Position numbers and translations under genes: made by a program. 64,000 nt of DNA from Bugula neritina (lineage: Eukaryota; Animalia; Bryozoa), in assembly GCA_964035545.1 (NCBI GenBank), contig OZ037768.1, forward strand, positions 12,595,675 to 12,659,674, written 5' to 3'. A model generated the notes under the pieces. The model had not been told where the DNA came from, made no database searches, and was given only the letters and a program-made list of their open reading frames with translations. Shown piece after piece: positions 1-64,000 of the stretch; position 1 is the stretch's first letter, and each line of letters opens with the position of its first letter.

Positions 1-272
1 ATTAAAACAAACTCAATAGAACTGAGTAATGTTTAGCAACAGTTTTAACTGCAACAATTCTTCCAAGTTAATTATCATTACCTTTTCAATTTGAGGAAAA
101 AAAACTGATTGTATATAACAAATTTACAAAATGTCTTTCATAAACCGCTTTTGAACTACATACAGCCAAAGAATGAGTAACATGCTCATTGCATTTCTTG
201 TCAATGTGATATTTAGAAAAAATAGATCAACTTGCTTCACATATAGTTGGGTACATTATATACTGAACGTAC

Positions 273-3200
273 TTGGTGACTCCAGAGTTTTTACTTTTCA
301 TTGAATTGTCAGAGTGTAAATCCTCCTGAGAATGAAGTGTGCTGTGGGCCCTCTTACAAGGTTTTCTCTTTTTCAGAGTAAAAACACTCTTGCATTTGAG
401 GCCTAAAATGAATAGAATAAACTACTAGTATGGGTGTGTGTTGGTGTTTGTGGGTGTGTGCATGTTCGTATGTGCTTGCGTGTAAGTCGCTGCGTGTTCG
501 TAAAGAACTGATATATATTTACATACATTGATGGCTAAATTATTGCTTGGAACTCACTAGGCCTCTAACAATAAAGTAAAATTAGCTATGGGTTTTACCA
601 TTATGCAAAACCATAAATTAGTAATATTCGATTCGAAAAATTCTTAACAATTTAATTCTGCAAATAATTGCCAGTATGAAACAAAGTAATTGGTGAGTTA
701 ATAATCAGATCCTTACCAGCAGAGGCGATGCTACGTAAAGCCCGCCTGATTTTTGCTGTTCGAGGTTTTGTCTCAACGCTCTGCATAACAGACACCTACA
801 TGGAAATTATTGCATTGCTATTGTACAATCACATTTAAATATGTTTTCATAGATTGACACTTCAATAGGCGTTTATAATATATAGAATAATGATATAATG
901 CACTCCAAATACACTAATTCAATATTCATAATGCTGTGACCAATTCATTAAGTGAAGAGTGCCTAACTAAAAAACCAGTTACAATAAAATGTCTTAAATA
1001 AACAGAATAATTGAAAATTTAACATTCTTTTGGCTGTTACACTGATTCACACAAAATTAACGACTTGTATATCTCAATGCTTAGCGAAACATGACCAATT
1101 TCTAGTAAGTTACTCCAAATATTTTAAAGCTCCATCTAATCTCAGTCAGCATCCGTAAATTTCATTGATGTTATATTTACTTGTTAGCTGACTCAATAAA
1201 TCAATAATTGACCAAAAACAGAACTGACATGCATTGGGAAAACGCTTATATCAAAACGAGTAAAATGATACGCGTTCAGCTCGTGACTTAGAAATAGACT
1301 GTGATCCAGATAAACACTAGACAGAGCCAGATTGATTACTAGCTTCCTCACATGTGCAATCAGCTTGTGAGACAAAGTTTAGAAATGGTTTGATCAACTC
1401 ATTGACTAATGGCCCAGAAGATGTTGTAGCAATCTTTTGCTGACACAAATTTAAATGTCAGACTAAGTCAATGTGAACACAAAATTAGCACACAATCAAA
1501 TATGTTTAGTCCAATATAAATTGCAATATTGAATACTACAATGTTATGATGCTAATCTCAAACAGTAGATGATTTTATAACAGATAATGTAAGGGCAATG
1601 TCTACTTCTGCTTCATGTTTTGACAAAGATTTTACAATATTTACCTGACCACTATGTCTCTCAGCTTTAGAAGTTGTAGGGAGACTAGCACCATACTTCA
1701 AGAGAATCTCTGCTGTGAGAGCATGGTTCTTTTGCCTGCACAGGTGCATTGGGGTTAATCCGTCCTAAAATATACCATAGCAGTAGCAACTCAATCAAAT
1801 ATTCAATATTCAATACTCAATATTCAAATAATATTTAATAAGAAAAGCTTTCAATTTTATGTTTTCCACTTCATGATAAGGGTCATAGTTCATGATAATA
1901 ATCAGTTGGTATAACAGTTGCAGTTGTAACATTAGTGGCACAGTTTGTGTTGTCACATTATTTTGGTAACTTGGAGTTGATTTTCTTAGATTTGTAGCTT
2001 CTCTTTTTACGAGCTGATTTAAAATAAAAGTTAATTTCCTCTTTGACAGATTCAGGACCTTGATTTAAATCATTTATAAATAAAAACTAATCAACTATTA
2101 ATCACTTATAAAATATATATCTGCTGAATAAAAATGTTGAGATAGTATGCTGCCGCACTGGCAGTTGATCACAAAAAGTAACTGTAACATCGCTAGCTGT
2201 TCGGAAAATATAAACTTACTTTGGCATAACAGTTGGGACTAGCACCATTTTCCAACAGCATCGATACAATATCACTGAGTCCATCCCTAGCCGAAAAATG
2301 TAGGGCGGTGTACCCATCTTCCGACTCTGCGCTTACTCTTGCGCCATACTCAATCAGAGCACAGACCGTATCCATGTCTCCTTTTTTCACAGCATAATGT
2401 AGAGGCGTGTAGCCATTCTGTAAACACAATTACTAGTAGCCATTTAGTAGACTTTATGAATCATCAGAGATTAGAATAAAGAATATAATTAACAAGATGT
2501 AAGCACTCTTACTAACATTATGATGAGGGTTTCTAGATTCAAGAAAATATAACAATTCTTTTTATAGGTTATGTAGTTCAACAGTAAGCAGAACATGAAC
2601 ATTGCCATTTACAATGTAGGTAATTTTTAATCATAAAAAGTAATGACGCTAATATACATCTATCAAATGGACTCAAAAATGTTCATAATTTTGCGGAGCT
2701 ATCTCAAGTTTAGCAGAATAACTCTCACCTTAGCCCTGCTGTCAGGGGAGACACAATATTTCTCCAGCAGAAGTAAAACTATTGCAGCTTGACCATGCTG
2801 AGCAGCTAGGTGCAGAGCTGTATGTCCATCATCATTTTTGAGTTCAGGCTTTGCGCCTTTTTTTAGTAACATTCTAGTTACTGCCTGTTGATTGTTTTCA
2901 ATGCTGACATGGAGAGGCGTCAATCCATTCTACAAGCACCAGCATGCACTGTGCCTAGATGTAACTCAAAATAATTTAGGAGTAAATTCTGCAACAATTG
3001 AAAGTAAATTTTGGTAGACTGGTCTTTACCAGTCTGAACCAACATACACAGCAAACGGTTGTTCTCAGGTGGAGGAACTGAATACACTAAATTGTTACCT
3101 TAGTCATGGAATCAAATAGTTTTGAATGCTTTGGAAGTGAAGTGATAACTCGTTCAATTCCTCGTTTTGCTGCTACATGCAGCAGGGAATAGTTATCTCT

Positions 3201-6200
3201 AGCCTCAGCATTCACATCAAATTCATGCTGCAACAGAAACAGTACAATATCTACACTACTCACTACTTTAACTCTTGTTGTTACATAATAAACAAACATT
3301 ATTTGTATAGCTATACAGGTTTCTCAAAGCAGTGATGAAACAGAAAAGTAAAACACCATTTCTAAAATAGTCAACCAGGAACTCCAAGTCCATTCAACTT
3401 GAAACTACATGTAAAAGTGAAAGTCATTGCAGTGTAGTGCTACAGTTACTCCCAACTCTTCAAGTTTAGAATGTGCTTACTGAAGATGGGTTTTCATTGT
3501 CTAGAGAAGAGGGTGTATGTAGTTGACTACTACTGATCTCACTGTAATCAATAGATAGTTCCTCACTGTCAACCTCTATTTCAGATTCACTAGCTCGGCA
3601 ACATACTAAAAGTGACAATACTGTCATGTATAAACTCAGATATATTCATTTTACAATCTGATTGAAGGAACTCTATGGGATTTGAATACCACTTCAAAAT
3701 ATCAAATACACCATTAGTCGATTATTTAACTTTATGCCTAGATCTTTATTAAATTTACTGTAACCTTTCGCCCAAAACAAAATAGTGGTCAAAAAATACT
3801 ACTGTACCTGTGGTTCATCTTCATCTAATGGGACTATATTTACAAGATTGATGGGGACTTTTACTGTGTGCTAACACTTGAATGACAATATTTAAACTTC
3901 TGCCAGATTGGCTATGATGATGGCAAGATGATATGGCCAAATTGCAAAGTAGTAATACAGGCAGCTTTAATTAGCCAAGCTGAAAAGGATATGACAAACA
4001 TTCATATGATGCAGTTACTCTTAGAGTGTACATTCATGTAACTCAAGAATATATTCATATTGGAACCAAACCAGCTAAACCCAGTCCCAAGTGACTAACA
4101 TATATATGTGACCTGGCACCACAAAACAAGGGATGTATATAAAATGTTGAAAACTTAGTTATTATTATGAATTGATAGAGCAGACTTTTTTGAACATTTT
4201 GCACTTTATTCGAAGTCTCTAGCATAAATAGAACTCGAGATATCAGTATTTAAAAACTTCAACGTTTTTAGAATTTCTAACTTACTGTTTCGAGAAAATC
4301 GCGTTTAAAGTTGGCAACTCTAGAATAAGTTGAGAATTGTTTGTTTACAATTTACAAGCCTTAGCAACGGGTCTTTGTATAATAGGAATAGTGACAAATT
4401 TGGTATCAAAATAATTGTGAAAGTTTGGGCTTTCTGTTAAACTAAATTTCATGCTGCCTCAACATAAAATTAGGTCAAATATGGCTGCCAAACTTTTTGT
4501 CTAATTTATTTGTCAATTTGCTTTTTACTTTGTTCAATGGTTGAAAGGTTTAACAATTCCAGCAAAGAAGAGAATGTTTTAGCAAGTTTGTGTGTTGAGA
4601 TATTTAAATTAGGCATCCAAGTCAGCAGGAAGTCATATAAAACAAAATGGCAGCTGCTTCCTCTTATACATTGAATATCTCCCTTTCCTCTAATATATTG
4701 TGTAATACATCAAACTGCAGCTATTGAGCTGTGCTGTTTCATAATTATTGCTTAATGAGTAGAACACTTACGAGAAAATTATTTTACTATTATGAGATCA
4801 TGCGAGATTTATTCATAAATATCTTTATAATCTCTAACGGCAAAGTTCTAAATTTAGCAATTGATTTGGCTGAGATGTTGAAAATATAAACATAAAATCA
4901 GCTAACAGAACTTTTGAGTTTTATTAGGCATTAATATTCACATTTAAAACATCAAATACATTATTTTAAAAAACCAATTAAATGCAGTAAAAAATCCAGC
5001 CTGGATACAACCATTATGCTTGAATTAACTCTTATCAAGAAAAGAAAATAAGGTCGCTTTTATGGTTTTTGCAAAAAAGGCACTTTTCATCTTTCTACTT
5101 CCTTGGTCTTCATAATATGAGTTTACGGAGTATGGACACATAACATCATGTATGTGGCAAAAGCTTCATCACTATCATCAGCTGATTTTCTAGCAATTAT
5201 AGATGCTGCTACTTGACATCCATCCTGCCAATCTACCCACTTATTGTCTATTCCAGAGCTGAAAGTACAATGTTGACTTTTTTTAGATAACAAAAGGAAA
5301 CCGTAGCTTGATTAGAAATTATACCCAGTTATATTATAAAAATTTAGTTGGCTAAACACTCTTGTGGTACTATTATGGCAGCAGTTAATTGTGATCCTGC
5401 ATTTTATCAACGTTTAAATTTATTGAATTAAACAGAACAATTTAAATTAAAAATTGTTGATAATTTTCAAGCACATTAAAAGACTGCAAACCTTTTTATG
5501 AATGAAATAAGCAGAAGCCATAACCTTGCATGCCAAAATTCAGTGTGTCTACATTAGAAGTATTAGATTGATAGGTAGTAGAGTTGTGTAGGTATAAGTC
5601 TTCACTCTAATGCCCTCGCAAGTCCACTTTCTAAAATGTACAGAATATCGGATTATTCTATATTAACATAGTATTATCAGTAAAATTACACATTATACAC
5701 TTGAATATCTAGCATATCTGCAATTGGCAATTTTGAAGCAATGTCTTTCGATAACTATTAACCACTCAGGCATTTAATTGAGTAAAAAAGCTAGCTAAGT
5801 TCAACTGAATCTATTAAAGACATTTACTATAAAATCAATTTGAATTCAATAAATTACTTTAAAATATGAATAAATTTTTGCTCATCTTATAATAAAATTA
5901 AAAAGTTTAGACTATTTATGCATTCAGTTAGTGTTACTAAAAGTAACTTACTGAAAAACTAAGTCAGTCAACTATAGAATCATCATGAACTCGCATTAAT
6001 ATTTCATCATTATACTCATTTACATTTAGTCACATTTATCATTTCAATTTGGTTATAGGTGATGCTTTTATCAATATGAATATAAATATGATTATCAATT
6101 GAGTTTTGACAGTAACTGTAAGCCTGCATAATGTGATAAAGATTTTATCATTATATTTTAAATCAAACTTTGAGCTAATTTAAAAATCACAAAAGAAACC

Positions 6201-7810
6201 GGTAGTTCGACTAGTATGCCTAATGTTAATAGTAATAGTAATCAGTAACCGTATTGACAAAATCTAAGACAGAGGCTAAAAGTTACTAAGAGTAAGTCCA
6301 ATGTAAATTGAAAAATCAACTATAGAATAAATCAATAAATATAATACTATCACTATCAGTATGAGTATCAAGTTTTAAGAGCAAAGGCGAAACTCAGAGT
6401 CAGACTCAAATAGTGAATTTATAATTATTAATTACTTATACTATTAATATTAATGAGCTACATTTGGTTTTACTACCAAATACCAGTATCAGTAAATCAT
6501 GAATGGTATTCATTATGATTATCATTATGAGTAACCGTACCTCAAACTGTGAGTCATAGTGAGAGTCATTTAAATAGTTACTAGTATAGAAATAGAATAG
6601 AATAGACTAACTCTAAGACATACTCCTACTCCTAGTCCTAGTGATGGTATAAATATTAATAAATTGATAACTACAAATAATCTTGGCAACAATTTTAAGT
6701 TAGTAGCGTAAATGATTGTTTTGAGTATAATTACCTGTATTGTTGTGATTTTCAAGCTTGAGCGCTAAAGATAAAGATTAAGTTCAGCATTTATCACCAA
6801 AAGGGCAAAACAGCTCAGTAACTTCAAAGCTAACCTTGGATGGAACACGATGAAAAACTAAAACTAGCCTTCGATCTTAAATACGATGCTTCTGACAATA
6901 CGAAGAAAGAGGTGTAAGCTAAATTTATTCGATAAATAGAAAATTTGCAAGATCTCACGCTATGAAAATGACTAAAATTGTCTTCTTTCTTTAATTGATA
7001 ACTTCGCAATTTTTTCATCATTTAAAAAATTGAAAGCCTTAGTTACCAACTTTAAATGCAATTTTAGAGCTGAAGAAATCATCAAATGCCTACGAAAGTA
7101 TGATTTTTGAAATCCTTGGATTTTTTTGTATTAGAAAAGTTCAAAATCTAAAAATTGGAAATTAATTTCAAATTTAAGTATTTCCAAATTAAACCTTCAT
7201 TTACTACACTTTATAAACGCCGCCACATCCCCGGTTTTGTCGCGACTGGTCACATATAGTGTTAGACAAGTTTGCAAATTATTTAGCTTTTCATGTAAAA
7301 CTTACCCAAATTGGTGATTGAGGCCCTAAAGCTTCTGAATAATTCTAATATCATTTTCGCAGTATAAGCATATTAACATTCAACATAATATTAAAACAAT
7401 AATGCTTTCAATAGAAATGTAGACTAATAATTATGATGTAAGCAGTTTTTGTTGTGGGTAGTATTATGATTGTGATGTCATACAACAATGGTATCTCAAT
7501 TTAAATTTAGCAAATATTTAAATTTACTATTACATTAACTTCAATATCCTATTATTAGGACTTATAAGCAACAATTGCAGGTTCTCCATATTTTATAAAT
7601 TGGTACACAGTTGGCATTTAATTTAATCCATAATAACAAATTATTGAAATTCATATAAATTTGGTACCTGCAGGACAATTGGATTCAAGTGAATGAATTT
7701 TTGAATAACTTTTTTACTGCAGGTTTTTAAAAACCTAATATAAGAACAATTGAGAAAGCAGTACTATGTTCAGCATGTTTTCCTATTACTTTACTTATCT
7801 GTTGGAGCAT
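273..7810 (-). CDS. Ankyrin-repeat/ZU5 'mini-ankyrin' gene, copy A (3' ZU5 exons lie left of the window)
   Basis: GT-AG exons with compatible phases: 7810-7795, 7344-7306, 3605-3481, 3227-3099, 2929-2729, 2417-2220, 1764-1645, 795-717, 402-273. ANK motifs NGLTPLH, DGHTALH, NGYTPLH, DGYTALH, DGLTPMHLC. No stops. The first two micro-exons are tentative. Confidence 0.8.
4105..7256. mobile_element. Non-autonomous TIR DNA transposon (~3.15 kb, unclassified) in an intron of copy A
   Basis: Imperfect ~30 bp TIRs (atgtgacctggcaccacaaaacaagggatgt / acatccccggttttgtcgcgactggtcacat) and a TA or ATAT target duplication. Empty site in copy C at ~47240. No long ORF. Confidence 0.88.
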
Positions 7811-9567
7811 GTGAGGCCGTCTGCAACTTGAGTAAATTATAACAGTGCTAAATTTTCAATGGTAAATGTAATTATAAACGAACTAAGATCATGGTCTCAT
7901 TAAAATTCTATTGTAATATAACATACATAATATGTGAAAACTGACCAGAGTTAGGGAACAACCTGTGAGAGAGAATTATCTTCTCTCTACTATATTGACT
8001 GCCCTTATGAATCTCAAATGAAATGGAATTCTATAAACCAACTTCAAACTTATGTCAGACTGCACTGGCTAGTCAGAAAGATACTTTATAATATTTCAGT
8101 TGCTTTATTAGAATTGGAAGCCATTAATGTACCCCATGTAGTGCAGAGAAACTGTTACTCCTTGCTTTACTGTTTTTAAATGAAAACCTGAAAAGTCAGT
8201 CATTTTATATTGGTTTTCAGATTCACAGTCCGATGTGAATAGAACTATTCTCAAATACGTTTTTAACAAGAAGACAGTATCAATAACCAATACAGGAATA
8301 TATATAAGGAGTGAAGGGAGACATAACATGCTATTAGTAATTTAAGTTTATCACTAATGGTCCACCTTTTCATGTTCTTCAACAATCCAAAAATTAGGCT
8401 GCTTGACTATTACCAACATGTCACATGACTAATTTTGAAACTGATTTGCTTACTCTATACTACTAGAAGTAGTATAGAGTAAGCTATATATTAGTCTTGA
8501 AAGGTATATACTATATATGATGAACTGTTTTTACTCGTCAATATAAAGCAAATAGTATGGAATATTCACTCTTATAAGGTAGAAAATATACAATAGCTGC
8601 TACTACAGAGTCACCAGTACTGTATGATGGATAACATTATCAATAATTCTACAATAACAAATGTATGAATGAAATCATGGTAATGTACATAACCAACCGG
8701 TGTTATTAGGTCAAAAGAACTGCCCAATCAGCTGTTTTTTCACATCTCACTTTGCAAACAAATAACTAAATGCGTCTGCTGCAAGAACTACCTCTTTTCC
8801 CACATCAATTAATTTCTTGTAACGAAAGATAAAAGAAGCGAGGAGACAACTTCAGATGAATAAATATTATTCAAAACAGTAGAATATTGTATAATGATTA
8901 CTAGTTGCTTATGAGATATCATAACCAGTTATATAAACCAAGGCTTAGGGAATAAACTGAAAGATAAGAAATGAGTTTGGCAGGATAAACATACCTGACA
9001 AAAAGGTTAAGTTGAATTGGACAATAATGGAAGCAGAGAAAAGCTGAACTAGTTCTTGTGTGTGATGTCACAGTAATTGAATTGACAAATTTAATTGGTC
9101 AAAACAGTGTTATCCTATGCTATCACTTTGACAGTTTTTTCAACATTTCCACATAGTCTTGCTTTGGCAAGTGTTTGAATTTTGGGAATCGGGAAGTTCT
9201 GAAGTTGTCCCTACCTCATATAATATAACAGACAAGTCTGAAGCATGGACTGCATTAGCTTACAAAATGTCATAGGAGGGACATAACTCCTATTATATAC
9301 ATAATACCTGTTCAGTTTAGTTGGTAGAATAGAACCTTCTTCTCATCAGATCTGGGTACAATCAACATGTCTTTATACACATGGAGATCAAATGAACTAC
9401 TATCACTCTTAACAGTTGCCTCTTCTAGCATAGACATCTGTCTACCTACATTATAACAGGTTTAATATAGCCTAAATATAATATATATCCAGAAATTGAA
9501 GGAAAACATACACGCGCCGACAAATTGTTTTAATATATTTTAGTCTAGTGCTAACCACACTATATTC

Positions 9568-9690
9568 CAGGGTTGGGGTGAAATTAGTATTTTGTAATTG
9601 TAATTGGTTGTAATTATTCACATTTTTTCCAATAATTGAATGTAATTAATAATTGATGTGTAAAAATGTATATGTAATAACAATATCAGG
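9568..9690. mobile_element. Truncated MITE end (also at ~29680-29800 and ~52863-52985)
   Basis: cagggttggggtgaaattag...gtaattgtaattg terminus resembles the GTAATT-rich element at 56410-56980. Only one end is present. Confidence 0.5.
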
Positions 9691-9951
9691 AAACTCAAGC
9701 AAAAAATTTGGCCCTACATTCTCTTCCATTCGCCCATAAAAGCATTTCACAATAACGTGAATTTATAGCAATTGGAAAAGTTGAGAAAAAAAACAGTCAT
9801 CAACTGATTTAACAAAGAGTTATGGGAAGGAATTACCTCATCGTGTTTTCTACAAAATAGTTCACTGCACACAGTGCAGTAGGTCACTGCTGGTACTTTC
9901 TCTATCCCTTTCTTTGTGCAGATGGCACATGTCACACAGTTGTCCTCTACA

Positions 9952-10263
9952 AACAGCAGCAGGTCACAGGAGAAACTGTTATCAGGAGGTGGCACTATGG
10001 AATGAACTGCCAATCCCTTTACGGTCAATTAGCAACCCTAATGAATTTGGGAGGAAGTTGAGGCTTTATCTGTTAGAATAGTTGTATTTTTTTGTATTTT
10101 TCTGGATAGAGTCGCTGTCAGCTCGTGTTGGCCCGCGCATGACTAGCTAGGCTATAGCGCAATGGGCCTCATCATCGCCTCCTTGGCATTTTCTAATGTC
10201 CTTGTGTTATTAAATACCTTTGATGAAATAAACCAAACAAACAAACAAACAAACAAACAAACA
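9952..10263 (+). mobile_element. 5'-truncated CR1/L2-type LINE 3' end
   Basis: Absent from copies B and C. Encodes ...EVALWNELPIPLRSISNPNEFGRKLRLYLLE*, the typical WNxLP...FKxxL end of CR1/L2 ORF2, then a 3'UTR and an (AAAC)n tail. Short ACA duplication at the ends. Confidence 0.82.
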
Positions 10264-10689
10264 TCAGCAGAAGTCAGGCTTTCTATACTAATGTCAAATA
10301 CTTCCCTGAAGAACAACACATAGGCTGAATAAAACTTCTGAAATGACTATTCTGAATACATTAGCCTACAATAGAGTGGCACTAGATACCTTTTTATAAT
10401 TGTTAGAAATATAAATATTGCTTAAATTTACTTAGCATGGATTCGATTTGTTTTATAATGACTATGCAATGTTTTGTTACTAGCTAAAATATATAATCTA
10501 ATGTAAATGTGTTTCCAGCTGTCAATGTGCAGCACATGCTACCCAAGAATCACTATGCAAAAGTGTGAGTTCGTTTTAGATTACACATTTAGTTTTACCT
10601 GACTGCTAATTATATTTTTAAACAATAAAGAAAATCACAATTTTCGAAAAATAAATTGCTTACAAATAAATGGTAGAATTAAATTTAAA

Positions 10690-11060
10690 GCTTAGTTGGT
10701 TAGTGGTAATTATAATATTAATACTAATAGCAATACCATTACTATTATTACTAGTAGTATTACTAATAGTAATACTAATGTTAGTAGTAGTAGCAGCAAC
10801 ATTAACAGTAACAGTAAGTGTAACACTAACACTAACAGTGGCACTAGTATACTAACAGTACTACTAGCACTACTACTTGTAGTAGTACTAGTAGTATTAC
10901 TATTATATTAGTATTACTATTAGTATTAGCAGTAACAGGAGTAGTAGTAGTAGTAGTAGCAGTAGTACTACCGTATCAGTACTAGAGACTGAGGGTCAGA
11001 CTGAGAGTAGACTGTAGTCGTAGAGTTAGAGTGTAACTGTAGAGTTGGACTTGGAGTACT
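10690..11060. repeat. Cryptic (AGT/ACT/TAA)n trinucleotide low-complexity tract (also 30495-30960 and 53680-54140)
   Basis: Degenerate tagtag/ctacta/taatag repeats whose length varies between copies. It produces spurious L/V-rich and S/N/T-rich ORFs. Confidence 0.85.
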
Positions 11061-11237
11061 CTTAGATGACGACATAGTTTTAGTCTAGTAGAAAACTAAT
11101 TACTAAGCAGTAACTTACCAGCTATACATACTTATAGAGATAGCAATTACATTTACTGTATCGATATAACTACGCAAGGGTTGCAGAATTGCTTACAGTC
11201 ACTATATTTATTTAATAATCAGTTTGACTTGAAAGCA

Positions 11238-11790
11238 AAAATTAACGTTTATGTTTGCACGTGCTGGAAAGCTCTTTGTGTTTGTTGAGGGAGGATAACT
11301 CCGGTTGCTTCGAAATTACATGAATTATTTTTCATAGCTACATAAGTTACAACTATTGGATAAATTTGAGTACGATTAACAAATTTTTAAAATATTCTAT
11401 TTTAGGCTGAATTTTGTGTTGTTTTCTTTTAGATTCCAGATATGTTTGCTGAGTTATGTTGGCTTTGTCTGTATGTGAATGCTTATACAAAGACTTAATA
11501 TACCAAGCAACTGTGACAAGACATGACAATGACTCCAGCCAATCATCGCTATGAGAAATATGTAATTTTGAAACAATTGGAGTTATCCTCCCTTAGCAAG
11601 CGCAAAAAAGCTTTCCAGCATGTGCAAAGATAATTTTTGCTTGCGCATTTAACAGACGCTAGCTAAGATATCCAAGCGTAGAAATACATAAACAATGTAA
11701 ATTTCTAAACAAAATCACTCAACCATACACCACAACGACCTGATAAGCATAGCTTGCATTACGTGAAACAAATTTATAGTGGATAAAATG
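11238..11790. mobile_element. Long-TIR MITE/foldback element, left end truncated (also ~31142-31680 and ~54326-54860)
   Basis: tttgcacgtgctggaaagctc...gagggaggataactcc (11253-11302) is inverted as ggagttatcctccctt...agctttccagcatgtgcaaa (11579-11628). The rest of the right arm is the reverse complement of 15400-15545. Confidence 0.7.
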
Positions 11791-13563
11791 AATATATTAT
11801 AAGTTTATCATATATAGTATCAGTACAAAAAAAATATGTATATTTGCACTTGCATTAACTTTGCTTTATATTTCACTCAACCTTTTGCTTACCAAATTTA
11901 TATTATAAGTTTTTACCATGTATTAATCTAATTCAACTGAGATATTATGTCTCTTAGAAATACTATATTAGTAGAATGTACTCGATTATCAGATAATACC
12001 ACCTCAGGCTATCTATAGTCACTAAACACCTCTGCCAACAAATCCACTATAATGCAACTCCTTGTATCACTGTTAGGTCATTAAACAACCAGTCATTAAG
12101 TTTTAGGCAAATTTTCTACTCCTGTATTTTCATATATACAGGCTTTATAGGAAAAAAGCCATTATTTTAGGCACATATTGTCACTCACTTTTTCTCTTCT
12201 CACATGTTTAATACTCAATAAAGCATATTACAATAATACTAAATTTACTAATATAACACCAGATTCTTTACATTCAAAGAAAACAAATCAACACCTATTG
12301 TGTGAGATTGTTATGCTGGTACAGGGGGTGGTAGCAGTGATCCCTTTTTTTGTTCAACTTCTGTTTTTTGGCAGAATGAACATGATTTACATTCCTCCTC
12401 TAGAAGGTTTCAATAGAGACTGTTAAGTACAACGAACATATCTTTCTAATGCAGCTGGCAGCTACAATCAGTTGTGCATAACTTTAGTAGACATTTTCCA
12501 GCTACATTTAATTGAGATTATTGTTATTAATAAATGTTACTCTGGTTATGTTTAAAATCCAATGTAATTATAACAGGTGCTTAAGCACACTGTATGCTAA
12601 TATTATAATTACATTGCTATGAATATATCGCAATTAAATAGATTGTCATTACATATTAAACACAACAACTTTATAATTGTATTCCTTGGAGCAATAACTC
12701 CTAAAAATACTTCACAATTACCTATGTATATAAATACTGAGTGGTGCCATCACACTTAGAGAATCATAACTAATTTATCAAATCAAGATTTGCCAAGCAG
12801 ATATCTTTTGATAATTATAATAACTCTGCTACACAAACTGAAAAATTTATTTTCATCAGTTTAGAAAGCACAAACTATTTATTTTCAATTATTGGTTTTG
12901 TTGTAAAATTAGACTGACATTTTCAATTTCAGACATTTTTGTCACTATAATAGCTGTTTTAGAATTTTCTATAATCATACTTATCCATAACTGGTGTTTG
13001 GTATTGAATATAATTAGCGTGCTTCACTGCATGTACTCATTAACAATACATGCAAAAGTCAATTATGTAGAAATGTCAATGAGCAGGAAAGGTTGATTTG
13101 GTGTACATTTACTTATTGAACAAAAAACAGTTCATCCATAAATATTGTAAAGCGGAAAAGAAACGCTATGCTGCTGTATAAATCAATAGATAACCAGATG
13201 TATACAACTTTACAGCAAGTGATTTCAATAGACAATTAACATCATCTTAGAATAGCTAAGGTTAGCTATTGTATCTTAAAAACAGGAATAAAATTATCGT
13301 TGTTTGCTAAAATGCTGCTGAGTAAATTGCTTTACAACATTAAATTGCAAATATTTCTACAAAGTCAAATGTGTTTCCCATATCAAAGCAAACCCAAAAG
13401 TAAATGAAGTTGAACTTGGACAATGCAAACGTAAAGACATGCAAATTTTGTCAATTTATCAAAAGTTCTAAGTCAGATTAATGGTTCTAGCAATCAGCCT
13501 AATGAAAAATAATGTTGTGTTTTCAATGTAATATAAGTTGAAGAGTATATTATATTCATTTAG

Positions 13564-14330
13564 GCTTGAAGTACAAGAGTGTTTTCACACTGAAAAAGAA
13601 AAAGACCATTCCGGCTGTTTACAGCACAACTGATTGTCAGAAGAATGTCAACTTTGACAATTTATATAGAAACAAAAATCCTGGAATTACTAAGTATAAG
13701 TTTAGTATTTGACTTCTCAGGCCCTCCATTAGAATGGAGTAACACCAGTGCATCTAAGTATGGAAAAAGATCACATCTCTGTAGAAGAGATCCTGCTAAA
13801 GTATGGTGCTAATCTTTTCTCAACTTCCAGAGCCGGTTGTTCTTCAGCTGACAGACATAGTGGTCTGGTAAATAATTATTGTAAAATCTTTGTCAAAAAT
13901 TGAAGCAGAAGTTTGGTTAATATACCACTGCTATAGTACATTTCAGGATGGAATAACCCCAATGCACCTGTGCATGCAGAAAAACCATGCTCTCATAACA
14001 GAGATCCTGTTGAAGTATGGTGCTAGTCTATCCTCAACTGCCAGAACCGACTTTTCTTCAGCTGACAGACATAGTGGTCAACTTAATATAGTCAACTTTC
14101 TTTAAAAACATGAAGCAGAAGGAGATTTAGCCCTTACATTATCTGTTATAAAGTCATCATGGTACATTTTAGGATGGATTAACCCCAATGCACCTGTGCA
14201 TGCAGAAAAACCATGTTCTCATAGCAGAGATCCTGTTGAAGTATGGAGCTAGTCTTTCCTCAACTGCCAGAATGGGTTGTTCTTCAGCTGACAGACATAG
14301 TGGTCAACTTAATATGATCAACTGTTATCT
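13564..14330 (+). pseudogene. Inverted, rearranged ankyrin exons: linker exon 13564-13693 plus three tandem copies of the GxTPMHLC exon
   Basis: 130 nt exon GLKYKSVFTLKKKK...PGITK (diverged homologue of 402-273), then ~215-226 bp tandem units starting at 13733, 13947 and 14173 (NGVTPVHL, DGITPMHLC, DGLTPMHLC). Exon order is scrambled and there is an in-frame stop at 14103-14105. Confidence 0.75.
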
Positions 14331-14957
14331 AAGTATGGATATAGTACTATCACTTACTATATAAAGACCAGTTTCTCTTTAGTATTAATCCAAAACATTC
14401 CATCCAGCTGGCTGGCGATGGTCAAGCCGGTAGTTTGTATGAGACTGAGATTCGTAACACTCAGCTCTCTAATGACTATATTCTTCCAGAAAAGATTTGC
14501 TACCCCCAAACATCTCTCGTTACATGTAAATCTACTTTGTTGAACTTATATTCACATTCACATTGAGGTTGGAAAATGTTACTTGCATTTGTTGTTCTGT
14601 TTTCTTCAGTGAATGTTCCAAATTTCCAAATAACTAAAACTCGTTCTGGAATTACTTTTAATTTATTGAGTATTTATTTCATGCAAACTTTACCCTAACT
14701 GATGATTGAAGTCCAAAAGTCTCTGAATAATCCTAATATAACTCTTGCAGTATAACTATATTAACACTCAACATAACTTCATGACAATAATGCTTTCTGT
14801 AAAAATGTACACAAATAAAGATGATGTCATACAACAATGGTATTCTAGATCCAATTTAGTAATTGTTTAAATCCACTATCACTCTAGCTTCAATATAATA
14901 TAATAGGACTCAGTGGCAAACATTTTTGTTTTGTAAAAATTGATGCAAATTTGCTGC

Positions 14958-15076
<119 letters not shown>

Positions 15077-15289
15077 CGCTCTCATTTAATGCTCAGCAAT
15101 GACATTAAATGATTGAGCACTCTCACCATGGTCACAAACTCAAGCTGCTAGCATTTTGCAATGCTCGTGACTCCTAGGTGACCCCTAGAGTCACTTGAGC
15201 ACTCTGGCTTGAGTTTACACACCTTTTAAATATGCTTTAGTAAAACTATAAGTTTTACTATTGCGAAGGTGTGGGCCATGGTACTCTGT

Positions 15290-15336
15290 TCTGTGCTGAT
15301 GAGGGGACAAATCCCGAAACAGCTGCTGTCCACAGA
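15290..15336 (+). ncRNA. Minimal type I hammerhead ribozyme (Penelope/retrozyme-like)
   Basis: tctgtg-CTGATGA-gggg acaaa tccc-GAAA-cag ctg ctg-TC-cacaga. The complete catalytic core is present. Stem I tctgtg/cacaga, stem II gggg/tccc, short stem III, GUC cleavage site after 15330. Confidence 0.85.
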
Positions 15337-15394
15337 TTGAGATATATATATATATATATATATATATAAAGAAATTTAGATCTTTATTTATTGA

Positions 15395-15790
15395 CTACAA
15401 TATTATTGTTTCACGTAGTGCGAGCTACGATCATCAGGTCGTTGTGTGTACGCTTGAGTGATTTTGTTTTGAAATTAGTATTGTTAGTGTATTACTAGGC
15501 TGGAATGTTTTAACTAGCGTCTGTTAAGTACGCAAGTAAAAATTTGCGTTTATGTCTACACGTGGTGGAAAGCTCTTTTCGTTTGTTGAGGGAAGATAAT
15601 TCCGGTTGTTTTAAAGTCCTATACTTTTCATAGTTGCATAAGTTACATTTGTTGGTTAGGTTTGAGTATGATTTGCAAATTTTTAAAATATTCCATTTTA
15701 AGCTGAATTTCGTGTTGTTGTCTTTTAAATTCCAGATGTGTCTGCTGAGTTGCGTGCTATTATTTGTATATATAGTGAAACGAGCATAAG
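15395..15790. mobile_element. Diverged partial copy of the long-TIR MITE (left arm and body)
   Basis: 15540-15780 is similar to 11238-11490, and 15400-15545 is the reverse complement of 11640-11775. Confidence 0.65.
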
Positions 15791-16736
15791 AAGTTGTAAT
15801 AAACAGTGCAGAATGTCACTGGGGTAGGTTGGTGCAATGCTTAGTCTCCAGGCTTGTTGTGCTGTGCCCCCCCCCCCCCTGTTCCTATGCTTACTTGGAG
15901 CCACACTTATGTGTCAGTGTCAAGCAACTGCATGTATTATGGTCAAACTGTATTATGGCATTCATTTGTGCCCCATGTGGTACTTTCCCTCGTGGGCGCC
16001 GGAAGGTGTTGGTTATATACAAGAGCTCAACTCTGATTGGTCGACCTATATTCTATTTGTTATTGACAATAATAATTGGCAGGTTGTGGCATGTAGCAAC
16101 TACATGACTATGAGTGGAGAAGGCATGACTTGGAGTTGTCTTTCCTGGGCATAAACTATCACGTCATGTTTAGCAGGGGACACAGGTTGTTATACTTCCG
16201 CTGGCCATAACGTTATTCACCAACATAATATTATGATATGGGGAGAAAGGATTGAATTTTGGATTTTGTGCTCTCATTCGTCTGATTTCCAAGTCACTAG
16301 TTCAATAATCTCTAGTCTTAATGCTGCATCTGTTGTCTATTACAGGTATCAGTTTGTTGTTTCTATCTCTCTCACTACTTTCATAATGAAATTTTCATGA
16401 CGAAAAAAACCGGCCCATTGTGCCCCAGTACCAGGGTACAATTGACCACTGGGTGGGACACAACAAATATATTGAAACTTTGCAAATTTTGTTCCATCTG
16501 ATTTATATTTATTTAATATTACAATTAAATAAAAATATTCTTTCAGATCTACAGCAAAATTCATGTTCTAGCTGTACCTACAGTTTGTGCCACCACTGAT
16601 AGCAGAGGAAGGCTAAATCAAACGCACATCACTCGGTTCTACGGTACGCCATTATCATTACTGTTTATAAACTGAAAATGTTTTTTTCATTTTCACTTCA
16701 GAGGAAATTTCATCAGAGAAAAACTTTAGTAACATA

Positions 16737-17060
16737 TGTTATAATTTTGCCAATTATAATATTTGGGGTGGATCCTGTGTGCAACTGTGTTCTCTTTAGA
16801 TGTAGGTCCCAATAACTTCACAGAAGATACGTGATAAAAGACCATATTTAACTATATACATACAAAAAACATAAAAAATACATTTAACATCCACAATACT
16901 CTCGCAAGTCTACTTAACCTACTATCTCTATTCGTGTACTACTCTGAACTATCTAGCTATATAAAACTGTCCGGAAGCGTTCTTCTTCGCAGGGAGTAGT
17001 CACGTGCTTCAACACGATTGGTTATGGTTATGGTATAATTAGTACGCTTCACATATTACA
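16737..17060 (-). mobile_element. Possible solo LTR
   Basis: TG...CA ends with short inverted termini, and CCAAT then TATA on the minus strand. It coincides with the unit-A/unit-B breakpoint. No TSD seen. Confidence 0.4.
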
Positions 17061-17979
17061 CTACAATATTCCAATGGACTTTTTTCTATGAACTGTAGCT
17101 AAGGGGCATGGCTTCGGTTTAAGTGACTGGAGTACGGAAGGGAGAGGGCGGAGCAAATGAGCAATCCACAATTTATTTTAGTGAAATACATGTATATTCC
17201 TTCAATGATATAATATATAGTGAATATCATGACTATCTACTAGTAGCAACAGCAGAGTGTTTTGTATTAGGCATAAAATGGCAAAGCTCTAACCTCACCA
17301 GATGTATATATTACAGGAGCTTCACCTTGTAGTTTTGCAGTCTTACCATAATGTCTTTGATATTTTACAAAACGGTTTAAAATGGCTATATCTATAGACT
17401 TTAGTAACATTTCAACGAACTTTTTGGGCAAACAAACTAATAACAGTGATCAGGGTGCAATTGTGCCTCATGTGGCCAAATGGAAAATAAATGTGCCTCA
17501 AAGAAAATTTATTTTAAAGTTTGCTGTTATACTTGTTAAGCGATGTAGAGACAAGATATGGCAACAATATCAGTAAAATCTAGGCTTGTTGCCTTTGAGT
17601 GTAAACAGTTATAAAGCTTTAACTACATCTAAAAAAAATTTGCAAAAAGTAGGTAAAAACAGTTTTTCACTCACCTTTTCAACAGGTATGTTCCGCAAGT
17701 GTTGAAAATACAATGGCTGAATAATTATGTCAATACCTTTTTATGAAAAAAATCACAACTCGAAGTCAATGAGTTCTCTCACAATTTGGACGGCTTTTGT
17801 ACCCCTATGACCGTTGTGGCTGGTTGGCAAGTTTTTATAATATTCGTTTTCATCCCTCACTAACTTGTGGTAAAATGTATAATCAGTGTGGTTGACTATG
17901 CTTATCAACATTACATGAACCAGGGATTTATGTGGAATACTTAATCAACAACAAAGTATGTTTTGGTGTACACTTTATA

Positions 17980-20900
17980 CACAGAGAGAAATATTAGTGT
18001 TAGAGTGAACATTAGCTGACAACTAAAACCTCTCGTTTTTTGGATCCCTAAATTGACCAGCAGTGAATAGAAATTAGTGTCAGGTACTGTTTACAGTGAA
18101 TAGTATGTTAGATCAATGTTGATATAAAGAGTTGTGAAGTTGATTCCTTGTATTTATCACAATGAGCCAAATTATGTTCAATGGTGATCTTATATATGTT
18201 CAATGGTGATCTTATTTCTGTTCAATGATGATCTTAGATATGCTCAATGCTGAACTAAGTTATATTCAAAGCTGAACTTATAAATGTTCCATGCTGCTCT
18301 AATTTTTGTTGGAAATAAGCTTCTGCAAAAATTATTACTGATCACTCTGAACTAACTTGTCATAACTTCTAACCGGTATGAGAGTATAGTAATGGGAATT
18401 TTATTGTATATGATAGTTGAATATAAGAAATGCAACAAAAAATAACTTCTAAAGATTAAAATAAGAAAAAAAACATGAAAATAAACATTTGCAGAATTTT
18501 TCAGTTAACTTTTCTCAATATTAGCAGAACCTGCTAAGACCATAGTGTGTGTCATTACATTCTTGCTCTGTAGTGTAGCGATAACCAAGCAGTTGCAGTG
18601 TGTAATGGTTAGCACTCCGAGTGGTCAGGGAAGCTTGAAGGAGTAGTATAAAAAAGGCAGCTGAGTTCTTGAAAAGTGGGTAAGGTGTAGTGTCGAGAGC
18701 ACCCAGTGACGCTTGTAATGTAGTGGTGAGTGCGCCTGCTTGCAGGCTGAAGGCCTCAGCATGATTCAAAGTTTTGTAACGGTCAAACTTTTTGTGCATG
18801 TGCTCCTATTCAGCCTCTTTGAGTGCATGTTCTTAAAAAATGTTATGGGATCTACAACAAAAGATAAAAGTTGGGTAACATTTAAACTGTATTAGTATGA
18901 ACAGTAAACATTTGGTTAAGATATACAATCACAAGCAGCGTAAATAAATTAAGTTCAACTTTGAAGAAGCTGAAGTCTAAGGCCAAAACTAATAGTATCA
19001 ATGATGTTAGCTATGAATCTTTCAGCATATTTTCAGCACCATCGTACCGATCGTTTGATTCTGAATAACCATACAGGCTTTGGCAAACTTATGATCATTA
19101 TGTTGCATAGTGTTTGGGTTAGTTTGAGCTTATCAAAACTTAGTAACAATTTTGGCCATCATTTTATTTTACTTCTTTCTTAATTACAAATGCAAGAGCT
19201 GTTGGGCATAATTAGTTTAGTTAATAGAAGCTTCTCTGCATTAAAATTATCTCAAAATGTCAGTGAACCACAATTTAAGCTGGAGTCAGCATTTTATATG
19301 GACCCCTCATATCGAGATAACATATATTGATAAGTTTCAGTATGTCTATAAATTGAAAAACAAATAAAGTACTACCAAGAAAAACATTGCTACTTAAACA
19401 TGTTTTTATATTTAATTGTGCTGTGCAAAGGTAAATAAAAGAATAAACTGGTAGCACGGAAGTTAATAAAAAATTTTGCCAACTCACCACTAATATTGGC
19501 ATTTTGGTACTTAGCTATAAAACAAGAAGCTAGCTTGGCAGCTGCTTAAGGCTAATAACTACTTGTAGGCTGCTAAACTGCATTATTAACAATACTTCTA
19601 CAATGGGGGGGGGGGAATTCAAATTAATGAATTTAGCACAAATTGCTAGAAGGTGAAGTGGAAATAAAACGCTAAATTTTTTGAAAATATTTTGTTACAG
19701 GAAAACTTGTATCAAATTGATATAGGAATAGAGTAGTTTGGGAAATATCAGTTAATGTGGTCTCTTAAAAGTTATAGTTGCACAAATTCAATTATCTGTC
19801 TACAGCAATAGTCATACTGTCATTGTGATTGCGATATAAAATCAAAATGACAACGTTAAGCAAATGATTGAGCTTACTTTTTGCTGCAATGACAACTTCA
19901 GTTCCTAACTCTGAAAGAAAGTGATCATCTTCTATCTCTGAGAGGTAGCTGCAATCTTTACCCATGTGATGAAATGATTCAATGTTTTCCATGTTGTGAG
20001 GTTGTTTGGGAGCACAAATTCACTGAATCTCAAAGCACAACCTCTTAGTCTGAGCCTCTGGTGTTCACTATGCCGGCAGAATATTTCTTCTGTCAATAGC
20101 AGTGAATAAAATCTATGTGCTGTTATGTAATAACCTTTGTTTTGCTCTTTCGATGCTTGGTAAGCCAGTTTCTTGCCTTTGAATTCCAATTCAAATATTT
20201 CCTTACTATAGCTCTGTTATGCAACATCTTCTTCTGTTCCACCAGGTAGTTTACACAAGGCTTTTGAAGTGGTTCACCTGATCCACAATTGACTATTCAG
20301 TAGCTTGTTTCATTGTTAATTTTAAGCTTCTTGTTTGAAACACATTTGCTGATAACTGAGTACATTGGAGTTTAATGGTGCATCTCCCTGATTTCTCTTT
20401 TACACACATTTTAAATTAGTTGGCTTTCCTTTCCATGAATGAAATTGACTAGTGAAGCCTAAACTACCCATGCAAGAGATATGTGCAGTTGAAATTTTTT
20501 GTTGATAAATTCAACTTAAGTCTTTGATAAACGGAGTGGGGCAATGTTTAATAGTGGTCTGGTAACAAGCTATTTGAAAATGTCTTGAGTTCAAAAAAAT
20601 TTCGAAATCATAAACAGCTAGTAGGTTGAAGGAGTTTCATTCCACTTATATGCTCCCCAGTTAGGTTGTATTTTTTGTTTTGGTACTAAGTATTATATAC
20701 CTATATACCCTTATATAACTTTCATATCGATTGCTAAACATAAAATAACCATTAATATGATATATTTGCAATAATATTTAATTTTTTCCAAATTTGTGTT
20801 GAAAAAAAGCATTAAATGCATTAATAATAACATTTTTTCAAAAAACAAAAGATATAGAAAATGCAAAATTGATAGGTTTATGCAGAGCAAAGAAATTTAT

Positions 20901-21467
20901 TTCTGTGCCAATTATAAAAAGCAATTGACTCAAATTTATTTAAATGCACATATATTTCAATAGTATTCAAATAAGTTGCACGTAAAATGTATAAATAGCA
21001 TCTAACTGGGAAGCACCAATCGAAATGACCCAAATGTAGGGTTCAACTCTATCCTAGCTTCCTATAAAGGTTTGTGATCATCATTAGTGCACATGTGAAC
21101 GAAAAATGTTGTTAGGTGAACAACTGCCGATTGTTCCATAATTCTTATGTAAATAAAATTTTGCTTGAACATATGTAGTTGTAGCATTGATCTCACTTTC
21201 TGCTCCTATCAATTACTGTTTAGCTTCATTAAGACCTAGGGATGATAATTACGTAATACTTGTGAAAAGTAGGGTTGACTTAACAACTAAGTGGTTTCAG
21301 AGCTACTACAAAATATTTTTCAGCTTACACTAATCGGATTAATTTTCAATTTCATCAAAATAAGTGCAGGTCTAACAACTATTAGAGGTGTGGTGCAGGC
21401 TATACTGACAATAAAAGGCTCTTTGAACAACTTTAGTGCAAGCACTGCACTAATATTTCTCTCTGTG
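17980..21467. mobile_element. TIR DNA transposon (3.49 kb), CACTA/EnSpm-like, non-autonomous
   Basis: Perfect 20 bp TIR CACAGAGAGAAATATTAGTG, TA duplication (17978-79, 21468-69), and an empty site at ~41245. Subterminal ~21 bp tandem repeats at 18172-18300. The superfamily is inferred from the CAC terminus, 2 bp TSD and subterminal repeats. Confidence 0.85.
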
Positions 21468-22004
21468 TATGTGTGTATTGAATGAGGAAAATAATTTTAC
21501 CCTCAGATATATTGCACAGACTATTACACACTATTGCTGCTCTATATTATACATGTGTGATTATGTGTGATTACGAAAGAAAATGTATATAATTACACAA
21601 AAGTGCTTTAAATAGACAAATATAGGTGAATATAGGTAAGATATTAGAGCAAGCAGTATACACTCAACAAGTATTTAGAAGTAAACATTGGTAAAACACT
21701 TGAAATTAGTATCAAAACCAAAGATTTTAGTTTGTTTGATGCCAAATTCGTAGTCAAATATGTTTTGAAGTTCTCCTTTATGTTGGAGAATAAGAATCAA
21801 AATAACAGTTTGATGACTAGACAAGGTATCGAGGCCCAAAGCATTGAATAAAGCACACTTCATTTTAAATCACAAGAGTAGTCTGAGAGCTAAGAACTTA
21901 TTATTTTCCAATGCAACATAATAAATATTTATATATAGCAGTTAATAATAATAATGTCTTTTATATAGTTTTCTATATAATCTTCACATAATACTTTTAA
22001 AACT

Positions 22005-25000
22005 TCAGAAGTCAGAAGTATTTTCCCTTTTCGCTTTTGAGACGAATGCAAAATATCGGCGCAGCCTCGCTGTAACAATTCTCGACATATTCTTTTCTAC
22101 TATACTGTCCAAAGTCTCAACGTCTAAAGAGCACATAACATATATCAGATTAGTTATGTATTAAAGTTTTCTTGCTATGCTTTGATACAAGTTTACAATC
22201 CTAATATTTTTATATAAAGAGGGACGATATATCAATAATGCTACTATTTGAAGTGTAAGCAGAAGCTAGTTTCACATTTCTGATCATATTGCATGTTACT
22301 ATCAGCTTCAAAAGATATCAGAGATGTTCCTAAAAAAGACTGCTCAATGAATATAGTGGCTATACCCATAGCCAGCTGCATTGATTGGAAAAAGGAAGTA
22401 TTTCGAGACAGTGAACAGTTTAGATTGTTTATACACTTCTGAAGGTATTAAAGTCTGGAGACATGCTAGACAGTTTGTATAAATTTGTATAAATACCAGC
22501 ATGTTACATGCTATAACAACCTGTTTCTATACCTGGTAACTTTACATTGCTTGTAAAAATAACAGCTTTTCAATATTGCTAAATCCTAAGGTGTTGACAG
22601 CTCAAAATTGGCAAAAGCTAAAGTTGATAACAAAGTTTACTATTTAATACTACATACCACAAAGGCTGTCATTCACTGTCTGCTTATGTTCCTGCCATGT
22701 TACACCATCATCACTTGCAATGACAATGGTTTCCTGTTCATCTTGACTAGCAGCAACATCTATTATGACAGGGCTGAAAAAAAAAACACAGGTGCCATTT
22801 TTAGAAAACAGTTATACTTTTTACATGTACTGTGTTTGAATAAAGATGTAATAAGGTTTAATGAAAACATGAAAAAGTAATAAAAATAACATAAAGATTT
22901 TCAGCTTCTCCCACTAAACTCAATGACAAGTGTGTGAATAGAAAATTACCCAATAAAGGTGGCACAAGCAGGTTCTAGAGAGAGAATGGGGGAGATGACA
23001 GATTCACTGTTATGAAGAGAGGGCATCACTCCTTTCTCAAGGAGACGGCACACAATTCTCATTGGTTCGGTTGCCACACCAGGTGGGATGGTAAAATGGA
23101 CTTTCTCTCGGCATCCCTGGAAGACTCCTCCTCTGGCATCCACCAGGAAACTGATACGGAATCTAAAGTGAGATGCATATACAATGTCAACGCAGTTGAT
23201 AATGAAGTAGCTGGTAGTTAATTTATGTGTGCATGTGTGCGTGTTTGTGTGTGGGCGTGTGTTGTTATTGCAGTAGCAGTTTTCTTATATATATAGAAAA
23301 GCTTCTACTGTAATTATTAAAATAAACCCAATAGAACTGAGTAATGTTTAGCAACAGTTTTAACTGCAACAATCCTTCCAAGTTAATTATCATTACCTTT
23401 TCAATTTGAGCTTCTCACTACAAATAAAGAAAAAAAAACTGATTTTATAGAACAAATTTACAAAATGTCTTTCATACACCGCTTTTGAACTACGTACAGC
23501 CAAAGAATGAGAAACATGCCCATTGCATTTCTTGTCTATGTGATATATAGAAAAAATAGATCAACTTGCTTCACATATAGATGGGTACATTATATACTAA
23601 ACATACTTAGTGACTCCAGAGTTTTTACTTTTCATTGAATTGTCAGAGTTTAAATCCTCCTGAGAATGAGGTGTGCTGTGGGCCCTCTTACAAGTTTTTC
23701 TCTTTTTCAGAGTAAAAACACTCTTGCATTTGAGGCCTAAAATGAATAGAATAAACTACTAGTATGGGTGCGTGTGGGTGTTTGTGGGTGTGTGCGTGTG
23801 AGTCGCTGCGTGTTCGTAAAGAACTGATATATATTTACATACACTGATGGCTAAATTATAGCTTGGAACTCACTAGGCCTCTAAGAATAAAGTAAAATTA
23901 GCTGTGGGTTTTACCATTATGCAAAACCATAAATTAGTAATCTTCGATTCGAAAAACTCTTAACAATTTAATTTTGCAAATAATTGCCAGTATGAAACAA
24001 AGTAATTGGTGAGTTAATAATCAGATCCTTACCAGCAGAGGCGATGCTACGTAAAGCCCGCCTGATCTTAGCTGATCGAGGTTTTGTCTCAACGCTCTGC
24101 ATACCATACACCTACAAGGAAATTATTGCATTGCTATTGTACAATCACACTAAATATACATTTTCATAGATAGACACTTCAATAGGCGTTTATAATATAT
24201 ATAATAATGATATAATGCACTCCAAATATACTAATTCAACATTCATAATGCTGTGACCAATTTATTAAGTGAAGAGTGCCTAACTAAAAAACCAGTAACT
24301 ATAAAAGGTCTTAAATAAACAGAATAATTGAAAATTTATCATTCTTTTGGCAGTTACACTGATTCACACAAAATTATCGACTTGTATATCTCAATGCTTA
24401 GCGAAACATGACCAATTTCTAGTAAACTTGTTACTCCAAATATTTTAAAGCTCCATCTAATCTCAGTCAGCATCTGTAAATTTCATTGATGTTATATTTA
24501 CTAGTTAGCTGACTCAATAAATCAATAATTGACCAAAAACAGAACTGACATGCATTGGGAAAACGCTTATATCAAAACGAGTAAAATGATGCACTTTTAG
24601 CTCATGAATTAGAAATAGACTGTGATCCAGATAAACGCTAGACAGAGCCAGATTGACTACTAATTTCCTCACATGTGCAATCAGCTTGTGAGACAAAGTT
24701 TAGAAATGGTTTGATCAACTCATTGATTAATGGCCCAGAAGATGCTGTAGCAATGTTTTGCTGACACAAAATTAAATGTCAGACTAAGTCAATGTGAACA
24801 CAAAATTAACACACAACCAAATATGATTAGTCCAATATAAGTTGCAATATTGAATACTACAATGTTATGATTCTAATATCAAACTGTAGATGACCTTATA
24901 ACAGATAATGTAAAGGCAATGTCTACTTCTGCTTCATGTTTTGACAGAGATTTTACAATATTTACCTGACCACTATGTCTCTCAGCTTTAGAAGTTGTAG

Positions 25001-27826
25001 GGAGACTAGCACCATACTTCAAAAGGATCTCTGCTGTGAGAGCATCGTTTTTCTCCCTGCACAGGTGCATTGGGGTTAATCCGTCCTAAAATATACCATA
25101 GCAGTAGCAACTCAATCAAATAGTCAATATTCAATACTCAAATAATATTTAAGAAGAAAAGCTTTCAATTTTATGTTTTCCACTTTTGATAAGGGTCATA
25201 GTTCATGATAATAATCAGTTGGTATAACAGTTGCAGTTGTAACATTAGTGGCACAGTTTGTGTTGTAACATTATTTTGGTAACTTGGAGTTGATTTTCTT
25301 AGATTTGTAGCTTCTCTACTTACGAGCTGATTTAAAATAAAAGTTATCATCTTCTTTGATAGATTCAGGACCTTGATTTAAATCAGTTATAAATAAAAAC
25401 TAAACAACTAGTAATCACTTATATAATAGATATCTGCTGAATAAAAATTTAATGGAAGTTTGAATAAAGAAACTTAGAACAGCAAATGTTGAGATAGTAT
25501 GCTGCCGCACTGGCAGTTGATCACAAAAAGTAACTGTAACATCGCTAGCTGTTCGGAAAAGGTAGACTTACTTTGGTATAACAGTTGGGACTAGCACCAT
25601 TTTCCAACAGCATCGATACAATATCAATGAGTCCATCCCTAACAGCAAGGTGTAGGGGGGTGAACCCATTTTCCGACTCTGCGCTTACTCTTGCGCCATA
25701 CTCAATCAGAGCACAGACCGTATCCATGTCACCTTTTCCCACAGCATAATGTAGAGGCGTGTAGCCATTCTGTAAACACAATCACTAGTAAGCGTTTAGT
25801 AGACTTTATGAATCATCAGAGATTAGAATAAAGAATATAATTAACAAGATGTAAGCACTCTTACTAACATTATGATGAGGGTTTCTAGATTCAAGAAAAT
25901 ATAACAATTCTTTTTATAGGTTATGTAGTTCAACAGTAAGCAGAACATTAACATGGCCATTTACAATGTAGGTGATTTTTAATCATAAAAAGTAATGAAG
26001 CTAACATACATTGATCAAACAGACTCCAAAATGTTCATAATTTTGCTGAGCTATCTCAAGTTTAGCAGAATAACTCTCACCTTAGCCCTGCTGTCAGGGG
26101 AGACACCATATTTCTCCAGCAGAAGTAAAACTATTGCAGCTTGACCATGCTGAGCAGCTAGGTGCAGAGCTGTATGTCCATCATCATTTTTGAGTTCAGG
26201 CTTTGCGCCTTTTTGGAGTAACATCCTTGTTACTGTCTGTTGATTGTTTTCAATGCTGACATGGAGAGGCGTCAATCCATTCTACAAGCACCAGTATGCA
26301 CTGTGTCTACATGTAACTCAAAATAATTTAGGAGTAAATTCTACAACAATTGAAAGTAAATTTTGGTAGACTGCTTTTTACCAGTTCTAATCAACATACA
26401 CAGCCAACGGTTGTTCTCAGGTGGAGGAACTGAATACACTAAATTGTTACCTTAGTCATGGAATCAAATAGTTTTGAATGCTTTGGAAGTGAAGTGATAA
26501 CTCGTTCAATTCCTTCTTTTGCTGCTGCATGCAGCAGGGAATAGTTATCTCTAGCCTCAGCATTCACATCAAATTCATGCTGCAACAGAAGCAGTACACT
26601 ATCTACACTACTCACTACTTCAACTCTTGTTGTTACATAATAAACAAACATTATTTGTATAGCTATACAGGTTTCTTGAAGTAGTGATGAAACAGAAAAG
26701 TAAATCACCATTTCCAAAATAGTCCACCAGGAACTTCAAGTCTGCTCAATTGAAAACTAAAACTAAATGTAAAAGTGAAAGTAATTGCAGTGTAGTTCTA
26801 CAGTTACTCCTAACTCTTTAAGTTGAGTGTATGCTTACTGAAGATGGGTCTTCATTGTCTAGAGAAGAGGGTGTATGTAGTTGACTACTACTGATCTCAC
26901 TCTGATCAATAGATAGTTCTTCACTGTCAACCTCTATTTCAGATTCACTAGCTCGGCAACATACTAAAAGTGACAATACTGTCATGTATAAACTCAGATA
27001 TATTCATTTTACAATCTGATTTAAAGAGGTCTATGGGATTTGAATACCACTTCAAAATATCAAACACACCATTAGCCGATCTTTTAACTTTATGCCTAGG
27101 TCCTAGTTACTAGATTTACTGTATCCCTTTGCCCAAAACAAAATAGTACGTAAAAAAAATTAGTAATACTGTTTCATCTTCCTCTAATGGGACTATATTC
27201 ACCAGATTGATGTCTATTTTACTGTGTGCAAACACTTTAATGAAAATATTTAAACTTCTGCCTGATTGTTTATAATGATGGCAAGATGATTTTCATGCAA
27301 AACTTACCCAAATTGGTAATTGAGGCCCGAAAGCTTCTGAATAATTCTAATATCATTTTTGCAGTATAAGCATATTAACACTCAACATAATATTAATACA
27401 ATAATGTTTTCAATAGAAATGTAGACTAATAATTATGATGTAAACAGTTTCTGTTGTGGGTAGTATTATGATTGTGATGTCATACAACAATGGTATCCCA
27501 ATTTAAATGTAGCAAATATTTCAATTTATTATTACATTAACTTTAATATCTTATTATTAGGACTTATAAGCAACAATTGCAAGGTTTTCATACTTCGCAA
27601 AGTGGTAGACAGTTTGTATTTAATTTGAATTTTAATAAAAAATTATTGAAATTCATATAAATTTGGTACTTGCAGGACAATTGGATGAATAAAGTGAATA
27701 AATTAAGTGAATAATTTTTTAAATAACTTTTTCACTGCAGGTTTTTAAAAACCTAATATAAGAATAAATTTGAGAAAGCAGTACTATGTTCAGCATGTTT
27801 TCCTATATACTTATCTGTTGGAGCAT
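22005..27826 (-). CDS. Ankyrin-repeat/ZU5 'mini-ankyrin' gene, copy B (12 exons, ~494 aa, 6 ANK + one ZU5)
   Basis: Exons 27826-27811, 27346-27308, 26963-26839, 26579-26451, 26281-26081, 25769-25572, 25085-24966, 24111-24033, 23736-23607, 23162-22950, 22773-22658, 22123-22005 sum to 1485 nt in one open frame ending TGA. ZU5 motifs SFLVDARGG, IPPG, RIVCRL, PVII, SDDGVTWQEH, RIVT..RYFAFVS match ankyrin ZU5-A. Confidence 0.85.
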
Positions 27827-29423
27827 GTGAAGCCGTCTGCAACTTGAGTAAATTATAATAGCGCTAAATTTTTAATGGTAAATGTAATTATGAGCGAACT
27901 AATATCAATGAACTTATTAAAATTCTATGACTGTAATATAACATACATAATATATGAAAACTGACCAGAGTTACAATTCAATAACTTGTGAGAGAGTTAT
28001 TTTTTTGTACACCTATGACCATTCCACCCCCCCCTCCCCCCTACTATTATTTGAATAACCTGTGAGAGAGAGAGTTATCTTCTCTCTACTATATTAACTG
28101 CTCTTATGAACCTCTAATGAAATGGAATTCTATAAACCAACTTCAAACTTATGTCAGACTGCACTGGCTAGTCAGAAAGATACTTCATATTCCAGTAGCC
28201 TTATCAGACTTGCAGGCCAATAATGTACCCCATGTAGTGCAGAGTAACTGTTACTCATTGCTTTGCTTTATTAAATGAAAACCTGAAAAATCAGTCATGT
28301 TATATCAGTTTTCAGATTCACAGCCCGATGTGAATAGATCTATTCTCAAATACAATATTTTTAACAAGAAGACGGTATCAATAATCAATACAGGAATATA
28401 TATAAGGAGTGAAGGGTGACATAACATGCTATTAGTAATTTAAGTTTATCACTAATGGTCAACCTTTTCATGTTCTTTAACAATCCAAAAACTAGGCTGC
28501 TTGACTAGTGCCAACATGCCACATGACTAATTTTGACACTGATTTGCAAGTGCTGTAACATGCTGATAGTTTACTACTAGAAGAATATAGAGTAAACTAT
28601 AAATTAGTCTTGAAACATATATACTATATATGATGAACTGTTTTTAATTGTCAATAGAAAGCAAGTACTGTGGAATATTCAGTCTTATAAAGGTAGAAAA
28701 TATACAATAACTGCTACCACAGAGCCATCAGTACTGTATGATGGATAATATTATCAACAATTCTACAATAACAAATGTATGAATGAGATGGTAATGTACA
28801 TAACCAACCAGTGTTACTAGGTCGGGAGAACTGACCAATCAGCTGTCTTTTTTCACATGTCACTTTGTAAATAAAATAACTAGATGCGTCTTCTGTAGAA
28901 ACTACTTCTTTTCCGCATCAGTCTACTTTCCTATAATGAAGAACAAAAGAAGTGCGGAGACAACTTTAGATGAATAGATATTATTCAAAACAGTAGAATA
29001 TTGTATCATGATTACTAGTTGCTTATGAGATATCGAAACCAGTAATATAAACCAAGGCTTAGGGAATAAACTGAAAGATAAGAAATGAGTTTGGCAGGAT
29101 AAACATACTTGACAAAAAATTAAGTTGAATTAGACAAAAATGGAAGGAAAGAAAAGCTGAACTAGTTCTTGTGTGTGATGTCACATTAAATAAATTGACA
29201 AATATTATTGGTCAAAACAGTGTTATTCTATGCTATCACTTAACAGTTTTTCCAACATTTCCACATATTCTTGCTTTGGCAAGTGTTTGAATTTTAGGAA
29301 TCGGAAAGTTCTGAAGTTGTCCCTACCTGATATAATATAACGGACAAGTCTGAAGCATGGACTGCATTAGCTTACAAAATATCATAGGAGGGACATAACT
29401 CCTATTATATACATAATACCTGT

Positions 29424-30118
29424 TCAGTTGAGTTGGTAGAATAGGACTTTCTTCTTATCAGATCTGGGTACAATCAACATGTCTTTATACACATGGAGAT
29501 CAAATGATCTACTATCACTCTTAACAGTTGCCTCTTCTAGCATAGACATCTGTCTACTTACATTATAACAGGTTTACTATAGCCTAAATATATTATATAT
29601 CCAGAAATTGAAGGAAAACATACACGCGCCTACAAATTGTTTTAATATATTTTAGTCTAGTGCTAACCACACTGTATTCCATGGTTGGGGTGAAATTAGT
29701 ATTTTGTAATTGTAATTGGTTGTAATTATTCACATTTTTTATAAATAATTGAATGTAATTAATAATTGATGTGTAAAAATGTATATGTAATAACAATATC
29801 AGGAAACTCAAGCAAAAAATTTGGCCCTACATTCTCTTCCATTCGCCCATAAAAGCATTTCACAATAACGTGAATTTATAGCAATTGCGACCATCACGTG
29901 GAAAAGTTGAGAAAAAAACAGTCATCGACTGATTTAACAAAGAGTTATGGGAAGGAATTACCTCATCATGTTTTCTACAAAATAGTTCACTGCAAACAGT
30001 GCAGTAGGTCACTGCTGGTACTTTCTCTATCCCTTTCTTTGTGCAGATGGCACATGTCACACAGTTGTCCTCTACATCAGCAGAAGGCAGGCTTTCTATA
30101 CTAACGTCAAATACTTCC
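29424..30118 (-). pseudogene. Relic B-box (TRIM-like) gene, copy B: exons 30118-29962 and 29557-29424
   Basis: Intact 157 nt B-box exon with no ATG (ATA GAA AGC at the probable start position). The acceptor of the terminal exon is mutated AG to AA. Confidence 0.65.
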
Positions 30119-33100
30119 CTGAAGAACAACACATAGGCTGAATAAAACTTCTGAAATGACTATTCTGAATACATCACAATAGAGTGGCACTAGATACCTT
30201 TTTATAATTGTTAGAAATATAAATATTGCTTAAATTTACTTAGCATGGATTCGATTTGTTTTATAATGACTATGCAATGTTTTGTTACTAGCTAAAATAT
30301 ATAATCTAATGTAAATGTGTTTCCAGCTGTCAATGTGCAGCACATGCTACCCAAGAATCACTATGCAAAAGTGAGAGTTCGTTTTAGATTACACATTTAC
30401 CTGACTGCTAATTATATTTTTAAACAATAAAGAAAATCACAATTTTCGAAAAATAAATTGCTTACAAATAAATGGTAGAATTAAATTTAAAGCTTAGTTG
30501 GTTAGTGGTAATTATAATATTAATACTAATAGCAATACCATTACTATTATTACTAGTACTACTAGTAGTAGTATTACTAATACTAATGTTAGTAGTAGTA
30601 GCAGCAACATTAACAGTAACAGTAAGTGTAACACTAACAGTAGAACTAGTATACTAACAGTACTACTAGCACTACTACTTGTAGTAGTACTAGTAGTATT
30701 ACTACTATATTAGTATTACTATTACTTAGTATTAGCAGTAACAGGAGTAGCAGTAGTCGTAGACGTAGTAGTATTAGTAATAGCAGTAACAGCAGCAGTA
30801 CTACAACTACTACTACTAGTGATAACAGTACTAGTACTAGTAGTAGTAGTAGTAGTAGTAGTAGCAGTAGTACTACCGTATCAGTACTAGAGACTGAGGG
30901 TGAGACTGAGAGTAGACTGTAGTCGTAGAGTTAGAATGTAACTGTAGAGTTGGACTTGGAGTACCCTTAGATGACGACATAGTTTTAGTCTAGTAGAAAA
31001 CTAATTACTAAGCAGTAACTTACCAGCTATACATACTTATAGAGATAGCAATTACATTTACTGTATCGATATAACTACGCAAGGGTTGCAGAATTGCTTA
31101 CAGTTACTATAATTATTTAATAATCAGTTTGACTTGAAAGCAAAAATTAACGTTTATGTTTGCACGTGCTGGAAAGCTCTTCGCGTTTGTTGAGGGAGGA
31201 TAACTCCGGTTGCTTCGAAATTACATGAATTATTTTTCATAGCTACATAAGTTACAACTATTGGATAAATTTGAGCACGATTAGCAAATTTTTAAAATAT
31301 TCTATTTTAGGCTGAATTTTGTGTTGTTTTCTTTTAGATTCCAGATATGTTTGCTGAGTTATGTTGGCTTTTTCTGTATGTGAATGCTTATACCAAGCAA
31401 CTGTGACAAGACATGACAATGACTCCAGCCAATCATCGCTATGAGAAATATGTAATTTTGAAACAATCGGGGTTATCCTCCCTTAGCAAGCGCAAAAAAG
31501 CTTTCCAGCATGTGCAAAGATAATTTTTGCTTGCGCATTTAACAGACGCTAGCTAAGATATGCAAGCGTAGAAATACACAAACAATCTAAATTTCAAAAC
31601 AAAATCACTCAACCATACACCACAACGACCTGATAAGCATAGCTTGCATTACGTGAAACAAATTTACCTATAGTGGATAAAATGAATATATTATAAGTTT
31701 ATCATATATAGTATCAATACAAAAAAAATATGTATATTTGCACTTGCATTAACTTTGCTTTATATTTCACTCAACCTTTTGCTTACCAAATTTATATTAT
31801 AAGTTTTTACCATGTATTAATTTAATTCAACTGAGATATTATGTCTCTTAGAAATACTATATTAATAGAATGTACTCGATTATCAGATAATACCACCTCA
31901 GGCTATTTATAGTCGCTAAACACCTCTGCCAACAAATCCACTATAATGCAACTCCTTGTATCACTGTTAGGTCATTAAACAACCAGTCATTAAGTTTTAG
32001 GCAAATTTTCTACTCCTGTATTTTCATATATACAGGGTTTATAGGAAAAAAGCCAATATTTTAAGCACATATTATTGTCACTCACTCTTTCTCTTCTCAC
32101 ATGTTTAATACTCAATAAAGCATATTACAATAATACTAAATTTACTAATATAACACCAGATTCTTTACATTCAAAGAAAACAAATCAACACCTATTGTGT
32201 GAGATAGTTATGCTGGTACAGGGGGTGGTAGCAGTGATCCCTTTTTTTGTTCAACTTCTGTTTTTGGCAGAATGAACATGATTTGCATTTCTCCTCTAGA
32301 AGGTTTCAATAGAGACTGTTAAGTACAACGGACATATCTTTCCAAAGCAGCTGGCAGCTACAATCAGTTGTGCATAACTTTAGTAGTAGACATTTTCCAG
32401 CTACATTTAATTGAGATTATAGTTATTATTTAATGGGACTCTGGTTTTTAAGTTTAAAATCCAATGTAATTACAACAGGTGTTTAAGCACACTGTATGCT
32501 AATATTATTATTACATTGTTATAAATATAATGTAATTAAATAGATTGCCATTATGTGTTAAACACAGCAACTTTATAATTATATTCCCCGGAGTAATAAC
32601 TCCTAAAAATATGTCACAATTACCTATGTATATAAATACTGAGTGGTGCCATCACACTTAGAGAATCATAATAAATAATTTATCAAATCAAGATTTGCCA
32701 AGCAGATATCTTTTGATAATTATAATAACTCTGCTACACAAACTGAAAAATTTATTTTCATCAGTTTAGAAAGCACAAACTATTTATTTTCAATTATTGG
32801 TTTTGTTGTAAAATTAGACTGACATTTTCAATTTCAGACATTTTTGTCACTATAATAGCTGTTTTAGAATTTTCTATAATCATACTTATCCATGACTGGT
32901 GTTTGGTATTGAATATAATTAGTGTGGTTCACCATACCCATTAACAATACATGCAAAAGTCATTTATGTAGAAATGTCAATGAGCATGAAAGGTTGATTT
33001 GTGTACATTTATTTCTTTAATAACAAAAGACAGTTTATCCATAAATATTGTAAAGCGGAAAAGAAACGCTATGCTGCTGTATAAATAAATAGATAACCAG

Positions 33101-33458
33101 ATGTATATAACTTTACAGCAAGTAATTTCAATAGACAATTAACATCATCTTAAAATAGCTAAGGTTAGCTATTGTATCTCAAAAACAGGAATAAAATTAT
33201 CGTTGTTTGCTAAAATGCTGCTAAGTAAATTGCTTTACAACATTAAATTACAAATATTTCTACAAAGTCAAACGTGTTTAATTTCCCATATCAAAGCAAA
33301 CCCAAAAGTAAGTGAAAAATTGAACTTGGACAACGCAAACGCAAAGACATGCAAAATTTGTCAATTTATCAAAAGTTTTAAGTCAGAATATTGGTTCTAG
33401 CAATCAGCCTAATGAAAAAGAATGTTGTGTTTTCAATGTAATATGAGTTAAAGAGTAT

Positions 33459-36400
33459 TAGTCTAGAAGTAACCTCCCAAAAAGTGCTCAAAAAATTGAC
33501 TTATTGCACTTTACTAGGTGGCCACTCAAAAAAATTGTTTTTAGATTAAAATTTTGTGCTGATTCTGAATCTACAAACTATAAAATTCTATCTTCACCCA
33601 AACTCAAGATATTGCAAAAAACAAATCGACATCTTGAATGAGTCATGATAAAAAGAAATGTGGATTGTGCAAAACAGTATCCAATTTTACCAAGCTCTCT
33701 TGAAGAAAGAATATTTGCTAAAATATCAAAAATAATTGCCTCTTACCTAGAATTCTATGCTGATGCTGAATTTAAAGACTGCAAGAAGCTATCTCAAATT
33801 AAAACCAAGTTGTTTACGTAAACATATATGTTTGTTATGTATCGACATATTGCATGCAGCGTAAGCATACAGAATAATGGTATGACCAAGCCATTTATAC
33901 AAAAACAAAAACAAAGTTATGCTGATGTGTGAAAAAACTATATTTATAAAATTATAGCACAAAATAAATGTTGAAATGAATAAATATTCAAATCTTTTGA
34001 ACACAGCCCAAGTGAATCATTTGCTAGTCTGTCAGTAGCCGTTAAACATCTACAAAAATCAACAAGTATCTGTAAAATTATTTAGAGAAACAGAAGCATG
34101 AGAGATGATCAAAATTGAATTGTTTGCAGCAAAATATATAACAAATGTCTAACAATAGTGCTTTATTAGGAAAAAGTATTCTCGTCACCATTGTCACTGT
34201 CTTCAGTCTCATCAGCTTCTTCTTCCCCAATATAGCGCTTCTTTTCAGACAATCCTTACATTGACAAGCATCAGCGAATGCACTGCATTTGAGACTTCTG
34301 GCATCCACATCTTGATATGTTGCAGCCGGTCTTACAGGAGCAGTTCAAACTTTGCAAAATACATGTTCAGGTGCGGGAGCTTGAATCATCCACTTTATAT
34401 TTATGCTGCCATGATTCTCAACAATCTACCCATAATGTTCTGGGGTGGTCCATCAATATAGGCTGTTGTCGATCACCCTTCTCCAAATGGCTGCCTGATA
34501 ATTTGCTCTTTTTAAGTGCAAATTTAATTCATCTTTCGTCCGAGGCACACTGTATTGAGTTATTTTAGATGGTGAAGGAAATACAGTGTATTGGACATTA
34601 TCTGTATTTGAATTTTCTGCTCCATAAAGTTTACACACAAATTGTTTTACTTTAGCTTGAAATACTTTTCGAGGTGTTCAAAGCTTCCCATACATTCTGG
34701 ATGTTTTCTTAAAAGAGAGTAGGCTGTGCGCTATCTTTTTTCATAAAAAGCACTATAGTCGAATCACAACCTGTTAAAGCATGAAATCTAGTAAGTTCTG
34801 CACACAACTGCGGTCAGGATTTATTTGCTGCAATGTTGACATCCAAATACCTAATATGATTGTGATTTCTTCCATATATTAATATTATCTATTTAACTGT
34901 TGTATTGATTGCTAAATAGCTATAATATGCTAACAGCTATAATAGCTAACATGAATTATTTAGAATAATATTCTATTATTTTTACAAATTTGTGTGGGAC
35001 AAAAAGTAGTAATATACATTAATAATAGACACCATCTTTAATAGATACTTATTAACAAAATGTCTTTTCAAACAACGTACAAGATGTATAAAATATACAA
35101 AATTAATAAGTTAAGGCAGATCAAAGGAATTAATTTATGTGCTAAATAACAAGCAATTAATCCAATTTTATTTGAATATACATATATTTTAATAATATTA
35201 AAACAGATTGCACATAAAAATACATTTTACCAAAATAAATAACTAGCATCTAAGTAGGCAAATTAGCCTAACCTCTATCTGGGATGATACCACGATTACG
35301 ACACCTGCGAAGAAATATAATTGGCAAAAAGGTAATGTCTAGCAAATATAGCGAGAATTAAGATGAAAACATCTGTGTCTTGGGCTTATGATATTCATAA
35401 GATATTTTGCATGTAACAAAGTTTGTGTACCTGCTTCCTCGTGATCTGATTGTAAGCCGTTGAGTTCTGTTTTCTTAGGAATTCCACCATGTTTGAAAAA
35501 ATCTAACTGAATGCAATTTTTGTTTGGTATGCAACAGCTATAATAACAGTATTGTTCTCTAAAGTATTTCTACTCCATTTTTCACACAAAAATGCACCAG
35601 TCTCTAATGCAGCTTGTTCTATTTGCTAATAAGAAAATATTTTTGTGACAAATGACACACATGAAAAAAGTACATGCCTATGATTTTTGAATAGGACAGC
35701 CCAAGATCATTTTTTTATAATGGGTTGCTTAAATATAACCATATACCTATATATAAAATTATAGGAAAACTTTAGGGTATTTCTTTTGTAACTATAACTG
35801 AGCTAAATTGACTCTAGAGTCATTATATTAAGATAGTATAAAAATATGCATTTTAACCAATAGCATTGTTTTAAAAACCAAATCGCTTATGTATATATAG
35901 TTCGGCTTAAATTTGTTGGCAAAGCTCAATCGTACACATTTAAAAATATTATCTTCCGAAGTCTAGACCAACCTGCTCATGCTTCTCATTACTTTTTGCA
36001 AAAGTAGTTATTATAAAAAAAATTGTGAAGAAAATCATTATCAGACACAGATTAACTTAAAATTTGGCTCTTTCACAGCTAATCAAAAATAATGTTTGCT
36101 TCATTACTAAAATACCCATTCCTTTGCTTGTTTTCGTCCATATAGTCTACATTTTTTCAGATGTTTTCACAAGAAAATCACCAGATTTAAACTCAGAGAA
36201 GTGAAAAACACATCTATGATTATCTGCAAAAGTTTTTGCTTGTATATATAATAAACTAGCTTCAACAATTTCAAGATAATACTCAACAGATTTGGACAAA
36301 GCTATGGGGAAACAACTCCTGTAAAAGTTTAAAGAGCTTTTGTGACTCACTAGGTCGACAAAGAAATTTAGAGTTTTTATAACAAAAAAAGTGAGAAAAG

Positions 36401-36668
36401 TATCTATAATTATCAACAAAATTATTTTGCTTATATAAAATAAATTAGCTTTAATAATTTAAAGATATTTAGCAAACTCACAAAAACGTTGAGAGAAGAC
36501 AACTCCTGAAAAGTTTAAAGCGATTTTATGGCTTACTGGGTGCACAGAACAGTCTAGAGTTTTCACAGATTGATTAAGACCTTTAAAACTCTCCATTTCT
36601 AAAAAAAGTGCGTGGCCACCTTTCGGAGTGTATTGAGTAAAAGATAATTGGAGGTTACTTCTAGACTA
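33459..36668 (-). mobile_element. Academ-like DNA transposon, internally deleted
   Basis: 19 bp TIR TAGTCTAGAAGTAACCTCC. Absent at the equivalent unit-A site (~13548). Decayed minus-strand coding at ~34240-34860: FHALTGCDST, LHLKRANYQAAIWR, PEHYG*...KWMIQAPAP, CSCKTGCNISRCGC...CQCKDC. Confidence 0.82.
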
Positions 36669-36894
36669 TGTAATATATTATATTCATCTAAGCTTGAAGT
36701 ACAAGAGCAGTGTGGTATATTTAGGAGTGTTGCCTTTAAACCATTAAAATCATTATGCCGTTATTGGTACCGCGAGTTTATATAAGTTATAAAGGAAAAA
36801 TTTTGCCACTTTTGTGATTTTATTTTATTTTTTCTTTTCTGTGTCCATTTTTTTAAATTTTTTTTATTGGTAAAGTTTTTAAACATATTTTCAA

Positions 36895-37895
<1,001 letters not shown>

Positions 37896-37896
37896 C

Positions 37897-39110
37897 CTTG
37901 TAGAAGAGATCCTGTTAAAGTATGGTGCTAGTCTTTGTTCAACTTCCAGAGCCGGTTTTTCTTCAGCTGACAGACATAGTGGTCAGGTAAATATTGTAAA
38001 ATGTTTGTCAAAAATTGAAGCAGAAGTTTGGTTAATATACCAATGCCATAGTACATTTTATGATGAATTGACCCCAATACACTTGTACATGCAGAAAAAC
38101 CATACTCTTATAGCAGAGATCCTGTTAAAGTATGGTGCTAGTCTCTCCTCAACTGCCGGAACCGACTTTTCTTCAGCTGACAGGCATAGTGGTCAACTTA
38201 ATATGATCAACTTTCTTTCAAAACATGAAGTAGAAGAAGATTTAGCCCTTACATTATCTGTTATAAAGTCATCATGGTACATGGTACATTTTAGGACAGC
38301 CATGTTAATGTTCTGCTTACTGTTGAACTACATAACCTATAAAAAGAATTGTTGTATTTTCTCGAATCTAGAAACCCTCATCACAATGTTAGTAAGAGTG
38401 CTTACATTTTGTTAATTATGTTCTTTATTCTAATCTCTGATGATTCATAAAGTCTACTAAACGGTTACTAGTGATTGTGTTTACAGAATGGCTACACGCC
38501 TCTACATTATGCTGTGGGAAAAGGTGACATGGATATCGTCTGTGCTTTGATAGAGTATGGCGCAAGAGTAAGCGCAGAGTCGGAAGATGGGTTCACCCCC
38601 CACACCTTGCTGTTAGGGATGGACTCATTGATATTGTATCGATGCTGTTGGAAAATGGTGCTAGTCCCAACTGTTATACCAAAGTAAGTCTATTTTTTCC
38701 AAACAGCTAGCGATGTTACAGTTACTTTTTGTGATCAACTGCCAGTGCGGCAGCATAATGTTGCAATGTTGCAACTGCAACTGTTATACCAACTGATTAT
38801 TTTCGTGAACTATGATCCTTATCATAAAGTGGAAAACATAAAATTGAAAGCTTTGCTTATTAAATATTATTTGAGTATTGAATATTGAATATTTGATCGA
38901 GTTGCTACTGCTATGGCATATTTTAGGACGGATTAACCCCAATGCACATGTGCAGGCAAAAAAACCATGCTCTCATAGCAGAGATCCTGTTGAAGTATGG
39001 TGCTAGTCTCTCCTCAACTGCTAGAACCGGTTGCTCTTCAGCTGACAGACATAGTTGTCAACATTATATGATCAATTTTCTTCCAAAATATTAAGCAGAA
39101 GGAAATTTAA
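37897..39110 (+). pseudogene. Inverted ankyrin exon cluster in unit B, including a frameshifted NGYTPLH exon
   Basis: Two tandem ANK units, then an inverted copy of ~25960-24960. Exon 38487-38683 lacks one base (accccccacacc vs acccccctacacc). DGLTPMH exon from 38927. Confidence 0.78.
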
Positions 39111-41783
39111 AGTTTTTTTTAGCATGAAGATAGATAAGAAATTGGTAAGTTCTCCAAGTTTGCATGGCCCGATTCCATGCTCCCACAAATTTGAAGCATA
39201 GAGCATGTTTCTTGCAATAACATTGAGTTATGTGCGTACTTGCAGTTATCCATCACATTATAGATGCTATCTGTTGTCTCAGTATGGATATAGGACCATC
39301 ACCTATTATATGAAGACCAGTTTCTCTTTAGTAATAATCTAAAACATTCCATCCAGCTGGCTGGTGATGGTCAAGCCGGTAGTTTGTCTAAGACTGAGAT
39401 TTGTAATACTTAGCTCTCTGATGACTATATTCTTCCAGATGAGGTTTGCTACTCCCAAACATCTCTCGTTACATATAAACCTACCTTGTTGAACTTATTT
39501 TCCCATTCACATTGAGGTTGGAAAATGTTACTTGCATTTGTTGTTCTGTTTTCTTCAGTGATGTTCCAAATTTTCCAATTACTAAAACTCGTTCTAGAAT
39601 TCCTTTTAATTTATTGAGTATTTTTTTCATGCAAACTTAACCCTAACTGATGATCGAAGTTCAAAAGTCTCTGGATAATCCTAATATAATTCTTGCAGTA
39701 TAAGTATATTAACCCTCAACATAGCTTCATGACAATAACGCTTTCTGTAAAAATGTACACAAATAGAGATGATGTCATACAACAATGGCATTCTAGATTC
39801 AATTTAGAAATTGTTTGAATCTACTATTACTCTACTTTCAATATAATATAATAGGACTCAGTAGCAAACATTTTAGTTTTGTAAAAAATTGATGCAAATT
39901 TGCTGTTTTTCCATAATATTTTAAATGTTAGAATAGATTTATTTTCAAAGTATTTCAAAGCAAAGTCATTAAACTGGAATTAAAATCAAGTATTTGAATC
40001 TTTAAGTCCCTGCAGAGTGCAAGCAGTTTACTGGTCATAATGTTTATTAGCAACTGTTTTCAAACCCACTTGAATTTTCTTCAAATGAGCTTTGTTGACA
40101 GTGAGTAAATTGTGCGCCACTAAATACAAGCAGTGATCAGAGCTAGAAACTAGTGCATGATGTATTGTTGCAAATTTATGAGGATAACTAACTACGTGTG
40201 GGTTACTAAGATGATCTAATCACGTAGGGTTATGTGCCTGTGTGTCAGCTATCAGCGGTATGCTGCAATATTTGTGACAGATAGCAAGAATAATACAAGT
40301 AAGAAAAACTACGTTATGCAAAAGTCACATCACAATATTCCAATGGACTTCTTTCTATGAACTGTAGCTAAGGGGCATGGCTTCGGTTTAAGTGACTGGA
40401 GTACGGAAGGGAGAGGGCGGAGCAAATGAGCAAACCACAATTTATTTTAGTGAAATACATGTATATTCCTTCAATGATATAATATATAGTGAATATCATG
40501 ACTATCTACTAGTAGCAACAGCAGAGTGTTTTGTATTAGGCATAAAATGGCAAAGCTCTAACCTCACCAGATGTATATATTACAGGAGCTTCACCTTGTA
40601 GTTTTTGCAGTCTTGCCATGATGTCTTTGATATTTTACAGAATGGTTAAAATGGCTATATCTATAGACTTTAGTAACATTTCAACGAACTTTTTGGGCAA
40701 ACAAACTAATAACAGTGATCAGGGTGCAATTGTGCCTCATGTGGCCAAATGGAAAATAAATGTGCCTCAAAGAAAATTTATTTTAAAGTTTGCTGTTATA
40801 CTTGTTAAGCGATGTAGAGACAAGATATGGCAACAATATCAGTAAAATCTAGGCTTGTTTTCTTTGAGTGTAAACAGTTATAAAGCTTTAAGTACATCTA
40901 AAAAAATTTTGCAAAAAGTAGGTAAAACAGTTTTTCACTCGCCTTTTCAACATGTATGTTCCGCAAGTGTTGAAAATACAATGGCTGAATAATTATGTCA
41001 ATACCTTTTTATGAAAAAAATTACAACTCGAAGTCAATGAGTTCTCTCACAATTTGGACGGCTTTTGTACCCCTATGACCGTTGTGGCTGGTTGGCAAGT
41101 TTTTATAATATTCGTTTTCATCCCTCACTAACTTGTGGTAAAATGTATAATCAGTGTGGTTGACTATGCTTATCAACATTACATGAACCAGGGATTTATG
41201 TGGAATACTTAATCAACAACAAAGTATGTTTTGGTGTACACTTTATATGTGTGTATTGAATGAGGAAAATAATTTTACCCTCAGATATATTGCACAGACT
41301 ATTACACACTATTGCTGCTCTATATTATACATATGTGATTATGTGTGATTACGCAAGAAAATGTATATAATTACACAAAAGTGCTTTAAATAGACAAATA
41401 TAGGTGAATATAGGTAAGATATTAGAGCAAGCAGTATACACTCAACAAGTATTTAGAAGTAAACATTGGGAAAAACACTTGAAATTAGTATCAAAACCAA
41501 AGATTTTAGTTTGTTTGATGCCAACTTCATAGTCAAATATGTTTTGAAGTTTCCCTTTATGTTGGAGAATAAGAATCAAAATAACAACTTGATGACCGGA
41601 TAAAGTGTCGAGGCCCAAAGCATTGAATAAAGCACACTTCATTTTAAATCACAAAAGTAGCTTGAGAGCAAAGAACTTATTCTTTTTCAATGCAACATAA
41701 TAAATATTTATATATAGCAGTTAATGATAATAATGTCTTTTATATAGTTTTCTATATAATCTTCACATAATACTTTTAAAACT

Positions 41784-44700
41784 TCAGAAGTCAGAAGTAT
41801 TTTCCCTTTTCGCTTTTGAGACAAATGCAAAATATCGGCGCAGCCTCGCTGTAACAATTCTTGTCATATTCTTTTCTGCTATTCTGTGCAAAGTCTCAAC
41901 GTCTAAAGAGCACATAACATATATCAGATTAGTTATGTATTAAAGTTTTCTTGCTATGCTTTGATACAAGTTTACAATCCTAATATTTTTATATAAAGAG
42001 GGACAATATATTAATAGTGCTACTATTTGAAGTGTAAGCAGAAGCTAGTTTCATATTTCTAATCATATTGCATGTTACTATTAGCTTCAAAAGATATCAG
42101 AGATGTTCTTAAAAAAGACTGCTCAATGAATATAGTGGCTATACCCATAGCCAGCTGCATTGAGTGGAAGAAGGAAGTATTTCAAGGCAGTGAACAGTTG
42201 AGATTGTTTATACACTTCTGAAGGTATTAAAGTCTGGAGACATGCTAGACAGTTTGTATAAATTTGTATAAATACCAGCATGTGACATGCTATAACAACC
42301 TGTTTCTATACCTGGTAACTTTACATTGCTTGTAAAAATAACAGCTTTTCAATACTGATGAATCTTAGGGTGTTGACAGCTCAAAATTGGCAAAAGATAA
42401 AGTTGATAACAAAGTTTACTATTTAATACTACATACCACAAAGGCTGTCATTCATTGTCTGCTTATGTTCCTGCCATGTTACACCATCATCACTTGCAAT
42501 GACAATGGTTTCCTGTTCATCTTGACTAGCAGCAACATCTATTATGACAGGGCTGTAAAGGAAAAACACAGGTGCCAGTTTTAGAAAACAGTTATACTTT
42601 TTACATGTACTGTGTTTGAATAAAGATGTAATAACGTTTAATGAAAACATGAAAAAGTAAGAAAAGTAATATAAAGATTTTCAGTTTCTCCCACTAAACT
42701 CAATGACAAGTGTGTGAATAAAAAATTACCCAATAAAGGTGGCACAAGCAGGTTCTAGAGAGAGAATGGGGAAGATGAGTAATTCATAGTTTGTAAGAGA
42801 GGGCATCAGTCCTTTCTCAAGGAGACGGCACACAATCCTCATTGGTGCGGTTGCCACACCAGGTGGGATGGTAAAATGGACTTTCTCTCGGCATCCCTGG
42901 AAGACTCCTCCTCTGGCATCCACCAGGAAACTGATACGGAATCTAAAGTGAGATGCATATACCATGTGAACGCAGTTAATAATGAAGTAGCTGGTAGTTA
43001 ATTTATGTGTGCATGTGTCCGTGTTTGTGTGTGTGTGGGGGGGGGGGGGGTGTGTTGTTATTGCAGTAGCAGTTTTCTTATATATATAGAAAAGCTTCTA
43101 CTGTAATTATTAAAACAAACCCAATAGAACTGAGTAATGTTTGGCAACAGTTTTAACTGCAACAATTCTTCCAAGTTAGTTATCATTACCTTTTCAATTT
43201 GAGCTTCTCACTACAAATAAAGAGAAAACAACTGATTGTATATAACAAATTTACAAAATGTCTTTCATAAACCGCTTTTGAACTACATACAGCCAAAGAA
43301 TGAGAAACATGCTCATTGCATTTCTTGTCAATGTGATATTTAGAAAAAATAGATCAACTTGCTTCACATATAGTTGGTACATTATATACTAAACGTACTT
43401 AGTGACTCCAGGGTTTTTACTTTTCATTGAATTGTCAGAGTGTAAATCCTCCTGAGAATAAAGTGTGCTGTGGGCCTTCTTACAAGTTTTTCTCTTTTTC
43501 AGAGTAAAAACACTCTTGCATTTGAGGCCTAAAATGAATAGAATAAACTACTAGTATGGGTGTGTGTTGGTGTTTGTGGGTGTGTGCATGTTCGTATGTG
43601 CTTGCGTGTAAGTCGCTGCGTGTTCGTAAAGAACTGATATATATTTACATACATTGATGGCTAAATTATTGCTTGGAACTCACTAGGCCTCTAACAATAA
43701 AGTAAAATTAGCTATGGGTTTTACCATTATGCAAAACCATAAATTAGTAATATTCGATTCAATTTAATTCTGCAAATAATTGCCAGTATGAAACAAAGTA
43801 ATTGGTGAGTTAATAATCAGATCCTTACCAGCAGAGGCGATGCTACGTAAAGCCCGCCTGATTTTTCCTGTTCGAGGTTTTGTCTCAACGCTCTGCATAA
43901 CAGACACCTACATGGAAATTATTGCATTGCTATTGTACAATCACATTAAAATATGTTTTCATAGATTGACACTTCAATAGGCGTTTATAATATATATAAT
44001 AATGATATAATGCACTCCAAATACACTAATTCAATATTCATAATGCTGTGACCAATTCATCAAGTGAAGAGTGCCTAACTAAAAAACCAGTTACAATAAA
44101 ATGTCTTAAATAAACAGAATAATTGAAAATTTAACATTCTTTTGGCTGTTACACTGATTCACACAAAATTAACGACTTGTATATCTCAATGCTTAGCGAA
44201 ACATGACCAATTTCTAGTAAGTTACTCCAAATATTTTAAAGCTCTATCTAATCTCAGTCAGCATTCGTAAATTTCATTAATGTTATATTTACTAGTTAGC
44301 TGACTCAATAAATCAATAATTGACCAAAAACAGACCTGACATGCATTGGGAAAATGCTTATATCAAAACGAGTAAAATGATGCACTTTTAGCTCATGACT
44401 TAGAAATAGACTGTGATTCAGATAAACACTAGACAGAGCCAGATTGACTACTAATTTCCTCACATGTGCAATCAGCTTGTGAGACAAAGTTTAGAAATGG
44501 TTTGATCAACTCATTGATTAATGGCCCAGAAGATGCTGTAGCAATGTTTTGCTGACACAAAATTAAATGTCAGACTAAGTCAATGTGAACACAAAATTAA
44601 CACACTATCAAATATGTTTAGTCCAATATAAGTTGCAATATTGAATACTACAATGTTATGATTCTAATATCAAACTGTAGATGATGTTATAACAGATAAT

Positions 44701-47700
44701 GTAAAGGCAATGTCTACTTCTGCTTCATGTTTTGACAGAAATTTTACAATATTTACCTGGCTACTATGTCTCTCAGCTTTAGAGGTTGTAGGGAGACTAG
44801 CACCATACTTCAAGAGAATCTCTGCTGTGAGAGCATGGTTTCTCTGCCTGCACAGGTGCATTGGGGTTAATCCGTCCTAAAGTATACCATAGCAGTAGCA
44901 ACTCAATCAAATATTCAATATTCAATACTCAAATAATATTTAAGAAGAAAAGCTTTCAATTTTATGTTTTCCACTTTTGATAAGGGGCATAGTTCATGAC
45001 AATAATCAGTTGGTATAACAGTTGCAGTTGTAACATTAATGGCACAGTTTGTGTTGTCACATTATTTTGGTAACTTGGAGTTGATTTTCTTAGATTTGTA
45101 GCCTCTCTACTTACGAGCTGATTTAAAATAAAAGTTATCATCTTCTTTGACAGATTCAGGACCTTGATTTAAATCATTTATAAATAAAAACTAATCAACT
45201 ATTAATCACTTATAAAATAGATATCTGTTGAATAAAAAAGTAATAGAAGTTTGAATAAAGAAACTTAGAACAGCAAATGTTGAGATAGTATGCTGCCGCA
45301 CTGGCAGTTGATCACAAGAAGTAACTGCAACATCACTAGCTGTTCGGAAAAGGTAGACATACTTTGGTATAGCAGTTGGGACTAGCACCATTTTCCAACA
45401 GCATCGATACAATATCACTGAGTCCATCCATAGCGGCAATGTGTAGGGGGGTGAACCCATCTTCCGACTCTGTGCTTACTCCTGCGCCATACTCAATCAG
45501 AGCACAGACCGTATCCATGTCACCTTTTCCCACAGCATAATGTAGAGGCGTGTAGCCATTCTGTAAACACAATTACTAGTAACCGTTCAGTAGACTTTAT
45601 GAATCATTAGAGATTAGAATAAAGAATATAATTAACAAGATGTTAGCACTCTTACTAACATTATGATGAGGGTTTCTAGATTCAAGAAAATATAACAATT
45701 CTTTTTATAGGTTATGTAGTTCAACAGTAAGCAGAACATTAACATGGCCATTTACAATGTAGGTAATTTTTAATCATAAAAAGTAATGAAGCTAACATAC
45801 ATTGATCAAACAGACTCCAAAATGTTCATAATTTTGCTGAGCTATCTCAAGTTTAGCAGAATAACTCTCACCTTAGCCCTGCTGTCAGGGGAGACACCAT
45901 ATTTCTCCAGCAGAAGTAAAACTATTGCAGCTTGACCATGCTGAGCAGCTAGGTGCAGAGCTGTATGTCCATCATCATTTTTGAGTTCAGGCTTTGCGCC
46001 TTTTTGGAGTAACATCCTTGTTACTGTCTGTTGATTGTTTTCAATGCTGACATGGAGAGGCGTCAATCCATTCTACAAGCACCAGCATGCACTGTGCCTA
46101 CATGTAACTCAAAATAATTTAGGAGTAAATTCTGCAACAATTGAAAGTAAATTTGGGTAGACTGGTTTTTACCAGTCCGAACCAACATACACAGCCAACG
46201 GTTGTTCTCAGGTGGAGGAACTGAATACACTAAATTATTACCTTAGTCATGGAATCAAATAGTTTTGAATGCTTTGGAAGTGAAGTGATAACTCGTTCAA
46301 TTCCTTGTTTTGCTGCTACATGCAGCAGGGAATAGTTATCTCTAACCTCAGCATTCACATCAAACTCATGCTGCAACAGAAGCAGTACTCTATCTACACT
46401 ACTCACCACTTTAACTCTTGTTGTTACATAATAAACAAACACTATTTGTATAGCTATACAGGTTTCTTGAAGTAGTGATGAAACAGAAAAGTAAAGCACC
46501 ATTTCTAAAATAGTCCACCAGGAACTCATAGCCCACTTAACTTAAAGCTAAATGTAAAAGTTAAAGTCATTGCAGTGTAGTTCTACAGTTACTCCTAACT
46601 CTTCAAGTTGAGTGTGTGCTTACTGAAGATGGGTCTTCATTGTCCAGAGAAGAGGGTGTATGTAGTTGACTACTACTGATCTCACTCTGATCAATAGATA
46701 GTTCCTCACTGTCAACCTCTATTTCAGATTCACTAGCTCGGCAACACACTAAAAGTGACAATACTGTCATGTATAAACTCAGATATATTCATTTTACAAT
46801 CTGATTCAAGGAACACTATGTGACTTGAATACCACTTCAAAATATCAAACACACCATTAGCCGATCTTCTAATTTCATGCCTAGATCTTTACTAAATTTA
46901 CTGTACCCTTTCGCCCAAAACAAAATAGTAGGTCACAAACTAATACTGTAATAGTGGTTCATCTTCATCTAATGGGACTATATTCACCAGATTGATGTGT
47001 ATTTTACTGTGTGCAAACACTTTAATGAAAATATTTAAACTTATGCCAGATTGGCTATAATGATGGCAAGATGATATGGCAACATTGCCATATAGTAATG
47101 CAGGCAGCTTTAACTAGCCAAGCTGAAAAGGATATGACAAACATTCATATGATGCAGTCACTATAAGAGTGTACATACATGTAACTCATCAATATATTTA
47201 TATTGGAACAAAATTAGCTAAACCCAAGTGACTAACATATATATTGTAGTTAGACAAGTTTGTAAATTATTTAGATTTTCATGTAAAACTTACCCAAATT
47301 GGTGATTGAGGCCCGAAAGCTTCTGAATAATTCTAATATCATTTTCGCAGTATAAGCATATTCACATTCAACATAATATTAAGACAATAATGCTTTCAAT
47401 AGAAATGTAGACTAATAATTATGATGTAAGCAGTTTTTGTTGTGGGTAGTATTATGATTGTGATGTCATACAACAATGGTATCCCAATTTAAATTTAGCA
47501 AATATTTCAATTTACTATTACATCAACTTCAATATTTTATTATTAGGACTTGTATGCAACAATTTCGGGTTCTCAATATTTTACAAAGTGGTAGACAGTT
47601 TGTATTTAATTTGAATCTTAATAAAAAATTATTGAAATTCATATAAATTTGGTACCTGCAGGACAATTGGATTCAAGTGAATAAATTTTTGAATAACTTT

Positions 47701-47794
47701 TTCACTGCAGGTTTTTAAAAACCTAATATTAGAACAATTGAGAAAGCAGTACTATGTTCAGCATGTTTCCCTATTTACTTATCTGTTGGAGCAT
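41784..47794 (-). CDS. Ankyrin-repeat/ZU5 'mini-ankyrin' gene, copy C (12 exons, ~494 aa)
   Basis: Exons 47794-47779, 47332-47294, 46748-46624, 46370-46242, 46072-45872, 45560-45363, 44876-44757, 43907-43829, 43528-43399, 42942-42730, 42552-42437, 41902-41784. Same lengths and phases as copy B, open frame, same stop (...KRENTSDF*). Confidence 0.85.
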
Positions 47795-48893
47795 GTGAGG
47801 CCGTCTGCAACTTGAGTAAATTATAATAGTGCTAAATTTTCAATGGTAAATTTAATTATGAACGAACTAAGATCAATGATCTTATTAAAATTCTATTACT
47901 GTAGTATAGCATACATAATATATGAAAAATTACCAGAGTTACAATTCAATAATTTGTGAGAGAGTTATCCTTTTGTACACATATGACCATTCCACCCCCC
48001 CTCTTCCTATTATTTGAATAACCTGTGAGAGAGAGTTATCTTCCCTCTACTATATTGACCGCTCTTATATCAGACTGCACTGGCTAGTCAGAAATATACT
48101 TTGTATTTCAGTAGCCTCATCAGATTTGCAGGCCATTAATGTACCCCATGTAGTGCAGAGTAACTGTTACTCATTGCTTTGCTGTTTTTAAATGTAAACC
48201 TGAAAAATCAGTCATGTTATATTAGTTTTCAGATTCACAGTCTGATGTGAATAGATCTATTCTCAAATGCAACATTTTTAACAAGAATACAGTATATCAA
48301 TAATAATTTAGGAAATATATCAGGAGTGAAGGGTGACGTAATATGTTATCGGTGATTTAAGTTTATCACTAATGGTCAACCTTTTCATATTCTCAAAAAT
48401 ACAAAAAGAAAACCAGGCTGCTTGCTTAGTGCCAACATGTCACATTACTAATGTTGACACTGATCTGCAAGTGCTACAACATGCTGATAGTTTACTACTA
48501 TAAGAATATAGAGTAAACTATTTATTAGTCTTGAAAGGTATATATTATATATGATGAACTGTTTTTAATTGTCAATAGAAAGCAAGTACTATGGAATATT
48601 CAGTTTTATAAAGGTAGAAAATATACAATAACTGCTACTACAGAGTCACCAGTACTGTATGATGGATGATATTATCAACAATTCTACAATAACAAATGTA
48701 TGAATGGGATGGTAATGTACATAACCAACCAGTGTTACTAGGTCAGGAGAACTGACTAATCAGCTGTCTTCTCACTTGTCACTTTGTAACCAAAATAACC
48801 GCATCTTCTGTAGAAACTACTTCTTATTCTACTCAGCCTACTGTCCTATAATGAAAAATAAAAGAAGTGAGGAGACAACTTTAGATGAAAAAA

Positions 48894-51800
48894 TATGTGA
48901 CCTGGCACCACAAAACAAGGGATGTATATAAAATGTTGGAAACTCAATTATTACTATGGAGTGATAGAGCAGACTTTTTCGAACATTTTGCACTTTATTT
49001 GAAGTCTCTAGCATAAATAGAACTCGAGATATCAGTATTTAAAAACTTTAACGTTTTTAGAATTTCTAAATTACTGTTTCGAGAAAATCGCGTTTAAAGT
49101 TGGCAACTCTAGAATAAGTTGAGAATTATTTGTTTACAATTTACAAGCCTTAGCAACGGGTCTTTGTATAATAGGAATAGTGACAAATTTGGTATCAAAA
49201 TAATTGTGAAGATTTGGGCTTTCTGTTAAACGACATTTCATGCTGCCTCAACATAAAATTAGGTCAAATATGGCCGCCAAACTTTTCGTCTAATTTATTT
49301 GTCAATTTGCTTTTTACTTTGTTTAATGGTTGAAAGGTTTAACAATTTCAGCAAAGAAAAGGATGTTTCAGCAAGTTTGTTTGTTGAGATATTTAAATTA
49401 GGCATCCAAGTCAGCAGGAAATCATATAAAACAAAATGGCAGCTGCTTCCTCTTATACATTGAATATCTCCCTTTCCTCTAATATATTGTGTAATATATC
49501 AAACTGCAGCTATTGAGCTGTGCTGTTTCATAATTATTGCTTAATGAGTAGAACACTTATGAAAAAATTATTTGACTATTATGAGATCATGCGAGGTTCA
49601 TTTATGAATATCTTTATAATCTCTAACGGCAACTAAATTTAGCAATTGATTTGGCTGAGATGTTGAAAATATAAACATAAAATCAGCTATTAGAACTTTT
49701 GAGTTTTATTAGGCATTAATATTCACATTTAAAACATCAAATACATTATTTTAAAAAACCAATTAAATGCAGTAAAAAATCCAGCCTGGATACAACCATT
49801 ATGCTTGAATTAACTCTTATCAAGAAAAGAAAATTAGATAGCTTCTACGGTTTTTGCAAAGAAGGCACTTTTCATCTTTCTACTTCCTTGGTCTTCATAA
49901 TATGAGTTTACGGAGTATGGACACATAACATCATGTATGTGGCAAAAGCTTCATCACTATCATCAGCTGATTTTCTAGCAATTATAGATGCTGCTACTTG
50001 ACATCCATCCTGCCAATCTACCCACTTATTGTCTATTCCAGAGCTAAAAGTACAATGTTGACTTTTTTTAAATAACAAAAGGAAACGGTAGCTCGATTAG
50101 AAATTATACCCAGTTATATTATAAAAATTTAGTAGGCTAAACACTCTTGTGGTACTATTATGGCAACAGTTAATTGTGATCCTGCATTTTATCCACGTTT
50201 AAATTTATCGAATTAAACAGAACAATTTAAATAAAAAAAAATGCTTGATAATTTTCAAGCACATCATTAAAAGACTGCAAACCTTTTTTATGAATGAAAT
50301 AAGCAGAAGCCATAACCTTGCAAGCCAAAATTCGGAGTGTCTACATTAGAAGTATTAGATTGATAGGTAGTAGAGTTGTGTAGGTATAAGTCTTCACTCT
50401 AATGCCCTCGCAAGTCCACTTTCTAAAATGTACAGAATATCGGATTATTCTATATTAACATAGTATTATCAGTAAAATTATGCACTTGAATATCTAGCAT
50501 ATCTGCAATTGGCAATTTTGAAGCAATGTCTTTAGATAACTATTAACCACTCAGGCATTTAATTGAGTAAAAAAGCTAGCTTAGTGCAACTGAATCTATT
50601 AAAGACATTTACTATAAAATCGATTTGAATTCAATAAATTACTTTAAAATATGAATAAATTTTTGCTCATCTTATAATAAAATTTAAAAGTTTAGACTAT
50701 TTATGCATTCAGTTAGTGTTACTACTCACTAAATAAGACTAAAAGTAACTTACTAAAAAACTAAGTCAGTCAACTATAGAATCATCATGAACTCGCATTA
50801 ATATTTCATTATACTCATTTACATTTAGTCACATTTATCATTTCAATTTGGTTATAGGTGATGCTTTTATCAATATAAATATGATTATCAATTGAGTTTT
50901 GATAGTAACACTAACTGTAAGCTTGCATCATGTGATAAAGATCTTATCATTATATTTTAAATCAAACTTTGAGCTAATTTAAAAATTACAAAAGGAACCG
51001 GTAGTTTGACTAGTACTAGTAGGCCTAATGTTAATACGAATAGTAATAGTAATCAGTAACTGTATTGACAAAATCTAAGACAGAGGCTAAAAGTTACTAA
51101 GACTAAGAGTACGAGTAAGTCTAATGTAAATTGAAATATTAACTATAGAATAAATATGATGCTATCAGTATGAGTATAAAGTTTTAAGAGCAAAGGCGAA
51201 ACTCAGAGTCAGACTCAAATACTAATACAGTAATACTAATAAGTAATAAGTAATAGTAATGGTGAATTTATAATTATCAATTACTTATACTTATACTTAT
51301 AGTTTAAGTTATAGTTATACCATTAATATTATTAATGAGTTACATTGTCATTTGGTTTTACTACTAAATACCAGTATCAGTAAATCATGAATAATATTCA
51401 TCATGAATATCATTATGAGTAACCGTACCTCAAACTGTGAGTCATAGTGAGAGTCATTTAAATAGTTACTAGTACTAGTAGACTAGTAGTACTAGTAGTA
51501 TAGAATAGAATAGACTAAGACATACTGCTACTCCTACTCCTACTGCCCTAGTGATAGTATAAATATTAATAAATTGATAACTACAAATAATCCTGGCAAC
51601 AATTCTAAGTTAGTAGCGTAAATGATTGTTTTGAGTATAATTACCTGTATTGTTGTGGTTTTCAAGCTTGAACGCTAAAGATAAAGATTAAGTTCAGCAT
51701 TTATCACCAAAGGGCAAAACTGCTCAGTAACTTAAAAGCTAACTTTGGATGGAACACGATGAAAAACTAGAACTAGCCTTCGATTTTAAATATGATGCTT

Positions 51801-52165
51801 CTGAGAGTACGAAGAAAGAGGTGTAACATGAATTTATTTGATAAAAAATAAATTTGCAAGATCTCACGCTATGAAAATGACTAAAATTGTCTTCTTTCTT
51901 TAATTGATAACTTCGCAATTTTTTCATCATTTAAAAAATTGAAAGCCTTAGTTACCAACTTTAAATGCAATTTTAGAGCTGAAGGAATCATCAAATGCTT
52001 ACGAAAGTATGATTTTTGAAATCCTTGGATTTTTTTGCATTAGAAAAGTCTAAAATCTAAAAATTGAAAATTAATTTCAAATTTAAGTATTTCCAAAATA
52101 AAAAAACATTTTCTACACTTAATAAACGCCGCCACATCCCCGGTTTTGTCGCGACTGGTCACATA
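48894..52165. mobile_element. Second member of the same TIR transposon family (~3.27 kb) in unit C
   Basis: Same termini and body as 4105-7256, flanked by ATAT on both sides. Empty site in unit A at ~8863 (gaataaatattattcaaaac) and in unit B at ~28978. Confidence 0.88.
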
Positions 52166-52605
52166 TTATTCAAAACAGTAGAATATTGTATCATGATTAC
52201 TTGTTGCTTATGAGAGATTGTGACCAGTTATATAAACCAAGGCTTAGGGAATAAACTGAAAGACAAGGATTGAGTTTGGCAGGATAAACATACCTGACAA
52301 AAAGGTTAAGTTGAATTGAACAAAAATAGAAGCAGTGAAAAGCTGAACTAGTTCTGGTGTGTGATGTCACAGCAAATGAATTGACAAATTTTATTGGTCA
52401 AAACAGTGTTAGCCTATGCTATCACTTTGACAGGTTTTTCAAAATTTCCACATAGTCTTGCTTTGGCTTTGATTTTTAAGAATCGGAAAGTTCTGAAGTT
52501 GTCCCTACTTGATATAATATAACGGCTAAGTCTGAAGCATGGACTGCATTAGCTTACAAAATGTCATAGGAGGGACATAACTCCTACTATATACATAATA
52601 CCTGT

Positions 52606-53301
52606 TCAGTTGAGTTGGTAGATTAGAACTTTCTTCTCATCAGATCTGGGTACAATCAACATGTCTTATACACATGGAGATCAAATGATCTACTATCACT
52701 CTTAACAGTTGCCTCTTCTAGCATAGACATCTGTCTACCTACATTATAACAGGTTTACTATAGCCTAAATATAATATATATATCCAGAAATTGAAGGAAA
52801 ACATACACGCGCCTACAAATTGTTTTAATATATTTTAGTCTAGTGCTAACCACACTATATTCCAGGGTTGGGGTGAAATTAGTATTTTGTAATTGTAATT
52901 GGTTGTAATTATTCACATTTTTTCAAATAATTGAATGTAATTAATAATTGATGTGTAAAAATGTATATTTAATAACAATATCAGGAAACTCAAGCAAAAA
53001 ATTTGGCCCTACATTCTCTTCCATTTGCCCATAAAAGCATTTCACAATAACGTGAATTCATAGCAATTGCGACCATCACGTGGAAAAGTTGAGAAAAAAA
53101 ACAGTCATCAACTGATTTAACAAAGAGTTATGGGAAGGAATTACCTCATCATGTTTTCTACAAAATAGTTCACTGCAAACAGTGCAGTAGGTCACTGCTG
53201 GCACTTTCTCTATCCCTTTCTTTGTGCAGATGGCACATGTCACAGAGTTGTCCTCTACATCAGCAGAAGGCAGGCTTTCTATACTAACGTCAAATACTTC
53301 C
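52606..53301 (-). pseudogene. Relic B-box (TRIM-like) gene, copy C: exons 53301-53145 and 52738-52606
   Basis: B-box exon intact. The terminal exon has a 1 bp deletion at ~52665 (133 vs 134 nt), which shifts the frame. Confidence 0.65.
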
Positions 53302-55353
53302 CTGAAGAACAACACATAGGCTGAATAAAACTTCTGAAATGACTGTTCTGAATACATTACAATAGAGTGGCACTAGATACCTTTTTATAATTGTTAGAAA
53401 TATAAATATTGCTTAAATTTACTTGGCATGGACTCGATTTGTTTTATAATGACTATGCAATGTTTTGTTACTAGCTAAAATATATAATCTAATGTAAATG
53501 TGTTTCCAGCTGTCAATGTGCAGCACATGCTACCCAAGAATCACTATGCAAAAGTGTGAGTTCGTTTTAGATTACACATTTACCTGACTGCTAATTATAT
53601 TTTTAAACAATAAAGAAAATCACAATTTTCGAAAAATAAATTGCTTACAAATAAATGGTAGAATTAAATTTAAAGCTTAGTTGGTTAGTGGTAATTATAA
53701 TATTAATACTAATAGCAATACCATTACTATTATTACTAGTAGTATTACTAATAGTAATACTAATGTTAGTAGTAGTAGCAGCAACATTAACAGTAACAGT
53801 AAGTGTAACACTAACAGTGGCACTAGTATACTAACAGTACTACTAGCACTACTACTTGTAGTAGTACTAGTAGTATTACTATTATATTAGTATTACTATT
53901 AGAAATTAGCAGTAACAGGAGTAGCAGTAGTCGTAGACGTAGTAGTATTAGTAATAGCAGTAACAGCAGCAGTACTACAACTACTACTACTAGTGATAAT
54001 AGTACTAGTACTAGTAGTAGTAGCAGTAGTAGTAGTAGCAGTAGTACTACCGTATCAGTACTAGAGACTGAGGGTGAGACTGAGAGTAGACTGTAGTCGT
54101 AGAGTTAGAGTGTAACTCACTCTAACTGTAGAGTTGGACTTGGAGTACCCTTAGATGACGACATAGTTTTAGTCTAGTAGAAAACTAATTACTAAGCAGT
54201 AACTTACCAGCTATACATACTTATAGAGATAGCAATTACATTTACTGTGTCGATATAACTACGTAAGGGTTGCAGAATTGCTTACAGTCACTATAATTAT
54301 TTAATAATCAGTTTGACTTGAAAGCAAAAATTAACGTTTATGTTTGCACGTGCTGGAAAGCTCTTTGCGTTTGTTGAGGGAGGATAACTCCGGTTGCTTC
54401 GAAATTACATGAATTATTTCTCATAGCTACATAAGTTACAACTATTGGATAAATTTGAGCACGATTAGCAAATTTTTAAAATATTCTATTTTAGGCTGAA
54501 TTTTGTGTTGTTTTCTTTTAGATTCCAGATATGTTTGCTGAGTTATGTTGGCTTTTTCTGTATGTGAATGCTTATACCAAGCAACTGTGACAAGACATGA
54601 CAATGACTCCAGCCAATCATCGCTATGAGAAATATGTAATGATGAAACAATCGGAGTTATCCTCCCTTAGTAAGCGCAAAAAGCTTTCCAGCATGTGCAA
54701 ACATAATTTTTGCTTGCGCATTTAACAGACGCTAGTTAAGACATCCAAGCGTAGAAATACATAAACAATGTAAATTTCAAAACAAAATCACTCAACCATA
54801 CACAACAACGACCTGATAAGCATAGCTTGCATTACGTGAAACAAATTTATAGTGGATAAAATGAATATATTATAAGTTTATCATATATAGTATCAATACA
54901 AAAAAAATATGTATATTTGCACTTGCATTAACTTTGCTTTATATTTCACTCAACCTTTTGCTTACCAAATTTATATTATAGGTTTTTACCTTGTATTAAT
55001 CTAATTCAACTGAGATATTATGTCTCTTAGAAATACTATATTAGTAGAATGTACTCGATTATCAGATAATACCACCTCAGGCTATTTATAGTCGCTAAAC
55101 ACCTCTGCCAACAAATCCACTATAATGCAACTCCTTGTATCACTGTTAGGTCATTAAACAACCAGCCATTAAGTTTTAGGCAAATTTTCTACTCCTGTAT
55201 CTTCATATATACAGGCTTCATAGGAAAAAAGCCAATATTTTAGGCACATATTGTCACTCACTCTTTCTCTTCTCACATGTTTAATGCTCAATAAAGCATA
55301 TTACAATAATACTACATATACTAATAACACAAGATTTTTTACATTTTATTACA

Positions 55354-55492
55354 TTGTTGGGCTAAGGACTTGTTTAAATGAGGCACAGGAGCAATTATGA
55401 CTGGATGCTCTTCCTAACATCACCAATGGCCTTTGTCGGGTTCGAACCCACAACTTCGTGTTTATAAAGCAAACGCTTAAACCCCTAGACCT
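55354..55492 (-). mobile_element. tRNA-derived SINE fragment
   Basis: Minus strand shows an A-box-like ggtctaggggtttaag and a B-box GGTTCGAACCC, followed by a non-tRNA body (aggaagagcatccagtc). Confidence 0.6.
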
Positions 55493-55566
55493 GTGTGTGT
55501 AATAGTCCTTTCCATCAGGGGTTTCTCAGAGGAATAGTGACTATAAACTTGCGTGAGTATTTTTTA

Positions 55567-56018
<452 letters not shown>

Positions 56019-56409
56019 TCTCTTTGCTGTTTGCTTTTGTTTGAATCACCACCTTTTTTCTTTTGACCAAATTCATTTTGAAATCTTTTAAAAGCTACAT
56101 GGTAATGTTACTAGTATGCTTTGCAGCAGTATAAATTTCTCGCGTCTTTGTTTAATTTGCATGTAAGACATTCAATAAGCTATTAGGAGTGCTTTTGTTA
56201 TTCAATTCTGTTTCAATTAGTTCTAACTGGAAAAAAACAAAGAAAAGTAGTGTTTATGTCAATTGAAAACAACTTAGCAGTTTATAGGTTCTGCTCTGGT
56301 TTTCTAAAGCATATTGAACTCTATTAAATCAGATATATTCATCATTTTATATAGTATAATACTCTATATTCCCACTGGAATTAACTTAAAATGTCACCAA
56401 GTAGAAGAG

Positions 56410-56980
56410 TTAATTGGGCTAATATTATAATTTGTGATTGCAATTGGTTGTAATTATAACTATATTCTTTCAAGTAATTGAATATAATCTGTAATTGATG
56501 TATAAAAAGATAATTTTCATTGTTATAATTGTAACTAATTACATATCTAACGTAATTGATTATTACACTTACTTTATAATTACATGTCAATTACTTCAAA
56601 GTATTAAGTTTTTGAACATGTAATACTTTTCCTACTATGTCTTCTGCTAAATAACAACTATAGACAAGTTTAGATTTGTTCAACTTGGTATTGTATCATC
56701 CTATAAATTACTGTTTGGAACAATGGAGGTTCTCTACTGCCAAAATTGCTTGAGTATTTAAACCACAGAAGTGAGACTGTATATATAACTCTTATTTATT
56801 CTTTGTGAGAACAAAAGATATTGTAATTGCATGCCATAATTAATTAAATTACCATGTAATTGTGATTATAATTATTAATCACATCATTTTTAAATGTAAT
56901 TATAATTATAATTGTAATTGACAAGTTTCATGTAATTGTAATTGTTATTAATTACCTTCATGTAATTGACCCCTACCTTG
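56410..56980. mobile_element. GTAATT/AATTAC-rich MITE-like element
   Basis: Multiple gtaattg/caattac units, right terminus gtaattgacccctaccttg. Related to the half element at 9568. Confidence 0.5.
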
Positions 56981-57445
56981 CCAAGTAGGGTATAGTGTAA
57001 TAATTTCAGTGAGATCAGAACTTAAACTTTTGCATTTTAAAACAGCACACTTTAGCTAAAAATAATTATTATATATTATTCATATGTGCTCTGTTAATCA
57101 AAAGGCTATATCGATTGCCTGCAGTCTCTTGACATATATAGAACAACTTTTTTGTACACAAAAACAAGAGCTCAGTAGAATGTATAAAGATATATGGTGA
57201 TGAGGCTGCAACTCAAGGAATTGCAATTAGATTGTTCTTCTTTGATAGAAATATAATAGTTTAAAGATTTCTTCTCAAACTTTACATGTGTACAGCTAAA
57301 CATGGGGCAGCGTCAACTTCACACAACTCATTAATAATGTTCAATCATCATAGTTTAATTGACTTCTGTGATTGTTGATGATGGCAGCTGAGTTAGGCCT
57401 CAGGCTATCAGCTGAATACTTAGTGCTAATACTCTACCATATAAC

Positions 57446-57726
57446 TGTTATAACCCAACACCCTGATATGTTTGGCCTCCCCACCATCATTCTATTGTTA
57501 CAATGTAATTGTATTAATTTGTATTATGTGTATACTCTGTAACATATGTTATAGTAATTAGTGTACTTGGTTATATAATATTTTGTGCCTAAGCATTACT
57601 TATGCTAATATAGTAGTACATTCTCTGGCTTATGGTTTGAAACCGATTAAAGATTATCTACCACTCGAAACTAATCCAAACTTCCTTATCTCAATATCTA
57701 TTTTTCCACAAACAATTACAATAACA
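57446..57726 (+). mobile_element. Putative solo LTR (281 bp)
   Basis: TGTTAT...ATAACA inverted ends, flanks ataac/attac (5 bp TSD with one mismatch), and an internal ATTAAA. Confidence 0.55.
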
Positions 57727-58140
57727 ATTACAAAACATTGGAATACTCACATAAACAGTGATGAAACTCTAAACCCTAGACTTCCAACCGGAAACCTTAA
57801 ACCTCTAACCTACAACCGTTGAACCTCCCATCTCACAAATCGAACCCAAAACCCTATCCTCAAATTCAAACGATTACCTTTGTCGTCATTGCCTGTGCCA
57901 TTTTTACCTGTTCCATTTTTGCCTGACACCAGTGTAATCCTTATGCCATACATGCTCAATCAAGCTACGACCTCAGCAGGGGTCAGGTATGAGAATCAAT
58001 TCTTAAGCCATACTGGATGGACTGCTCTCATGTATTGATTGTTTGGTGTAAAATTAGCAGCACCAGCATTCCTACCTGAGTGTCATTTATCTGTCAATGA
58101 TTTTTCTTTGAGTTACTTTTTTTAAGAACTGAAGGATTCG

Positions 58141-58292
58141 CACTTACATTAACTTTGCTTTTTATTTCACCCAACCTTTTGCTTACCAAATTTAGATCAT
58201 AGTATTTCACCTTGTATTAATTTAATTCAACTGAGAGATGTTTCTTAGAAATACTATATTATAATAGAATGTACTCGATTATCAGATAATAC
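58141..58292. repeat. Further diverged fragment of the array unit, cut by the Gypsy insertion
   Basis: Matches 11847-11999 up to ...cagataatac, where the LTR begins. Confidence 0.75.
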
Positions 58293-58702
58293 TGTGATAG
58301 ATTTTAGTAGTGCAATTCTTATTATGTTAATCGAAAAGGTTTACTCTATATTGTTTGTTATCTTGTGAGTTCGGCACTGTCGGAGTGTAACGATGGACAG
58401 CAGTGGCACCACTAGTAACCACCAATCAGGACAGTCACACTAATTGATAGCAGGTGGAGCTAGCTACTCGTAGTTGCAGTGCGCTGAGTAGCTAGCCGGC
58501 AGAGCAGCTTGGGACTTTATTTAGAGTAGTTGTGTATTAAAGCTCACTAATTATGTAATCGTTTTCTATTCATGTTAGCAGTAAATAACCTTCTTGTATT
58601 TGTGTAAATAATAAAGTGTCTCTTATCGTAAACAACCTGGTGCAGTGGCTTTGTCTAAGTTGACCCACACATAATAATAGTGAACTGGCAAAATTCACTA
58701 CA
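58293..58702 (+). repeat. 5' LTR (410 bp)
   Basis: TG...CA. Boundaries confirmed by the solo LTR at 37277-37697 and the adjacent PBS. AATAAA at ~58610. Confidence 0.88.
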
Positions 58703-58703
58703 C

Positions 58704-58722
58704 TGGTGGCAGCGTCGGATTC
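58704..58722 (+). promoter_or_regulatory. Primer binding site, complementary to tRNA-Leu (AAG/TAG type) 3' end
   Basis: TGGTGGCAGCG lies 1 nt after the LTR and is complementary to ...CGCTGCCA-CCA of eukaryotic Leu tRNAs. Confidence 0.75.
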
Positions 58723-58837
58723 CACTTAATACAAATGCCCCTAGCCAGGGAGTAAGATGGCCGACGAAGTCGTCGACGCGCCCCGACAGTAGCCAGCAGC
58801 AATAGAGGAAGATCACATAGGCGGCCCAGCGCTGCCT

Positions 58838-59626
58838 ATGGACAGGTACCACTTGCGGGCTCCCATCTTCTCAGGAGAAGAAGATGTGGAGCAATTCATC
58901 ACCGAGTTCAGTGATGTGGCGGACATCTGCGGATGGCCGAACAGGGTTACTCTGATCCAGCTGCGGTTGTGTCTGACAGGGCCGGCTAAACCCTATGGGA
59001 TAAGCCAGAATGTCGGTGACATATTTGAAGCAATACGAGCTAGGTTTGGATTAACCGCTCGAGATGCTCGCGTGCAACTGCAGAGTCTTAGGAGAAATCC
59101 TAAGACCAATCTGCGAGAGCACGCTACCGTAGTCGAACGACTGGCACAAGTTGCTTACAGCGACTTGCCTGCCGACGGTCGACAGAGCCTAGCACTGGAT
59201 GCATTCCTCCAGTCTATTAACAACCTCGGTCTGAAACAGCATCTGCTGGTGGCCGAAGTTGAGACTATGGAGAGAGCTCTAAGGCTTGGGAATGCCTATT
59301 TCCAAGCCGACAGTGCAAGTCGACCTGGTGCGACAGTGCAGCAAGTCGAGGCAGACGACGTGTCGACGTCGCCAACGAAGACAGCTGTACAGGTCGCAGC
59401 GGCAGCAGCAGACGAATCTAGCTTAACCACGAGCTTGATTCGAGAACTGCTAGCCGAGATCAGGCAACTGCGCCAGCAGGCGACAGCCGAGAGACCCAAG
59501 AGATCGTCGGTAGCTGTCGACGACAGGCGCAGCCCCGTATGCTGGGGCTGTGGTAGTGGTGGGCACTTCCTACGAAGTTGTCCCCGCGGCAGTGGGAGGC
59601 GGTTAAACAGCGACGGCCCACGGTAA
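58838..59626 (+). CDS. gag: Retrotransposon Gag, 262 aa
   Basis: FSGEED/FITEF capsid-like N-terminus and a CCHC knuckle CWGCGSGGHFLRSC. Confidence 0.92.
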   Translation: MDRYHLRAPIFSGEEDVEQFITEFSDVADICGWPNRVTLIQLRLCLTGPAKPYGISQNVGDIFEAIRARFGLTARDARVQLQSLRRNPKTNLREHATVVERLAQVAYSDLPADGRQSLALDAFLQSINNLGLKQHLLVAEVETMERALRLGNAYFQADSASRPGATVQQVEADDVSTSPTKTAVQVAAAAADESSLTTSLIRELLAEIRQLRQQATAERPKRSSVAVDDRRSPVCWGCGSGGHFLRSCPRGSGRRLNSDGPR

Positions 59627-59645
59627 CTTCCGCCTACCGTGGGCC
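59602..59645 (+). promoter_or_regulatory. Programmed -1 ribosomal frameshift signal
   Basis: Slippery G_TTA_AAC (59602-59608), 6 nt spacer, and a perfect 11 bp stem GGCCCACGGTA/TACCGTGGGCC (59615-25 / 59635-45). pol is in the -1 frame. Confidence 0.8.
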
Positions 59646-62600
59646 CCAGTTTAACCCCCCAAGGCAGAGGCTACGGCCCCCACCCCACCGGGTGAGGAGG
59701 CCGCCTTCGCCAGAAAGGCAAGCCCCAAGGAGAGTGAGTCGGCCGCAAGGCCCACCAATACCTCCGGCTTGGGCACTCAAAAACCGCTTTGAAGGTTTGC
59801 TTGATGAGGGAGTGAACGACGAATGGGAGCACAACAGGGATTTTCCTCGGTTGCCCACACGAGCATCAGTCCGAGAATTCACTCGGCCGCCCGTGTGTGA
59901 GCGAGACCGAGACGTACCCTGCCCGCCCATGCAACGTCGACGACCCCCTCGCAACCGAAAAGCACAGGTGCATCCCCAACTCCATGCACATGAGGTGTCG
60001 CCTCAAGAGACAAACCGCTCAGTGAGCGCTCAGCCATATGGAAGCAGCTATTTCCTCCCCGGCAAAATTGCTGGTAAAGCTGCCACATTCCTGTTGGATA
60101 CTGGGTGCACCACAAATCTACTGAGTCGACGTCTCTTCGACACTCTCAGTGCCAGGGACAGGGCTAGCCTAGAACCATATGAAGGGGAGCACGGCACGTT
60201 GGCGGACGGGTCGTGTATTCCTTTCTATGGGGTAATCCAGTTGACTGGTAGAGTCCGTGATCAGATGATCAGTGAGACCTTCATCGTCAGTCAACTCAAG
60301 GAGGATGCCATCTTGGGCATGCCATTTCTGAAACGACACAGGTGCTACATATACTTTAGCAAGTCGGCAGTAGTGATGGCGGGGCGTGAGCTGGCCTGTG
60401 TCGACCGATTTGGCCGACCCTTGGTGGGGGGAGTGCAGGTGGTACAGCGCTGTACTGTACCTGGGCGCTCCCGGGCTACAGTTCGCTGCAGAGTGAACTG
60501 TAGGGAAATCTCCGAGCTCGGAGTGGTGGAAGGTGCACTGGGGGGCGTCCAGCTCGCTAACAGTCCGAATAGACTGGATGAGCGGGGGGAGTTCCTGGTC
60601 CAGTGCGTAAACCCTTTCACAGAGCCGGTAGAATTACCGGCTGGGTCTCTAGTAGGGAAGTTCCACTCCGTGCAAGAGGAGGATGTAGGGCCCGCGCTGG
60701 AAACAGCGGACGACGCCCAGGGAGTACCCACTAGAGACGGCAGGGGGCCGGTGCCTGAACACGTAGCAGAGTTGTACGAGGATGCCTGTGATAGCTGTGA
60801 GAGCAAGCGAGAACGCCTGGAGATGGCGCGGCTACTCTCTGAGTACAAGGACGTGTTCAGTTGCGGCGACCATGACATGGGTCTGACTAAGACTGTTCGT
60901 CATGAGATACCCCTGGTGGCGCGGACGGTGCCGATTCGGCAGCCGACCCGCCGATCAGGTCCTGAGAAGGAGAGAGAAGTGAGCCGTCAGGTGCAAGACC
61001 TTCTGAACCGGGACCTGATTGAGCTAGGCCATGGGGCCTGGAGTTCTCCAGTCGTCCTGGTTCGGAAAAAGGATGGTAGCTGGAGGTTTTGCGTTGACTA
61101 TCGCAGGCTGAACAGCGTGACCATCCAAGACGCTTACCCTCTCCCGAGGATCGATGAGTCGCTCGATGCCTTAGCTGGTAGCAAGTTCTTCAGCACGTTG
61201 GACTTGCTAAGCGGGTATTGGCAGGTGCCCCTGAGTTCTGAAGCACAGGACAAGGCCGCGTTTATAACGCGGGATAGGCTCTGGAAATGGAAGGTGTTGC
61301 CATTCGGACTTACGTCCACAACAGCCACCTTCCAGCGACTCATGGAGCAGGTCCTGAGTGGACTGCACTGGAAGACCTTGCTCATCTATCTCGATGATGT
61401 CATCGTCATCTCCCCCGACTTCGACACACATGTCAGTCGACTCAGGGAGGTGTTCGACAGACTCCGAGCTGCTAGCCTGAAGCTAAAACCCTCGAAGTGT
61501 GCGTTACTGCAACGCGAGGTCAAGTACCTGGGCCATGTAATTGGTCGAGACGGGGTCGCCACCGACCCCGAGAAGGTACGGGCTGTGAGGGACTGGGCCG
61601 TTCCTGTCGACCTCTCTGAATTGCGGGCGTTCCTGGGGCTGGTAGGGTACTATCGTCAGTACATACCAGACTTCGCCGGAATTGCACAGCCGTTAAATCG
61701 GCTGACCGCAAAGGGGGTGCGATGGCAGTGGACGCAGGCTGAGCAGAAGGCATTTGACCACCTGAAGGATCGTCTGGTGGAAGCACCCATCTTGGCGTAT
61801 CCTGACCCTGCGAAGGAGTACATTTTGGATACTGATGCCAGTAACCATAATGTGGGGGCTGTGCTATCGCAGGTCCAAGATGGTCGCGAGGTGGTGGTGG
61901 CTTACTATAGCAAGGCCCTGTCGGCGCCTGAGAAGAACTACTGTACAACCAGGAGGGAACTCTTGGCAGTAGTCAAGGCGGTCAAACACTTTAGACCATA
62001 TCTATATGGGCGCACATTCCGGCTTCAGACGGATCATGCGTCCCTGATATGGCTGTGTCGACGGGCAGAACCATCAAGCCAAGTGGCGCGCTGGCTAGAG
62101 ATCCTGGCAGAGTTTTCTTATCGGATCGAGCATCGACCCGGTAAGAAACACGGTAATGCAGACGGACTCAGCCGCCGCCAGGCAGATGGGTGTAAGCAAT
62201 GCCAGAATATCGAGCGCAGGGACGGTGGACCCCCTCGCTCGGACGTCGAAGCGCAGTTGGGGAAAGCGGGTGTGTACAGCTGGGAAGAAGGGCAACTCCT
62301 GTCCGAATCACCCAACAAAGCTGTTAACAACCTTCACGCAAACCCCACGTTGCTTCGGAACGTCAGAGAGCTATGTCGGCTCCAGTCTACGCTACCAGGA
62401 GTGGTAGCTGACCTAGTCCGGGCCAAGAAGGAGGGACGGCGGCCGAGTGAGGCCGAACAGCGAGTGAAGAGTACTGAGTTTAAGTACTTCTGTGACCGCT
62501 GGGACTCCCTCAGGTTCAACAGCGATGGGCTGCTAACGATCACGTTGGCAGCCGGCACCAATCGCAGTGAACGAGAGAGGGTAGTCTGCCCGTCAGCTCT

Positions 62601-64000
62601 GAGGGGGGAGTTGATCTGGGACACCCATAAGCAAGCTCACGCAGGAGCTAGCCGGGTGATCAGGTGTCTTCAACTCCAGTGGTTTTGGCCCGGTATGACC
62701 CGGGATGTCCGACTCCGGGTGCGGAAGTGCGAGGTGTGCCAAGCTAGCAAGCATGGCCGCCCCACTGAGACCGCAGGGAGGCGTCGCCTCCATGCCGGTC
62801 GTCCGTGGCGGGTGGTTGCTGTCGATCTGGTAGACCCCATGCCCACTACAGCGAGAGGTAATAACTGGGTACTGGTATTAACTGACCATTTCACGCAGTG
62901 GGCTGATGCACTGGCTATTCCAGATGCGTCGGCCCCCTCGGTGGCCAGAGCCTTGGATCAGCAGGTGTTCTGCTATTTCGGCTTGCCGGAGCAGATACAC
63001 TCTGACCAAGGCGCCCAGTTTCAGTCGCAACTTATGAGCGATCTCTGTAGGGTGTGGGGGGTAAACCAGAGTCGGACGACCCCGTATCACCCACAAGGGA
63101 ACGGGGTCGTGGAGCGGAACAACCGAATGCTAGGGGACTCTCTGAGAAGCCTGCTTATCGGTAGGAGCCAGGAAGAGTGGGACTTGGTGTTGCCGCAGAT
63201 CATGCGAGCGTACCGTAGTACCCCTCACTCCAGTACACTGGAGACCCCTAATTTTCTCATGCTGGGGAGAGAAACAAGGGTTCCTGAGCACGTAACCTAT
63301 CATGTTCCGACTCCCGAGAGCAATGTGGACAAGCTCGTAAAACGCATGGGGACGGCTCACGAGGTGCTACGTGAGCAGCAGTGGCAGGTCAGGAGTGGTG
63401 ACTCTGACGACCCACCTTTATACAAGGTGGGGGACTGGGTCTGGATGACCAGTCATCGCCGCAGGCGCGGACAGGCAGCCAAGTTGCAGCCGAAGTTCGT
63501 AGGTCCCTACTGTGTAATTGAGGTAATGCCAAACCATACATACAAAGTGGAACGGTCTGGACAAGTGTCGGTCCAGAACGAGGCACGGCTAAAACCTCAC
63601 TGGGCAAGTCCTGATGCGGCAGGTCAAGCACCTCCTCTCTTAGAGCCAGCTAGGCGCCCTCCTATGAGGGGGCGACCCATGGCGTATCGAGAGATTGAGG
63701 AGATACTGCCAGACCAGGACGGGGCGGCTGATGCGTCAGCCGACCAGCCCCAGCCTCCTCCACCCCAGGAAGAGGAGGCCGACACACCTGAAGACCTGTC
63801 AGAGCCAGCCCCACCACCTGTGGAGCCGGTCGACAGGCCCATCATTCCGGATGAGATGGAAATTCCTCAAATAATGAGGGAGAGGCAGCTGGGGGAGGGC
63901 CACCCGTACTGGTGGACCCCCCCCCCCGTACTGGCGACACCACCCGTGGTGGAAGAGTCACCAGTCGCAGCAAACTCCCCGGTACCGTTGGACCGTAGCC
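59605..64000 (+). CDS. pol: Retrotransposon Pol (protease, RT, RNase H, integrase), open to window end
   Basis: Frame +1: FLLDTGC, ILGMPFL, WRFCVDYRRLN, LPFGL, IYLDDV, LDTDAS, TDHASL, HKQAHAG..CEVC, HSDQG, YHPQGNGVVER, FVGPY. The ORF track reports no terminated + ORF in this frame, consistent with no internal stop. Confidence 0.93.

What the first reader, a model, noticed from the sequence alone, without database searches (positions are those of the whole stretch)
273..47794. Tandem family of truncated 'mini-ankyrins' (6 ANK repeats + a single ZU5) with frames intact in every copy
Seen: splicing the short ORFs together gives a 12-exon, 1485 nt frame with matching phases in copies B and C, and in all 9 exons of A inside the window. 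It ends right after ZU5-A. Known: canonical ankyrins have 24 ANK repeats, ZU5-ZU5-UPA and a death domain, and the ZU5-A DAR motif is needed for spectrin binding. The GLTPMHLC repeat and SFLVDARGG mark this gene as derived from the C-terminal repeats and ZU5-A of true ankyrin. Inference: this is a lineage-specific expanded family of small adaptors that could link variable ligands to spectrin, or compete with full-length ankyrin. Neighbouring B-box exons and inverted ANK exons have decayed while these have not, which argues for function.
Basis: partly seen in the sequence, partly recalled or inferred. Interest (0 to 1): 0.8.

Follow-up and report, generated by a model that had tools for sequence, protein, structure and literature searches.

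The report
Tandem family of truncated ankyrin genes
A marine invertebrate genome (a bryozoan, according to earlier notes of this scan) carries about 20 tandem copies of a shortened ankyrin gene, made by copying part of the normal ankyrin gene and kept intact by selection; the product probably couples some ligand to the spectrin skeleton, but no expression data were available.

Summary
The window carries three ~20 kb tandem units (93-95% identical). Each has a minus-strand gene of 10 coding exons: a new acidic N-terminus, six ANK repeats plus two partial ones, a basic linker and one complete ZU5. Its 16-nt first exon is not conserved. An in-frame ATG at 46770, present in all 19 copies aligned, gives 1491 nt.

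Genome-wide there are 20 copies in a 670 kb cluster, 18 of them intact. Compared with their own introns, the exons show 226 nonsynonymous changes against 359 expected, at most 2 stop-type changes against 17 expected, and 7 indels against about 79 expected. dN/dS is about 0.5, so the copies are under selection, not merely young.

The exons are colinear with repeats R15(end)-R22, the pre-ZU5 linker and ZU5-N of the canonical ankyrin gene on another contig. Intron positions are shared and some intron sequence still aligns. Homology ends inside the canonical exon that runs on into ZU5-C, which explains the early stop.

Spectrin binding is inferred only: both key Phe residues are kept in every copy and DAR in 16 of 19. 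No transcript evidence was reachable. First-stage readers noted the same family in two neighbouring windows. The contig is not human. I did not search or fold the joined product.

The parts
46624..46770 (-). Copy C exon 2 (first coding exon in my model): ATG, hydrophobic start with Cys-Cys, acidic Ser-rich stretch. No homology to canonical ankyrin.
   Evidence: ATG and donor GT conserved in 19/19 copies. Lowest pN/pS of the gene together with E4 (0.34).
46242..46370 (-). Copy C exon 3: end of repeat R15 plus R16
   Evidence: 46.5% identical to C2:12375045-12374917 of the canonical ankyrin gene. AG/GT in 19/19 copies.
45872..46072 (-). Copy C exon 4: ANK R17-R18
   Evidence: Pfam Ank E 1e-16. 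50% identical to canonical exon C2:12374737-12374540.
45363..45560 (-). Copy C exon 5: ANK R19-R20
   Evidence: Pfam Ank E 5e-19. 61% identical to canonical exon C2:12374288-12374097.
44718..44876 (-). Copy C exon 6: ANK R21 plus the second half of R22 (the TPLH part of R22 is deleted). An alternative strong donor lies after 44757.
   Evidence: 48% identical to canonical exon C2:12373190-12373011, with a 7-residue gap. Donor options; frame open in all copies.
43829..43907 (-). Copy C exon 8 (my label): basic linker with no detectable counterpart in the canonical gene
   Evidence: AG/GTAAGG borders conserved. No BLAST match in the canonical gene.
43399..43528 (-). Copy C exon 9: linker exon homologous to the canonical exon just before ZU5
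   Evidence: 37% identical to C2:12353321-12353208.
42730..42942 (-). Copy C exon 10: first part of ZU5-N with the FxxxF and DAR motifs
   Evidence: Pfam ZU5 E 5.6e-7. Aligns to ankyrin-2 ZU5-N in PDB 6m3q_E residues 15-92. 50% identical to canonical C2:12352464-12352243.
42437..42552 (-). Copy C exon 11: middle of ZU5-N
   Evidence: Frame continues FIG|PVIIDV.... Weak match to ankyrin-1 residues 93-120 of 3f59.
41784..41902 (-). Copy C exon 12: last strands of ZU5-N, then the TGA stop 10 codons later
   Evidence: 46% identical to canonical C2:12350807-12350703. Nucleotide homology stops at window 41798. Every copy stops here.
22005..26985 (-). Copy B, complete gene. Exons: 26985-26839, 26579-26451, 26281-26081, 25769-25572, 25085-24927, 24111-24033, 23736-23607, 23162-22950, 22773-22658, 22123-22005.
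   Evidence: Coordinates mapped through the family alignment. All borders AG/GT, no stops, no length change.
273..3627 (-). Copy A, the part inside the window. Exons: 3627-3481, 3227-3099, 2929-2729, 2417-2220, 1764-1606, 795-717, 402-273. Exons 10-12 lie 216-1374 nt before the window start.
   Evidence: The whole gene, read from locus L002, is intact.
47779..47794 (-).
   Evidence: Present in C, but frameshifted, stopped or without its donor in 8 of 19 copies. It lies in a poorly conserved stretch.
38299..39023 (+). Inverted partial copy of the exon 5-exon 6 region; frame broken
   Evidence: Inverted self-matches at 91-97%. The exon-5-like ORF 38475-38687 loses the frame after about 42 residues.
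13748..14364 (+). Inverted, tandemly repeated exon-6-like fragments
   Evidence: ORFs; weak Pfam Ank hits; internal repeat at 79%.
53079..53357 (-). B-box-like exon co-amplified with the unit (also at 29863-30132 and 9750-10028). Not shown to belong to the gene.
   Evidence: Below-threshold match to ANCHR-like B-box. Member of a genome-wide family of at least 147 matches. Its donor phase (0) does not fit the acceptor at 46748 (phase 1); this comes from reading the sequence directly.

Best explanation
These are real protein-coding genes. They arose from a DNA-level partial duplication of the animal's canonical ankyrin gene and were then amplified into an array of about 20 copies, in both orientations, on another chromosome-scale contig.

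The duplicate kept the exons for ANK repeats R15(end)-R22, the exon before ZU5 and the three exons of ZU5-N. It lost R1-R14, R23-R24 and whatever lies between R24 and the pre-ZU5 exon. It gained a new N-terminal exon. It was cut at its 3' end inside the exon that in the parent gene runs from ZU5-N into ZU5-C, so a stop in the flanking DNA ends the protein about 10 residues after ZU5-N.

The product has about 496 residues: an acidic N-terminus, six and a half ANK repeats, a basic linker and one ZU5. It has been kept by moderate purifying selection.

Inferred, not shown: ZU5-N still binds beta-spectrin, the short ANK solenoid binds a ligand, and the protein therefore acts as a small adaptor or as a competitor of full-length ankyrin at spectrin.
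For: Structure:
- The exon chain has conserved AG/GT borders and phases in 19 aligned copies.
- Pfam finds Ank and ZU5, and the ZU5 exon matches PDB ankyrin ZU5-N.

Copy number:
- There are 20 copies on C4 between 12.41 and 13.08 Mb.
- 18 are intact. This includes L019, which has a fused exon 6/8 that keeps the frame.

Selection:
- dN/dS is 0.47 within and between subgroups, and 0.34-0.41 against the most divergent copy.
- Unique synonymous events match the intron-derived expectation (139 against 131). Nonsynonymous events are depleted (226 against 359, P = 2e-7).
- Stop-type events are at most 2 against 17 expected.
- Indels run at 53 per kb in introns but only 7 occur in 1476 nt of exon, 4 of them in frame.

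Origin:
- The exons are colinear with the canonical gene at 37-61% identity.
- The intron/exon borders around the ZU5 exon match those of the canonical gene, and intron patches are 65-77% identical.
- Homology ends at window 41798, where the canonical exon continues into ZU5-C.
- The C2 gene is the canonical one: UPA and Death follow its ZU5.

Spectrin determinants:
- FR[IML]SFLVDARGG keeps both Phe in 19 of 19 copies and DAR in 16 of 19.
- DAR975AAA abolishes beta-spectrin binding of ankyrin-B (PMC3044993).
- F913 and F916 of ankyrin-R are crucial for spectrin binding (PMC9864249).

Independent DNA: an ENA metagenome contig, 85% identical, has exons 10-12 intact.
Against: - No transcript or protein evidence was reachable.
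- The start codon and any 5' untranslated or coding exons are not settled. The exon 6 donor is ambiguous.
- dN/dS of about 0.5 is weak constraint compared with canonical ankyrins.
- Three aligned copies have changed the DAR motif (DAS twice, NAR once), and the metagenome relative has DSR, so spectrin binding may not be the selected function.
- ZU5-N is only about 50% identical to canonical ZU5-N and scores 30-39 bits on Pfam ZU5, against 77 bits for the parent.
- Gene conversion among copies is likely: mosaic cassettes occur in the ZU5 loop. This blurs the rate estimates.
Confidence: 0.6

Rival explanations
1. The family is functional but no longer a spectrin adaptor. ZU5-N and the short ANK solenoid have been turned to another partner, for example as a diversifying recognition or adaptor family like other tandemly expanded families of this genome.
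For: - The DAR motif is altered in 3 of 19 copies and in the metagenome relative.
- A hypervariable, cassette-like ZU5 loop and multi-allelic ANK positions 13/14 exist.
- ZU5 is strongly diverged from the parent.
- The genome holds other very large tandem families, such as the B-box exon with at least 147 matches.
Against: Both key Phe residues are conserved in every copy and DAR in most. Enrichment of variable sites at canonical ANK binding positions is not significant (P = 0.14). No alternative partner can be named.
Confidence: 0.22
2. The 'mini' architecture is incomplete. The exons are part of a longer transcript with further coding exons upstream, for example the B-box-like exon on the same strand 3-6 kb upstream, or an unrecognised first exon.
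For: - The B-box-like exon lies on the same strand upstream of each of the three copies.
- An acceptor at 46748 exists inside exon 2.
- A conserved non-coding block lies at 47300-47480.
- No RNA data are available.
Against: - An in-frame ATG is conserved in 19 of 19 copies.
- The B-box exon's donor phase (0) does not fit the 46748 acceptor (phase 1).
- Only about 13 B-box exons sit in the cluster, against 20 gene copies.
- The distance from B-box exon to gene varies from 2.9 to 6.3 kb between units.
- The 3' end is fixed by a stop in every copy.
Confidence: 0.1
3. The array consists of young, non-functional partial duplicates whose frames are intact only because they are recent or are homogenised by gene conversion.
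For: Units are only 5-7% diverged, and introns are as conserved as exons on a sliding plot. Two copies are clearly broken. Decayed relatives exist next to the parent gene.
Against: Nonsynonymous, stop and indel events are strongly depleted relative to the copies' own introns, while synonymous events match the neutral expectation. dN/dS stays at 0.34-0.47 even between subgroups with dS 0.16-0.19. Conversion alone cannot produce an exon/intron asymmetry.
Confidence: 0.05
4. Assembly artefact: uncollapsed haplotypes or mis-joined repeats inflate one or two genes into an apparent array.
For: This could not be tested. No reads were available.
Against: There are twenty copies in both orientations, with copy-specific indels, two subgroups 14% apart in introns, a fused-exon variant and pseudogenes. 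Haplotigs would give pairs, not such a series.
Confidence: 0.03

Closest known systems
Canonical ankyrins (human ANK1/2/3, C. elegans UNC-44, Drosophila Ank/Ank2) and the canonical ankyrin gene of this genome at C2:12.346-12.381 Mb
   Same: Direct homology. ANK repeats R16-R21, the pre-ZU5 linker exon and ZU5-N are colinear with the parent gene, with matching intron/exon borders around the ZU5 exon. The spectrin-binding determinants of ZU5-N (two Phe, DAR) are kept.
   Different: Six and a half repeats instead of 24. No ZU5-C, UPA, death domain or regulatory tail. A new acidic N-terminus with Cys-Cys. Twenty tandem copies instead of one to three genes. About 50% identity in ZU5-N and dN/dS of about 0.5.
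Short ankyrin products made by alternative promoters or splicing (from my own knowledge: small ankyrin-1 of muscle, AnkG isoforms with few or no ANK repeats)
   Same: Truncated ankyrin-derived proteins that keep only some modules and are thought to act as specialised adaptors.
   Different: Those are isoforms of the full-length gene and keep C-terminal modules. Here separate genes keep late ANK repeats plus ZU5-N only. This comparison rests on recall and was not tested here.
Other ZU5 proteins (UNC5, PIDD1, ZO-1)
   Same: They carry a ZU5 beta-sandwich used as a docking module.
   Different: In those proteins ZU5 is not ankyrin-type ZU5-N and, except in ZO-1, is followed by UPA and a death domain. 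The other ZU5 loci of this genome (C4:11.04 Mb, which has a Death match 5 kb away, and C7:14.82-14.84 Mb) show no BLAST similarity to this family.

Membership tests
Canonical ankyrin | Membrane-binding domain of 24 ANK repeats | tested here: not met
   Only R16-R21 are complete, plus the end of R15 and half of R22, by colinearity with the parent gene and by Pfam.
Canonical ankyrin | ZU5N-ZU5C-UPA supramodule | tested here: not met
   ZU5-N only. All 19 aligned copies stop within about 10 codons of its last strand. tblastx of the parent's 3' part against the window finds nothing beyond ZU5-N. UPA (PF17809) matches only C2:12.3487-12.3493 Mb.
Canonical ankyrin | C-terminal death domain | tested here: not met
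   PF00531 has 13 matches in the genome, none in C4:12.41-13.08 Mb.
Canonical ankyrin | Common descent with ankyrin genes (orthology or paralogy) | tested here: met
   Colinear exons at 37-61% identity, shared intron positions, intron patches 65-77% identical. The best hits outside the family are canonical ankyrins, in the genome and in the 1.84-billion-protein library.
Canonical ankyrin | Beta-spectrin binding through ZU5-N (FxxxF and DAR determinants) | tested here: inconclusive
   The motifs are conserved: Phe-Phe in 19/19 copies, DAR in 16/19. Their role is known from PMC3044993 and PMC9864249. Binding itself cannot be tested with these tools.
ZU5 domain (Pfam PF00791) | Score above the gathering threshold (21 bits) and a complete fold | tested here: met
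   30-39 bits for the first ZU5 exon alone in all copies. Exons 11 and 12 supply the remaining strands, by alignment to the parent and to PDB ankyrins. The joined domain was not scored.

The most novel reading that the evidence does not exclude
The array encodes a repertoire of minimal ankyrins anchored to membranes through a palmitoylated N-terminal Cys-Cys. Their ANK groove (positions 13/14) and a cassette-like ZU5 loop diversify by gene conversion. This would give the animal a variable set of adaptors that tie different membrane or foreign ligands (symbiont or pathogen proteins, for instance) to the spectrin skeleton, or that tune how much spectrin is available to full-length ankyrin.
Probability: 0.1. 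Interest if true: 0.75.

Novelty: new variant of a known kind. Interest (0 to 1): 0.5.

Why it matters
It is a clean natural example of a new gene family born by partial duplication. The 3' breakpoint can be placed within a few codons, and it explains the domain boundary.

The product is close to the smallest module set one would design to keep both ankyrin activities: a ligand groove of six repeats and the spectrin-binding ZU5. If the proteins are expressed and bind spectrin, they are a natural 'minimal ankyrin'. That would test which parts of ankyrin are needed for membrane-skeleton coupling, and whether truncated paralogues regulate the full-length protein.

The selective signal shows that a 20-copy array is being maintained, which raises the question of what advantage copy number or diversity gives.

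Tried and rejected
- An exhaustive search of all GT-AG exon chains timed out. I replaced it with local enumeration around the uncertain junctions, which shows many formally possible 5' chains, so the N-terminal model is a best choice and not a proof.
- The ZU5 loci at C4:11.04 Mb and C7:14.82-14.84 Mb were fetched as possible members but show no BLAST similarity to the family. I dropped them.
- Numbering the repeats through PDB matches was ambiguous because of the repeat nature of the query. I numbered them through the parent gene's exon order and my recollection of the human R21-R24 sequences.
- The sliding conservation plot does not separate exons from introns, so I used codon-based tests.
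- A test for excess variability at the six DARPin-randomised ANK positions gave an odds ratio of 1.8, P = 0.14. Diversifying selection is not claimed.
- The word search with the ZU5 exon found only one metagenome fragment, and the exhaustive search found no full-length relative. No public protein model or transcript could therefore be used to fix the splice model.
- A literature search for ankyrin in this bryozoan's genome found nothing relevant.
- I first scored L019 as broken at exon 8. Reading it directly showed an in-frame fusion of exons 6 and 8.
- The joined spliced product was not sent to any search, family scan or structure prediction; all such calls were made exon by exon, by reference. 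In some searches exons 8-12 were concatenated inside a script only to check the frame.


Full report
**What the window is.** The window is AT-rich (about 32% GC) eukaryotic DNA with short exons and GT-AG introns. It lies at C4:12595675-12659674 of a 216 Mb assembly. Earlier notes of this scan call the animal the bryozoan Bugula neritina; I did not test that. It is not a human contig. The last 5 kb are GC-rich and carry a gag-like ORF of a retrotransposon, which I only noted.

**The observation.** Self-BLAST shows three ~20 kb tandem units at 93-95% identity over exons, introns and intergenic DNA alike. On the minus strand each unit carries short ORFs with Pfam Ank matches (E down to 5e-19) and one with a ZU5 match. 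That ORF aligns to ZU5-N of human ankyrin-2 (PDB 6m3q).

Reading the borders directly and enumerating alternatives where needed, I get ten coding exons for copy C: 46770-46624, 46370-46242, 46072-45872, 45560-45363, 44876-44718, 43907-43829, 43528-43399, 42942-42730, 42552-42437 and 41902-41784. This gives 1491 nt from a conserved ATG to a TGA.

My model is therefore theirs apart from the start, though I count 11 exons, not 12. Copy A's last in-window exon ends at 273, as stated.

The ATG at 46770 is present in all 19. A stronger donor after 44757 could shorten exon 6 by 13 codons; both donors and the frame are conserved.

**The family.** A six-frame search of the assembly with Pfam ZU5, with exon 5 and with exon 10 finds 20 copies. 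All lie on C4 between 12.41 and 13.08 Mb:
- six on the plus strand at 12.41-12.57 Mb;
- seven on the minus strand at 12.595-12.76 Mb, including A, B and C;
- one divergent plus-strand copy at 12.85 Mb;
- six on the minus strand at 12.957-13.077 Mb.

I fetched and aligned 19 of them. Splice sites, exon lengths and frames are conserved almost without exception, the split codons at the four phase-1/2 junctions are all sense codons, and every copy stops within about 10 codons of the last ZU5-N strand. The exceptions are:
- One copy has a 29-nt deletion in exon 3.
- The twentieth copy (C4:12.983 Mb) has a frameshift in exon 10, and I found no exons 2-4.
- The 12.957-13.077 Mb subgroup has an in-frame 7-codon insertion in exon 11, a GC-AG intron (ATG|GCAAGT) and a 1-nt change that only rewrites the last few residues.
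- Three of that subgroup have in-frame deletions of 8-9 codons in exon 6.
- The 12.85 Mb copy has exons 6 and 8 fused in one 184-nt exon that keeps the phase.

So 18 of 20 copies look intact.

**Youth or selection?** The units are young, so intact frames alone prove little, and a sliding conservation plot does not separate exons from introns. Codon-based counts do:
- Nei-Gojobori dN/dS is 0.47 within each subgroup and between them (dS 0.07 and 0.18; intron K 0.05 and 0.14). Against the most divergent copy it is 0.34-0.41.
- I counted each distinct variant once and predicted neutral expectations from the mutation spectrum of the copies' own introns. Synonymous events match (139 observed, 131 expected). 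Nonsynonymous events are depleted (226 against 359, binomial P = 2e-7). Stop-type events are nearly absent (at most 2 against 17.3, P = 5e-6).
- Indel events occur at 53 per kb in introns, but only 7 occur in 1476 nt of exon, four of them multiples of three.

Gene conversion, which the mosaic cassettes in the ZU5 loop suggest, cannot create such an exon/intron contrast. The copies have therefore evolved as coding genes under moderate constraint.

**Origin.** The best match to exon 5 outside the family is on C2 at 12.374 Mb (60% identity). This is 22 kb upstream of the strongest ZU5 of the genome, which is followed by UPA and Death matches. That gene is the canonical ankyrin. The exons of the small gene match consecutive exons of it, in order:

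| Small-gene exon | Canonical counterpart | Identity |
|---|---|---|
| Exon 3 | second half of the R15-R16 exon | 46% |
| Exon 4 | R17-R18 | 50% |
| Exon 5 | R19-R20 | 61% |
| Exon 6 | R21-R22, with the TPLH part of R22 deleted | 48% |
| Exon 9 | the exon just before ZU5 | 37% |
| Exon 10 | first ZU5-N exon | 50% |
| Exon 12 | last ZU5-N exon | 46% |

The repeat numbers follow from the parent's exon order and from my recollection of the human R21-R24 sequences. The intron/exon borders around the ZU5 exon coincide with those of the parent, and intron sequence is still alignable (77% over 114 nt before the ZU5 exon; 66% over 317 nt across the last intron and exon). The copy was therefore made at the DNA level, not through an mRNA. 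The frame upstream of exon 3 still reads SVDRVLLLLQ, the relic of helix 2 of R15.

Homology stops at window 41798, four codons before the stop. In the parent the same exon reads on into ZU5-C. The early stop is thus the footprint of the 3' breakpoint.

Exon 2 (the new N-terminus) and exon 8 have no counterpart in the parent. R23-R24 are absent, as is the roughly 19 kb that separates them from the pre-ZU5 exon in the parent.

Decayed fragments of the family-type ZU5 exon, identical in FRISFLVDAR, repeat every ~5 kb just upstream of the parent gene (C2:12.394-12.415 Mb). Scrambled ANK relics lie at C2:12.540 Mb. This suggests, without proving, that the first partial copies arose next to the parent and that one moved to C4 and was amplified there.

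**Relatives elsewhere.** The word search with the ZU5 exon found a single 79-residue protein from an ENA metagenome contig. The exhaustive search of 1.84 billion representatives found the same protein, and after it only canonical ankyrins and fragments at about 50% identity or less. The metagenome contig is 85% identical in nucleotides over 2.5 kb, roughly equidistant from the main-group copies. It has exons 10-12 and their splice sites intact, so the family exists in at least one other sampled genome. I found no published description. Two first-stage notes of this scan on neighbouring windows describe the same family.

**Likely function.** Shown: a conserved ORF for about 496 residues with a hydrophobic Cys-Cys start, an acidic serine-rich stretch, six and a half ANK repeats, a basic linker and a complete ZU5-N.

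Inferred: binding to beta-spectrin. The first ZU5 exon reads FR[IML]SFLVDARGG. Both Phe are kept in 19 of 19 copies and DAR in 16 of 19. In mammals DAR975AAA abolishes spectrin binding of ankyrin-B (PMC3044993), and the two Phe at the start of ZU5A are crucial in ankyrin-R (PMC9864249). From my own knowledge, ZU5-N alone suffices for binding.

Against this inference, three aligned copies and the metagenome relative have changed DAR, and the domain is far from the parent (30-39 against 77 bits on Pfam ZU5).

Variation among copies peaks at ANK positions 13/14 and in one ZU5 loop, but the excess at canonical binding positions is not significant (P = 0.14). 'Variable ligands' therefore remains a possibility only. 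A palmitoylated Cys-Cys membrane anchor is a guess from the sequence.

- The inverted ANK exons are indeed partial and frame-broken copies of the exon 5-6 region.
- The B-box-like exon is not visibly decayed. Its ORF is open in all three units, it matches an ANCHR-like B-box only below threshold, and it belongs to a separate family with at least 147 matches in large arrays on other contigs. Its donor phase does not fit the acceptor inside exon 2, so I do not join it to the gene, but RNA data are needed.

**Limits.**
- No transcript data could be reached.
- I left out every search, family scan or fold of the joined product. A junction-sequence search for cDNA or retrocopies was left out for the same reason.
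- Assembly correctness could not be checked with reads, although twenty distinguishable copies in two orientations are not what uncollapsed haplotypes give.

**Verdict.** The evolutionary reading is well supported and is now mechanistically explained. The functional reading is plausible but untested. This is a new variant of a known kind, of moderate interest.

Noticed in passing
window 58838-64000: GC-rich (50-59%) block with a 262-residue gag-like ORF carrying a CCHC zinc knuckle, and long ORFs on both strands. It looks like an LTR retrotransposon inserted beside the array. Earlier notes of the scan describe Gypsy elements just beyond the window.
   Followed up: no
window 53079-53357, 29863-30132, 9750-10028 (minus); genome C6:9.1-11.6 Mb, C3:30.8-31.3 Mb, C8:5.4-5.8 and 10.1-10.4 Mb: The B-box-like exon inside each unit belongs to a very large family (at least 147 six-frame matches) arranged in long tandem arrays on other contigs. 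Only about 13 copies sit in the mini-ankyrin cluster.
   Followed up: partly
C2:12393872-12415351 (loci L027-L029): Decayed fragments of the family-type first ZU5 exon (FRISFLVDAR identical, several with stops) repeat about every 5 kb immediately upstream of the canonical ankyrin gene, and one has a matching last ZU5 exon with a stop. This may be the birthplace of the family.
   Followed up: partly
C2:12540380-12541319 (locus L030): Scrambled, gapped relics of ankyrin-type ANK exons (similar to exons 3, 4 and 5), 160 kb from the canonical gene.
   Followed up: no
L019 (C4:12844800-12854700), fused exon at about 5386-5569 of the oriented locus: The most divergent family member has exons 6 and 8 in one 184-nt exon with the phase kept and a very different R21. 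This is either an in-frame deletion of the intron region or the older gene structure.
   Followed up: partly
L007-L011 (C4:12.957-13.077 Mb): This subgroup replaces the GT donor after exon 11 with GCAAGT (a GC-AG intron), has a 7-codon insertion there and a different C-terminal tail. Only the GC donor keeps the last ZU5 strands in frame.
   Followed up: partly
window 47300-47480: A non-coding block more conserved among copies (0.92-0.94) than its flanks, 550-700 nt upstream of the conserved ATG. It is a candidate promoter or 5' untranslated exon.
   Followed up: no
window 42780-42810 (exon 10, residues about 48-58) and homologous positions in all copies: A hypervariable ZU5 loop occurs in a few discrete versions (HNSESVIS, QYDELLIF, PNGETLVF, TNYELLIF) that are shared across subgroups. 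The pattern is expected from gene conversion between copies.
   Followed up: no
window 55500-56015: A perfect (CA)n microsatellite of about 450 nt.
   Followed up: no
C4:11037946-11043473: A ZU5 match and a Death-domain match 5 kb apart on the same strand, unrelated by BLAST to the family. Probably an UNC5- or PIDD-like gene.
   Followed up: no
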